From Olavius sp. associated proteobacterium Delta 1 (lineage in GTDB: Bacteria; Desulfobacterota; Desulfobacteria; Desulfobacterales; JAFDCJ01): a stretch of 32,000 nt of DNA. Below, piece after piece: positions 1 through 32,000 of the stretch. The translations under genes and the position numbers were made by a program. The notes under the pieces were generated by a model, which ran no database searches, was not told where the DNA came from, and worked only from the letters and a program-made list of their open reading frames with translations. How positions within the stretch are numbered: the first letter of the stretch is position 1; each line of letters opens with the position of its first letter. Where the stretch lies: the NCBI GenBank assembly GCA_902749685.1, contig CACVKW010001110.1, positions 1-32,000 on the forward strand, given 5' to 3'.

Positions 1-31
1 CAGCATCGAGTATCAAGCATCCAGCATCAGC
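1..31. repeat. 7-nt periodic array (CAGCATC GAGTATC AAGCATC CAGCATC), cut by the window edge
   Basis: Direct reading shows four heptamers sharing the pattern NAGNATC. Confidence 0.5.
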
Positions 32-146
32 CCGGAAAAAGCAACGATCTCAGACATAACGGCCAGGCTAGATGACAAGAATTTATGCAATGTTAGGGTA
101 GAGTCTTAGTAGTGAAATTTTTGCATTTTATGTAAAAACATTTTCG

Positions 147-217
147 CCACAAATACACTAAGACACGAAGAAGAATATTAATCAAAGGTTTCACTTTGTG
201 TCTTGGTGTCTATGTGG
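147..217. other. imperfect inverted repeat downstream of the 250-780 gene
   Basis: Arms are 147-166 (CCACAAATACACTAAGACAC) and 198-217 (GTGTCTTGGTGTCTATGTGG). They are 17/20 complementary with a 31-nt loop. A TGTTTTT run follows on the minus strand, so it is a possible terminator or repeat element. Confidence 0.3.
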
Positions 218-249
218 CAATTCATTATTTTCAGAGCGGATTAATTAGA

Positions 250-780
250 TTATTTTTGCCGGACAAATACTACTTCAAACGCCTGCTTTAATGTCGCCTG
301 GAAGTAAACGCCCGTAAATGCATCCTGATCGGGGTTGTAGTCCAGCGTATACGTCGAGCCCGGGTAGCCCTTATCCTGCAGTTCGATGAACAGCTCCTGT
401 TTACCCTTTTTCCAGGAAGCCTCGGCCCGGGCGACATTTATCGGGCGAGGATTCAAGTAGGCGGCATCCATCCGACCATCAGCGCGAATGCTGCGGATCT
501 CGATGATATAGCCTCCGTCCGGTCGCAGCCAACGACCGATAAGGTTTTCAAAACCCTTGTCTTTATCCAATGCTGCGGTCGATAGGGCTTGCGGTATCTT
601 CGCATCGGACTTAGCAATCTGATTCTGTGTGGTTGATTTTAATTTGGCTACCACCAGTATGATCGCCCCAACGGCGACCACAATTATCAAAGATACCCAG
701 ATGACCGGAAATCGTTTTTTAGCAGGAACTTGAACTGGCTTACGACTAGATTGGCGATTTTTTTTTCTGCGGGAGTTCAT
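250..780 (-). CDS. hypothetical membrane-anchored protein (basic N-terminus, one TM helix, ~120-aa soluble domain)
   Basis: 176-codon ORF with ATG at 778-780. The upstream gene's stop (784-786) is 3 nt away, suggesting translational coupling. TM segment FPVIWVSLIIVVAVGAIILVVA is visible. No family recognised. Confidence 0.6.
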   Translation of the reverse strand: MNSRRKKNRQSSRKPVQVPAKKRFPVIWVSLIIVVAVGAIILVVAKLKSTTQNQIAKSDAKIPQALSTAALDKDKGFENLIGRWLRPDGGYIIEIRSIRADGRMDAAYLNPRPINVARAEASWKKGKQELFIELQDKGYPGSTYTLDYNPDQDAFTGVYFQATLKQAFEVVFVRQK

Positions 781-783
781 CTT

Positions 784-1848
784 TCACTCCGAGGTTTGAG
801 ATATAAAATGTTGAATAACCGGCAACAGGCCTACGACCCCTTCCTGGAGCGGTCGGATGACGGGCAGCCCGAGTCTTTGCGTAAGTTCGTCCCGGTAACG
901 GATTAAGTCCTCCCCGGTTCCTCCCTCTCCGTTCAGGCTAACGGCCAGGGTCTCAGCGCCGTACATTTTTATTAATTTGATCTCGTCTGCGACATCGGGT
1001 AATCGGCAGCCCAGGCGCTCCAACTCTTCATAATGTGTTCTGAAAGGCGCATGTTGCAGAATAACTCCCTTTGCATTGGCCGAGACAATAATTTCCGAAC
1101 CGCAGGGACCGGAGGGATTTCTGAGGCCGGATTGGCCTTCGATAAGAATCAAATCCGGAGAAGACTGACGGTTGCATTCCACGATAGCATGTTCAAGTTC
1201 CCCGCTGACAAAATCATTGAGCGTGGCGTCGAAAATAAATCCGTGCCTGTATCCCTGCAACCAACCGGTTTGCCCGGTGTAGATCATTTCAGCCTGAATT
1301 CCATTTTTGCGGCACGTTTCCTCTATAAAACGGCAGGTTGTTCTTTTGCCGATGGAGCAATCCATCCCGAGGACGGCTATTCGAGGTGTATGGACTTTAT
1401 AGATCTCACCGTTCCAAAAGTGAAGCTGGTCGATGGGTTTGGGCTTGCGAAGATCCATGATTTGAACACCATTTTTGCGGGCCGCCTCCCGCAGTACAAG
1501 GATTTCACTTAATGGGTAGTGCATGGTGCTGATGATGTTAATACAGCTTTGGATAGCTTCGAGCAGAATTTTATGCCAGTCCTCCGGCAGCTTCCCGCCG
1601 CTTAGCGCGACGCCGACGATGCCGAAATCCGGTTTTTGATGCTTCTGTTCCATAAATTCAGCGATCGATGCATACACGGGTATGTTTCTGCGCCGACCGT
1701 CCAGGACTTCGCCTGCATCTCTCCCGGCGCTTACCGGATCAATTACACCAACGATCTTAAAGCGGCTGGTTCCTCGAATAAGACCATGTGCAGTCTTCGC
1801 ATCGTCAGTCTCCAGCCGTCCGTTTGTTAGAATAAGTGCAGTATCCAT
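784..1848 (-). CDS. DUF1611-family protein (DgcN-like putative N-acetyltransferase)
   Basis: Motifs TAHGLIRG and GMDCSIGKRTT (P-loop-like) are typical of DUF1611. The ORF-track TTG start at 1881 lies inside a heptamer repeat, so the start was trimmed to ATG 1846-1848 (MDTALILTNG...). The gene is adjacent to an enolase-superfamily epimerase, as is common for this family. Confidence 0.75.
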   Translation of the reverse strand: MDTALILTNGRLETDDAKTAHGLIRGTSRFKIVGVIDPVSAGRDAGEVLDGRRRNIPVYASIAEFMEQKHQKPDFGIVGVALSGGKLPEDWHKILLEAIQSCINIISTMHYPLSEILVLREAARKNGVQIMDLRKPKPIDQLHFWNGEIYKVHTPRIAVLGMDCSIGKRTTCRFIEETCRKNGIQAEMIYTGQTGWLQGYRHGFIFDATLNDFVSGELEHAIVECNRQSSPDLILIEGQSGLRNPSGPCGSEIIVSANAKGVILQHAPFRTHYEELERLGCRLPDVADEIKLIKMYGAETLAVSLNGEGGTGEDLIRYRDELTQRLGLPVIRPLQEGVVGLLPVIQHFISQTSE

Positions 1849-1857
1849 AGGTAAGCA

Positions 1858-1897
1858 TAGGTTGAGCGGTTCAGGATTCAACGTTCAGGGTTGAAAA
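1858..1897. repeat. 7-nt periodic array (GGTTCAR-type) in the leader of the DUF1611 gene
   Basis: Reads CGGTTCA GGATTCA ACGTTCA GGGTTGA. Positions 1858-1889 are 29/32 identical to 24362-24393. Confidence 0.7.
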
Positions 1898-1978
1898 ACC
1901 CCAACAACAGCTCAAATCAAATAAATTTAAATAACCAAAATTCAAATGGCCGAAACGGGATATTGATTGGTAATCCTT

Positions 1979-3073
1979 TCAATCCGCAATCTGAAATCTG
2001 CAATCCGCAATCCACTTCACCCCGAGTCCCGGTTGGTCGGTTACAGATAACTCACCGTCTTTGAGAACGAAACCGCCTTCCACCAGATCCCTGGCCAGAT
2101 CCAGACTACCGTCCAGATCCAGGTAGCGGGTGGCCGGAGAAGCCAGGGCGGCGTGCAGGGCGGCGGCGATGCCGACCCTGCTCTCATCCATACATCCCCA
2201 CATCAAATCAATGCCGGCCAGATTGGCGAGTTCAGCGATCTGCAACCCCGCAGCAATGCCGCCGCACTTCATCAGCTTGATGTTGAAGATACCAAACGCA
2301 AACGGCGGCTGCAAGCATTCGAGGGCATCCCGGGCATCGAGCAGGCTCTCGTCGGCCACCGTCATTTTCCGCATCGATTCAGGCAGCCGGCGCATGCTGT
2401 CCAGATCACGGGCCGGTAATGGTTGTTCGATAAATTCCAGGTTTAGTGAATCGGTTTGATCAATGAAATATTTATATTCCTCCCGTGAGTACCCCTGGTT
2501 GGCATCCACCCGCAGGATCATGTCCCGGCCCGTGTGCTGGCGGATTTGACTCAGACATTCCACATCCTGCTCAACCGACTGCCCGATTTTGATTTTGAGA
2601 ATTTTAAAACCCCGTCCCTTATACTCGTCTGCTTCTTCGAGCGACTCGGCCACGGATTTTATCCCGATGGTAATAGACGTCGGCAACGACCGGTGGCACC
2701 GTCCCAGCAAATCAACCAGCGGCAAACCCAGATGCCTGGCCCATAGATCATGTAACGCAATATCGATTGCGGCCCGGGCCGCAGGCTGGGTGGGCATGCT
2801 GTTCTCCGCATTTCTCAGAATATTTCTTAAATGTCGGATATCCGCACCCATAACCAAGGACTCGAGACCGCTCTCCAGTGCCTGACGGCAATCCTGCACG
2901 CTTTCGCCGGTGACTTCTGCGTCCGGAGCGGCAACTCCCACACCAATCGAACCATCTTCTGTCTGCAGGCAAACAAAAATATTTTCAACTGAATCGATGC
3001 GCTCGTAGGCGATGGTGTACGGCCGTGTCAACTCGAACGGTTCGGTCCAGTATATTGCTTTGGTGATTTTCAT
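1979..3073 (-). CDS. enolase-superfamily (MR/MLE) dipeptide or N-acyl-amino-acid epimerase/racemase
   Basis: Carries KIKIG (KxK), VDANQGY, IEQPL, ADES and FNIKLMKCGGI catalytic and metal-ligand motifs. The start was trimmed from GTG 3109 to ATG 3071-3073 (MKITKAIYW...). The last 11 codons are encoded by the heptamer array at 1980-2014. Confidence 0.8.
   Translation of the reverse strand: MKITKAIYWTEPFELTRPYTIAYERIDSVENIFVCLQTEDGSIGVGVAAPDAEVTGESVQDCRQALESGLESLVMGADIRHLRNILRNAENSMPTQPAARAAIDIALHDLWARHLGLPLVDLLGRCHRSLPTSITIGIKSVAESLEEADEYKGRGFKILKIKIGQSVEQDVECLSQIRQHTGRDMILRVDANQGYSREEYKYFIDQTDSLNLEFIEQPLPARDLDSMRRLPESMRKMTVADESLLDARDALECLQPPFAFGIFNIKLMKCGGIAAGLQIAELANLAGIDLMWGCMDESRVGIAAALHAALASPATRYLDLDGSLDLARDLVEGGFVLKDGELSVTDQPGLGVKWIADCRFQIAD
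1980..2014. repeat. 7-nt periodic array CAATCCG CAATCTG AAATCTG CAATCCG CAATCCA
   Basis: Direct reading. It overlaps the last 11 codons of the epimerase ORF. Confidence 0.75.
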
Positions 3074-3405
3074 AATCTTTATCTTTTTTGCGATGACCGC
3101 CACCAACACTCAATTTAGGTTATCGTAATCCATATGGCAAAAATTAACTTTTAGTTGATTAATCAAAAAAGATGTAATTTACCTAAAATTTGATATAAAC
3201 GACAGCGAGGTGGATATTAGAAGTTTGTGAGACGGGATGCAAGAGGATTTTTAAATTTCAGGGACGGGTTCTTCTCCATAGGCGCTAAACTATTTATACC
3301 CGGGGGTGATTTTGGGCGGCTTAATGAAAATGTTGGACGTTCGATGCTTGCAGTCCGCCTCTGGAGGATTCGATGTTCAGCCAGTTTGTGTTTAAGGCTC
3401 AGCTT

Positions 3406-4011
3406 TTATAGGGCTTTTAGCGGGCTGTCCTGTTTTACGGCTTTTACCTGGTTTTCACCCCAGCGCTGAAATAGATCGTGTTTGATGCCCAGAAAATCGA
3501 ATACTTTTCCAATCGTTTGATCGATGATGTCATCGAGGGTTTTGGGCTTATGATAAAAGGAGGGTACCGGAGGCAGGATATGGGCGCCCATGTCAGCGGC
3601 CATGGTCATCAGCCGCAAATGTCCCTTGTGAAGCGGCGTTTCTCTAACAACGAGCACCAATTTGCGTCCTTCTTTCAGCGTTACATCCGCTGCTCTGACC
3701 AGTAGATTTTCGTTGTAGGAATTGGCAATACCGGATAGTGTTTTTATGGTACACGGTACCACCACCATGCCGTCAGTCAAAAAAGAACCACTGGCCAACG
3801 AGGCCGCTATATCCTTGTGTTCATAAACGTGGTCGGCCATCGCCTCAACTTCATCAGGCTTGTAATTGGTTTCGATCTTGATGTTTAACCTTCCTGAATC
3901 GGATATGATCAGATGGCTTTCATAATCGGTTTTTTCCAGTAAACTGAGTAGCCGGACGCCGTAAGTTACGCCACTGGCGCCTGAGATTCCTACTACTATT
4001 CGTTTTGGCAT
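3406..4011 (-). CDS. ubiX: flavin prenyltransferase UbiX (prenyl-FMN synthase)
   Basis: Carries GISGASG near the N-terminus and VVPCTIKTLSGIANSYNENLLVRAADVTLKEGRKLVLVVRETPL. Start is ATG 4009-4011 with GAGGA upstream. It lies 28 nt downstream of the UPF0261 stop. Confidence 0.9.
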   Translation of the reverse strand: MPKRIVVGISGASGVTYGVRLLSLLEKTDYESHLIISDSGRLNIKIETNYKPDEVEAMADHVYEHKDIAASLASGSFLTDGMVVVPCTIKTLSGIANSYNENLLVRAADVTLKEGRKLVLVVRETPLHKGHLRLMTMAADMGAHILPPVPSFYHKPKTLDDIIDQTIGKVFDFLGIKHDLFQRWGENQVKAVKQDSPLKAL

Positions 4012-4039
4012 GAATTTCCTCTTTCAAATTTTATTTTTA

Positions 4040-5251
4040 TTAAAATATTTTCAACGCATTTTCAACTACCGCCTGCGCGAATTCCGGATCTTCCATGTTG
4101 GCGTCGACTTCCACTATCTGAAGATCGGTCTTGAGTTTTTTCCGCAGAACTTCAGTAAACAATCGGTCTTCGGCCGGATCATAGGTTGGATTTCCGGGAA
4201 GATCTGCCGAGGACCATCCCTTAAGCGGTATCAAAATTCTTACCGGGCTCCGGGCTCGGTTCAGTTTTTCCGCGAAAGCATTGGCGACCTTATTTAATTC
4301 ATCCGGGGAAATACGCAGCCAGGTGCGAAGGTTATCCAGATCATATTTTCGTCGTTGCCTGTGCTCCGAAGTATATTTGGATTTTGAAGGTGTTATGTGG
4401 TTCACACTACAGGTGGATATGATTTGAGGTATTCCGACTTTCCCGGCAGATTCCAGGCGGTTTGGGCCTGAATCTCTCATAAAACCAAAAAGATGTTCTC
4501 CAACTCCACCAGGGGCTAAATCAATAATTCCCTGAAACATTTCAAGTGAGATCATTTCCTCCATGGCCCGGTCGCAGATTCCGGCTGCATGGAAACCAAT
4601 GACCTGGTATCCGGATTCTTGCAAGGCGTTCTGAACCCCATTTGCACATTTATCGCAGGGTCCAAGCATTGTCATGGCAATGGCCTTTCCTTTGCCCGTA
4701 TTCGGTGGAGTCATTTCCCCGAGAATCATACCGGCAATAGCATGGGCTGCCCTGTCAAAGACATTTTTAAGTAGATCTGAGAGCCCTGATAACTCAATAA
4801 CCGAATGAAAAAGGGTAATATCACCGGTTCCGATATACCGGGTTGAAAGCCCGGGCAGAGCAGCGGCAGAAGAAATCATCAATTTGGGAACACCGAAGGG
4901 GAGCGTCCGCATCACCTCAGTGATCATAAACGTTCCGGTTGCGCCTCCCATGCCGGTAACCCCGTGGATCTTACCCTCCGCCTGCAGCTGTTTGGCAATT
5001 TTCGATGCCCCCGCTATTGTAATATTGGTAATCTGCGTACGATCCTTAGAATTGCGGATTTCATCAAAATTACCACCACCGGCAGCGGCCACACGATCGG
5101 GGGTTATATCGGCAAGGGAAGCTATTGTTCCTCGCATGGAGATATCCATTAGCAGCGGTTGGAGACCACACGCTTTAATTTTATCTTTGAGATACAACGT
5201 CTCCGGTTGCTTGGTGTTCAAAGTGGAGATGACAAGAACGGTTTTTGGCAT
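4040..5251 (-). CDS. UPF0261 family protein (Tm-1-like ATP-binding domain), paralogue 1
   Basis: 403 aa. Carries family motifs STLNTKQPE, LPFGVPKLMISS, FHAAG....AMEEM and EDPEFA. Colinear with the ORFs at 15355-16584 and 19712-20929. Confidence 0.8.
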   Translation of the reverse strand: MPKTVLVISTLNTKQPETLYLKDKIKACGLQPLLMDISMRGTIASLADITPDRVAAAGGGNFDEIRNSKDRTQITNITIAGASKIAKQLQAEGKIHGVTGMGGATGTFMITEVMRTLPFGVPKLMISSAAALPGLSTRYIGTGDITLFHSVIELSGLSDLLKNVFDRAAHAIAGMILGEMTPPNTGKGKAIAMTMLGPCDKCANGVQNALQESGYQVIGFHAAGICDRAMEEMISLEMFQGIIDLAPGGVGEHLFGFMRDSGPNRLESAGKVGIPQIISTCSVNHITPSKSKYTSEHRQRRKYDLDNLRTWLRISPDELNKVANAFAEKLNRARSPVRILIPLKGWSSADLPGNPTYDPAEDRLFTEVLRKKLKTDLQIVEVDANMEDPEFAQAVVENALKIF

Positions 5252-5338
5252 AGATTAACCTGCTCTCTACGAATTAAACATTTATGTGCTACCACATAGA
5301 AATGATTTGAAGCCTTGTTTGTCTGTTAATGTAATAAT

Positions 5339-5385
5339 GAATGGATTATTTTTTAATTAAAAAACATTTAAAATAGAATCCATTC
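5339..5385. other. AT-rich stem-loop between the CoA-ligase stop and the UPF0261-1 start
   Basis: GAATGGATT (5339-5347) and AATCCATTC (5377-5385) are perfect 9-bp arms. The loop contains the 16-bp palindrome TTTTTTAATTAAAAAA. Confidence 0.45.
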
Positions 5386-5392
5386 CTTAATT

Positions 5393-7048
5393 TCAGGCTT
5401 CTTTTGCCACTTTCTCCGCGATCTCTTTTTTCAGAGTTTCCTTATTAACTTTCCCCGAATCGCCGACGGCGGGAAATTCATGTACTACTTCAAGACGTTC
5501 GGGGAGTTTATACATGGCCAGTTTTTTTCCTTTGAGGAACTCAACCATTTCTTCAAAGACGAATTCCTGGCCGGCTTTGGGGATGACATAGGCACATGTC
5601 CGCTCACCCATTTCCCGGTCCGGGTAACCCACCACGGCGACCGAGGCGACTTTCGAATGATCATTTAAAAGTCCTTCGATTTCCGCCGGATAAATATTTT
5701 GCCCGCCGCGGATGATCATGTCCTTGGCCCGCCCCAGGATCCATAGACATTCCTGATCGAATTTAACGATGTCCCCGGTTGTGGTCCATCCTTTTGGATC
5801 GAAGACGGTGGCGGTGAGTTCTTCATCCCGGTAGTAACCGGCCGGTGCGTGGGGTCCTCTGAAATACAGAACACCGGGTTCGCCATCAGCTACCGGTTCG
5901 TCGGTGTCTTTGTCCAGCAGGCGGACCTTGTTGCCCGGCAGCATGCGCCCGACGGTCCGGCGTCGAAGATCCTTGGAATCTTCTACCCGGCAGCCGGAAA
6001 CCGAGCCCATATCCTGGGTTCCCAGATCACTGGTGATATTGGCTCCGAAGGCGGTTTCGGCCTCTTCAGCTATCTGGGGAGAGAGATAGCCGCCGGCGGA
6101 GCGGATAAAACGCAGCGAACTCAAATCGTATTTGGAGGCATCGATTTCGAGCATTCTGACCAGGTGGGTCGGTACCACACCGATGGCGGTGGCCTTTTCC
6201 TTTTCAATCAGGGCCAAAGCGGCTTCCGGATCGAATTCTTCCAGCATAACTGTCTTGGCGCCGGCCAGCGGAGCGGCAAAATAGGTGAGGGTGCCGGCAG
6301 CCCCTCCGGCATGGGGTGCAATCGCCATGGTGGTGTCCTGGTTGGTAAGGCCCCATATGTCTACCCGGCCTTTGGAGGTGCATACGCGCGGGGCTGTGGG
6401 CCATTCCACCAGCTTGGGTATGCCGGTGGTTCCCGATGTCGTTGTCAGCAGGGCCACATCCCCGATCGGGTCTAAGCGTCGCGCTTTGAGGACATCTTCG
6501 TCAATGGGTTTTTGAGCTGCCGCTTGTGCTAATTGGGTTAGCGAATAGGTTCCTTCCGGTGCGCCTTGCGGTACTTCGTCGTCGAATAAAAAAATCTTTT
6601 CCAGATGCGGAAACTGCTTCTGAAGATCCTTGTACATTTCAAGATAATTGAAATTGCGGTATTCATTTAGAATGACAACGGCGGCGGCCTCAGTTCTCTC
6701 CACCATGTAAGTCAACTCTCTTTCCCGCAAATACGGATAAACGGTAAGAGAAATCAGGCCGGCTCTTTCAGCCGCAATTCGTGCCAGAAAGCCATACACA
6801 CTGTTCGGCGATTGAATAATGATTCTGGATGATCGAGGAATATCCATCTGTACCCAGGTGAAGGCAATGGCATCCACCAGATTTTTGGCTTCAGCCCAGG
6901 TAACGCGGTACTTGGAATCAACCAGGGCTTCCTGGTCCCCAAACTCGCGGGCGTTTCTTTGCCAGAAATCATAAAAAAGCTCATGCGTCCAATACCCGTC
7001 CGATAAAAATTCATCCACCATTTCCTGCTTATAGCGAATTGGTTTCAC
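5393..7048 (-). CDS. AMP-forming acyl/aryl-CoA ligase (adenylate-forming superfamily)
   Basis: Carries TSGTTGIPK (6413-6439), a GYW-containing N-terminus resembling aryl-acid-activating members, GDIVKFD and a C-terminal lysine region. Start is GTG 7046-7048, 6 nt downstream of GGGAGG. Confidence 0.85.
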   Translation of the reverse strand: MKPIRYKQEMVDEFLSDGYWTHELFYDFWQRNAREFGDQEALVDSKYRVTWAEAKNLVDAIAFTWVQMDIPRSSRIIIQSPNSVYGFLARIAAERAGLISLTVYPYLRERELTYMVERTEAAAVVILNEYRNFNYLEMYKDLQKQFPHLEKIFLFDDEVPQGAPEGTYSLTQLAQAAAQKPIDEDVLKARRLDPIGDVALLTTTSGTTGIPKLVEWPTAPRVCTSKGRVDIWGLTNQDTTMAIAPHAGGAAGTLTYFAAPLAGAKTVMLEEFDPEAALALIEKEKATAIGVVPTHLVRMLEIDASKYDLSSLRFIRSAGGYLSPQIAEEAETAFGANITSDLGTQDMGSVSGCRVEDSKDLRRRTVGRMLPGNKVRLLDKDTDEPVADGEPGVLYFRGPHAPAGYYRDEELTATVFDPKGWTTTGDIVKFDQECLWILGRAKDMIIRGGQNIYPAEIEGLLNDHSKVASVAVVGYPDREMGERTCAYVIPKAGQEFVFEEMVEFLKGKKLAMYKLPERLEVVHEFPAVGDSGKVNKETLKKEIAEKVAKEA

Positions 7049-7072
7049 GGCATACCTCCCATTATAAGTTCA

Positions 7073-7218
7073 AAGCTGAAAGCCCAAAGTTTGATGTTAT
7101 AAGTTTTTAGGAATCATAGGTTCTATATTGATGTGAATGTTTTGCTCAGAAGTTATAGCGAAAGCTCATTACCCTGCCGGGGCAGGGCTTTGAGCCTTTA
7201 CCTTTGAGCTTTCAGCTT
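7073..7218. repeat. complementary heptamer-word arms (AAGCTGAAAGCCCAAAG / CTTTGAGCTTTCAGCTT) spanning the ubiD-like / ligase intergenic gap
   Basis: Arms 7073-7089 and 7202-7218 are 16/17 complementary. The internal perfect hairpin CCCTGCCGGGGCAGGG lies at 7172-7187. Confidence 0.65.
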
Positions 7219-7220
7219 CC

Positions 7221-8627
7221 CTATAGCCCCAGTTCCGACCAGCGCCCCTTGACTCTTTCAACCATCTCCGGATCCAGTTCAATTGGAATCGGCTTATCTT
7301 TCCAATCGTATGGAATCGTGGCGTCCAGCAGCAGTCGGCCTGTGATTTCTCGGGCATTTATCGGCAAGGAGGGATCCAGCGGTGTGGACCGACCGCGTTT
7401 AATGACCTGGGATCGATTGGGCTGGAAGCGGAAGCTTAAGGCATACATGACGCGGGGAATATCCCAGGGATCAATATCTTCGTCGACGACGATCACAGTT
7501 TTCAGCCCGTAAGCGCCCATTTCTGTTGAAATCGCGGCTGTCAATACCTGGTCGGCGTGGCCCGGATACATCTGCTTCATTGAGATAATGGCCAGAAAGC
7601 GGCCGGAGCCTTCCGGCGGACAGTAGACGGCCTTTAAACCGGGTATCTTCATGGCCAAAAGTTGCTGCCAAAGAGTGGCGCCGTATGAAAGTGCCATGGT
7701 CATGTGGGTATCGGTGACGGCCCGGCCGACGGTGGTTCCCCACAAAATCGGGTTGTTTCTGTGGGTGACGCATTTAACATCGATAAAATTTCGCGGATCT
7801 GTGCCGACGCCGGAATAGTAGCCGGTGTATTCGCCGAAAGGTCCTTCTTCCATAAATTTATCGGCATCCACCTCACCTTCTATGACGATTTCGGCTGTGG
7901 CCGGAATGGGAAGATCCACTGTTTCGCCTTTGACAACTTCCACGGCTTCACCCCGCAACGCGCCGGCGACATCGTATTCGGAGGTAAAGGCTGAGATGCG
8001 GGCCGCTCCAAGGATGAACAACAGGGGATCGCATCCGATGACCGAGGCCACCGGCATGGGTTTGCCCATGGCCTGGTATTTTTTCAGCATGATGTCGGCG
8101 TGTTTGCCCTTGATGAACTGGGTCCCCATCTTATCTTTGCCGAGAAGCTGGCTGCGGTATGTGCCCAGGTTAACCCAGCCGGTTTCAGGATCTTTGGAAA
8201 TGATGAAATGCGCGGTGCCGATAAACCGGCCACCGTCCAGGGGATACCACTGGGGAACGGGAAATTTGAAAAGATCGATGTCGTCGCCTGTCAGGATATT
8301 CTCTTTACAGGGTGCGGCTGAGGATTCCACCGTCTTGGGCGGTATCAGGTTATCACCCAGTTTGGCCCATTCATTGTAAAGGTCTACCAGGGTGGATTCG
8401 AGGGGCAATCCCATGATTAAAGCAAGCCGCTGGGTCGTGGTGCAGACACTGGTGATGACCGGCGTGTCATAATCTTTTACATTTTCAAAAAGCAGCGCCG
8501 GACCGCTGGCCTCTTCATTTAGTTTGGCGATATGTGACAGCTCTAAATTCCAGTCGACTTCGGCGGTGATCCGTTTACACAGTCCGATTTCTTCACCTTG
8601 GGCTACAAAATCTCTCATGTCTTTCAT
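7221..8627 (-). CDS. UbiD-family prenyl-FMN-dependent (de)carboxylase
   Basis: 468 aa. Carries LGTYRSQ and EGPFGEYTGYY (7815-7847), which are UbiD signatures. Start is ATG 8625-8627 with GGAGA upstream. Confidence 0.9.
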   Translation of the reverse strand: MKDMRDFVAQGEEIGLCKRITAEVDWNLELSHIAKLNEEASGPALLFENVKDYDTPVITSVCTTTQRLALIMGLPLESTLVDLYNEWAKLGDNLIPPKTVESSAAPCKENILTGDDIDLFKFPVPQWYPLDGGRFIGTAHFIISKDPETGWVNLGTYRSQLLGKDKMGTQFIKGKHADIMLKKYQAMGKPMPVASVIGCDPLLFILGAARISAFTSEYDVAGALRGEAVEVVKGETVDLPIPATAEIVIEGEVDADKFMEEGPFGEYTGYYSGVGTDPRNFIDVKCVTHRNNPILWGTTVGRAVTDTHMTMALSYGATLWQQLLAMKIPGLKAVYCPPEGSGRFLAIISMKQMYPGHADQVLTAAISTEMGAYGLKTVIVVDEDIDPWDIPRVMYALSFRFQPNRSQVIKRGRSTPLDPSLPINAREITGRLLLDATIPYDWKDKPIPIELDPEMVERVKGRWSELGL

Positions 8628-8716
8628 TTTGATACGTTTCTCCTCTCTAACTTTGGGTTGGCTAATTTTTTCTGTTTCTCGAAAATAAACGCGATGTAAT
8701 GCAGAACAATGGTAAA

Positions 8717-8869
8717 GGGCGTAAGGTATAAGGTGTGAGGTGTAAGGTATAAGGTGTAAGGTTGAAGGTATAGAACGGGCCGAAGCCCCAGGCCGTGCGA
8801 CGGATCCTTGACCCTAAACCCTAAACCCTATACCCTATACCCTAAACCCTATACCTTATACCCTATCCC
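8717..8869. repeat. paired heptamer arrays: C-free arm (RTAAGGT)x7 and G-free arm (CCCTAWA)n
   Basis: The left arm has seven units at 8721-8769. The right arm spans 8806-8869, with C3 tracts at exact 7-nt spacing over 8812-8849. In register the arms are roughly 70% complementary (about 5 of 7 positions per unit). The loop spans 8773-8805. Confidence 0.8.
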
Positions 8870-8899
8870 TTTCTTTACTGATACCTTGAACCCATTTTA

Positions 8900-9970
8900 T
8901 TATTCCGGAAGCTTGATCCGTTTCATCGCCTGATCCATCAACAACTGGTAACCGGTCTTTTTGCCGAGCACCGATTCCTTCTTGCGCTGGCTCCAGACGG
9001 TTTCCGGGCGTGCCTGAACAATGAAAATATTTTCCGGGAATAGAAAATCCTTATCGATGGCCCACTCGATATCCATGGCGCGTCCGTAGTGCGCTTCTAT
9101 GGTTTTGGCTGTTTTGACCAGTTCTCTTATTTCCCGGTCCTCGAGACAGCAGGTGCACTGCAGGTCTTCGGCGACCTCGGCGTCGACGGTTTCTCCTTTT
9201 TCTACGTCGAAGACACACTCAATGTGCTTGGTGGAGATGGTCCGCTCATTGATCTCCCCCATGACCTTGTCGACGACGAACTTGTCCGGGTTGACGGAAC
9301 CGGATACAACCGTTTCTCCCAAACCCCAGCTTCCTTCAAGCACGACTTTGGAAATATCACCGTCGGTGGGATTCAGGGTGAACATCACCCCCGCTGCCCT
9401 TGAATTCACCATATTCTGGACACCGACACTGATCAGTACCTTTTCGTGGGGGAAGTCGTTTTTGACCCGGTAGCTGATGGCCCGCGGCGTATACAGGCTG
9501 GCCCAGCACTTTCGGACACTTTCAATGACCCGCTCAGCGCTCATTATCCAAAGGTAAGTGTCCTGTTGCCCGGCAAAACTGGCCGTGGGCAGATCTTCGG
9601 CGGTCGCACTGGATCTGACTGCCACCGGAAGGGCGTCAATCCCGCATTTTTCGCAAAGCAGGGCATAACCCTCGCCGATCGCCTTTTGGACATCACCGGG
9701 GATAACGGCAGTCTTGATCATTTCCTGGACTTTTTCGGCGGTTTGGTTGAGCGCATTGATATTTTCGGGATCCAGATCCGCCAAAAGGCTGAAAATCGTA
9801 TCATTTATCCCGGCTTTTTCCATAAATACCGAATAGCTGTTGGTGGTGACGGCAAATCCTGGCGGAACCCGGATGCCGGCATTGATCAATTCGCCCAGGC
9901 TGGAATTTTTACCACCAACCAATGGCAGCGAACCTTTATTTAGTTTGCGAAAATCCAGGATTAAATCCAT
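8900..9970 (-). CDS. PEP-synthase N-terminal-type ATP-binding subunit (phenylphosphate synthase beta-like)
   Basis: 356 aa (~39 kDa). Carries VGGKNSSLGEL and RSSATAEDLPTASFAGQQDTY, signatures of the PPDK/PEP-synthase nucleotide-binding domain. It has no His or PEP domains. Start is ATG 9968-9970 with GGGAGG upstream. Confidence 0.8.
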   Translation of the reverse strand: MDLILDFRKLNKGSLPLVGGKNSSLGELINAGIRVPPGFAVTTNSYSVFMEKAGINDTIFSLLADLDPENINALNQTAEKVQEMIKTAVIPGDVQKAIGEGYALLCEKCGIDALPVAVRSSATAEDLPTASFAGQQDTYLWIMSAERVIESVRKCWASLYTPRAISYRVKNDFPHEKVLISVGVQNMVNSRAAGVMFTLNPTDGDISKVVLEGSWGLGETVVSGSVNPDKFVVDKVMGEINERTISTKHIECVFDVEKGETVDAEVAEDLQCTCCLEDREIRELVKTAKTIEAHYGRAMDIEWAIDKDFLFPENIFIVQARPETVWSQRKKESVLGKKTGYQLLMDQAMKRIKLPE

Positions 9971-10009
9971 TATTGTCCTCCCGCAAAATCTCCAAAATCT
10001 CTTTTAGGA

Positions 10010-10033
10010 CCCCTTCCCCGGGCGGGGAAGGGG
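10010..10033. other. GC-rich perfect hairpin between the pps-alpha-like stop and the pps-beta-like start
   Basis: CCCCTTCCCCG (10010-10020), GG, CGGGGAAGGGG (10023-10033). Confidence 0.6.
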
Positions 10034-10086
10034 CAGAAGGTTGTCACTATCACGCATGTCTGAAAGGGTACTCGAAGCGAGGCTAT

Positions 10087-11949
10087 TTAACTTGCTCTTT
10101 CGACAATCGTGACAGTACCGGTATCCCCATCGACTTTGACAATATCCCCGGTTTGGATCGCGGCTGTGGCGATACCGCAGCCGGTTACCGAAGGCACGCC
10201 ATATTCCCGGCAGACAATCGCCGCATGGCTGGTCAGCCCGCCGATGTCAGTAACCGCAGCCTTGATATTGGTGAACACCGGGGCCCAGGATGGATTGGTC
10301 GACGGGCAAACCAGAACCTCACCCGGTTGCAGGTCGACAATGTCCTTGAGCCGCTTGAGGACCCGCGCCGGACCTTCAGCCATGCCGGCCGAAGAGGCAA
10401 AACCCTTGATTTCAGAGAGGTCCGCACCTGCCGTTGTATCAGCGCCTTTGAGCCATTCTTTAACCTTGTCGGTGGTAATACCCCACAGCATGATGGTGAA
10501 CGGCTCGGCCACTTCTTCGGGCGGTACGCCCAGCGCCGGTGTCGGATTCCATTCGACGGCAGCCTCGAGGATCTTTTTGCGTTTTGCGGCCTTGGATTTA
10601 TAGTAACCACCCCTGACCGGTATATCCACGCCCAGAGCCCAGGCAGTTGCAACTTCAGTCAGAAGCTGCGGAATCTCGTAGCGGTTGAACATAAATATGT
10701 CGTCCACCTCATTAATCATTCCGTTGGCAACCAGAACGGATCCAATTTGTCTGATTTTTTTATACCAGATGGTGTGAAACCAGTGTTCCACCCAGAAGAG
10801 ATGGTCCTCGGCATAGCGGTAGATGGTTCTGATGGTGTTATAGGCATCCTCAAAAGCTTTACGGTCGTCGTCGGTTTGGATCATCTTGCGGTACTCGGCG
10901 ACAATTTCATCGCGTTCCTTCTCGATCTTTTCCAGGGAGCGCTCGATGGTTTCGCCCCTGTCCAGCCTTTCCACATAACCTTTGATATAGCTGTAGGGAA
11001 TGTCCAAATCAGTGAGCCAGCTGCCCTCGTGGTTATACCAGCCGCTGCCGCAGGATACGTAAAACCAGGGATCACTTGACTTTTCATATTCGGCCAGCCA
11101 GTTTTTGCCGGCTTCTGATTGTTGAAGCTCGGCAACCTTGTCGGCGGCGGATTTGGTGCTCTTGAGAATGTTGCCTACGCCATCCGCAGAAACCGCCAGG
11201 CGGGCGAGCCGACAAAGCTCTTCTTCGGGGCGGAACATGGAAACATAAGCGCCGGCGACCATCTTGCCGATGGCGCTTTCACTGATCCCCGGAAAAAGTT
11301 TACGCGAAACATCCGCGAACATGAGATAGGCCAGATAGGTCAGGTTGAGCATTTCAAAATGATATTGCCAGCCCTTAAACATCTGGTTGACCAGCTTGTC
11401 GAAAGACTCGATCAGGTTATAGCTGTCATAGAAACCAGTGGGTGCCGGCAGGACCTGATCGTCGGGAACATACTTAGGCAGCTCTTGCGGGATCTGAACT
11501 GCGCTCATTTCTTCACCCAGGGCTTTAAATTTGGTTAACCACTTGTCCCACAATTCATCGTAGTGTTCAAAGACATAAAATACCCGTTTTTCGAAATGCC
11601 CGGCTTTTTCAGCGATAATTTCATCCGGCGGTGGGGCAATCGCGCAAATATACAAATAGCCGCCCACTATTCGCTGGGCGATGCCCTGGGCGGGAGGGAT
11701 GCAAAATACCCTTGTTGTATATTGTGATAGCGAAATCTGCCATGCTTCCTGGAAGATTAAATCCAGCGGTGGTAATGGTTCCGGGGCATGGATTTTGTCT
11801 TGATACCAGAACTGAGCTTTTTCCCATTCTTCTCTGTCCTTGGAAAACAGGTGGTGAGTCGGGTACATCTCTTCCCAGCCTTCAAGCTCGGGAGGGACTT
11901 GGAATTCGTGAGGATCCGGAAATCTTCCTTCATTATCGGCCATTTTCAT
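10087..11949 (-). CDS. PEP-utilising enzyme, mobile-His-domain subunit (phenylphosphate synthase alpha-like)
   Basis: 620 aa (~68 kDa). The C-terminal GGLTSHAAIVCREYGVP has its His codon at 10225-10227. The N-terminus reads FPDPHEFQVPPELEGWEEMYP. Start is ATG 11947-11949 with AGGAGG upstream. Confidence 0.8.
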   Translation of the reverse strand: MKMADNEGRFPDPHEFQVPPELEGWEEMYPTHHLFSKDREEWEKAQFWYQDKIHAPEPLPPLDLIFQEAWQISLSQYTTRVFCIPPAQGIAQRIVGGYLYICAIAPPPDEIIAEKAGHFEKRVFYVFEHYDELWDKWLTKFKALGEEMSAVQIPQELPKYVPDDQVLPAPTGFYDSYNLIESFDKLVNQMFKGWQYHFEMLNLTYLAYLMFADVSRKLFPGISESAIGKMVAGAYVSMFRPEEELCRLARLAVSADGVGNILKSTKSAADKVAELQQSEAGKNWLAEYEKSSDPWFYVSCGSGWYNHEGSWLTDLDIPYSYIKGYVERLDRGETIERSLEKIEKERDEIVAEYRKMIQTDDDRKAFEDAYNTIRTIYRYAEDHLFWVEHWFHTIWYKKIRQIGSVLVANGMINEVDDIFMFNRYEIPQLLTEVATAWALGVDIPVRGGYYKSKAAKRKKILEAAVEWNPTPALGVPPEEVAEPFTIMLWGITTDKVKEWLKGADTTAGADLSEIKGFASSAGMAEGPARVLKRLKDIVDLQPGEVLVCPSTNPSWAPVFTNIKAAVTDIGGLTSHAAIVCREYGVPSVTGCGIATAAIQTGDIVKVDGDTGTVTIVERAS

Positions 11950-12166
11950 CCTCCTAATTTTGTGGGATTAATCCTTATTAATAGAGCCTGCATTCGCTCG
12001 AACATAGATTTTGCACGTACCGATCAGAAGTAGGGATGACAGCACCGGAGAACAATAATGTAAATTAAACGGAAATAAGGCCCATCGCATCAGGCACCGA
12101 TTGCATAAATCTGAATTGCAATCAGCTATTTATGAACAAAATTAAAAAAACTGTCAATCCAATTAT

Positions 12167-12194
12167 ACTTATGCTATTGATAAGTTATTCTTAT
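12167..12194. promoter_or_regulatory. overlapping dyads ACTTAT-N7-ATAAGT and ATAAG-N5-CTTAT (T-N11-A type), candidate LysR box
   Basis: Direct reading. Located in the divergent lysR / pps-like intergenic region, about 220-245 bp upstream of the pps-alpha-like ATG. Confidence 0.35.
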
Positions 12195-12253
12195 GGATGT
12201 GAATAATGTATAAAAATAGTTTGGGTAAAGGGAGACGGTGTAAGGGAACGGCG

Positions 12254-12387
12254 TAGGGCACACGGCACACGGCACACGGCGCACGGCGCAAGGAAAATGG
12301 ACAGGCGTGAGGTGTAAACCAGGTGTATGTGTAAGGTATAAGGTCTATGGTGTAAGGTCTATGGTGTAAGGTATAAGGTGTAAGGTT
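12254..12387. repeat. two adjacent heptamer arrays: (CACGGCR)x4-5 then (GTAAGGT/ATAAGGT/CTATGGT)x8
   Basis: The CACGGCA/G units span 12261-12288. Eight units span 12331-12386. Positions 12363-12387 are identical to 8739-8763. Confidence 0.8.
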
Positions 12388-12459
12388 TTAGGCGCACGGC
12401 AAAGGAATGGATGTTTGGTATCCGGTTTAGGACTTAGGGCCTGGGAGAAGCAAACCGCA

Positions 12460-12565
12460 GAATATCGAATAACGAATATCGAATCCTCCGGAGGCGGACA
12501 AGTGTCGGAGGAAGGAATTCCGCCATCCGGGCTCTGACACCAATAACCAATAACGAATAACTATT
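12460..12565. repeat. composite element: (GAATAWC)x4 array, bulged 11-bp hairpin, (AACSAAT)x4 array
   Basis: Arrays lie at 12460-12487 and 12538-12565. The hairpin pairs CCGGAGGCGGA (12488-12498) with TCCGCCATCCGG (12519-12530). The element ends about 10 nt before the lysR ATG. Confidence 0.65.
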
Positions 12566-12576
12566 AATTGCATCTC

Positions 12577-13536
12577 ATGCTCAACTTCAACCAACTTCGT
12601 GTTTTTTATAAGGCTGCAAAGAATTTAAATTTTACCGCCGCCGCCAACGAGCTTTTTATTACGCAACCCGCTGTTACGTTTCAGGTGAAGTCTTTCGAAG
12701 AATATTGCGAATTAAAACTGTTTAAAAAAAAAGGGCGCCGAGTATATCTGACGGACGAAGGTAAAGCGCTACTTGAATACGCGGAAAAAGTTTTTCAATA
12801 TGAAAAAGAAATCGAAAACGCCATCGATGAAATGCGGGAATTAAAACGCGGCGTGCTTCGCCTCGGAACCACCAAAGCGTATGCTCGTTATTTTATGCCT
12901 CTGATGATCACCTCCTTTCACAATAAATTCCCGAATATAAAAATCCAGCTGAATGAGGGCAGCTCGGCAGACATGATTTACAGTTTAGTCGATTTTAAAA
13001 TTGATGTGGCGGTTATTGCCAAAGCGGTTGAGCACCCCGAGGTAAATTTTTATCCCTTCAGCAGGGAAGAGATGGCCTTAATTGTCGCTCCTGATCACCA
13101 TCTTGCCGAAATAAAGGAGATTTCGTTTAAAGAATTATCAAAAGAGCTATTTATCATGAAAGAGAATGGTTCGGGAACCAGAAAGCTTGTCGAAGAATTA
13201 TTCACGAAGGCAAAATGTACACCCAATATATTAATGGAGACGAGCAATACCGAGTTCATTAAACAGCTAGTTAACCGCGGAGAGGGCGTATCTTTTCTGG
13301 TGCGAGAGGCGGTGGCAGCTGAGCTCAACAATAATTATCTGGCTGAGGTGCCTATAAAGGGGCACAAAATTCTCTTAGATGTCAGCATCGCCTATTTAAA
13401 GGCACAGGTGCTTTCGCCACCGGCCCGGGCATTTGTGGATACCCTAACCAAGCTGCGATCGGAAGTTATTGATCCCATGGGTATCGGCGCCCTTATGACA
13501 AGGATTCTTGCGCAGCGCAGAAAAGACAAAAAATGA
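12577..13536 (+). CDS. LysR-family transcriptional regulator
   Basis: N-terminal HTH reads FTAAANELFITQPAVTFQVKSFEE, followed by a C-terminal substrate-binding fold. The ORF track starts at TTG 12568. The first ATG is at 12577, so the start is ambiguous by 3 codons. It is divergent from the pps-like operon. Confidence 0.9.
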   Translation: MLNFNQLRVFYKAAKNLNFTAAANELFITQPAVTFQVKSFEEYCELKLFKKKGRRVYLTDEGKALLEYAEKVFQYEKEIENAIDEMRELKRGVLRLGTTKAYARYFMPLMITSFHNKFPNIKIQLNEGSSADMIYSLVDFKIDVAVIAKAVEHPEVNFYPFSREEMALIVAPDHHLAEIKEISFKELSKELFIMKENGSGTRKLVEELFTKAKCTPNILMETSNTEFIKQLVNRGEGVSFLVREAVAAELNNNYLAEVPIKGHKILLDVSIAYLKAQVLSPPARAFVDTLTKLRSEVIDPMGIGALMTRILAQRRKDKK

Positions 13537-13715
13537 AAACTAAATTCGAGACCATCTGGCAATTGGCCAAACCATATCTTGATACCCGGCACAATGAAGT
13601 TCACAGCGAAATTTCCACCCAACTGGCTTTCGAGCTTTTAAATGGGGAAGGTGGTGATGAAGCTAGTTGTCCCACAAATACATTAAAAAAGTCGATCAGG
13701 ATACCTATAGTATAA
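13533..13715 (+). pseudogene. N-terminal remnant of an HD-domain phosphohydrolase gene
   Basis: The first ~43 codons (MKTKFETIWQLAKPYLDTRHNEVHSEISTQLAFELLNGEGGDE) look like the start of small HD-domain proteins. The expected ...IPA..LHD.G continuation is replaced by unrelated sequence and a stop. The start makes an ATGA overlap with the lysR stop. Repeat DNA follows. Confidence 0.4.
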
Positions 13716-13747
13716 AGGGTTCCCGGAATATAGAAAATTTCAAGCGT

Positions 13748-13797
13748 CAAATTACAAATACCAAACAATATCCAAATTCCAAGCTCCAATGATCCAA
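13748..13797. repeat. 7-nt periodic A/C-rich array (CAAATTA CAAATAC CAAACAA TATCCAA ATTCCAA GCTCCAA TGATCCA)
   Basis: Direct reading. Confidence 0.6.
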
Positions 13798-13977
13798 ACA
13801 AGTTTTGACTTGCCGCAAGATGCGGTATCAAAAAAAACACCTGACGAATTGAACTTATTAACCGCTGAATAAGTCAAGCCGTCAGGTGGGTATGACCTGG
13901 AGACAATTATTTGATCGATTTCAGGTTTTGACAATACCTGTTAGGGGCTGTTAACCTGAACCGAATAACCTAACCTC

Positions 13978-15054
13978 TTATAATCCGCCAACTGCTATTT
14001 CGACCCGGCGGTTCATTGCGCGTCCTTTAGATGTGGCGTTGCTGGCAGCCGGATTGGCTGGTCCGTAATAGTTAACCACGATGCGGTCGCCGGCAATCAT
14101 GTAATTGTCCATTAAATAATTCGATACACTTTCAGCCCTTCTGAGGGACAGTCCCAGGTTATATTCCTCAGGCCCGGTGCTATCGGTATAGCCTTCGAGC
14201 AGCACATAGGCGGCAGGGTTCTTTTGAAGAAACGATCCCAGAGCATCGACTTCATCGACATAGCTGGTTCGGACACTTGCCTTATCGAAATCAAACCGTA
14301 TGCTGTCAATCTGGAGGCCGACGATTCTTGTTTCGGCAGTCGTTTCGATGCGCTCGGTTGCCTTTACGGTATACAGCGCGCCGGTCGTATATTCCGGATT
14401 CTCGATAAATTTACTAAACGGAATCACCCGCGAGCAGGCGTTGGCCTTGGCCATATCCCCCAGTCGTTTCTGGGCTAAATTGTCCTGGGGAGCGCCAATT
14501 ATATAGAAGCAGACATTATATTTGTCGGCAAATTCCTGGGTATAGTCTTCCGGCTCTCTGATGCCCTCAATCTGGCTGTAAGTACCGTCGCTGAATATGA
14601 AAACGACGGTTTTGCCCGACGATCCCTGCAAAACCGGTTCAATTTTGCGAAGTGACTGGGCTAAAAAGGTCCGTCCTTTGGGATCCGCCGGCATGCTGTC
14701 CACCGCTTCGGCCCACCCCATTTTGTCAAGGCGCGCCATCGGTTCGAGTTCCGTGTAGGGCGTATACAGGTACAGACCGGCGTTGTACCCCAAATCCGGC
14801 AACTGTGCTACCTTCTCTTTCAGAATAGCTCTGGCTATTTCATATCTCGATTCCGGCGATCCTTTCTTGTACTGTCTTTTCATGGAATTGGATGCATCAA
14901 ACAAGACGATAAAATTATCTGCCAACTTAATAAAATTTTCTTCCACAACCACCCTTTTAATAATATCCTCTTCGGTGACAATCTCGGCGGCTGGAAGCAG
15001 TCCCGGCAAGATCATTCCTAGTACCATTAAAAGTACTGTTAATTTAAGTTTCAT
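13978..15054 (-). CDS. secreted vWA-domain / OmpA-C-like peptidoglycan-binding protein
   Basis: The start was trimmed to ATG 15052-15054 (MKLKLTVLLMVLGMILPGLLPAAE signal peptide, GGGAGGA SD). A MIDAS-like VLFDASNSM is present. The C-terminal OmpA motif reads LEGYTDSTGPEEYNLGLSLRRAESV...NRRVEI. Confidence 0.8.
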   Translation of the reverse strand: MKLKLTVLLMVLGMILPGLLPAAEIVTEEDIIKRVVVEENFIKLADNFIVLFDASNSMKRQYKKGSPESRYEIARAILKEKVAQLPDLGYNAGLYLYTPYTELEPMARLDKMGWAEAVDSMPADPKGRTFLAQSLRKIEPVLQGSSGKTVVFIFSDGTYSQIEGIREPEDYTQEFADKYNVCFYIIGAPQDNLAQKRLGDMAKANACSRVIPFSKFIENPEYTTGALYTVKATERIETTAETRIVGLQIDSIRFDFDKASVRTSYVDEVDALGSFLQKNPAAYVLLEGYTDSTGPEEYNLGLSLRRAESVSNYLMDNYMIAGDRIVVNYYGPANPAASNATSKGRAMNRRVEIAVGGL

Positions 15055-15354
15055 TGTCTTTCCTCCCGTCTTAAAATTGTTATTGCTGTCAGTTAACCGA
15101 AACACTTTCCATTTCCCACTTGTTCTGGTTCGTTGGGCATGATCTCTTACCCGCCGCCCGAACACGAAGGTTGATATTTGCCTTCAAAGTGAGGTCATAA
15201 TTTCAATTGCAATCAAATTAAACATCACTTATTTTGCTGTCAACTCTGATATTACGTTTAAGCCCCTAATTTTATGTTTTTTTTCAACTGTTATAGCTCA
15301 AGATTGTTTAGAAATCCCTATCGGAAGGTTTTGTGTTGAATATTCAAGCCACCC

Positions 15355-16584
15355 TCATTGCGCGGACTGTAATTGATCAAAAGCCTTCAAAATAGCCAGG
15401 GCAAACTCCGGATCGTTGATATGGCAGGGGAGTAGACTCACCATCATCTGATCATTTAGATGCGCCTGTAATGTTTTGGCGAACAGTTGCGGTGCGTCAG
15501 GGTCGTATAACGGTCCTTCTTTGCTGTCAAAAGCGGAAAATCCGTCCATCGGTATCAGCATCTTTACCGGGCCGACGGCCTCATTGCACCTATTGGCAAT
15601 AGTTCGGGAAAGAATTTCAATTTCTGCACGGGTTGAACGAACCACCGTTATGGCCGCATTGTGCACGTGATAAGGCCGGTCGGGAAACAGGCGCCGGGCG
15701 TTTTCCAGGGGGCCGCTAACCAGAAAATCGATATTACCCGGGATAAGAATGGTCGGCAGGCCCAGTTGCAAAGCAGTGTTGCCCCTGTCCGGACCGGCGT
15801 CATAATCACCGCCGAAAAGATGATCTCCTAATTCGTGCAGTGAAAGGTCCACCAGGATTGATACCCCCTCCGGCTCGATCATCTCTTCCATGGCCTCGCC
15901 GCCGGAGCCCACTGTGTGAAATATGACAACTTCGTTGCCCTTTTCTTCCAGAGTCCGGCGCACCTGCTGGGCGCAGGCTTCAGTCGTGCCCAGGGTGGAA
16001 AGAAAAACCAGTGGTTTTGATATGTGATCTTCAGTGACCGGCGCCGGTTGCAGCATGCCCGCTAATGCCATGGCGCCATTGCGAAGTATTTTTCTGGTGA
16101 GGCGATTCAGACCGGCCAGATCACATACTGCATGCAGCATCAAAATATCCTTGGTTCCCACGAATGCCCTGGTGTCGCGTGAAGCCATGGTGGAAATCAT
16201 GACCTTGGGCACCCCGACGGGGAGAGATCGCATTACTCCGCTGGCCAGAGTCGTACCCATAGAACCGCCTAGGCCGATGACTCCCTGAATTCGGTTTTGG
16301 AGATATAACTTCTGAGCGCAGGCAATTGCTCCATTGGTCATTACTTCGAGGGCTTGACCTTCATGACCGATATTTTGAACTTCTTCCAGCGATATTCCGC
16401 CGGCTTTAGCAACTTCTGTTCGACTGATATTTACCGGGACGGGGCTGTGTCCTTTAATGCCCGCATCCATGGTCTGAACGGATATGCCGGCTTGTTGAAG
16501 GCAGGTTGAAATAAAAAGAGCTTCCTGACCTTTGGTATCCATGGTGGCAATCAGAAGTGCTTCAGCGGACTGGGTCAAAATCAC
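15355..16584 (-). CDS. UPF0261 family protein (Tm-1-like ATP-binding domain), paralogue 2
   Basis: 409 aa. Carries ATMDTKGQE, LPVGVPKVMISTMAS, FHTVGSGGEAMEEM, LHELGDHLFGG, GPLYDP and HINDPEFA. Start is GTG 16582-16584. Confidence 0.8.
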   Translation of the reverse strand: MILTQSAEALLIATMDTKGQEALFISTCLQQAGISVQTMDAGIKGHSPVPVNISRTEVAKAGGISLEEVQNIGHEGQALEVMTNGAIACAQKLYLQNRIQGVIGLGGSMGTTLASGVMRSLPVGVPKVMISTMASRDTRAFVGTKDILMLHAVCDLAGLNRLTRKILRNGAMALAGMLQPAPVTEDHISKPLVFLSTLGTTEACAQQVRRTLEEKGNEVVIFHTVGSGGEAMEEMIEPEGVSILVDLSLHELGDHLFGGDYDAGPDRGNTALQLGLPTILIPGNIDFLVSGPLENARRLFPDRPYHVHNAAITVVRSTRAEIEILSRTIANRCNEAVGPVKMLIPMDGFSAFDSKEGPLYDPDAPQLFAKTLQAHLNDQMMVSLLPCHINDPEFALAILKAFDQLQSAQ

Positions 16585-16949
16585 CTCTTTGAACGATGCG
16601 CCATATTTATGTTTGTTCGAATACTTTGGATTCTATCAGACCTTGCAGATATGGCTATGCGCCTGATCAACTGAGCCCCGGTTTAATTGCGATAACAATT
16701 AATTGTAACGGATTAGATAGGCAGTTGCGCCTGATAAATCACAGAATACTCCGGGTAGTCAATAATAAAATTGCAGTGCAATAATATTATTTGAATTATT
16801 GCAATGTGAATACATGCGCGAACATTGAGAAGGTCGCTGAACCCTAAAGGATGTTCGTACAAACGAATCTTATTATTGTAATGGTAGAAAATAATATGAT
16901 ATCAACAAACGCAGGCCATATTTCTTACTATAGTGAAAGGTAGATCAAG

Positions 16950-17834
16950 ATGAGCGTTTGTGTTGAAGATAACGTGCTGGGAGAGCTGTTAACGCTGCTG
17001 AAACTGGAAAAAATTGAAAAAAATATATTTCGCGGCCAGAGCCAGGATCTTGGCTTTGGAAGTGTTTTTGGCGGTCAGGTACTGGGCCAGGCACTTTCGG
17101 CTGCCTACCAGACCGTACCTTCGGATCGCCGCGCCCACAGTTTGCATGCCTATTTTCTCAGGCCCGGGATCGCCACAAAACCAATTGTCTATGATGTTGA
17201 CTGCATCCGGGACGGGAAAAGTTTCACCACCCGTCGCGTTGTTGCGATCCAGAAAGGACGTGCGATTTTTAATATGTCCGCTTCATTTCAAATAAATGAA
17301 ACCGGTTTTGACCACCAGGACGATGCTCCGGAAGTTACGCGACCCGAAGATCTAAAATCCGAACTGGAACTGGCGCATAAGGTGGCCCATAAAATTCCGC
17401 TGAAGATCAGGGATAAAATCCTTTGCAAAAAACCAATTGAGATGCGAACCGTAGATCCCATCAATCCGTTCGCTCCTGAGAAAAGAGAGCCCGTCCGCTG
17501 CACCTGGTTTAAGGCCATCGATCAGCTGCCGGATGAATCTGCGGTTCATCAGTATCTGCTGGCTTATGCTTCCGATTTCGGCCTCTTGTCCCCTTCGCTG
17601 TATCCCCACGGCCATAGCCCCTGGGAAACGGAGATGCAGGTCGCCAGCCTTGATCATGCCATGTGGTTCCATCGGGATTTTCGTATGGATGACTGGCTGT
17701 TGTATGTCATGAAAAGCTCGAATGCCGGCAAGGCCAGAGGGTTAAGTGACGGGAAAATATACACCCGGCAAGGAAAACTGGTTGCGTCTGTGGCCCAGGA
17801 AGGGCTAATACGGTATCATGGTGTTAGAAATTAG
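16950..17834 (+). CDS. tesB: acyl-CoA thioesterase II
   Basis: Near-colinear with the E. coli TesB pattern: LLTLLKLEKIEKNIFRGQSQDLGFGSVFGGQVLGQAL, YFLRPG, DHAMWFH and QEGLIR. Confidence 0.9.
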   Translation: MSVCVEDNVLGELLTLLKLEKIEKNIFRGQSQDLGFGSVFGGQVLGQALSAAYQTVPSDRRAHSLHAYFLRPGIATKPIVYDVDCIRDGKSFTTRRVVAIQKGRAIFNMSASFQINETGFDHQDDAPEVTRPEDLKSELELAHKVAHKIPLKIRDKILCKKPIEMRTVDPINPFAPEKREPVRCTWFKAIDQLPDESAVHQYLLAYASDFGLLSPSLYPHGHSPWETEMQVASLDHAMWFHRDFRMDDWLLYVMKSSNAGKARGLSDGKIYTRQGKLVASVAQEGLIRYHGVRN

Positions 17835-17900
17835 ATCTTTATTTTATCAGAATGCCTAAATTTTATAATCAATTTCAATGCTATTTTGGAAGTGATATAA

Positions 17901-17935
17901 GACGAAAGGTCAAAGGCGAAAGGTAATAAGGATAA
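17901..17935. repeat. 7-nt periodic array GACGAAA GGTCAAA GGCGAAA GGTAATA AGGATAA
   Basis: Direct reading. It lies upstream of the flavodoxin/ferredoxin gene. Confidence 0.6.
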
Positions 17936-17977
17936 AGATTGAAATCCTAATAATAATATAGATGGTTAGGTTAAGAA

Positions 17978-18847
17978 ATGGATATCAAGTTTTTTATAGT
18001 TTTTAGTTCACCGGCGGGTTCCACACGACGCGTTGCTGAAACCATTAAAAAATGCATGAGTCAGCGAAATGTCGATGCTGTTATGTTGGATCTTGGAAAA
18101 GGGGATGACGACTCTGAGGTTATCGACTCGATTCGGGCGGCCGGCAAACAGGCCTGTCTTTTTATCGGCTCACCGGTCTACCGGGATGTGGCGGTGCCGC
18201 CGATTGTCAGCTTTATTGACAGACTGATGACGATGGATAAGGCGATGGCAGTACCTTTTGTAACATGGGGCCAGGCTTGCAGCGGAGTTGCGCTGTGGCA
18301 AATGGGCAACGCTTTAAAACAAAAGGGCTTTAGCATCATGGGCGCGGCCAAGGTCTTGGCGGTGCACTCAATGATGTGGCAAGCTTCAACTCCGGCCGGT
18401 CAAGGGCACCCGGATAAATCGGACTTGCAAAAGATTGAAAAATTAGTGCAATCGCTTCTGCGTCGATTTGAATTCGCTGATTTCACGCCCATTTCAAGCG
18501 GCACCCTTGATTATCAGCCCCATGTTCAAGCCGAACAGATGAAGAAAAAAATTGACGCCCCCTGGATGATCGTACCTAAAAGCGTGAATTTGGAAAAATG
18601 TTCCCAGTGCGGCATCTGCGAGGAAGTCTGTCCGGCTGCGGCAGTGGACATCGCCCCCTATCCACAGATTAATCAGAATTGTTTCGACTGCTTTAACTGT
18701 ATTCGGCTTTGTCCTGAAGATGCCATTGAACCGGCGCTGAGTATGAATGAAATTCAGGAATACATCCGGAAGCGTGTCCGGACCATCAACGAGCAGCCTG
18801 ATACCCAAATTTTTTGTAACCCCAATTCGTTCACGATCAATAATTGA
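17978..18847 (+). CDS. flavodoxin-like domain fused to 2x[4Fe-4S] ferredoxin domain
   Basis: The N-terminal alpha/beta flavodoxin-like segment reads IVFSSPAGSTRRVAE...FIGSPVY. Two cluster motifs are present: CSQCGICEEVCP and CFDCFNCIRLCP. Confidence 0.75.
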   Translation: MDIKFFIVFSSPAGSTRRVAETIKKCMSQRNVDAVMLDLGKGDDDSEVIDSIRAAGKQACLFIGSPVYRDVAVPPIVSFIDRLMTMDKAMAVPFVTWGQACSGVALWQMGNALKQKGFSIMGAAKVLAVHSMMWQASTPAGQGHPDKSDLQKIEKLVQSLLRRFEFADFTPISSGTLDYQPHVQAEQMKKKIDAPWMIVPKSVNLEKCSQCGICEEVCPAAAVDIAPYPQINQNCFDCFNCIRLCPEDAIEPALSMNEIQEYIRKRVRTINEQPDTQIFCNPNSFTINN

Positions 18848-18857
18848 GGCAGAGATT

Positions 18858-19523
18858 ATGAAGACATGGTTGAGTATTCCAATAGTAATGCTGATTTTTA
18901 TGGGTTGTGTTTTCTGGGGAGAGACGCGTGAAAAAACGTTAACTGCGCGTCAGGTAACCGATGAAAAAGTTTTTACATACGGCTCGGTATCCGTTAAAGT
19001 AAACCCGGATTTAAAATATATGACTATATCGGGCAATATAAAGATAGAGATAATGGGGAAAGTCAGTACCCCGACTAAAAGAAAATTTCACATTTTCACT
19101 CGTCCCGGGATGGACACTATCGTTTTCATCGAGACTCATACCAGGAACCATCCCCATACCTTTGATCAGTCGCAAGATTTAACAAAAAAAATGGTTACGA
19201 TACAAAAAGGAACCAAACCAATTGATGGCAAGACCTGGGATGTGTACGTTAGAGCCCATCCCCAGTTTCCCGAGCAGCTATTGAGCGCCGTCGAACAAGA
19301 AGGCATTCAGATAAAACAGTATCGCTGCGGCCTGGAAATCGGGGTTGGCCGGGTGATAAATCGCTATAACAGAATCTATGTCAGCTACCTTAAGGGCGTT
19401 GATGACTGTCAGGGGCTGCCGCAAAATGGCAGCGTTCTTAGTGATAATCAATTAAAGATGATACGAGAGTTTTCGCAGCAGTTTGACGCGAATATCACGA
19501 TTTCAGATCAATCCGGCTCCTGA
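18858..19523 (+). CDS. hypothetical secreted protein or possible lipoprotein
   Basis: The internal ATG 18858-18860 is preceded by GAGGCAGAG. The signal peptide reads MKTWLSIPIVMLIFMGC, an approximate lipobox. The longer ORF-track start would overlap the preceding gene by 100 nt. Confidence 0.55.
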   Translation: MKTWLSIPIVMLIFMGCVFWGETREKTLTARQVTDEKVFTYGSVSVKVNPDLKYMTISGNIKIEIMGKVSTPTKRKFHIFTRPGMDTIVFIETHTRNHPHTFDQSQDLTKKMVTIQKGTKPIDGKTWDVYVRAHPQFPEQLLSAVEQEGIQIKQYRCGLEIGVGRVINRYNRIYVSYLKGVDDCQGLPQNGSVLSDNQLKMIREFSQQFDANITISDQSGS

Positions 19524-19711
19524 CGATAAGATGAGTTGCCTCTTTGGGCACGCAAGCCACAAGCAGATCCCGTCTTTCTTGCACTTATCCTCGTCAATGA
19601 TCAGCCTTCCCTTTTTTTCCCTTTCTTTTTTTTAGTTCTCCACCTTCCGCATCCTTGCCGCGGCATAGTCCCACCCTTCAGGGACGACGACGGGTCCCAC
19701 TTCCGAATTCT

Positions 19712-20929
19712 TTAAACCCCAGATAACCTGGTTCGAACCATACTATCCATCAAATCGGCCGCGACCAGACCAAAAGCCTGGTCGTTTATATGATAATTCA
19801 CTTCGCGAATCTCGATCTGGGGATTGAGAATAGCTTTTAACCTCTCGGTAAAAACTGTGTTCATTTTCGGATCGTATAAGGGTCCATCCTCCCGGTCGGC
19901 TTCGGACCATCCGCTTGTTGGTATCAAAAATTTTATATTTGCCGGATTCCGATTTAATTTTTCCGCAAGCTGATTCGCCAGGATAGTTGATTCATCGGCG
20001 TTGAGACGTATAGCTGATCGAAAGTCATAGTAAAAAATTTTCCGGTCCTGGTATTGGGGAGGGACGTTTTGACGGGTGAATTCTAGCACCGCACAGTCCA
20101 GACCGCCAGGTACCACCAGGCGCGGAATTGATCGTTGCGGGACGGGTTCATATCTCTGCGGCCCAATCGCGCCGCAATAACCATTCATCAGGTGGTCTGC
20201 CAGTTCGTGGGTTGCGAGATCCAGGATTCCGTCAAAATATCCTTCGGCTGCAAGCTCTTCCATGGCCATACCGCCGGTTCCATTGGCATGAAAGGCAATC
20301 ACCTCGTATCCCAGAGCTTCCAGCGCCCGGCGGGTGTATTCGGCCCCGCTAGTGATAAATCCAAAAAAGGGCAGGGCAATGCGTTTTTTTTGTTTATCGG
20401 GCTGCCATTGACTTTGAACCATGCCACAAATGGCGCCTGCGGATTTGTCGAGGATATTGCCGGTTATACTGTTGACGCCCAGCAGATCTGCGACACTGTG
20501 CATCATCGTAATATCCTTTGTTGAGACAATATCTGCCATATTGCGTGAGGCCACAGTAGATACCATCATCTTGGGCACTCCCAGGGGCAGCTGGCGCATA
20601 ATCGTTGTACAGATATAGGTACCGGTTCCGCCCCCGGCCGATATGATTCCAGTGATCTTTCCTTCCTGATGGAGGAGATTGATTAATATTCTGGCTTCAT
20701 CAAGCATGGCATTTATTGCTGTATCCCGGTCCTCAAAAAGGCTTTTACCATCAGCGCTGACAGAGTCGAAAAGATCCAGGTCCACCTTGATCGGAGAAGG
20801 TGCCCCGGTTCCCACATTAATCGTCAATACAGATAATCCCCTTTGCTCAATACGTTGCTTTAGAAAAAGATGTTCCTCGGCTTTTGAGTCAAAAGTACCC
20901 AAAACGGCAATACAGCAGTTTTTTTTCAT
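19712..20929 (-). CDS. UPF0261 family protein (Tm-1-like ATP-binding domain), paralogue 3
   Basis: Carries LGTFDSKAEE, LPLGVPKMMVSTVAS, FHANGTGGMAMEEL, THELADHLMNG, GPLYDP and HINDQAF. The preferred start is ATG 20927-20929 (GAGG upstream). The alternative is ATG 20986. Confidence 0.8.
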   Translation of the reverse strand: MKKNCCIAVLGTFDSKAEEHLFLKQRIEQRGLSVLTINVGTGAPSPIKVDLDLFDSVSADGKSLFEDRDTAINAMLDEARILINLLHQEGKITGIISAGGGTGTYICTTIMRQLPLGVPKMMVSTVASRNMADIVSTKDITMMHSVADLLGVNSITGNILDKSAGAICGMVQSQWQPDKQKKRIALPFFGFITSGAEYTRRALEALGYEVIAFHANGTGGMAMEELAAEGYFDGILDLATHELADHLMNGYCGAIGPQRYEPVPQRSIPRLVVPGGLDCAVLEFTRQNVPPQYQDRKIFYYDFRSAIRLNADESTILANQLAEKLNRNPANIKFLIPTSGWSEADREDGPLYDPKMNTVFTERLKAILNPQIEIREVNYHINDQAFGLVAADLMDSMVRTRLSGV

Positions 20930-21018
20930 TGGTGCCTCGAAATTCCGACTTTCGACTTCATAAATCTGACCTCTAAATTTTGGCATCCGTCGTCCGTCTA
21001 CGCTTTGCGTATTTCCCT

Positions 21019-21498
21019 TTACACCTCATGCAAACTGAAAAATCCATCCTTGTGCCAGATCAGCGGCGGTTTTCCCGTATCCTGCTGAGAAACGACTCGT
21101 CCAATAAATATTCGGTACCCCTGAATCTCATGGCTGCTTTCAACATTGCAAATCATCCAGGCCGCAGCTCCTTCAGGTATTAACGCCTGGCTCCATGTTT
21201 CGGAGATGGATTTAATGGAAAATTTTTCAAATTTATCCACATTATCCCCCTTGACACTGCCAACCTGCTTGGCCAGCTGCTTGTGGCTTGCGCCGGCGAT
21301 AACCAGGGTAAACTTAGCTGATTCCAGTATCAGTTTCTCCGTGAGATGGCCCTGGGCAACACTGATCGCCAGCAGGGGCTCTTTTTCAGACACAAACATG
21401 GCCGTGGCCGTCATGATGTCACGTGCCGCACCATGCGCTGTACTCACAAAAACCACCGAACACGGCAGCCAGTAAAAGACATTGTTTTCTCTATCCAT
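21019..21498 (-). CDS. flavin reductase-like (FMN-binding split-barrel) protein
   Basis: 159 aa with the pattern VVFVSTAHGAARDIMTATAMFVS..PLLAISV....T..LI.ES..F.L.I, then GSVKGDNVDKF and GYRIFIGRVV. Start is ATG 21496-21498 with GGAGGA upstream. Confidence 0.72.
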   Translation of the reverse strand: MDRENNVFYWLPCSVVFVSTAHGAARDIMTATAMFVSEKEPLLAISVAQGHLTEKLILESAKFTLVIAGASHKQLAKQVGSVKGDNVDKFEKFSIKSISETWSQALIPEGAAAWMICNVESSHEIQGYRIFIGRVVSQQDTGKPPLIWHKDGFFSLHEV

Positions 21499-21971
21499 CA
21501 GCTATATCCTCCGGTTCAGGATCGAATTTTTAATGAAAAAAAACTTCCTGATAATTTTCTATCCTTTATCATATTGTTTATGCAATTTGGAGAATTATTC
21601 AAGTTATATAATAGTTGCGTGATTGTAATTTGTAAAGTGAATGGGCCTCTGCGCCGATTTGGAAGGGGCACAACGATTGCTCATTTTTTTTCTTGCCAAC
21701 ATGAAAAAAAAGGCTAAAATTAAAGAATACGGATATCCGGGAAGCTCAAGTTGAAGGAGTTCTAACTATTTTATCCCCCTCTCTCAATCCCTGCGACTCG
21801 ACTGAGCTCGTCCCTGGCCGCCAGGGGAGGGGAGTGAAATTCCATGTACTTGGAATTTGTAGATATCCAGGTTAAAGATAATGGATAAAGGGCCGATACC
21901 AAAATTACTGGATGATTTTGGTTGGGATATGAGATTTCTAATATAGCTATGGATACGATAAATTATTAAAA

Positions 21972-22376
21972 ATGAGTGACAAACTTACCGTAACCGGAAA
22001 AATTGTAAGTGGAGAGAAAAAAGGGGCTTTTTTTACCCAGCTTGATTGGGTTCAGAATCAGTGCCAGGAAAAACTTGGGTTCAAACCCTTTCCGGGTACG
22101 CTCAACCTTGAAGTCGAGGAAGCAAAAATTCCCCATATCGAAGCGCTCTTCAAGAGAAGCAGCATAGAACTGGTGCCGCCGGATTCAAATTTTTGTGACG
22201 GACATGTGTATCCGGTATCGATCATGGGCATTGCCGGAGCCATAGTCGCACCGGCTGAAGATGTCAGGGTCCATGGCAAAAATATTATTGAATTAATCGC
22301 TCCCACCCGTTTGAAAGATGCAATGGACGTGGATGATGGGGATGAGATCATGCTGGTAATTACTCCGCCCAGATAA
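21972..22376 (+). CDS. ribK: archaeal-type (CTP-dependent, RibK/DUF120) riboflavin kinase domain protein
   Basis: 134 aa. GKIVSGEKKGAFFTQLDWVQNQCQEKLGFKPFPGTLNLEV matches the RibK signature (GxVxSGxGxG.F....., GF.PFPGTLNL). Confidence 0.78.
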   Translation: MSDKLTVTGKIVSGEKKGAFFTQLDWVQNQCQEKLGFKPFPGTLNLEVEEAKIPHIEALFKRSSIELVPPDSNFCDGHVYPVSIMGIAGAIVAPAEDVRVHGKNIIELIAPTRLKDAMDVDDGDEIMLVITPPR

Positions 22377-22642
22377 ACAGCAATACCAGGATTGGATAAA
22401 GCATAGCCGCCCTGTTGAAACTGATGAGAATATCTTGATGTCGACCGGGCGGATTGATTAATTTATGCTGCACATTTTTTTTATGTTTTTTGATTCATTT
22501 TAGTTGCTTGTGTAAAATTCGTAAAAATTTGCCGCTTCAATCTTTCTCTTATCTCAGATTTTCAAAGAACGATTTAGTTTTCGCTAAATTCAGCGTGTAT
22601 TCACAAAAAATTTGTGTTGCAGGTGAGGGGTGGAAAATAAAT

Positions 22643-24277
22643 TTACTTGGCTGAAAGATTGGTCGGTTCCCGGCCGGGTGCGACAATGCCGCGGCGCTCG
22701 AGCAGCGATCCGTCCTGCCGGTAAAGATCGATCAGCGCCTTGAGGTAGCTGGCAAGGGCCCGCACCTCAGCGATCCGGCTGACCAACAGATCCCGCTGGG
22801 CTTGCGCCACCACAAAGCTGGTTGATTTTCCGACCCGCAGTTTTTCGGTTTCGGTCCGGAGCTTTTGCTCGTCGAACATGCGGGTGACCGAGGAGGCGGC
22901 AATCTGCTGTTTGGCGCGATTGACCTCGATATAGGCGGTGCGCACGTCGACTTCCACGAGCTGCGAGAGATTTTCAAGGGCTTTTTGGGCCTGGTCTCGA
23001 CTCAGCAGCGCCCGCTGGTGTCGAGCCCTGGCATCCCGATTAAAAACGGGATAGTGGAAGTTCACCCCCGCCAGGGCGTCATAACTGTCTTTGTCGATAT
23101 TGCGAACGGACTCGCCAAATGAATTGGCATAGCCGCTTTTGCCAAGCGTGATGAAAAGATCCATTAAGGGCAGCAATCCGTTTTGGGTTCTGACAAGCTC
23201 CAGATCGCCGCGCAGGATCTCCAGCCGGGCTTCGTTTAGGATCGGACGCATGCGCATCGACACATCCACGTGCAACTCAACGACTTCCAGCTTGATTTCG
23301 GGTAAGGTCGGTTGATGGATCAAATCAATTTCGCGCTGCCAGAGACCGGGGCCTAACGGGTTGAGCAGGCGCAGCAATTGCAGTCGCATTGATTCCTTTT
23401 TGGTGCGGGCTTCGATGAGGGCCTGCTCCTGTAACGCAACCTCGGCCTGGACGGCCGCCAATTCGGCCTTGGCCAATCGGCCGACGGCGATCAGCTCTCT
23501 GGTTTCGTTGAGTTGCTGCCGGGCGACTTTCAGGGACTCCTCAACAATTTCGATCTGACGCCGCGCCAGCGCATAGTCCCAATAGGTCCGTTCCACCTCC
23601 GCCACCAGAAACTCGGTAAAACCCCGCAACTCATATTCCGACATGCGCGTATCCAGGCGTGCCTGCTGCAGTCGGGCCAGATTCACCTCCGTTCCGTATC
23701 CTCGCAGCAGCGCCTGAGTCACCGTCATGCCCAGGCGGTTCGTATAAAAGATGTCTTCGTAAAGAGAGGCGTCATTCAATTGCGTGCCGGCTTCCAGGGC
23801 TACCGTCGTGCCGGTCGGGAAATATTGCTCTAAAGAAATGATGCCTTCGGCGCCATCGGTGGTAAAATCCTCAGTTCCAGATCCGGACCTTTCGAGCCGT
23901 TCTCCTTTGACCCTGCCGGCGGAGACGTCCGCGTATATTGCCGGATCAAAAACAGCTCTTTCCTGATCCTCGAAGGTTTGCTGGATCGAGGGATCCAATC
24001 TTTGCACCACAAGCGAGCGGTTGTTTTCAAGGCAAAGCAAAATGGCTTCGGTGATGGTGACTTTTAAAGGCCCCGGCGGCACCTTGGGCGCCGCAATCTC
24101 TTCGGGTTGCCCGGAAGACTCCAGGCGCATGTGCACCGCTGTATCGGCAGGCACATTCGGCCCTCCCGCCGTGCGATCAATCCGTTCCTCGACCAGCGTA
24201 CAGGACGCCGCCACCAGCAATAACCCACCCACGGCAAAAAACTGCAGCAGACGATGATAACATCTTGTAGACATCAT
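22643..24277 (-). CDS. TolC/NodT-family outer-membrane efflux lipoprotein
   Basis: 544 aa. The signal peptide ends in the lipobox-like VAASC. Two coiled-coil and beta-barrel repeats are typical of outer-membrane factors. Start is ATGATG at 24272-24277 with GAGGA upstream. Confidence 0.85.
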   Translation of the reverse strand: MMSTRCYHRLLQFFAVGGLLLVAASCTLVEERIDRTAGGPNVPADTAVHMRLESSGQPEEIAAPKVPPGPLKVTITEAILLCLENNRSLVVQRLDPSIQQTFEDQERAVFDPAIYADVSAGRVKGERLERSGSGTEDFTTDGAEGIISLEQYFPTGTTVALEAGTQLNDASLYEDIFYTNRLGMTVTQALLRGYGTEVNLARLQQARLDTRMSEYELRGFTEFLVAEVERTYWDYALARRQIEIVEESLKVARQQLNETRELIAVGRLAKAELAAVQAEVALQEQALIEARTKKESMRLQLLRLLNPLGPGLWQREIDLIHQPTLPEIKLEVVELHVDVSMRMRPILNEARLEILRGDLELVRTQNGLLPLMDLFITLGKSGYANSFGESVRNIDKDSYDALAGVNFHYPVFNRDARARHQRALLSRDQAQKALENLSQLVEVDVRTAYIEVNRAKQQIAASSVTRMFDEQKLRTETEKLRVGKSTSFVVAQAQRDLLVSRIAEVRALASYLKALIDLYRQDGSLLERRGIVAPGREPTNLSAK

Positions 24278-24361
24278 ATCAGATCCTCACAAATCCCGAT
24301 CTAGCCCGATGGCGGTCGGTTTGGTCCTATTTGCAGGTGTTTTAAAACGCGTTTTTATACC

Positions 24362-24427
24362 TAGGCTGAGCGGTTCAGGGTTCAACGTTCCGGCGGTTGT
24401 AACCTTTGAACCTTGAACCTGGAACCG
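24362..24427. repeat. heptamer-word hairpin (GGTTCAR arm / TGAACCT arm) upstream of the tolC-like gene
   Basis: Arms at 24371-24393 and 24401-24427 are about 80% complementary. The left arm is a near copy of 1858-1889. Confidence 0.7.
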
Positions 24428-24677
24428 ATCAGTTTAGTTTATACTATATAGTTTTTTTGCTGCGTGGTGGCAACCGAAAACTGCTTTGAACATATGCCGC
24501 GCTTTTCTGAACGCTTGAGGGGAAAAACGGCACCAGCAGATCTCCATGTACATTCTTCTATCAGCATCGCTAGAATAGGTTTGCGTCCATTCATCTGCCG
24601 GTGATTTTCTGATTTGAGCGAACTGGTTTTTTTAATACCTTTTAGTTAAACCCTAATTGAGCGAAGCCTAATTAGCC

Positions 24678-24809
24678 GGTATTGGGTATTGGCTATCAGG
24701 TATTGGTTTTGTGGTCTGGAGTAATTATTTTCTATGACCCTTTCGGTTGATATATTAAAAATCAAACTCATTCCTTAAAACCAATACCCAGTGTCTGATA
24801 CCGAATACC
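24678..24809. repeat. 132-bp element bounded by 33-nt imperfect inverted heptamer arms (GGTATTG-type), MITE-like shape
   Basis: Arms 24678-24710 and 24777-24809 are 25/33 complementary overall. The inner 12 bp are perfect (GGTATTGGTTTT/AAAACCAATACC). The core is 66 nt. Confidence 0.55.
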
Positions 24810-24836
24810 CCTCAATTGAGATTCACTCAATTGAGG
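24810..24836. other. perfect 11-bp hairpin CCTCAATTGAG-ATTCA-CTCAATTGAGG
   Basis: Direct reading. It abuts the 24678-24809 element. Confidence 0.6.
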
Positions 24837-24908
24837 TTAGAGCTAAAAAGCCGGAAACCATCCGCCTAGGACCCCGGTCGGGCCCCAGACGGATTTTTGA
24901 ATGCAGTT

Positions 24909-25406
24909 TTAGCGCTGTCTGCGCATGAGCATCCGGGCCTCATCCCGGGTGATGGTCCCATCTTCAATTCCTTTTTCAATCAGCTTGCTCATGAGCTCGC
25001 GCCGTTTGATGCGATTATCTATTTTTAAGAGAATCTCTTTTTCCTGCTCCGGCGTAATGCTTCCGTCGGCAACCGCCTGTTTAATTCGCTCTCTCACTTT
25101 AGCCTGCATCGCGTTGCCAAATGCCTGACGGTTAATGCTCATCTCCTGCATTACAATCCCCATGCGCTGATCTTTGAGTTTGAGCTGAATGGCTTCTACC
25201 GATTGCCCCGTCATCTCTGAAAGTACTTGAACCCTCAAGTTTTTTTGCTGGTATCCGGCCAACAGCTGCAAGCTGCCGCCTTTTTGGTGTTGTTTATATC
25301 CGAGACCTTTGCGGTGGCCTGTTCGCTGGGTGTCGGCGAATGCCAGTCCGGAAAAAATGATACAGACTACCAGAACGCAACTGATGGTGATGTGTTTCTT
25401 TTTCAT
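24909..25406 (-). CDS. small secreted helical protein (Spy/CpxP-like in position, family uncertain)
   Basis: The signal peptide ends AFA/D. The mature part is K/E/Q/R-rich and helical, with repeated ITPEQ and ITRDE segments. AGGAGG SD is present. It is divergent from the two-component and RND operon. Confidence 0.6.
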   Translation of the reverse strand: MKKKHITISCVLVVCIIFSGLAFADTQRTGHRKGLGYKQHQKGGSLQLLAGYQQKNLRVQVLSEMTGQSVEAIQLKLKDQRMGIVMQEMSINRQAFGNAMQAKVRERIKQAVADGSITPEQEKEILLKIDNRIKRRELMSKLIEKGIEDGTITRDEARMLMRRQR

Positions 25407-25542
25407 GGCAACCTCCTTAAAGTTTGGTTTTACGTGATTTTTGCACGAGTCCTCCAGAGGCGGATAAATCGGAGGCTTTCATATGTAAGACGCACACTTT
25501 AATTTGTAAGATGCAGATGTGTGATCCCGCACAGCGGGGGCA

Positions 25543-25583
25543 ATTAAGGGCGAGGGCATAGTGCACCATGCCGAGCCCTTAAT
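25543..25583. other. two-tier stem-loop in the divergent regulatory region
   Basis: ATTAAGGGC (25543-25551) pairs with GCCCTTAAT (25575-25583). GGCAT (25555-25559) pairs with ATGCC (25568-25572). Confidence 0.5.
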
Positions 25584-25645
25584 AATCCGCCTCCGGCGGA
25601 CCGGTGAAAGCCTCCGTGACCTCTGTATCTAAGTTAACAGTTAAT

Positions 25646-25685
25646 TGTGGAGGAAATATGAAGAAAAAGTGTAGAGATTATAGAG
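25646..25685 (+). promoter_or_regulatory. heptad block A: TGTGGAG-N4-TATGAAG-N6-TGTAGAG-N2-TATAGAG
   Basis: Start-to-start spacing is 11/13/9 nt, the same as block B 125 bp downstream. It is a candidate OmpR-type response-regulator site array. Confidence 0.35.
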
Positions 25686-25770
25686 ATTATGGCATAAGTA
25701 TTCTTAACCGGCCGCTTATGCTGCCAATTAAAAATGTAACTGATTTTTTTGGTGCATCCTGGCAATCAAT

Positions 25771-25810
25771 TGTGGAGAAAATGTGAAGAACTGATGTGAA
25801 GGTTGTGAAG
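25771..25810 (+). promoter_or_regulatory. heptad block B: TGTGGAG-N4-TGTGAAG-N6-TGTGAAG-N2-TGTGAAG
   Basis: Four TGTGRAG copies lie 80-120 bp upstream of the kinase ATG. The first pair has the 11-bp period typical of OmpR/PhoB boxes. Confidence 0.4.
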
Positions 25811-25890
25811 CAAGCGGTATACAATTGAAATTCATCGTAAACTATATTAATAGATGGTAAGCAATACAGAAAGTGTAATTTGAAAAACCG

Positions 25891-27348
25891 ATGAGATTCA
25901 AACTTTCGTATAAAATTTTTGCAACCCTAACTTTAACATCCCTTCTGGTCGTGGCCCTTATGGGCGGGCTGATAAGGTTTTATGTTGCCCGCAATTTTGC
26001 GGATTACGTCAATCGATCGCTGCTGGAGAGATACGGCAGGGTGGCGGACGCTCTGGCCGCCGAATATAAAACTCACAGGAGCTGGCAGGAACTCAAGGAT
26101 GATCCGGGACGCTGGCCGGAAATTTTGCATACCAGCCTGCGGCGAAAAGATTTTGAACCTGGCGATCGCCCTCCGCGACCTCCCGTTATAGAAAACAAGG
26201 GATCCAGCGGTCGTGCGCAAAACCGGACTTCTCCGAAGCCTTCCAGGCGGGTTCAGCGATTGGCCCGCAGGCTGGCGTTTTTTGATGCCGATAAGCAGCA
26301 TATTACCGGCGGGCGCTCCCGGGATGCACATGGCGGATATACCCTGCAGGCGATTGCCGTCGATGGTCAAACAGTTGGCTGGTTAGGCCTTCACAAAAGA
26401 GAGCACCTGGCCAACCCCCTGGCGGTTGGATTCTTAAGCCAGCAATCGCAGATGCTGTATTTTATCGGCGGCGGTATTTTGCTGCTGGCCGCTGTGGTGG
26501 CGTTTCTTCTGTCGAAACACCTTTTGGCGCCTGTCGACAAGCTCATGGCCGGAACCCAGGCATTAATGTCGCGTCGGTTTGATACCCGTATCGAGGTTGA
26601 GTCGAAGGATGAATTGGGGCAGCTGGCCGCCGATTTTAATTCCATGGCGCAAACTCTGGAAAGTTATGAGCATATGCGCCAGCAATGGATATCTGATATT
26701 GCACATGAACTCAGGACGCCCCTGTCGATTCTGCGTGGCGAGATCGAGGCCCTGAAAGACGGGGTCAGGCAAGTCAACCGCGATTCCCTTAATTCACTGT
26801 TGGCGGAGGCCAGGCACCTGGGCAAAATCGTAAACGATCTTCACGAACTTTCGCTTGCCGACACCGGAGCGCTCTCAATTAAAAAAGCTCCGGTCGATCC
26901 TGCGGCGATTTTAAAGGAGACCCTTGGCCATTTCAGACAAGGATTCGCTGAAAATCAGATTACGATTGAAAATAACTTGGAAAATGACCCCCCCATCACC
27001 GTCATCGGCGATGCCGACCGCCTGCAGCAGCTTTTTTCAAACCTGGTGGAAAACACCCTGCATTATGCGGATGCTCCCGGCATATTGAAGATCGGGCAGA
27101 CGTGCACCGCAAACCGATTGATTTTGTTTTTCGAGGATTCCGGGCCCGGTGTGCCGGAAGGCGCGTTGGACCGCCTATTTGATCGGTTGTACCGGGTGGA
27201 TCGGTCGAGAAGCCGTGCCCAGGGCGGCAGCGGGCTGGGCCTGAGTATCTGCAAGAGCATCGTAAACGCCCTCGGCGGAGAAATTCGGGCCACCAACGGT
27301 AGTTTGGGCGGGCTTCGAATCGAGGTTGAACTTCCACATACTGGATAA
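25891..27348 (+). CDS. sensor histidine kinase (two TM segments, HAMP, HisKA, HATPase_c)
   Basis: Carries H-box SDIAHELRTPLS, N-box LVENTLHYA, G1 FEDSGPGV and G2 GGSGLGLSI. Confidence 0.9.
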   Translation: MRFKLSYKIFATLTLTSLLVVALMGGLIRFYVARNFADYVNRSLLERYGRVADALAAEYKTHRSWQELKDDPGRWPEILHTSLRRKDFEPGDRPPRPPVIENKGSSGRAQNRTSPKPSRRVQRLARRLAFFDADKQHITGGRSRDAHGGYTLQAIAVDGQTVGWLGLHKREHLANPLAVGFLSQQSQMLYFIGGGILLLAAVVAFLLSKHLLAPVDKLMAGTQALMSRRFDTRIEVESKDELGQLAADFNSMAQTLESYEHMRQQWISDIAHELRTPLSILRGEIEALKDGVRQVNRDSLNSLLAEARHLGKIVNDLHELSLADTGALSIKKAPVDPAAILKETLGHFRQGFAENQITIENNLENDPPITVIGDADRLQQLFSNLVENTLHYADAPGILKIGQTCTANRLILFFEDSGPGVPEGALDRLFDRLYRVDRSRSRAQGGSGLGLSICKSIVNALGGEIRATNGSLGGLRIEVELPHTG

Positions 27349-27360
27349 AAATATAAGACC

Positions 27361-28050
27361 ATGACCAGCAGACACATTCTTGTTGTCGAAGACGAGGAGA
27401 AAATCGCCAGCTTGCTTTGCGACTATCTGAAAGAGGCCGGCTTTCGGACATCTACCCAGAACAACGGTGACCGCGTTCTTGCTCAGATCAAAAAAGACCC
27501 GTTGGATTTGATTTTACTGGATATCATGCTGCCGGGGAAGAATGGGATTGAATTATGTCGGGAGATCCGGCAGTTTTCCAATATTCCCATCATCATGATC
27601 ACCGCCCGGGTGGAAGAAATCGACCGGCTGCTGGGTCTGGAACTCGGCGCGGACGATTATATCTGCAAACCGTTCAGCCCCCGGGAAGTGGTTGCCCGGG
27701 TCAAAGCGATTTTCAGAAGAATGCATGCCGAACCACTAACACACAATCTGGTTATCGGTTCGATATCACTGGATGATAAAACCCATCAGGTGATGATCGA
27801 TAAGCAGGTATTAAACCTGACGCCCAACGAATTTGGGCTGTTAAAGATCATGATGCGCCGGCCCAACCGTGTATTTTCCAGAAGTGAACTAATCAACCGG
27901 GTTCAGGGATATGATTTTGAAGGCTATGACCGCACCATTGACAGCCACATAAAAAATTTGCGCAAAAAGATTGCTCAGAAGCTCCCCGGCCAGGAAATCA
28001 TCACTACGGTTTACGGCGTTGGGTACAAATTCAGCGCTTCGTCTGACTAA
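27361..28050 (+). CDS. OmpR/PhoB-family response regulator
   Basis: The receiver domain carries ILVVEDE, LILLDIMLPG and GADDYICKPF. The winged-helix C-terminus carries LTPNEFGLL...VYGVGYKF. Confidence 0.9.
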   Translation: MTSRHILVVEDEEKIASLLCDYLKEAGFRTSTQNNGDRVLAQIKKDPLDLILLDIMLPGKNGIELCREIRQFSNIPIIMITARVEEIDRLLGLELGADDYICKPFSPREVVARVKAIFRRMHAEPLTHNLVIGSISLDDKTHQVMIDKQVLNLTPNEFGLLKIMMRRPNRVFSRSELINRVQGYDFEGYDRTIDSHIKNLRKKIAQKLPGQEIITTVYGVGYKFSASSD

Positions 28051-28153
28051 TCCAAAGGGGAACTAAGGGCCTATACACGTATCACTGGAGCTTCAGTAAT
28101 TGAACAGCAGAAATCAATCTTTTGATTCATGAAAACGGGAAGGTTATTTTGCC

Positions 28154-29368
28154 ATGAAATCGGGCGGCCCCAAAATTTTTTTTCTGACGATTCTTCTGGC
28201 TGGAGCGGCTGCGGGTTTGGGCTGGTTAATTTTCGGTGAACTGCAGGATCGAGCAGGCTCGAGCAAAAGCGCTAAGACTTTGCGACCGGTGCCGGTAGAA
28301 GTGGCTCAGATTAAGCGCGGGCCGATCGCTTTACAGCGGATATTCAGCGGGGAGTTGCATGCCCTGGCTGAGTTTGTTGTTGCGCCGAAAGTAAGCGGCC
28401 GGGTGGAGCGTGTGATCGTTAATATCGCCGATACGGTAAAGCGGGGGCAGGTCGTGGCCGAGCTGGACAATGACGAATATGTCCAGGCTGTGGCCCAGGC
28501 CCAGGCCGATCTGGAAGTCGCCAGGGCCAACCGGTCCCAGGCCAAAAGCGCCCTGGAAATCGCTAATCGCGAGTTTAAACGCACCGAGTCACTTTTAAAG
28601 CGCGGGATCGCATCCGATTCTGAATTCGATGCCGTGAGGCAGGATCGACTGGCCAAGCAAGCTCAACTTAAAGTCGGCGCGGCCCAGGTGACGAAGGCCG
28701 AATCCTCGCTGGAAACCGCGAATATCCGGCGCGGCTATACCCAGGTCACAGCGGGCTGGACCGGTGGCGCCGAGCATCGCGTTGTCGCCGAGCGATATGT
28801 GAACGAAGGCCAGACCGTAGCCGCCAACGCGCCGCTGCTCTTAATCGTCGATCTAAATCCCATCGTCGGGGTGATTTTCGTAACAGAGAGAGACTATGCT
28901 CACCTGAAACCCGGGCAGCTCGTTTCGCTGACAACCGACGCCTATCCCGGCGAAAACTATCCGGGCCGCATCGCTCGCATCGCCCCCATCTTCCGCAAGT
29001 CCACCCGACAGGCGCGGATCGAAATGACCATCGACAATCCGCAGCATCGACTCAAACCCGGTATGTTCATCAGCGCCACAGTGGTATTAGCCCGGGTGCC
29101 TGAGGCGATCATCGTTCCCGAACAGGCGTTGACCATCCGTGATGACCGGAGCGGTGTTTTCATCGTCAGTGAGGATGGACAATCGGTCGCCTGGCACGAG
29201 GTAAAAGTGGGCATTCGCGAAGGCGACCGGGTGCAGGTGGAAGGCGAGGGGCTTTCCGGTCAGGTTGTGACCCTAGGACAGCAACTGGTAAAGAACGGCT
29301 CTGCGATCACGATTCCTGACGTGCAGAGCCAAACCGCTGACGGCCGCAAACAGAGGAACACCCAATGA
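28154..29368 (+). CDS. RND efflux membrane-fusion (periplasmic adaptor) protein
   Basis: N-terminal TM anchor, then the coiled-coil hairpin QAQADLEVARANRSQAKSALEIANREFKRTESLLKRG, then beta-barrel and lipoyl-like segments. Confidence 0.9.
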   Translation: MKSGGPKIFFLTILLAGAAAGLGWLIFGELQDRAGSSKSAKTLRPVPVEVAQIKRGPIALQRIFSGELHALAEFVVAPKVSGRVERVIVNIADTVKRGQVVAELDNDEYVQAVAQAQADLEVARANRSQAKSALEIANREFKRTESLLKRGIASDSEFDAVRQDRLAKQAQLKVGAAQVTKAESSLETANIRRGYTQVTAGWTGGAEHRVVAERYVNEGQTVAANAPLLLIVDLNPIVGVIFVTERDYAHLKPGQLVSLTTDAYPGENYPGRIARIAPIFRKSTRQARIEMTIDNPQHRLKPGMFISATVVLARVPEAIIVPEQALTIRDDRSGVFIVSEDGQSVAWHEVKVGIREGDRVQVEGEGLSGQVVTLGQQLVKNGSAITIPDVQSQTADGRKQRNTQ

Positions 29369-32000
29369 ATCTGCCGAGCTTCAGTGTTAAGCGCCCGGTT
29401 TTCACGACCATGGTGACCCTGATCGTGGTCATCCTGGGAGCCGTCTCTTTAAGCCGGCTGCAGATCGACATGCTGCCCAACATCGAACTGCCGACGCTGA
29501 GCATCCGAACAGATTACGAAGGTGCCAGTCCCGAGGTTATGGAGCGGCTGGTGACTCAAATTATTGAAGAGATCGTGGCCACGGTGCCCGGAGTTGAGGA
29601 AATTACGTCATCATCCTCAGAGGGCCGCAGCCGGGTGCGTGTCAGTTTCGTGTGGGGTACGGAAATCGACATGGCGGCGATTGACGTGCAGGGCAAACTC
29701 GAAGACGAGATCAACGAGTTGCCGGATGATATCGTCAGGCCCCGCGTCCGAAAATTTGACATCGCCAGTTTTCCGGTGGTGCTTTTGGGTATCTCCAGCA
29801 ACCTCGATCCCGTGGAACTCACGGAACTGATTGAAGTCCAGATCCGTTACCGCTTTGCCCGCGTTCCGGGTGTGGCCCAGGTTGACGTTTGGGGAGGCTT
29901 CAACCGCGAGGTCCGGATCGAACTGGACCCTGATCGGATCAAGGCCGTGGGTCTGCCGCTGGACCGGGTGCTCGATGCGATTCGCGACGCCAACCTCGAT
30001 CTTCCGGCGGGCAAAATCGAACAGGGACGTTATGAGGTCACGCTGCGCGCACCGGCCGAATTTATCAACCTCGATCAGATTCGAGAGACCGTCATCGTCC
30101 AGCGTGACGGTGCCGCCGTAACCCTGGGTCAAATTGCCGAGGTCAAAGACACCTACGAGAAGCTGACGCGCATCGTACGCGTTAACGGTGGGCGCGGACT
30201 GCGCGTGGCGATTCGTAAGCAGGCCAATGCCAATACGGTCGAAGTGTCTAAACGTATCCTGGCTGAAATTGAAGCGGTCAACCTGGCCTTCCCTCAAATC
30301 AACATTGTTCCGGTCATCAACCAGGGCAATTTCATCGAACGGTCAATCGCCAACGTTGCCCGCTCGGTACTATACGGGGGCGGGCTGGCAATCGTGGTGT
30401 TGCTGTTTTTCCTGCGCAACATCCGCAGCACGCTGGTGATTTCCCTGTCGATCCCGATCTCAATCGTGACCACTTTTGCGTTAATATTCTTCGGGGGATT
30501 CACGCTCAACCTGATGACCCTGGGCGGGCTGGCCCTGGGGGTGGGCATGATGGTCGACAGTTCTATCGTCGTGCTCGAAAACATCTTCCGCCGCCGCAGT
30601 GAGAATGGCGAAGCGCCGGAGGAAGCAGCGGTGGAAGGTGCCCGGGAGGTCGGGTCGGCAATCATCGCCAGCACTATAACCACGCTGGTAATTTTTCTGC
30701 CGTTGATATTCGTGCGCGGCGTCTCGGGCATCCTCTTTAAGGAACTGGCGTACGTGATCATCTTTTCCCTGATCTGTTCGCTGATCGTGGCGCTGAGCCT
30801 GGTGCCCATGCTGGCGTCCAGACTCCTGACGTCAAGCCAACAGCGGCCCATGGGACCGGCGTCTCGAACGAAGCGCTGGGCCGCCGCCGCCAATTCCGTC
30901 TTTGCGAGTCTCGAAAACACTTACCTGGATTTGTTGCGATGGGTTCTGGGCCATCGCCTGGTCACCGTCTTTGCAGCTGCTGCAGTGCTCGGCGCCAGTC
31001 TGCTGCTTTTGCCCCTGATCGGCAGTGAATTTCTGCCCCCCAGTGATGAGGGCGAGGTTCGTGTAAGTGGTAAGATGGAAATCGGTACCCGGCTCGAGCT
31101 GGTCGATCGGCAGACACGCATAATCGAGCGGATCGTTCAACCGGCCGTGCCCGAGGCAGTGGCGTCGGTCGTCAGTGTCGGCGCCTCCGGTTGGCGGGCC
31201 AGCGCGGGCTCAGAGGGTGAAATACGCATGTCTCTGCTGCCGGCCGCCCGGCGCGAACGCTCCAATGTGGCAATCGCCCAAGACCTGCGGCGCCGTTTGG
31301 ACGGCAGTGTGCCCGGTATGGAGGTCCGTGTCCGGGCACCGCAGGGTCAGTTCTTACTTGAACGACTCCTGGGCGGTGACGAGGGGTTGACCATCGAGAT
31401 TCGCGGCTACGAGCTTGCCACGCTCGACGCTCTGGCCGGGAGCGTTGCGAAGCTGATTGTGGATGTGCCGGGTATCACGGACGTTCGGACCAGTCTCGAA
31501 GCCGGCATACCCCAGCAGGAGATCCGCGTGAACCGTGACAAGGTCGCCGATCTCGGTCTGAGCGTTCGCGACGTCACCCAACTCCTGCAAACCGCGGTGG
31601 CCGGTTCCAAAGCCGGCGAGTACCGAACGGGGGGCAATTCCTATCGCATTCAGGTTCAGCTCAAGGATGCCGAGAAACGCTCCTTAAACGAGATTCTCAA
31701 CCTCACGCTGACAACTGTATCCGGTGAAAAGGTGGCGCTGCGCAATCTCGTCACTACCGAAGCAAGCCGCGGTCCGATTTTGATCGACCGCAAAGACCAG
31801 CAGCGCAGGGTGACGATCCGCGCCAACGTCGCGGGGCGCGATCTGGGTTCCGTGGCCCTTGACGTGCAGGCTCTGTTGGATCAGATTCCACGTCCGGTCG
31901 GCTATGACCTGATGGTTGCCGGTAATTTCGAAGAACAGCAAAAGGCTTTCAGGGAGTTGGTCATCTCGCTCGTGCTGGCGCTGGTCCTTGTATATATGGT
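29365..32000 (+). CDS. RND (AcrB/MdtB-type) inner-membrane efflux permease, 3' end outside window
   Basis: It is not in the supplied ORF track because the frame stays open to the window edge. Hand translation from ATG 29365 (ATGA overlap with the adaptor stop) gives MNLPSFSVKRPVFTTMVTLIVVILGAVSLSRLQIDMLPNIELPTLSI... and ...GGLALGVGMMVDSSIVVLENI... No stop was seen through 32000. Confidence 0.92.
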   Translation, partial: MNLPSFSVKRPVFTTMVTLIVVILGAVSLSRLQIDMLPNIELPTLSIRTDYEGASPEVMERLVTQIIEEIVATVPGVEEITSSSSEGRSRVRVSFVWGTEIDMAAIDVQGKLEDEINELPDDIVRPRVRKFDIASFPVVLLGISSNLDPVELTELIEVQIRYRFARVPGVAQVDVWGGFNREVRIELDPDRIKAVGLPLDRVLDAIRDANLDLPAGKIEQGRYEVTLRAPAEFINLDQIRETVIVQRDGAAVTLGQIAEVKDTYEKLTRIVRVNGGRGLRVAIRKQANANTVEVSKRILAEIEAVNLAFPQINIVPVINQGNFIERSIANVARSVLYGGGLAIVVLLFFLRNIRSTLVISLSIPISIVTTFALIFFGGFTLNLMTLGGLALGVGMMVDSSIVVLENIFRRRSENGEAPEEAAVEGAREVGSAIIASTITTLVIFLPLIFVRGVSGILFKELAYVIIFSLICSLIVALSLVPMLASRLLTSSQQRPMGPASRTKRWAAAANSVFASLENTYLDLLRWVLGHRLVTVFAAAAVLGASLLLLPLIGSEFLPPSDEGEVRVSGKMEIGTRLELVDRQTRIIERIVQPAVPEAVASVVSVGASGWRASAGSEGEIRMSLLPAARRERSNVAIAQDLRRRLDGSVPGMEVRVRAPQGQFLLERLLGGDEGLTIEIRGYELATLDALAGSVAKLIVDVPGITDVRTSLEAGIPQQEIRVNRDKVADLGLSVRDVTQLLQTAVAGSKAGEYRTGGNSYRIQVQLKDAEKRSLNEILNLTLTTVSGEKVALRNLVTTEASRGPILIDRKDQQRRVTIRANVAGRDLGSVALDVQALLDQIPRPVGYDLMVAGNFEEQQKAFRELVISLVLALVLVYM

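Follow-up and report, generated by a model that had tools for sequence, protein, structure and literature searches.

Why do the intergenic gaps of this locus carry tandem arrays with a strict period of 7 nt, and where do these arrays come from? The locus (the window, i.e., the whole 32,000-nt stretch that was analysed) has a gene content that fits an anaerobic aromatic-degradation cluster, and its UbiD is 88–97% identical to MAG proteins of Desulfobacterales, Desulfomonilaceae and 'Ca. Desulfacyla'; to judge from its sequence, the host is a Desulfobacterales-type deltaproteobacterium.

The periodicity itself is real. Lag autocorrelation against shuffled sequence, run within the window, gave a lag-7 match fraction of 0.316 in all 5.5 kb of intergenic DNA as compared with 0.264 in 300 shuffles (z = 8.4), and lags 14 and 21 likewise exceeded dinucleotide shuffles (z = 7.2 and 6.6, respectively). 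In a scan with 21-nt windows that required at least 18 matches, lags 7, 14 and 21 covered 200, 210 and 121 nt, respectively, and no other lag covered any base; 30 dinucleotide shuffles yielded no covered bases at these three lags. With a lower threshold, 14 lag-7 segments were delineated in the window (1–33, 1976–2022, 7061–7090, 7185–7224, 8714–8774, 8799–8874, 12243–12304, 12324–12396, 12450–12489, 12532–12572, 13740–13790, 17899–17932, 24396–24433 and 24672–24708). TRF called period 7 at most of the coordinates given in the original prediction and also found higher-order periods of 14 and 21 nt. Scored singly, some arrays are only weakly periodic, with lag-7 match fractions of 0.45 (1858–1897), 0.54 (24777–24809) and 0.57 (17901–17935). 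As predicted, period 7 is missing from coding regions, where the DNA of the window has 3-base periodicity only. The arrays are present, but in 8 distinct gaps rather than the 10 or more originally counted, and while most of them are intergenic as claimed, the one at 1980–2014 overlaps an MR_MLE-type ORF by its final 11 codons plus the stop. Assembly artefacts were named beforehand as a refutation, but the arrays are not peculiar to one assembly: ten same-strain assemblies (ENA, JGI and Logan runs) carry identical arrays, with 99.99–100% identity to the window over every array covered. Neither insertion nor array-length polymorphism was found within the strain across these ten assemblies, which thus give no sign of recent element activity.

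The assumption that each array is built from a different word did not survive closer comparison, as some words are used more than once, namely RTAAGGT (at 8721 and again at 12331) and GGTTCAR (at 1858 and again at 24371). Tandem arrays outside long ORFs have period 7 (n = 51), period 8 (n = 24) or period 9 (n = 19). Among 51 arrays, 16 recurrences of identical canonical words were counted, where 1.4 would be expected and none of 2000 trials gave more than 8; an independent 604 kb, with 48 different words, contains the same words again. At least three window arrays, those at 12453, 13734 and 24779, have copies in unrelated contigs (83–94% matches). The 19-mer GGTTCAGGRTTCAACGTTC, taken from the GGTTCAR arrays, has matches in at least 120 metagenome contigs, and these contigs sort into families in which long stretches outside the repeats are conserved. 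In these families the 19-mer belongs to the inverted arms of non-coding elements that are flanked by target-site duplications. Family A elements are non-coding, 226–236 nt long, with inverted arms of about 40 nt and tips reading GTAACCG, GTAAGCG or GTAGCCG; their 8-bp duplications are perfect in L108 (CAATCACT), L151 (CATTTAAA) and L199 (AACATTAA) and match at 7 of 8 positions in L132. Family B elements, of which 19 complete copies were found, are about 205 nt long (mostly 197–212 nt, range 188–355 nt), again with arms of about 40 nt. Six of them have perfect 5-bp duplications (TATAA, TCTTA, ATAAA, TAATT, TATAA and, in the window copy, TTATA) and another four match at 4 of 5 positions, the duplications being AT-rich. 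Neither family contains a conserved ORF, and both repeat a GTTCA core every 7 nt. Many arrays are thus arms of multi-copy elements with target-site duplications, contrary to the earlier idea that arbitrary words had expanded independently in place.

That idea nevertheless deserves consideration in its stronger form, in which polymerase slippage favouring 7-nt units generates simple-sequence repeats de novo from local sequence, and complementary pairs result from slippage in pre-existing hairpins, with the arms matched by quasi-palindrome (template-switch) correction. Heptanucleotide repeats are the commonest class of long simple-sequence repeats (SSRs) in most prokaryotic genomes and have been explained by slippage, according to the summaries of Mrazek et al. 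2007 in PMC4679880 and PMC4692102. By comparison with shuffles, the arrays of the window fit the long SSRs outlined there (5–11-nt unit, longer than chance, mostly non-coding); the whole-unit length change expected of such repeats was seen between family-B copies, which differ by exact 7-nt indels, but not among the ten strain assemblies. The higher-order periods of 14 and 21 nt are also in keeping with slippage, as are a near-random word composition, in which only GGT/ACC is enriched (z = 3.2), and a junction shared by two loci that carry about 1.5 GAAYATC units at 3353 versus 3.6 at 12460. Three window arrays (1–33, 12243–12304 and 17899–17932), which could be placed in none of the families, have no detected copies elsewhere among related loci. 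Slippage alone, however, can account neither for non-repeat flanks that are identical between unlinked loci and among at least 120 contigs nor for target-site duplications; it does not predict a tenfold surplus of words shared between genomes, and it is at odds with a strain lacking length polymorphism in ten assemblies. We regard it as a rather unlikely origin of the arrays. The part of the original prediction that invoked slippage or expansion in 7-nt steps holds insofar as the exact 7-nt indels show that slippage also acts, and it is best regarded as secondary, working on the elements.

We consider it likely that most of the arrays represent the inverted, repeat-built arms of mobile elements that are small, non-coding and MITE-like and that spread through intergenic gaps. 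Elements of this kind, about 75–350 nt long with arrays as their terminal or sub-terminal arms, would have colonised this Desulfobacterales-type genome and those of many related sediment bacteria. Each family has a unit of its own (GGTTCAR, GGTATTG, CGAATAT, CCAAATW and others), 7 nt long in most families and 8 or 9 nt in sister families, and an arm consists of 3–9 tandem units, each with a conserved core of 4–5 nt and 2–3 variable positions. Insertion would duplicate the target (5 bp, AT-rich, in family B, or 8 bp in family A), after which whole-unit slippage, unit homogenisation and nested insertions would alter the arms, and decay of old copies would leave solo arrays. Inside an operon, both arms would be co-transcribed and might form a long hairpin, and a few such copies may be retained by the host.

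The resemblance to MITEs lies in the small size (under about 600 bp; 79–355 nt here), the non-coding sequence, the inverted ends, the target-site duplications and the many dispersed copies located between genes. Unlike a typical MITE with a single 15–40-nt inverted repeat, the elements have arms of 3–9 tandem units of 7 (or 8–9) nt, and many families with different units follow one plan, the parent IS not having been found. IS66 elements are recognised by inverted repeats starting with GTAAGCG and by 8-bp direct repeats (PMC11946415), and family A resembles them in its GTAA(C/G)CG tips and 8-bp duplications. Transposition may rely on a transposase supplied in trans, one of IS66 type in the case of family A, and the tandem units may serve as multiple binding sites for a protein. 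No autonomous element with matching ends was found in 1.9 Mb of related loci, where inverted array pairs 0.6–4 kb apart enclose ordinary genes only (e.g., aroA, cysK and ABC transporter genes); a plasmid collection gave no match, no transposase gene was seen beside family-A copies, and related loci offered no clean empty site. It also counts against mobile elements that families A and B have near-identical arms with different tips and duplication lengths, which is difficult to reconcile with one transposase, and that the 7-nt unit length is left unexplained.

REP/BIME sequences are similar to the elements in being multi-copy extragenic palindromes of intercistronic gaps and operon 3' ends and possible mRNA stabilisers. 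REPs are single GC-rich imperfect palindromes of 20–40 nt, mobilised by RAYT tyrosine transposases and devoid of target-site duplication. The arms seen here are tandem arrays of 30–60 nt whose GC content is moderate; the tandem-array arms and the presence of target-site duplications set the elements apart from REP/BIME.

Within the window, the clearest case is a plus-strand family-B MITE at 24355–24443, duplications included. This 79-nt copy (24360–24438) arose by internal deletion according to the family-B alignment; its two ends are matched by those of 200-nt copies of family B (e.g., L121 and L153), it folds with –39 kcal/mol, and it is flanked by the perfect duplication TTATA at 24355–24359 and 24439–24443. 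It is the only window element with a demonstrable target-site duplication; none was found at 7061–7224 or 8697–8885. A diverged full-length family-B-like copy, alignable end to end with family B, lies at 1856–2014 (plus strand). Its left tip is 8 nt away from the DUF1611 start codon; the left arm covers 1858–1897 (GGTTCAG GATTCAA CGTTCAG GGTTGAA), and the right arm (1976–2014, CAATCYG units) provides the end of the MR_MLE-type ORF mentioned above. The left 65 nt have 84–92% matches in 51 unrelated contigs, positions 1858–1889 and 24362–24393 are 91% identical including non-periodic flanks, and in the minus-strand fold (–44 kcal/mol) the two arrays are paired. The palindromic family-F element at 24649–24838 (190 nt, no strand assigned) has 62-nt arms with (GGTATTG)n that form inverted repeat I1 (71% over 62 nt; fold –46 kcal/mol); its segment 24779–24810 shares 94% identity with the array next to lysR in L022, and its word AATACCC was found again in L009 and L034.

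A remnant at 3330–3390 (minus strand), identified by its junction GAACATCGAAT-CCTCCAGAGGCGGAC and by inverted repeats I2 (92% over 26 nt) and I6 (95% over 19 nt), joins about 1.5 heptamer units to a GC palindrome; an identical junction lies at 12474–12499, and the junction sequence GAAYATCGAATCCTCCRGAGGCGGAC is present at 3353, 12474 and 25446. Between convergent genes, a family-D half element at 13734–13800 (plus strand; CAAATTA CAAATAC CAAACAA TATCCAA ATTCCAA GCTCCAA) has 81–87% matches in L137, L191, L197 and L120, with family D forming a complete hairpin in L197 and L120. Three features, all on the plus strand, lie upstream of lysR. A solo (CACGGCR)n array at 12243–12304 lies after the LysR box/promoter and before the start codon of lysR. 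The (RTAAGGT/CTATGGT)n array at 12324–12396 is a second copy of 8714–8774 (direct-repeat family D1, 74–81%), and there is also an inverted match between 8811–8865 and 12332–12386 (76% over 55 nt, 3.5 kb apart). At 12450–12572, a family-E left end (AACCGCAGAATATCGAATAACGAATATCGAAT) is followed by a GC palindrome and an (AACSAAT)n array reaching right up to the start codon of lysR; this stretch was recognised by direct repeat D13 and by matches in L187 (83% over 65 nt, with the inverted partner present there) and L101 (89%). The array-rich stretch of 350 nt is lacking in L001, L003, L004 and L007, where the lysR-side gap measures 269–285 nt versus 628 nt in the window; arrays with related words adjoin lysR in many relatives. 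A weak purine-rich array (AAGRYSA, plus strand) occupies 17899–17932, 45 nt upstream of the start of a Fer4-domain gene, and neither it nor 12243–12304 has a homologue among the related loci compared. Finally, a solo array of about 4.5 units (CAGCATC/GAGTATC/AAGCATC, no strand assigned) lies at the window edge (1–33). The same-strain contigs L081 and L082, which reach only 28–42 nt further, show no partner arm, and its canonical word AGCATCC was found again in L047 and in one metagenome array.

The prediction that complementary arrays could pair was borne out: five pairs (1858–1897/1976–2014, 7061–7090/7185–7224, 8714–8774/8799–8874, 24371–24427 and 24649–24710/24777–24838) form long hairpins of –37 to –83 kcal/mol. 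Two of these hairpins belong to a conserved operon and bear on the proposal that the arrays are selected RNA structures, needed for RNase processing, for the stability of operon segments or for bringing stop and start codons together, repeat-built stems being an easy evolutionary route to long stems. The hairpin at 7061–7224 (minus strand; –52 kcal/mol on either strand) fills the entire UbiD-to-ligase intercistronic gap, closing everything between the stop codon of UbiD and the ribosome-binding site of the ligase. In mRNA sense, its 5' arm is (GAAAGCT)n at 7185–7224 and its 3' arm (AGCTTTC)n at 7061–7090, the latter directly next to the ribosome-binding site GGGAGG; positions 7175–7190 form an inner GC hairpin. 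The gap is homologous in six other species (64% column identity), and the alignment retains a long-range helix with two compensatory changes in the seven species, although homogenisation of the DNA arms could also give these two changes. The hairpin between the PPDK_N-domain gene and UbiD (8697–8885, minus strand), with arms (RTAAGGT)n at 8714–8774 and (ACCCTAW)n at 8799–8874 and a higher-order period of 21 nt (TRF 83–96), is more stable by 14 kcal/mol when folded from the sense strand (minus –83.5 versus plus –69.4 kcal/mol). Relatives have other words in this gap. Against a selected structure, L014, L034 and L038 have virtually no gap at all, with a spacing of just 13–14 nt. Among 50-odd relatives there is no consistent asymmetry between sense and antisense folding, either strand being more stable about equally often. 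Element families occupy both orientations relative to genes, including a divergent promoter region, where they lie upstream of the promoter, and positions between convergent genes such as 13734–13800. Rfam 15 covariance models gave no matches in the window at gathering thresholds and none on the elements in L108, L109, L121 and L197 at E-values up to 0.1. Selection for RNA structure is very unlikely to explain the arrays as a class. With the arrays as arms of dispersed inverted-repeat elements, hairpin potential is first of all a by-product of terminal inverted repeats, and an RNA-level role, such as the originally suggested ones in mRNA processing, stability or polarity, may have been acquired by some element hairpins. 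One and the same gap is occupied by different families in different species: downstream of UbiD, hairpins of period 7, 8 or 9 are found depending on the species, and several of these types have additional copies elsewhere.

The comparison with the STRR repeats of heterocystous cyanobacteria was apt in kind, since both are intergenic tandem heptanucleotides. The STRR words, which Mazel et al. reportedly described in 1990 as CCCCAGT, TTGGTCA and CAACAGT, yielded no tandem dimers in the window and one in 1.8 Mb of related loci; together with a host that is not a heterocystous cyanobacterium, their absence from the window sets the arrays apart from STRR. More generally, the arrays share a tandem, intergenic, often start-codon-proximal arrangement with the STRR repeats, TAACTGA of Beggiatoaceae, cyanobacteria and Bacteroidetes, and GGGAATC of Xanthomonas, some of the latter occurring as convergent pairs on opposite strands, as here. 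Those systems use one or few words per genome and have been explained by slippage or regulation, whereas here the words are many per genome, and target-site duplications occur along with non-repeat parts that are conserved. None of these words, nor those of Geobacter, is found in tandem in the window.

A regular spacing of 7 nt could also reflect arrays of binding sites for a host DNA- or RNA-binding protein, either a nucleoid-associated protein or global regulator or a protein that assembles into rings or filaments and recognises one short motif per 7–9 nt. The units have a conserved 4–5-nt core and a variable remainder, as with GTTCA, which families A and B repeat in 7-nt steps. Readers with a 7-nt step exist: the ribbon-helix-helix protein omega of pSM19035 binds 7-bp heptads that directly adjoin one another, and HutP recognises UAG at intervals of 7 nt. 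The same architecture occurs in Geobacter metallireducens, where 3–5 tandem units of 7, 8 or 9 nt form opposite-strand pairs at variable distance, in tens of intergenic copies that were read as sites for IHF/HU-type regulators (Aklujkar et al. 2009, PMC2700814). With dozens of words (48 in the 604 kb) and no common motif stronger than GGT/ACC, a single host factor cannot read all arrays, and the target-site duplications indicate that the sites arrived by insertion. Host-protein binding is a highly improbable explanation, yet one compatible with MITE-like elements if the binding protein is the transposase.

The Geobacter sites and the elements described here share the broad host group (deltaproteobacteria, now Desulfobacterota), the paired tandem architecture and the multi-copy distribution. 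Target-site duplications or mobility were not reported for those sites (PMC2700814), and their units MTYCTGA, GTTGCTYN, TCTCCGTS and GGACCGG form no tandem dimer in the window or related loci. Just as other IS elements are inserted at fixed positions beside the sites in Geobacter, an element of about 100 nt is nested in the arms here.

The seven-nucleotide periodicity of the intergenic DNA in the window is real. TRF identified period-7 arrays at positions 1-28, 1980-2013, 7187-7218, 8722-8772, 8811-8870, 12257-12287, 12321-12386, 12460-12484, 12539-12561, 24401-24426 and 24678-24706, with a 21-nt higher-order period in both arrays of the gap at 8.7-8.9 kb. When the stretches named in the original prediction were written in rows of seven, the claimed unit was visible in each and lag-7 identity ranged from 0.45 to 0.95, the lowest values being those of 1858-1897, 24777-24809, 24371-24427 and 17901-17935. 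A sliding-window scan found strongly periodic stretches only at lags 7, 14 and 21, and 30 dinucleotide shuffles produced none at these lags. The lag-autocorrelation check that had been proposed, run on the 5.5 kb of intergenic DNA in the window against 300 dinucleotide shuffles, gave z = 8.4 at lag 7, 7.2 at lag 14 and 6.6 at lag 21. Coding DNA showed only the 3-base periodicity; that coding regions lack the 7-nt pattern had been claimed at the outset. At a lower threshold, 14 lag-7 segments were detected and the main ORFs were free of them, apart from an overlap with the last codons of one gene; the intergenic location thus holds for 13 of the 14 and fails for the array at 1980-2014, which provides the final 11 codons of an ORF as well as its stop. 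The arrays occupy eight gaps rather than ten or more, and they do not each have a word (heptamer unit) of their own, as RTAAGGT and GGTTCAR are both used twice. Ten assemblies of other runs (ENA, JGI, Logan) match window positions 1-13229 at 99.99-100% identity and carry all arrays in that range unchanged, so that the arrays are neither an artefact of one assembly, an objection raised at the outset, nor hypervariable within the strain; no array length polymorphism was seen among these assemblies.

Complementary arrays were expected to form long hairpins, and five pairs fold in this way: 1858-1897 with 1976-2014 (-44 kcal/mol, minus strand), 7061-7090 with 7185-7224 (-52 kcal/mol), 8714-8774 with 8799-8874 (-83.5 kcal/mol on the sense strand, -69.4 on the other), the hairpin at 24371-24427 (-39 kcal/mol) and 24649-24710 with 24777-24838 (-46 kcal/mol). 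Solo arrays are located at 1-33, upstream of lysR (four arrays, 12243-12572), at 13740-13790 and at 17899-17932. In about 19 of 25 inverted pairs from the window and its relatives, many of them related to one another, a purine-rich 5' arm is matched by a pyrimidine-rich 3' arm, a pattern that by symmetry holds on both strands. A repeat search within the window showed 91% identity over 32 nt between 1858-1889 and 24362-24393, non-periodic sequence included; 8711-8768 resembles 12335-12392 (81%), and the junction GAAYATCGAATCCTCCRGAGGCGGAC occurs at 3353-3378 (inverted), at 12474-12499 and partly at 25446-25464. A GC-rich palindrome of the type TCCGCCTCYGGAGGMGGA, which could be an operator or another small repeat, is found at four non-coding places (3354-3372, 12484-12499, 25446-25464 and 25586-25600), in two of them joined directly to GAAYATC heptamers. 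On the mRNA-sense (minus) strand, the arm 8806-8869 contains nine GGG runs, mostly 4 nt apart (GGGATAGGGTATAAGGTATAGGGTTTAGGG...), with AGG in place of GGG in two units. Judged by its sequence, this strand is a textbook G-quadruplex motif, and a quadruplex there might compete with the hairpin; the plus strand includes the plant telomere unit CCCTAAA, probably by coincidence.

The words recur far beyond the window. In the 51 period-7 arrays of the window plus 80 related loci, the same canonical word came up again 16 times, against a chance expectation of 1.4 and a maximum of 8 in 2000 trials. Word composition was otherwise nearly random, with only GGT/ACC mildly enriched (z = 3.2) and AAA and GCC depleted. 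We therefore reject one motif common to all words and regard a single sequence-specific host factor as unlikely. Outside long ORFs, the related loci together contain 51 arrays of period 7, 24 of period 8 and 19 of period 9, and at most 11 of any other period. Independent metagenome contigs (604 kb) gave 104 further period-7 arrays, none overlapping the search pattern; period 8 accounted for 54 arrays, period 9 for 47, and no other period exceeded 24. Forty-eight words occur in the 104 arrays, and many of these words are used repeatedly and are also present at the UbiD-linked loci. The 19-mer GGTTCAGGRTTCAACGTTC was found in at least 120 metagenome contigs, and the matches listed sort into families with long conserved non-repeat parts. 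No Rfam matches were obtained in the window or on the element-bearing loci scanned, a tRNA scan found nothing, and consensus copies of families A and B, described below, had no BLAST match among 72,556 plasmids.

Family A begins with GTAACC GTTCACA GGTTCAG GGTTCAA CGTTCAG GGTTAAGG, followed by a conserved interior, and ends with the inverse complement of this sequence. Its copies are 226-236 nt long and lack an ORF. Perfect 8-bp target-site duplications flank it in three metagenome loci (CAATCACT in L108, CATTTAAA in L151, AACATTAA in L199), and in a fourth (L132) the duplication agrees at 7 of 8 positions. Inverted repeats starting with GTAAGCG and 8-bp direct repeats are stated hallmarks of the IS66 family (PMC11946415); with ends of this type and direct repeats of 8 bp, family A looks like a MITE derived from IS66, as far as can be told from its sequence. 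No transposase gene was seen for it. Family B has the left end CCWAGGTTGAGC GGTTCAG GGTTCAA CGTTCNG GGTTGAAAAA and the right end GTTGTAACC TTTGAAC CTTGAAC CCTGAAC CTGGAACCGATCAGTTTAGG. Among the matches listed there are 19 complete copies, most of 197-212 nt, three of about 300 nt and one of 355 nt. Six copies have perfect 5-bp AT-rich duplications (TATAA, TCTTA, ATAAA, TAATT, TATAA, TTATA) and four more have duplications agreeing at 4 of 5 positions. The TTATA duplication flanks the window copy at 24360-24438, which at 79 nt aligns as an internal deletion with both ends kept. The alignment also identifies 1856-2014 as a diverged full family B element whose right arm, having drifted to CAATCYG units, now terminates an MR_MLE-type ORF.

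Other arrays of the window also have relatives elsewhere. The segment 13734-13800 matches four loci (L137, L191, L197, L120) at 81-87%, and its family forms a complete hairpin in L197 and L120; 12453-12524 matches L101 and L187 (83%, with an inverted partner in L187), and 24779-24810 is 94% identical to a lysR-adjacent array of related locus L022. No copies of the arrays 1-33, 12243-12304 and 17899-17932 were found among the loci compared, and no duplications could be demonstrated around the operon-internal hairpins 7061-7224 and 8697-8885. When inverted arrays 0.6-4 kb apart were sought by self-BLAST and the ORFs of five loci (L095, L101, L108, L120, L103) were inspected, only housekeeping genes or nested small elements came up, and no autonomous parent. 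No exact empty site emerged when joined element flanks were compared by BLAST with all loci; the one, unclean, case has 24 unrelated nt at the element position (L100). A second-tier element of about 100 nt, with ends CCYGCCCTGGTR ... CAGGTCTGGGCCAGGG, is nested within the heptamer arms of families A and B (L095, 3443-3540 and 3706-3813; L103, minus strand; L109, 729-833 and 1852-1955), converts 205-nt family B elements to 305-nt ones, and appears to target the arrays themselves.

We consider the arrays most likely to be the arms of MITE-like elements; the GGTTCAR families give this reading good support, and for most others it is plausible. Transposition would account for their distribution, shared flanks and target-site duplications, slippage for changes in unit number, and the inverted arms for the hairpin potential. 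The original prediction had invoked either a 7-nt slippage process or a structure-recognising factor. Slippage does act on the copies: the right arms of those of family B are distinguished by gaps of exactly 7 nt, which is direct evidence of whole-unit slippage. As an account of the arrays themselves it falls short, since most of them are probably arms of dispersed elements. Within each family the core of the unit is conserved, e.g. GTTCA every 7 nt, and we infer that these cores are candidate tandem protein-binding sites.

Paired short-period arrays are present both upstream and downstream of UbiD in many species, with different words and periods. In the gap downstream of UbiD, the window has GAAAGCT / AGCTTTC and four related loci (L003, L005, L006, L037) have GATAGCT / AGCTATG, all of period 7; other relatives have GTTGAGCCC / AACGGGCTC of period 8-9 (L008, L016, L019, L030), GTGACTAAA / TTTAGGCAC of period 9 (L014, L022, L034) or ACGCAAAG of period 8 (L018). 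Such differences might be explained by turnover of word and period in place. We rejected this explanation because the period-8, 8-9 and 9 hairpins proved to be dispersed families too, with copies in unrelated contexts; family G, for example, has copies in L103, L182, L097, L028, L095, L196, L197 and L108. The simpler reading is that permissive gaps are repeatedly colonised by different families of one design. Upstream of lysR, a 350-nt array-rich stretch is missing in four relatives (L001, L003, L004, L007), in which the LysR box and operon promoter are conserved; this is a species-level presence/absence difference. The conserved core of the divergent lysR/operon region, ATAAG-N-CTTAT-N-ATAGCATAAA...TTGACAG-N17-CATAAA (at 12100-12215 in the window and in homologous gaps at about 40 related loci), looks like this LysR box and promoter, and its position places the arrays 12243-12572 outside the operon mRNA. 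In three species, inverted arrays of the same word flank a 3-3.8 kb segment comprising two phenylphosphate-synthase-like genes and their promoter, and the word is specific to the species (RTAAGGT at 8811-8865 and 12332-12386 in the window; CAGATGR at 2506-2600 and 5495-5561 in L007 and at 6095-6129 and 9866-9900 in L037). Possible causes are gene conversion, a segment that was mobilised, or insertion by chance of a family abundant in this region.

The hairpins may also function as RNA, as their intercistronic position, the sense-strand advantage at 8697-8885 (between the PPDK_N-domain gene and UbiD) and the helix closing the UbiD-ligase gap would suggest. This latter gap is homologous in the subclade of the window (64% column identity, seven species) and keeps a long-range helix with two compensatory changes, which could result from retention by the host or from homogenisation of DNA arms. 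However, when a G·U strand-asymmetry test set sense against antisense folding for the gaps on either side of UbiD in about 55 relatives, the signs were mixed and no consistent asymmetry was seen. Moreover, copies are found in both orientations relative to genes, upstream of a promoter and between convergent genes, and some relatives lack the gap altogether, all of which argues against RNA function as the primary cause.

In most prokaryotic genomes, heptanucleotide repeats are reported to outnumber every other class of long simple-sequence repeat, with polymerase slippage proposed as their cause (Mrazek et al. 2007, as cited in PMC4679880 and PMC4692102). The closest precedent for the paired arrays of the window is Geobacter metallireducens, whose genome contains paired multi-copy sites built from tandem units (4 x 8 nt, 3 x 9 nt or 5 x 7 nt) that lie on opposite strands, a variable distance apart; they were guessed to be IHF/HU regulator sites, and IS elements are inserted adjacent to them (PMC2700814). 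The GGGAATC repeats of Xanthomonas include convergent pairs; related species have them between the same genes, differing in length and sequence. The window contains no tandem dimer of any of the known words (STRR1-3, TAACTGA, GGGAATC, GGGGAYT or the Geobacter classes). The likeness drawn to the STRR repeats of heterocystous cyanobacteria is not borne out: the absence of STRR1-3 dimers rules out STRR membership, and the host is not a cyanobacterium, as its UbiD shares 88-97% identity with proteins from metagenome-assembled genomes of Desulfobacterales, Desulfomonilaceae and 'Ca. Desulfacyla'. We found no description of such arrays as duplication-flanked mobile elements in the searchable literature, where a full-text search with the element sequence matched only an unrelated fish microsatellite primer. 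The elements are best filed as MITEs with arms of tandem 7-9-nt unit arrays, overlapping the heptanucleotide long repeats.

If so, there would be a testable origin for the heptanucleotide arrays of one large group of bacteria at least, spreading as mobile-element arms and then drifting by slippage, and earlier guesses (Geobacter regulator sites, pure polymerase slippage) would be recast. The elements would break short-read assemblies, add stop codons and leaders (to the MR_MLE-type gene at its 3' end; at the start codons of DUF1611 and lysR) and place long hairpins inside anaerobic aromatic degradation operons, and would thus matter for annotation and expression studies of these uncultured sediment bacteria. 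A repeat-lattice design common to families with different units would point to a protein-DNA recognition mode not known so far. It is conceivable, if rather improbable, that the elements form an unrecognised superfamily. Its ends would consist of adjoining 7-9-bp sites in a lattice, which a transposase or partner protein would read as a filament; three 7-bp sites would span two helical turns, in keeping with the 21-nt super-period. On this view the long-noted excess of heptanucleotide repeats in bacteria would have the same architecture behind it: TAACTGA, STRR, the convergent GGGAATC pairs of Xanthomonas and the 'global regulator sites' of Geobacter would all be arms of mobile elements, and neither slippage products nor regulatory sites.

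Many GGTTCAGGRTTCAACGTTC matches in the metagenome loci L091-L210 lie within about 150 nt of a contig end (e.g. L102, L113, L122, L123, L125, L130, L135, L160 and L166), which fits multi-copy repeats that break short-read assemblies. Two contigs of the same strain (L081 and L082) end just past the array at window 1-33. Their identity with the window extends to position 13229, which falls within lysR; beyond it they run into unrelated sequence (CACTCTTGTCCAAAAACGAGTTTAGAATGAGTCATATAATGAGTTG...; 1-137 in L081, 1-123 in L082) and end after about 125-140 nt. This breakpoint looks like either the edge of an insertion sequence that some members of the population carry or a join made at a repeat during assembly.

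Besides other genes, the window has those for UbiD, for a UbiX-type flavoprotein and an AMP-forming ligase, for three UPF0261 paralogues and a LysR regulator, and for a split phenylphosphate-synthase-like pair (PEP-utilizer and PPDK_N domains). The cluster at 3406-13536, with UbiX-type flavoprotein, UPF0261, AMP-forming ligase, UbiD, PPDK_N and PEP-utilizer genes and the divergent LysR regulator, looks like an anaerobic aromatic carboxylation/activation operon; the two additional UPF0261 paralogues lie at 15355-16584 and 19712-20986. The amino-acid conservation of UbiD (88-97% across Desulfobacterota families) is unusually high; in the nearest other species, coding DNA is only about 80% identical to the window. 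Repeats of other periods are present in the gap 25407-25890, namely a 21-nt unit CTTTAATATGTAAGACGCACA (1.9 copies, 25476-25515) and a perfect 9-nt unit TAGAGATTA (2.1 copies, 25672-25690), and parts of this gap match related loci L009 and L006. From 26000 to 32000, G+C content rises from about 0.45-0.50 to 0.54-0.61 and short-period arrays are absent despite intergenic gaps; this may be a compositionally different segment. Finally, arrays directly abut the start codons of lysR (12532-12579) and of the DUF1611-domain gene (1849-1897), both without a recognisable Shine-Dalgarno sequence; the TAACTGA repeats of Beggiatoaceae are likewise found at start codons without ribosome-binding sites (PMC4679880).

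Follow-up and report, generated by a model that had tools for sequence, protein, structure and literature searches.

A candidate operon for the anaerobic activation of phenol or a close phenolic in the worm symbiont Olavius algarvensis Delta 1

Which compound is activated by an operon that combines a split aromatic dikinase with a single UbiD-type enzyme, and is such a gene set really out of the ordinary? The question is raised by a 32-kb stretch of DNA (hereafter the window) from the sulfate-reducing worm symbiont Olavius algarvensis Delta 1. An earlier reading, made from the sequence only, described a route of activation, carboxylation and thioesterification, regarded its gene set as unusual or rewired, and held that the substrate could not be read. 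The domain architectures of the encoded proteins support this three-step route. We propose, with a probability of roughly 0.7, a LysR-controlled operon for the anaerobic activation of phenol or a close simple phenolic, in its strict-anaerobe form.

The six genes of the operon all lie on the minus strand, at exactly the coordinates previously assigned to them. Five of their starts are preceded by Shine-Dalgarno sequences of the GGAGG or GAGG type; the earlier reading had one before every start, but that of the UPF0261 gene is weak. The LysR-type regulator gene (12568..13536, plus strand), with a probable start at ATG 12578 giving 319 aa, is indeed divergent from the operon, as it is from ppsA in most related loci, and its product exhibits the HTH_1 and LysR_substrate domains. 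The divergent control region (11950..12577) contains heptamer tandem repeats, for which Tandem Repeats Finder gives arrays at 12248-12287 and 12321-12386. Patterns of promoters and terminators are no more frequent in this region than by chance. At least 80 species-level MAGs of Desulfobacterota contain this operon. Over the 40 loci with enough downstream sequence, ppsB was found in 39, ubiD in 37, the UPF0261 gene in 36, ubiX in 35 and the ligase gene in 25.

The two dikinase subunits

The PpsA-like alpha subunit (10087..11949, minus strand) comprises an aromatic-substrate-binding domain and a C-terminal His-swivel domain. As previously noticed, this 620-aa protein ends in the mobile-histidine motif of PEP-utilising enzymes (GGLTSHAAIVCREYGVP, residues 570-586), with the phospho-carrier His575 encoded by the CAT codon at 10225-10227. 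Its sole domain match is the PEP-utilizers mobile domain (residues 541-611), it scores 849 bits against NF006153 (cut-off 578), and its TxxGGxxSH motif is consistent with the dikinase family (PMC12167813). The more likely start is the ATG at 11943, which gives a protein of 618 aa; this version is the call on identical contigs, and an AGGAGG lies 6 nt upstream of that ATG. The PpsB-like beta subunit (8900..9970, minus strand; 356 aa) is an ATP-grasp protein predicted to present ATP to the alpha subunit. It carries the N-terminal part of PEP synthase alone, as had been claimed, with PPDK_N as its sole domain (residues 16-334, E-value 8e-119). It exhibits 55% identity to Azoarcus PpsB and scores 246 bits against a 387-aa stand-alone homologue (PDB 9goj). 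By homology, PpsB would bind ATP and His575 of PpsA would be pyrophosphorylated, followed by release of Pi; the remaining phosphoryl group would then pass to the phenolic oxygen, with AMP as the nucleotide product.

The alpha subunit groups among the two-component aromatic dikinases (PMC12167813), with 42% identity to PpsA of Azoarcus pAZKH; homologues from a Rhodococcus plasmid and from a haloarchaeon are 40% and 45% identical to it. Its clade forms a separate deep branch, the distance of which to the canonical PpsA is no smaller than that to homologues using other phenolics. Between members of this family that use different phenolics, identity amounts to about 45% (PMC12167813), so that the earlier caution about the substrate is fair in this respect: the 42% identity to canonical PpsA by itself cannot settle it. 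These observations would also suit the same chemistry acting on another aromatic nucleophile (catechol, hydroquinone, cresol, a halophenol or aniline) and leading to a substituted hydroxy- or aminobenzoyl-CoA, an alternative on which the other genes bear as well.

Carboxylase, ligase and prenyltransferase

The 468-aa protein (7221..8627, minus strand) was rightly assigned to the UbiD family: it contains all three UbiD domains and the EGPFGEYTGYY motif at 7815-7847, with E261 and E266 of EGPFGE conserved. We take it as a PpcB-type (de)carboxylase, presumably the prFMN-dependent core of a phenylphosphate carboxylase. It passes the NCBIfam model TIGR02724 "phenylphosphate carboxylase beta" with 512 bits (cut-off 469), and exhibits 49-51% identity to Azoarcus PpcB; with PpcA the identity is 34%, and with the third UbiD 29-31%. 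The downstream 201-aa protein (3406..4011, minus strand) is confirmed as the UbiX flavin prenyltransferase, a supplier of prFMN for UbiD (NF004685, 263.7 bits, cut-off 188), with 53-56% identity to UbiX of the Azoarcus cluster. The enzyme encoded at 5393..7048 (minus strand) exhibits AMP-binding and AMP-binding_C domains and, as stated earlier, the TSGTTGIPK motif (6413-6439). It is an adenylating enzyme or CoA ligase for aryl acids, of the DhbE/EntE/salicylate-AMP ligase type: among solved structures, it scores best with the 2,3-dihydroxybenzoate-AMP and salicylate-AMP ligases (224-242 bits), which adenylate hydroxybenzoates, whereas only 24% of its residues are identical to those of the PaaK-type ligase in the canonical cluster. 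A ligase of this type also speaks for another aromatic substrate.

In the phenol reading, the single PpcB-type UbiD, with prFMN made by UbiX, would carboxylate the ring at the position para to the oxygen, with departure of the phosphate, yielding 4-hydroxybenzoate. The DhbE-type enzyme would convert the latter to its CoA thioester, presumably 4-hydroxybenzoyl-CoA, which could feed into a benzoyl-CoA pathway whose genes lie elsewhere. Against this reading, the window contains no 4-hydroxybenzoyl-CoA reductase gene; such a gene adjoins the operon in some relatives.

UbiD enzymes are reversible, and the protein scores 321 bits against the VdcC model of hydroxyarylic acid decarboxylases. It might accordingly be a physiological decarboxylase, acting for instance on 4-hydroxybenzoate or some other hydroxyarylic acid, and the purposes of the kinases and the ligase would then be unrelated or regulatory. 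However, that score is far under the VdcC cut-off of 650 whereas the PpcB model is passed, the operon lacks a small VdcD/LpdD-type partner, and the strict conservation of the UbiD gene in one operon with a ligase and a dikinase that consumes ATP fits an energy-driven carboxylation. We regard a decarboxylase as very improbable.

A split PEP synthase accompanied by UbiD and UbiX of quinone biosynthesis could be suspected from the automated annotation of the dikinase subunits as "pyruvate, water dikinase" and from the 410 bits of the beta subunit against a PEP synthase model. However, the alpha subunit is without ATP-grasp and PEP/pyruvate-binding domains, its PEP synthase homology being confined to the swivel domain of about 100 residues, and every PEP synthase and UbiD quinone model stays far below its cut-off. 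The UbiD homologue thus does not fall with quinone biosynthesis but with PpcB, and the operon further includes an aryl-acid ligase and a LysR regulator. The family scores refute this housekeeping role, to which we attach practically no weight.

UPF0261 paralogues and neighbouring genes

The presence of a UPF0261 gene within the operon (4040..5251, minus strand) stands, but the window holds three UPF0261 paralogues rather than one. [quoted passage not shown] MarK (Saro_1862, PDB 9MPY), described in 2025, is a UPF0261-family multiple aromatic kinase acting on phenolic hydroxyl groups (PMC12624787). The operon protein matches it with 184 bits and 29% identity, sharing its two-domain fold family, the ATP-site residues T15 and K16 and, as ligands of the phenolic oxygen, G195 and H219. 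Against a MarK-like substrate, however, the pocket exhibits the changes T196P, F283H, I285T, H304L and H348A, and the phenol-binding His219 is a serine in half of 115 close orthologues. The gene is found in 36 of the 37 related operons having the UbiD, the single exception (L035) carrying PpcD-like HAD phosphatase genes and a PaaK-type ligase instead. Its divergence follows that of the ligase (Spearman 0.81), not that of PpsA (0.50) or UbiD (0.52).

The UPF0261 gene is a conserved core member of the operon, kinase-like by family, and we place its product, as a fourth functional element, on the side of the carboxylase and the ligase. As a hypothesis, this protein would most likely use ATP/ADP to handle the phosphoryl group of an intermediate: it may stand in for the missing delta phosphatase, or more generally replace the missing delta and gamma carboxylase subunits, or it may supply a cheaper kinase, ADP-forming and acting on the phenolic. 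In Desulfatiglans anilini the homologous 403-aa protein (02057) is induced about 50-fold by phenol; against such a role, recombinant Pas and Ppc proteins are active without UPF0261 (PMC7500099). The UPF0261 gene is the interesting leftover of this operon.

The second paralogue (UPFb, 15355..16584, minus strand) is tied to the operon by neighbourhood only, and lies upstream of the LysR gene in related genomes too. It is the most MarK-like of the three, with 42% identity and with D14, T15, K16, G195, T196, H219, F283 and H304 of MarK conserved. The third (UPFc, 19712-20986) and a flavin-reductase-like gene (21019-21498), both on the minus strand and identified by Pfam matches, form a module (19712..21498) conserved in relatives; in locus L003 the flavin reductase, UPFc and UPFb genes make up a tight operon. 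A DUF120/CTP-dependent riboflavin-kinase-like gene (21972..22376, plus strand; PF01982) exhibits 27-28% identity to the DUF120 gene placed between the UbiX and NUDIX genes in the canonical Azoarcus cluster. It is possibly part of the FMN/prFMN supply.

Comparison with known systems

The canonical cluster (Thauera aromatica, Aromatoleum and Azoarcus sp. KH32C, the last on pAZKH as locus L084) shares with the window the succession of dikinase alpha, dikinase beta and PpcB, the UbiX, the His-swivel mechanism and a nearby DUF120 gene. Only the canonical cluster has PpsC (CBS), PpcA, PpcG, PpcD (HAD phosphatase), a third UbiD, NUDIX, a PaaK-type ligase and a sigma-54 regulator; the window instead has UPF0261, a DhbE-type ligase and LysR. 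Tblastn searches of the 32-kb window with the canonical Azoarcus proteins found no PpsC, PpcD, PpcG or second UbiD (PpcA), in agreement with the absences listed in the sequence-only reading.

To call this set unusual or rewired was nevertheless an overstatement. The phenol-induced phe cluster of D. anilini has the same reduced set (PMC6114531; PMC7500099), including an embedded UPF0261 and a DhbE-like ligase, and Geobacter metallireducens likewise has a ppcB homologue only (quoted in PMC6114531). None of the other characterised members of the family (HpeHI, CreHI, Pas alpha/beta) has a third dikinase subunit. Two-subunit aromatic dikinases are the norm, and the non-canonical set is already known. 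HpeHI, AcvAB and CreHI (PMC12167813, PMC9618137) share with the window proteins the two subunits without a third, the TxxGGxxxH swivel motif, the formation of AMP and about 40-45% pairwise identity; the residue before the catalytic histidine is cysteine in HpeH and serine in the window protein, PpsA and CreH. Unlike the window operon, these dikinases feed aerobic pathways with biotin carboxylases or P450s. Similarly, MarK acts in a biotin-dependent carboxylation of acetovanillone, whereas the UPF0261 of the operon stands in a context of anaerobic UbiD carboxylation.

D. anilini runs a parallel ani cluster for aniline (PMC7500099), which adds to the case for another aromatic substrate. With Pas alpha/beta, Ppc beta, an acyl-CoA synthetase and UPF0261 (03869), it resembles the window in its two-subunit dikinase, its one UbiD and its ligase adjoining the UPF0261 gene, and in both the ani and phe clusters UPF0261 is co-induced with its own pathway. 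However, the ani cluster has no UbiX, the identity between Pas alpha and the Pps alpha proteins reaches only 27-28% (against 42% between the window alpha and canonical PpsA), and the termini of 03872, 03871 and 03868 are unlike those of the window proteins. The UbiD of the window (1407 bp, MKDMRD/SELGL) matches the phenol-cluster 02059 in length and termini (MKSMRD/SELGF), not the aniline-cluster 03872 (MNDLRS... EPKF).

The closest counterpart is the phe cluster itself (H567DRAFT_02049-02059; Xie & Muller 2018, PMC6114531), with its two-subunit Pps alpha/beta, a single in-cluster PpcB, a "2,3-dihydroxybenzoate-AMP ligase", UPF0261 and UbiX, and with PpsC, PpcG and PpcD absent from the cluster as in the window. 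The block of PpcB (02059), ligase (02058), UPF0261 (02057) and UbiX (02056) has the same order in both, with lengths of 468/552/403/193 aa in D. anilini and 468/551/403/201 aa in the window. Peptides deduced from the primers for 02059 and 02051 align collinearly with the window proteins, and recur exactly in related loci; the two PpsA primer tags have no clear match to the window. The presumed orthology with the phe cluster is based on the order of the genes, the lengths of the proteins and these short peptide tags. The identities of PpsA, PpsB and UbiX to Azoarcus pAZKH (42%, 55% and 53%) resemble the published values for the D. anilini phe proteins against Thauera (42%, 38%, 49% and 56%; PMC6114531). 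The two clusters differ in that D. anilini has its pps alpha/beta genes after the carboxylase block, three inserted 4-hydroxybenzoyl-CoA-reductase-like genes and a second, PaaK-type ligase, whereas the window has the divergent LysR gene and no reductase genes. In D. anilini, cell extracts make phenylphosphate (PMC6114531), and phenol-cluster proteins, including the 02058 ligase, rise 5- to 50-fold in abundance with phenol. A point against the phenol reading is that in vitro carboxylation in D. anilini required two UbiD paralogues (PMC7500099), whereas the window holds one. Since the gene set matches that of this phenol-induced cluster, as do gene order and lengths, phenol or a close phenolic is the best-supported substrate. 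The substrate can thus be read further than was claimed, phenol being the leading candidate and another aromatic nucleophile a rather unlikely one.

Gene content and the two-subunit dikinase

An ORF check of the window finds six minus-strand genes in 3406-11949 (ppsA-like, ppsB-like, ubiD, ligase, UPF0261 and ubiX) at exactly the coordinates proposed in the sequence-only reading, with a LysR gene divergent from them. SD-like sequences lie upstream of the starts, the motifs quoted in that reading are correct to the letter, as is the His575 codon (10225-10227), and each gene assignment is backed by Pfam and NCBIfam. For the alpha (PpsA-like) subunit, taken as 620 aa long, the ATG at 11943 is a more plausible start, giving 618 aa as annotated on identical contigs. 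Several short heptamer tandem arrays (12228-12561) lie inside the 618-bp divergent LysR/ppsA region, including 4.4 copies of GGCACAC (12257-12287) and 9.6 copies of AGGTGTA (12321-12386). No RNA families were found in the window (Rfam), and counts of promoter and terminator patterns did not rise above chance. Directly downstream of ubiX (784-3109, minus strand) are two genes that all identical contigs retain, one resembling a dipeptide epimerase of the enolase superfamily and the other a DUF1611 (DgcN-like) gene; their scores fall short of the cut-offs for DgcA and DgcN.

A protein search of plasmids identified a full Thauera-type cluster on pAZKH of Azoarcus sp. KH32C, in the order sigma-54 regulator, ppsA, ppsB, ppsC (CBS), ppcB, ppcD, ppcA, ppcG, third UbiD, UbiX, DUF120, NUDIX and PaaK-type ligase. 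The alpha subunit of the window exhibits 42% identity to its PpsA and carries a PEP-utilizers swivel domain at the C-terminus only (541-611, Pfam), with the motif TDIGGLTSH, which contains His575 and fits the family pattern T/SxxGGxxxH. It scores 849 bits against NF006153 (cut-off 578). The beta subunit (356 aa), encoded 116 bp downstream of the alpha gene, exhibits PPDK_N alone and 55% identity to Azoarcus PpsB. The operon encodes an alpha subunit (about 70 kDa) that combines a substrate-binding domain with the swivel motif, and an adjacent ATP-grasp beta subunit of about 40 kDa. The alpha subunit is a member of the two-component aromatic dikinases (PpsAB, HpeHI, CreHI, PasAB), whose activity requires both components, which carry the phosphoryl group on the swivel histidine and which release AMP as product (PMC12167813). 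PpsC, the third, stimulatory CBS-domain subunit of Thauera PpsABC, gave no tblastn match in the window or in 83 related loci. It is not needed for activity (PMC6114531), and a third subunit is not reported for HpeHI, CreHI or PasAB (PMC12167813).

Dikinase members acting on different substrates show about 45% mutual identity (PMC12167813). In a neighbour-joining tree built from references and 37 representatives (50% identity level), the alpha family is star-like, and the window clade is tight (internal identity at least 69%) and isolated, its nearest neighbours being haloarchaeal homologues at no more than 45% identity. Similarity of the alpha subunit therefore cannot name the substrate, and phenol is assigned on the basis of the PpcB-type UbiD and the parallel with Desulfatiglans anilini. 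By analogy with the D. anilini phe (phenol) cluster alone, we infer that PpsAB would convert phenol to phenylphosphate in an ATP-dependent reaction yielding AMP and Pi. An aniline-type (Pas) assignment was rejected on the identity levels of the alpha subunit and the UbiD termini, and an acetovanillone-type pathway on the absence of a biotin carboxylase.

Two-subunit dikinase homologues were also observed in aerobic contexts, on plasmids of Rhodococcus ruber (L085, 8826-16300) and Natribaculum (L086, 9944-13706). One context includes P450, SDR, ferredoxin and HD phosphohydrolases, and the other a HAD-IB phosphatase with a Rieske dioxygenase. These are hints of further pathways for phenolics, haloarchaea included, in which phosphate serves as a transient activating group. 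Two recent papers on anaerobic benzene show no link.

The carboxylase, the UPF0261 protein and the ligase

The UbiD protein (468 aa) exhibits all three UbiD domains (Pfam), keeps both glutamates of EGPFGE and passes TIGR02724, the PpcB equivalog, with 512 bits (cut-off 468.95). Its identities to the pAZKH proteins are 49-51% (PpcB), 34% (PpcA) and 29-31% (third UbiD). It scores far below the quinone UbiD, VdcC and PpcA cut-offs. As the sequence-only reading had stated, PpsC, PpcA, PpcG and PpcD are not found in the window by tblastn with the canonical-cluster proteins; the search revealed neither a second UbiD paralogue (alpha) nor a small gamma subunit nor a HAD-type delta phosphatase there. 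UbiX exhibits 53% identity to its Azoarcus counterpart and scores 263.7 bits against NF004685 (cut-off 188) and 246 bits against TIGR00421 (cut-off 108.9). A DUF120/CTP-dependent riboflavin-kinase-like gene is also present in the window (21972-22376, plus strand), and UbiX, DUF120 and NUDIX are consecutive in the Azoarcus cluster (L084, 20844-22442), which points to a module beside these carboxylases that is dedicated to supplying FMN, DMAP and prFMN.

In 2025 a member of the UPF0261 family, MarK, was shown to use ATP to phosphorylate phenolic hydroxyl groups, forming ADP, with G195, H219, H304 and H348 as ligands; the phenol-pocket residues G195, H219 and H304 are each more than 90% conserved among MarK homologues (PMC12624787). 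The UPF0261 protein of the operon exhibits both domains of the family (PF06792, PF23189) and matches MarK (PDB 9mpy) with 184 bits and 29% identity. Its ATP-site motif is N12-T13-K14, with asparagine in place of aspartate, and the threonine and lysine are invariant across 115 orthologues. G195 and, in this genome, H219 are also retained, the latter position being serine in 59 of 115 close orthologues, and the pocket differs from that of MarK by T196P, F283H, I285T, H304L and H348A. The ATP site is preserved and the G195, H219, H304 pocket is not. Two further paralogues are encoded in the window. UPFb (15355-16584, minus strand) is 42% identical to MarK, with the ATP site and phenol pocket intact except H348. 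UPFc (19712-20986, minus strand) adjoins a flavin-reductase-like gene (module 19712-21498). The flavin reductase, UPFc and UPFb genes form a tight operon in the related locus L003, and many related genomes have this module upstream of LysR.

The best solved homologues of the ligase are DhbE and EntE (dihydroxybenzoate-AMP) and salicylate-AMP ligases; it is therefore an aryl-acid adenylating enzyme and not the canonical 4-hydroxybenzoate-CoA ligase. It does not belong to the PaaK-like family of the 4-hydroxybenzoate/benzoate-CoA ligase of canonical clusters, is 24% identical to the PaaK-type ligase of the Azoarcus cluster and reaches no NCBIfam equivalog cut-off. Across the related loci, UPF0261 diverges in step with the ligase (Spearman 0.81) and less so with PpsA (0.50) and UbiD (0.52), and three UPF0261 subtypes pair with three ligase situations. 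By comparative genomics, UPF0261 goes with the half of the pathway that comprises carboxylase and ligase.

Elsewhere in the window, an EFR1-family flavodoxin/ferredoxin-like ORF (17978-18847, plus strand) overlaps by about 100 bp with a 258-aa ORF that gave no family match. The host is known for Sec and Pyl recoding, so the overlapping ORFs (17978-19523) are possibly one recoded or frameshifted gene. The G+C content climbs from about 0.45-0.50 to 0.54-0.61 in 26000-32000, a block of histidine kinase, response regulator and HlyD-type genes.

Distribution and variants of the operon

With 100% identity, the UPF0261 protein matches D1BOALGB6SA_7705 of 'Olavius sp. associated proteobacterium Delta 1', and three metagenome contigs are 100% identical to the window across 13-15 kb. 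This symbiont is a member of the uncultured Sva0081 clade (PMC7163020). The operon is widespread in uncultured marine Desulfobacterota: at least 80 loci, one genome per species, exhibit at least 70% identity, and hundreds of alpha-subunit relatives at 81-94% identity occur in Desulfobacterales metagenome bins. The loci listed at this 70% level are all from MAGs of Desulfobacterales or Desulfatiglandales, with a few binned as Dehalococcoidia. The genome scan was seeded with a 6-sequence N-terminal alignment, and D. anilini, Thauera and Geobacter are absent among the loci listed. The host of Delta 1 is a gutless worm of phenolic-rich seagrass sediment. Taken with the wide distribution, anaerobic turnover of phenolics may be a common trait of the dominant sulfate reducers of sediments.

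The layout in related loci (tblastn) is conserved, with LysR divergent, followed by ppsA, ppsB, ubiD, ligase, UPF0261 and ubiX. Among the 40 loci with at least 9.5 kb downstream of ppsA, ppsB is present in 39, ubiD in 37, UPF0261 in 36, ubiX in 35 and the ligase in 25. The sole related operon with UbiD and without UPF0261 is L035 (2968-13743), a natural hybrid. It encodes window-type PpsAB, a response regulator, a PaaK-type ligase, UbiD, UbiX, a PpcB-like UbiD (58% identical to Azoarcus PpcB), a 99-aa ORF and two PpcD-like HAD proteins, the only PpcD-like genes among the related loci, and it lacks the DhbE-type ligase as well.

Two other arrangements were observed. In one Desulfatiglandales MAG (L038, 6685-11863), window-type and Azoarcus-type dikinase pairs stand back to back, and Azoarcus PpsA clusters in the tree with the second of them (57% identity). 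In the variant operon L003 (15612-21854; also L012, L015, L062 and L069), a response regulator follows UbiD, the UPF0261 protein is divergent (411 aa, about 36% identity) and UbiX is preceded by a gene for an LpdD-type prFMN chaperone. Downstream, the locus encodes a 590-aa ligase and a molybdenum hydroxylase resembling 4-hydroxybenzoyl-CoA reductase.

The Desulfatiglans anilini clusters and a possible role of UPF0261

The D. anilini phe cluster (02049-02059) encodes pps alpha/beta and only the beta subunit of ppc; pps gamma, ppc alpha and ppc delta are encoded outside it and ppc gamma is lacking (Xie and Muller, PMC6114531). Likewise, G. metallireducens exhibits only a ppc beta homologue (PMC6114531). 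Genes 02056-02059 correspond to UbiX (193 aa), an 'Uncharacterized protein, UPF0261 family' (403 aa), the ligase (552 aa) and PpcB (468 aa) (PMC7500099). The window exhibits the same order with near-identical lengths (201, 403, 551 and 468 aa), and gene 02059 (1407 bp) has the exact length of the window ubiD.

Sequence likeness was judged via short peptide tags from published primers. Protein 02059 begins with MKSMRD and ends with SELGF, as compared with MKDMRD and SELGL in the window UbiD, and its internal tags TMAVSY and DPEMVK are collinear with TMALSY and DPEMVE. Exact copies of MKSMRD open the UbiD of 19 related loci, and that of 8 ends in SELGF. The D. anilini ppsB tags MFSLNP and PFPESI correspond to MFTLNP and LFPENI in the window, and both are found exactly in related ppsB genes; the two ppsA tags gave no clear match and are uninformative. 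In contrast, the termini of 03868, 03871 and 03872 of the ani (aniline) cluster are unrelated to the window proteins.

Published protein areas (replicate 1; 4-aminobenzoate, aniline, benzoate and phenol, respectively) are 0, 5.0e7, 5.3e7 and 2.5e9 for UPF0261 (02057), 8.5e8, 8.0e8, 6.6e8 and 1.26e10 for the ligase (02058), and 1.5e9, 8.8e8, 8.8e8 and 1.8e10 for PpcB (02059) (PMC7500099). The ligase had been described as a phenol-induced '2,3-dihydroxybenzoate-AMP ligase' of unknown function (PMC6114531). In the ani cluster, the UPF0261 protein 03869 (411 aa) adjoins its ligase and was detected on aniline and 4-aminobenzoate only (PMC7500099). A full-text literature search for 'UPF0261' returned no paper tying the family to anaerobic phenol metabolism.

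Domain architectures, family memberships, conservation and literature parallels are established in this analysis; the reaction sequence set beside them is a proposal. By homology, PpsAB would form phenylphosphate from phenol via His575, UbiD with prFMN would convert it to 4-hydroxybenzoate, and the DhbE-type ligase would yield the CoA ester. Hypothetically, UPF0261 could handle the phosphoryl group of a pathway intermediate, either as a substitute for the delta phosphatase or as an ADP-forming kinase. We tentatively propose, at a probability of about three in ten, that UPF0261, paired with the DhbE-type enzyme, is the module that phenylphosphate carboxylation otherwise lacks in strict anaerobes, UPF0261 being an ATP/ADP-linked aryl phosphotransferase that would replace phosphate removal by delta/gamma or give a one-ATP, ADP-forming route. 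Recombinant Pas and Ppc proteins are active in vitro without UPF0261 (PMC7500099), so that it is not strictly essential. A role as a kinase for DMAP/prFMN supply is unlikely, since the ani cluster has a UPF0261 protein and no UbiX. A reversed MarK reaction regenerating ATP from phenylphosphate looks, on a rough estimate, thermodynamically unfavourable.

How phenylphosphate is carboxylated without gamma and delta subunits, and at what cost, has been a question since the Geobacter and D. anilini studies. The pathway is thought to cost sulfate reducers up to four ATP equivalents. UPF0261, in the operon as conserved as UbiX, phenol- or aniline-induced and from a family whose phosphorylation of phenolic hydroxyls was first shown so recently, is now a concrete candidate. 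Either of its two proposed roles, if true, would address how sulfate reducers afford the pathway and would mean that aromatic O-phosphorylation by UPF0261 also occurs in globally abundant marine Desulfobacterota. What remains of interest is that the UPF0261-ligase pair is conserved and had gone unrecognised, and that the operon is abundant in marine sulfate reducers. The sequence-only reading correctly outlined a real, well conserved operon, and its 'non-canonical' subunit set is not new, the same reduced set being already published for the D. anilini phe cluster (PMC6114531). The operon is a further example of the variant described in strict anaerobes, not the rewired pathway proposed in that reading.

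Follow-up and report, generated by a model that had tools for sequence, protein, structure and literature searches.

A conserved UPF0261 (MarK/Tm-1 family) gene in the phenol operons of Desulfobacterota and its possible role in phosphoryl transfer

We propose, tentatively and with confidence just short of an even chance, that a UPF0261 gene, here called UPF_A, is a fixed and substrate-induced part of the phenol module of Desulfobacterota and most likely encodes an ATP-linked phosphotransferase whose substrate is a phenolic intermediate. The window, meaning the whole stretch of 32,000 nucleotides analysed here, comes from Olavius sp. associated proteobacterium Delta 1 (contig CACVKW010001110.1) and carries the following features:

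3406-4011, minus strand: ubiX, flavin prenyltransferase (201 aa; Pfam Flavoprotein, E 7e-43)
4012-4039, minus strand: UPF_A-ubiX spacer (28 nt), with a second stop codon and the SD GAGGA at 4017-4021
4040-5251, minus strand: UPF_A, UPF0261 (MarK/Tm-1 family) gene (403 aa; Pfam PF06792 and PF23189)
5252-5392, minus strand: ligase-UPF_A spacer (141 nt), AT-rich, with a 9-bp inverted repeat
5393-7048, minus strand: AMP-forming aryl-acid/acyl-CoA ligase, DHB-AMP-ligase-like (551 aa; Pfam AMP-binding and AMP-binding_C)
7221-8627, minus strand: UbiD-family carboxylase of the phenylphosphate carboxylase beta type, PpcB (468 aa; Pfam UbiD_N/UbiD/UbiD_C)
8900-9970, minus strand: PpsB-like ATP-binding subunit of a phenylphosphate-synthase-type dikinase (356 aa; Pfam PPDK_N, E 8e-119)
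10087-11949, minus strand: PpsA-like phospho-histidine subunit of a phenylphosphate-synthase-type dikinase (620 aa; Pfam PEP-utilizers; NCBIfam PRK08296.1-5, 849 bits)
12568-13536, plus strand: divergent LysR-type regulator (Pfam HTH_1 and LysR_substrate)
15355-16584, minus strand: UPF_B, second UPF0261 paralogue (409 aa; Pfam; 32% identity to UPF_A)
19712-20986, minus strand: UPF_C, third UPF0261 paralogue (424 aa; Pfam; 34% identity to UPF_A)
21019-21498, minus strand: flavin-reductase-like gene (PF01613) adjoining UPF_C (Pfam Flavin_Reduct, E 5e-21)

The operon order is PpsA-PpsB-UbiD(PpcB)-ligase-UPF0261-UbiX, with the LysR gene divergent. A sequence-only reading of this DNA had placed UPF0261 and ubiX inside a UbiD operon, and domain profiles bear this out, identifying the PpsA-like, PpsB-like, UbiD and AMP-ligase genes. 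On TIGR02724 (phenylphosphate carboxylase beta), where the cut-off is 469, the UbiD protein reaches 512 bits, and the ubiX product matches NCBIfam NF004685 (264 bits, cut-off 188) and TIGR00421 (246 bits). UPF_A encodes a 43 kDa protein and ends with TAA at 4040-4042, followed by another in-frame TAA. The 28-nt gap described between this stop and the ubiX ATG (4009-4011) is exact, and the SD reported within it lies 5 nt ahead of the ATG. Pfam and NCBIfam profiles detected no gamma or delta carboxylase homologues in the window cluster, which carries the beta-type UbiD alone, and Pfam detected no CBS-domain PpsC gene in the operon. The two other UPF0261 paralogues in the window, UPF_B and UPF_C, had been overlooked by the sequence-only reading. 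MR_MLE and DUF1611 genes occupy 784-3109, downstream of ubiX; they were considered as module members and rejected because they are present in the window's own lineage only.

UPF_A has a two-domain architecture of ~400 aa covered over its full length by PF06792 (N-terminal, E 9e-51) and PF23189 (C-terminal, E 2e-65), and it scores 368 bits against NCBIfam NF002674 (cut-off 335). Searches with phmmer matched it to MarK (PDB 9MPY, E 5e-53) and Tm-1 (E 2e-48). Foldseek matches 1-12 of its AF2 model (pLDDT 77) were 9MPY and Tm-1 entries (E 8e-32 to 1e-25), with 9MPY the best at E 8e-32. By these profile and structure matches, UPF_A is a member of the MarK/Tm-1 (UPF0261) family and forms a distinct subfamily within it. 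The earlier statement that UPF0261 proteins have no assigned reaction is outdated, as MarK was described in 2025 as an aromatic kinase that phosphorylates a phenolic hydroxyl, taking in ATP and releasing ADP (PMC12624787).

The nucleotide motif reads N12-T13-K14 in the window (D14-T15-K16 in MarK; K20 in Tm-1), the D to N change at position 12 being a conservative variant. Among UPF_A orthologues the D is found in 74/78 and the T and K in 78/78, the D/N-T-K form being present in all 78, and ~93% of 126 UPF0261 family representatives carry DTK. In the MarK pocket, H219 bonds the phenolic oxygen and H304 pi-stacks, with G195 and H348 also contributing (PMC12624787). The UPF_A clade keeps the glycine (G197) but not the remainder of this MarK-type phenol-binding pocket. 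The H219 position is Ser in 73 of 78 orthologues, with His in the window copy (H221) and five loci, versus His in 88% of the 126 family representatives; D282 is replaced by N284, H304 by L305, and H348 by V or A. Given this altered C-domain pocket, the canonical mode of catalysis or of phenol binding may not hold for UPF_A. The clade also holds 49 clade-specific invariant residues, many of them around the pocket. A Cys3-His metal or redox site composed of C199, C202, C281 and H285, all invariant in the clade, was considered and dropped: the ligase-linked sister clade has T/C, C, S/G and L at these positions, so such a site would be unnecessary for the conserved role. C202 is common across the whole UPF0261 family. 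Only UPF0261 domains were found in UPF_A, with no HAD or KDO-8-P-phosphatase-like fold, a PpcD trait (Pfam, NCBIfam), no CBS domain of the AcuB-like type that marks the ~24-kDa PpsC (Pfam), and neither a Pba3/4-like fold (PF21758) nor an HpaC-like flavin-reductase fold (PF01613; Pfam).

MarK (Saro_1862 of Novosphingobium aromaticivorans; PMC12624787) resembles UPF_A in its two-domain fold, length, D/N-T-K motif and G195. It likewise sits in an aromatic catabolic operon in which phosphorylation is followed by carboxylation, and it co-exists with Pps-type dikinase homologues. MarK is analogous but not homologous to the HpeHI/AcvAB dikinases, and these in turn share homology with phenylphosphate synthase (PMC12624787; PMC9618137). 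However, identity between UPF_A and MarK is only ~29-32%, and in addition to the pocket replacements the UPF_A clade has gained P198, C199, C281 and H285. The UPF_A pathway employs a prFMN/UbiD ring carboxylase in strict anaerobes, whereas that of MarK employs a biotin carboxylase on an acetyl side chain, and UPF_A, unlike MarK, is coupled to an AMP-forming ligase. The N-terminal region of Tm-1 (tomato ToMV resistance; PDB 3WRW/3WRX) shares the fold, the ATP-binding N-domain and the equivalent lysine, but Tm-1 also has a fused TIM-barrel domain and works by binding viral replicase, whereas the context in the window is catabolic and its operon is without a TIM-barrel partner. The PpsABC/PpcABCD system of Thauera aromatica has the pathway logic of the window, where PpsA, PpsB and PpcB homologues and ubiX occur; unlike in the window, its carboxylase includes alpha, gamma and delta subunits and its synthase a CBS-domain PpsC. 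To our knowledge, no UPF0261 gene has been reported for the Thauera phenylphosphate cluster. The chaperone LpdD and the maturase PhdC are encoded by cofactor-assisting genes beside ubiX/ubiD, as UPF_A is near ubiX, but they are not homologous to UPF0261; LpdD-like or PhdC-type genes are present alongside UPF0261, and we therefore argue that they are non-redundant with it.

The synteny of UPF_A and its discordance with ubiX as a partner were observed directly in a survey of 80 species-level genomes with syntenic UPF_A orthologues, in which denominators differ per neighbour (individual loci are given as L numbers). A UPF_A-type gene is kept in 80/80 sampled species clusters. In 67/68 loci the ligase is the immediate upstream neighbour; UbiD occurs upstream in 58/60 and PpsAB in 40/49, while ubiX is found ≤2 kb downstream in 52/55; the LysR gene holds the same position in most loci. 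The sequence-only reading had named a lack of conserved co-occurrence of UPF0261 with ubiX/ubiD as grounds for giving up the link. Co-occurrence is conserved in the 80 species, so the link survives, and a predicted functional tie of UPF_A to the UbiD/UbiX operon is supported. The tight, specific partnership with ubiX did not hold up. The two genes are separated by ≤100 nt in only 18/74 loci, and 40 of 69 loci have genes inserted between them (LpdD-like prFMN chaperone, CBS/PpsC-like, HD). An LpdD-like gene fills this slot as a separate ORF in 29 loci, and a CBS-domain PpsC-like gene directly follows UPF0261 in 10/80 and also co-occurs with it in L105-L107. In L106/L107 ubiX is 8 kb distant, at the operon start, and it was not found within 9-10 kb in L063, L066, L075 and L110. 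Ligase stop and UPF0261 start overlap in L105-L107, and in the sister clade (50-53% identity to UPF_A) this overlap is retained with ubiX relocated 8 kb off. By gene order, the invariant neighbour of UPF_A is the ligase, not ubiX.

Rarer arrangements extend this picture. L015-type loci have UbiD-ligase-UPF0261-UbiX plus Hcr, with Pps absent within 10 kb, and L108 has two UPF0261 genes and ubiX with no UbiD nearby. In L111 a homologue of 39-41% identity lies inside an operon of a Pps-like dikinase and a biotin carboxylase, without UbiD or UbiX. Thus both UPF_A, in its PpsAB-PpcB-ligase operon, and the L111 homologue occur in aromatic phosphorylation-carboxylation clusters. Three distinct paralogue clades adjoin ubiX directly in some locus or other.

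Evidence for induction comes from published proteomics of Desulfatiglans anilini. Its H567DRAFT_02057 is a 403-aa UPF0261 protein encoded between ubiX (02056) and a 552-aa ligase (H567DRAFT_02058), next to a 468-aa PpcB (02059) (PMC7500099 Table S1), and from the equal size and gene order we presume it to be the orthologue of UPF_A; the locus differs from the window in having hcr genes between ubiX and pps. The MS area of 02057 was 2.5e9 on phenol versus 0 to 5e7 on other substrates, a ~50-fold induction, and the ligase was also phenol-induced (areas: ligase 1.3e10, UPF0261 2.5e9, UbiX 3.9e7) (PMC7500099). A paralogue, H567DRAFT_03869, adjoins ligase 03870 in an aniline cluster without ubiX and reached 5.4e9 on 4-aminobenzoate and 6.5e8 on aniline, with 0 on phenol and benzoate; each PpcB paralogue comes with its own UPF0261 (PMC7500099). 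The UPF0261 gene is duplicated for the aniline route in this organism. The authors of that study left the UPF0261 proteins undiscussed (PMC7500099).

Chemistry, substrate and direction are what we infer. The module would convert phenol to 4-hydroxybenzoyl-CoA via the Pps-type dikinase, the single-subunit prFMN-dependent PpcB, the aryl-acid ligase and UbiX. UPF_A most likely transfers a phosphoryl group, in an ATP/ADP-linked reaction, onto or off a phenolic pathway intermediate, with phenol/phenylphosphate or 4-hydroxybenzoate/4-hydroxybenzoyl-CoA as candidate substrates, and could thereby complement the dikinase as well as a carboxylase in which the gamma and delta subunits known from Thauera are missing. 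The partner it keeps across loci, in many cases with translational coupling, is the ligase rather than UbiX. Because UPF_A stays with the ligase rather than with ubiX, a phosphorylated aromatic intermediate appears more likely than flavin-cofactor synthesis, and the L111 operon suggests that UPF0261 tracks aryl-phosphate/carboxylation pathways. Counting against a phosphotransferase are the phenol kinase already supplied by PpsAB in most clusters, the pocket that is not MarK-like, and the ubiX adjacency of three paralogue clades, which also fits a cofactor role.

In such a cofactor role, ATP would be used to provide UbiX with DMAP or reduced FMN, to insert prFMN into PpcB or for O2-independent oxidative maturation; we consider this unlikely. 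The frequent occurrence of ubiX close downstream is consistent with it, as are L108, the separate UPF0261 for each D. anilini PpcB paralogue, and the UPF_C-type paralogues that abut ubiX (L029, L038, L091) and have as partner a gene of the flavin-reductase fold, a fold also found in the prFMN maturase PhdC (PMC13040415). The prFMN-maturation oxidant of strict anaerobes is still unidentified in the literature (PMC13040415), and the kinase ThiM is able to form DMAP from prenol (PMC12359138). Against these points stand the low rate of direct ubiX adjacency, the loci with ubiX distant or missing, including the aniline cluster, and L111 with neither UbiD nor UbiX. Moreover, UbiX/UbiD systems function in hosts without UPF0261. 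Other candidates for such tasks (LpdD-like, Nudix, HD and PNPOx-like) are already present in the clusters, and for DMAP/prFMN supply, which had been suggested for UPF0261, the Nudix/HD hydrolases and LpdD-like chaperone beside ubiX are better placed (PMC12359138). Nor did a PDB sequence search with the flavin-reductase-like gene of the window return PhdC at E ≤ 0.01.

One version of the phosphotransferase reading, with its direction fixed, would make UPF_A a phosphate-handling partner of PpcB that dephosphorylates phenylphosphate, delivers phenolate to PpcB in place of PpcD/PpcC and possibly passes the phosphate to ADP or AMP, which would conserve energy. We rate this as slightly less probable than the cofactor role. 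It would suit a cluster with a beta-type UbiD only, the ATP/ADP-linked chemistry of MarK (PMC12624787), the AMP released by both Pps and ligase, and the fact that UPF_A accompanies PpsAB instead of replacing it; D. anilini moreover lacks ppc-gamma, and its authors regard the energy that sulfate reducers spend on activating phenol as unexplained (PMC6114531). Yet coupling is conserved with the ligase rather than with UbiD, and D. anilini transcribes a PpcD-like gene located elsewhere in its genome (PMC6114531). The fuller claim that UPF_A is the missing phosphate handler of phenylphosphate/phenylphosphoamidate carboxylation in strict anaerobes, moving aryl phosphate to ADP/AMP, handing phenolate to the single-subunit PpcB and recovering part of the ATP, seems to us rather improbable. 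Equally doubtful is the view that UPF_A has diverged into a mostly non-catalytic ATP binder, either a subunit or a regulator, which would tune the ligase or dikinase or form heterodimers with a paralogue of canonical type, for example UPF_C. The loss of family-wide pocket residues at the H219, D282 and H304 positions points that way, as do the translational coupling to the ligase in L105-L107, the homodimeric state of MarK, the several paralogues found together in one locus, and the ATP-bridged binding through which Tm-1 works (PMC12624787). The 49 invariant residues, however, favour a specific ligand site over decay, and the D. anilini protein is abundant beside its ligase and UbiX. The sequence-only reading had also offered UPF0261 as a substitute for the accessory gamma subunit of Pps (PpsC). 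The window operon lacks a CBS-domain PpsC gene, and for the gamma subunit too no role has been defined (PMC6114531), but this idea is largely contradicted and very improbable: the PpsC-like gene co-occurs with UPF0261 in the 10 loci and L105-L107 noted above, the two proteins have no sequence relationship, and UPF0261 persists where Pps is absent within 10 kb.

Phenol and aniline degradation by sulfate reducers has been left with gaps, namely a carboxylase without the Thauera gamma and delta subunits and an ATP cost of up to four equivalents that is seemingly unaffordable (PMC6114531). Our literature search found no papers on Tm-1-like ATP-binding proteins, alone or with UbiD. A UPF_A-type protein has never been discussed before for an anaerobic phenol operon, and the first biochemical function of any UPF0261 protein dates only from 2025. 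If UPF_A does handle phosphate for PpcB, this would account for the ability of sulfate reducers, limited in energy as they are, to pay for activating phenol, and would reveal a new UPF0261 reaction and a new architecture of UbiD-type carboxylases. Its function could add another type of reaction, the second, to a family of >3,000 representative clusters, or fill out the set of genes required to rebuild phenol carboxylation of the UbiD type for use in biocatalytic CO2 fixation. Alternatively, UPF_A could join the growing number of prFMN accessory proteins as an ATP-dependent helper.

The other two paralogues have neighbourhoods of their own. UPF_B orthologues sit upstream of LysR in L013, L037 and L041. 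UPF_C retains the canonical UPF0261 pocket residues; its orthologues adjoin UbiD in L105, and its pairing with the flavin-reductase-like gene is maintained in L029, L038 and L085-L090. A general linkage of UPF_C to ubiX was rejected, as it is seen in L029, L038 and L091 while L094 shows none; in L101 a 60%-identical homologue lies beside metX/metW without ubiX. The flavin-reductase-like gene was likewise set aside as a PhdC-type prFMN maturase, since a PDB search with it gave no PhdC match at E ≤ 0.01, the Pfam superfamily being common to both.

The spacer between ligase and UPF_A (5252-5392) had been read as an AT-rich stem-loop setting UPF0261 and ubiX apart as their own sub-unit. Its AT-richness is confirmed, with a GC content of 26.7% versus 43-63% for the genes on either side. 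The stem-loop is weak: a 9-bp inverted repeat is present (GAATGGATT at 5377-5385 and AATCCATTC at 5339-5347), but the fold z-score is -1.65 and 12/200 shuffles fold equally well. No terminator-like site was found in the spacer, and promoter-like matches are at chance level (13 found vs 11.9 expected). On these terminator, promoter and fold checks a transcription-unit boundary was rejected, and with it the separate sub-unit. DNA identity to the closest relatives (L006/L013/L017/L020/L037) falls from 83-88% to 68-69% exactly at this spacer, and the phylogeny of the window's UPF_A conflicts with that of the genes upstream, that of ubiX doing so in part. As judged from these alignments and trees, the spacer is an evolutionary (recombination) boundary in the window's lineage.

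The UPF0261 (MarK/Tm-1 family) gene UPF_A belongs to the following operon:

Upstream of the operon, divergent: LysR gene
10087-11949 (-): PpsA-like half of a split PEP-synthase-like dikinase
8900-9970 (-): PpsB-like half of a split PEP-synthase-like dikinase
7221-8627 (-): UbiD-family gene, phenylphosphate carboxylase beta (512 bits, passing the 469-bit NCBIfam equivalog cut-off)
5393-7048 (-): AMP-forming ligase, upstream of UPF_A
5252-5392: ligase-UPF_A spacer, 26.7% GC, with a 9-bp inverted repeat
4040-5251 (-): UPF_A, 403-aa ORF with both UPF0261 Pfam domains
3406-4011 (-): ubiX, 201 aa, UbiX family

UPF_A ends in TAATAA, the ubiX ATG lies 28 nt farther on, and GAGGA sits 5 nt 5' of that ATG. 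The coordinates given in the sequence-only reading are correct. Downstream of ubiX on the same strand are MR_MLE (dipeptide-epimerase-like), DUF1611 and 176-aa ORF genes (784-3109, -). This set was not found in 80 related loci and is confined to the window's own lineage, so it probably has nothing to do with the phenol module.

When one genome was scanned for each GTDB species, 267 UPF_A relatives came up; the best 80 (63-79% identity) were examined, and they came only from Desulfobacterales, Desulfatiglandales, Syntrophobacteraceae, Desulfobacula and similar MAGs. Neighbours were counted by tblastn with window proteins at loci with sufficient flanking DNA.

Table. Neighbours of the UPF0261 gene among the best 80 relatives
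Ligase directly upstream: 67/68 loci
UbiD upstream: 58/60 loci
PpsA and PpsB upstream: 40/49 loci
ubiX within 2 kb downstream: 52/55 loci
ubiX within 100 nt: 18/74 loci

These counts identify the UPF0261 gene as a core operon member, and the co-occurrence with ubiD and ubiX proposed from the window is conserved. Tight pairing with ubiX is real in the window but is a minority state among the relatives. In 29/70 loci no more than 25 nt separate the ligase stop from the UPF0261 start, and at times the distance is negative. UPF_A holds a core, ligase-coupled place in a phenol-type operon, and its position is independent of ubiX proximity.

Genes intervene between the UPF0261 gene and ubiX in 40/69 loci. 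A ~130-aa PF21758 protein occupies this gap in 29 loci (for example L001, 11373-11768, and 28 others) and is absent from the window; its sole PDB relative is LpdD, a prFMNH2 chaperone, which suggests that many of the anaerobic phenol clusters have their own dedicated prenyl-FMN (prFMN) chaperone gene. A ~200-aa HD-domain protein is found there in seven loci, and a ~218-aa double-CBS, PpsC-like protein in ten. The co-occurrence of this last protein with the UPF0261 gene contradicts the suggestion that UPF_A stands in for the accessory subunit (PpsC) of the phenylphosphate synthase-type dikinase (Pps). In the Desulfatiglandales-type locus L015 (12994-16811), HcrBCA (4-hydroxybenzoyl-CoA reductase-like) genes follow ubiX, and there is an IclR gene. 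Loci of this type have no pps genes within 10 kb, so that no dikinase is visible in their UbiD-ligase-UPF0261-UbiX-Hcr module.

UPF_A is a member of the UPF0261 family, which numbers 3,280 among 1.84 billion cluster representatives searched exhaustively; the nearest outgroups are 53%, 47%, 44% and 42% identical. Its sequence matches the MarK structure 9MPY (E 5e-53) and Tm-1 (E 2e-48), and the same two, in that order, are the sole full-length structural matches of its AlphaFold model (pLDDT 77). The view that UPF0261 proteins have no assigned reaction is outdated: Hall et al. 2025 described MarK of N. aromaticivorans as a homodimeric kinase that acts on the phenolic hydroxyl of acetovanillone, 4-hydroxyacetophenone and related compounds, taking ATP and releasing ADP (PMC12624787). 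MarK takes the place of the two-component kinases AcvAB/HpeHI (PMC12624787), which are phenylphosphate synthase homologues (PMC9618137).

The nucleotide site of MarK contains D14-T15-K16, and G195, H219, H304 and H348 surround its bound phenol (PMC12624787). The nucleotide motif is N12-T13-K14 in window UPF_A and D-T-K in 74/78 UPF_A orthologues and ~93% of 126 family representatives. Most of these representatives keep the canonical residues: His at the H219 position (88%), Asp at D282 (78%) and His at H304 (70%). Within the phenol-operon clade, Ser takes the H219 position in 73/78 (the window and five loci have His), D282 is replaced by N, H304 by L and H348 by V or A; invariant P198, C199, C281 and H285 are gained, with 49 clade-specific invariant positions overall. 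Relative to MarK, the nucleotide motif is kept whereas the C-domain pocket is remodelled, making UPF_A a family member and not a straightforward MarK. The clade forms a distinct sequence variant within UPF0261, with a predicted ligand different from that of MarK and perhaps different chemistry. A sister clade shares P198, S221, N284 and L305 but lacks the Cys/His trio. UPF_C, a window paralogue (19712-20986, -), retains the canonical H, G and D.

Published proteomics of Desulfatiglans anilini include H567DRAFT_02057, a 403-aa 'Uncharacterized protein, UPF0261 family' flanked by ubiX-like 02056 and the 552-aa ligase 02058, then PpcB 02059 (PMC7500099, Table S1). The order is that of the window, and length and gene order suggest orthology with UPF_A.

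Table. MS areas of D. anilini UPF0261 proteins (PMC7500099, Table S1, replicate 1)
02057 (phe cluster): 4-aminobenzoate 0; aniline 5.0e7; benzoate 5.3e7; phenol 2.5e9 (91 PSMs)
03869 (ani cluster): 4-aminobenzoate 5.4e9; aniline 6.5e8; benzoate 0; phenol 0

These published data on presumed orthologues indicate substrate-specific induction. Areas on phenol were 1.3e10 for the ligase, 1.8e10 for PpcB and 3.9e7 for UbiX (PMC7500099). In the aniline (ani) cluster, which has no ubiX, the 411-aa 03869 adjoins ligase 03870; UbiX protein was detected on phenol only (PMC7500099). Neither 02057 nor 03869 is discussed in the D. anilini papers (PMC7500099, PMC6114531), the latter of which describes ppc-gamma as missing and regards what phenol activation costs a sulfate reducer in energy as unexplained. 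The DHB-AMP-ligase-like 02058, in the gene position of the window ligase, ranks with the phenol-induced proteins of highest abundance; the authors gave the 4-hydroxybenzoate-CoA ligase role to another gene, 02049 (PMC7500099), and the role of this ligase may be due for revision.

Sister-clade members with context (Desulfarculaceae, Desulfoferula mesophila, Desulfomonile; 50-53% identity to UPF_A) have an operon like the phenol operon in kind, with its order rearranged. D. mesophila has PpsA-PpsB-ligase-UPF0261-Nudix-CBS-UbiX-HcrBCA, with UbiD and a UPF_C-type paralogue beyond a divergent LysR gene. Two other sister-clade genomes (L106/L107) carry ubiX and a PNPOx-like FMN-binding gene at the operon start, 8 kb from a UPF0261 gene that retains its overlap with the ligase stop codon. 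The 170-aa PNPOx-like protein (L106 2431-2943; L107 2539-3051), whose gene overlaps the ubiX end, is a candidate for maturing prFMN without O2 in strict anaerobes. In some clusters phosphohydrolase genes also lie beside ubiX (Nudix, L105 11244-11801; HD, L029 11212-11838 and six other loci, and L106 12844-13434). Nudix hydrolases of E. coli are known to convert DMAPP to DMAP (PMC12359138), a plausible activity for these proteins too, which would make them candidates for the dimethylallyl monophosphate (DMAP) source considered in the sequence-only reading.

More distant homologues occur in several contexts. L110 has UbiD-ligase-UPF0261 and two further paralogues; neither ubiX nor pps lies within 9 kb. 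The L109 homologue has no related gene context. At L108 (9001-12634) two UPF0261 paralogues precede ubiX and stand alone beside IS21 transposase genes; UbiD, ligase and Pps are all lacking in the vicinity. No other single observation speaks as strongly for a direct link between UPF0261 and UbiX. L111 (4582-11687) places a 39-41%-identical homologue amid Pps/HpeHI-like dikinase and biotin carboxylase genes (BCCP, BC, carboxyltransferase). No UbiD or UbiX occurs in this Hpe/Acv-like operon, whose content indicates that a biotin-dependent pathway of aryl-ketone type can also have both kinase types in a single operon. Across clades the family tracks aryl phosphorylation/carboxylation pathways; inside the phenol module it tracks the ligase. 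UPF_A and its two window paralogues, UPF_B (15355-16584, -) and UPF_C, share 32-35% mutual identity. UPF_C adjoins the following gene:

21019-21498 (-): PF01613 flavin-reductase-like gene

UPF_C orthologues directly follow ubiX in L029, L038 and L091, lie beside UbiD in L105, and are upstream of the cluster LysR gene in several loci.

The MarK precedent and the L111 context favour ATP/ADP-linked phosphoryl transfer by UPF_A that involves a phenolic intermediate. Because the pocket is altered and PpsAB is present, several substrates and directions are possible. UPF_A might act on phenol as a cheaper kinase, or on phenylphosphate as a phosphate acceptor or relay for a carboxylase without delta and gamma subunits; ligase coupling and the preference of MarK for para-carbonyl phenols would also fit 4-hydroxybenzoate or 4-hydroxybenzoyl-CoA. 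A role in serving the prFMN system, through ATP-dependent supply or loading as originally proposed, keeps some weight, since three paralogue clades adjoin ubiX somewhere and the anaerobic prFMN maturation route lacks a known answer. However, the D. anilini aniline cluster without ubiX and the contexts of L106/L107, L110 and L111 speak against it, and the same operons already carry dedicated LpdD-like, Nudix, HD and PNPOx-like genes. The linkage proposed in the sequence-only reading stands; the mechanism proposed there is probably incorrect. UPF_A is a real, conserved and hitherto undiscussed component of anaerobic phenol/aniline catabolism, from a family that had no defined activity before 2025.

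The AT-rich spacer had been read as a stem-loop region setting UPF_A and ubiX apart as their own sub-unit. Its AT-richness and inverted repeat are borne out, but it does not fold with significant stability (z -1.65). No terminator-like site was found in 5252-5392, and its two weak promoter-like matches equal the yield of shuffled sequence, which argues against a transcriptional sub-unit. In an evolutionary sense the pair does separate at this point. PpsA, PpsB, UbiD and ligase of the window share 89-97% protein and 83-88% DNA identity with L006, L013, L017, L020 and L037, whereas UPF_A is only 67-69% identical to counterparts that are 79-88% identical among themselves. UPF_A is nearer to L001, L002 and L028 (76-79%), loci whose other genes are farther from those of the window. 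DNA identity with the former five loci drops to 68-69% precisely at the spacer and rises again in part within ubiX (~78%). These identities set the phylogeny of UPF_A, and in part that of ubiX, apart from that of the other operon genes. The discordance over 3406-5392 indicates that UPF_A was swapped as a cassette in the window lineage, perhaps with ubiX, with an H221-type allele apparently taking over from an S221-type one.
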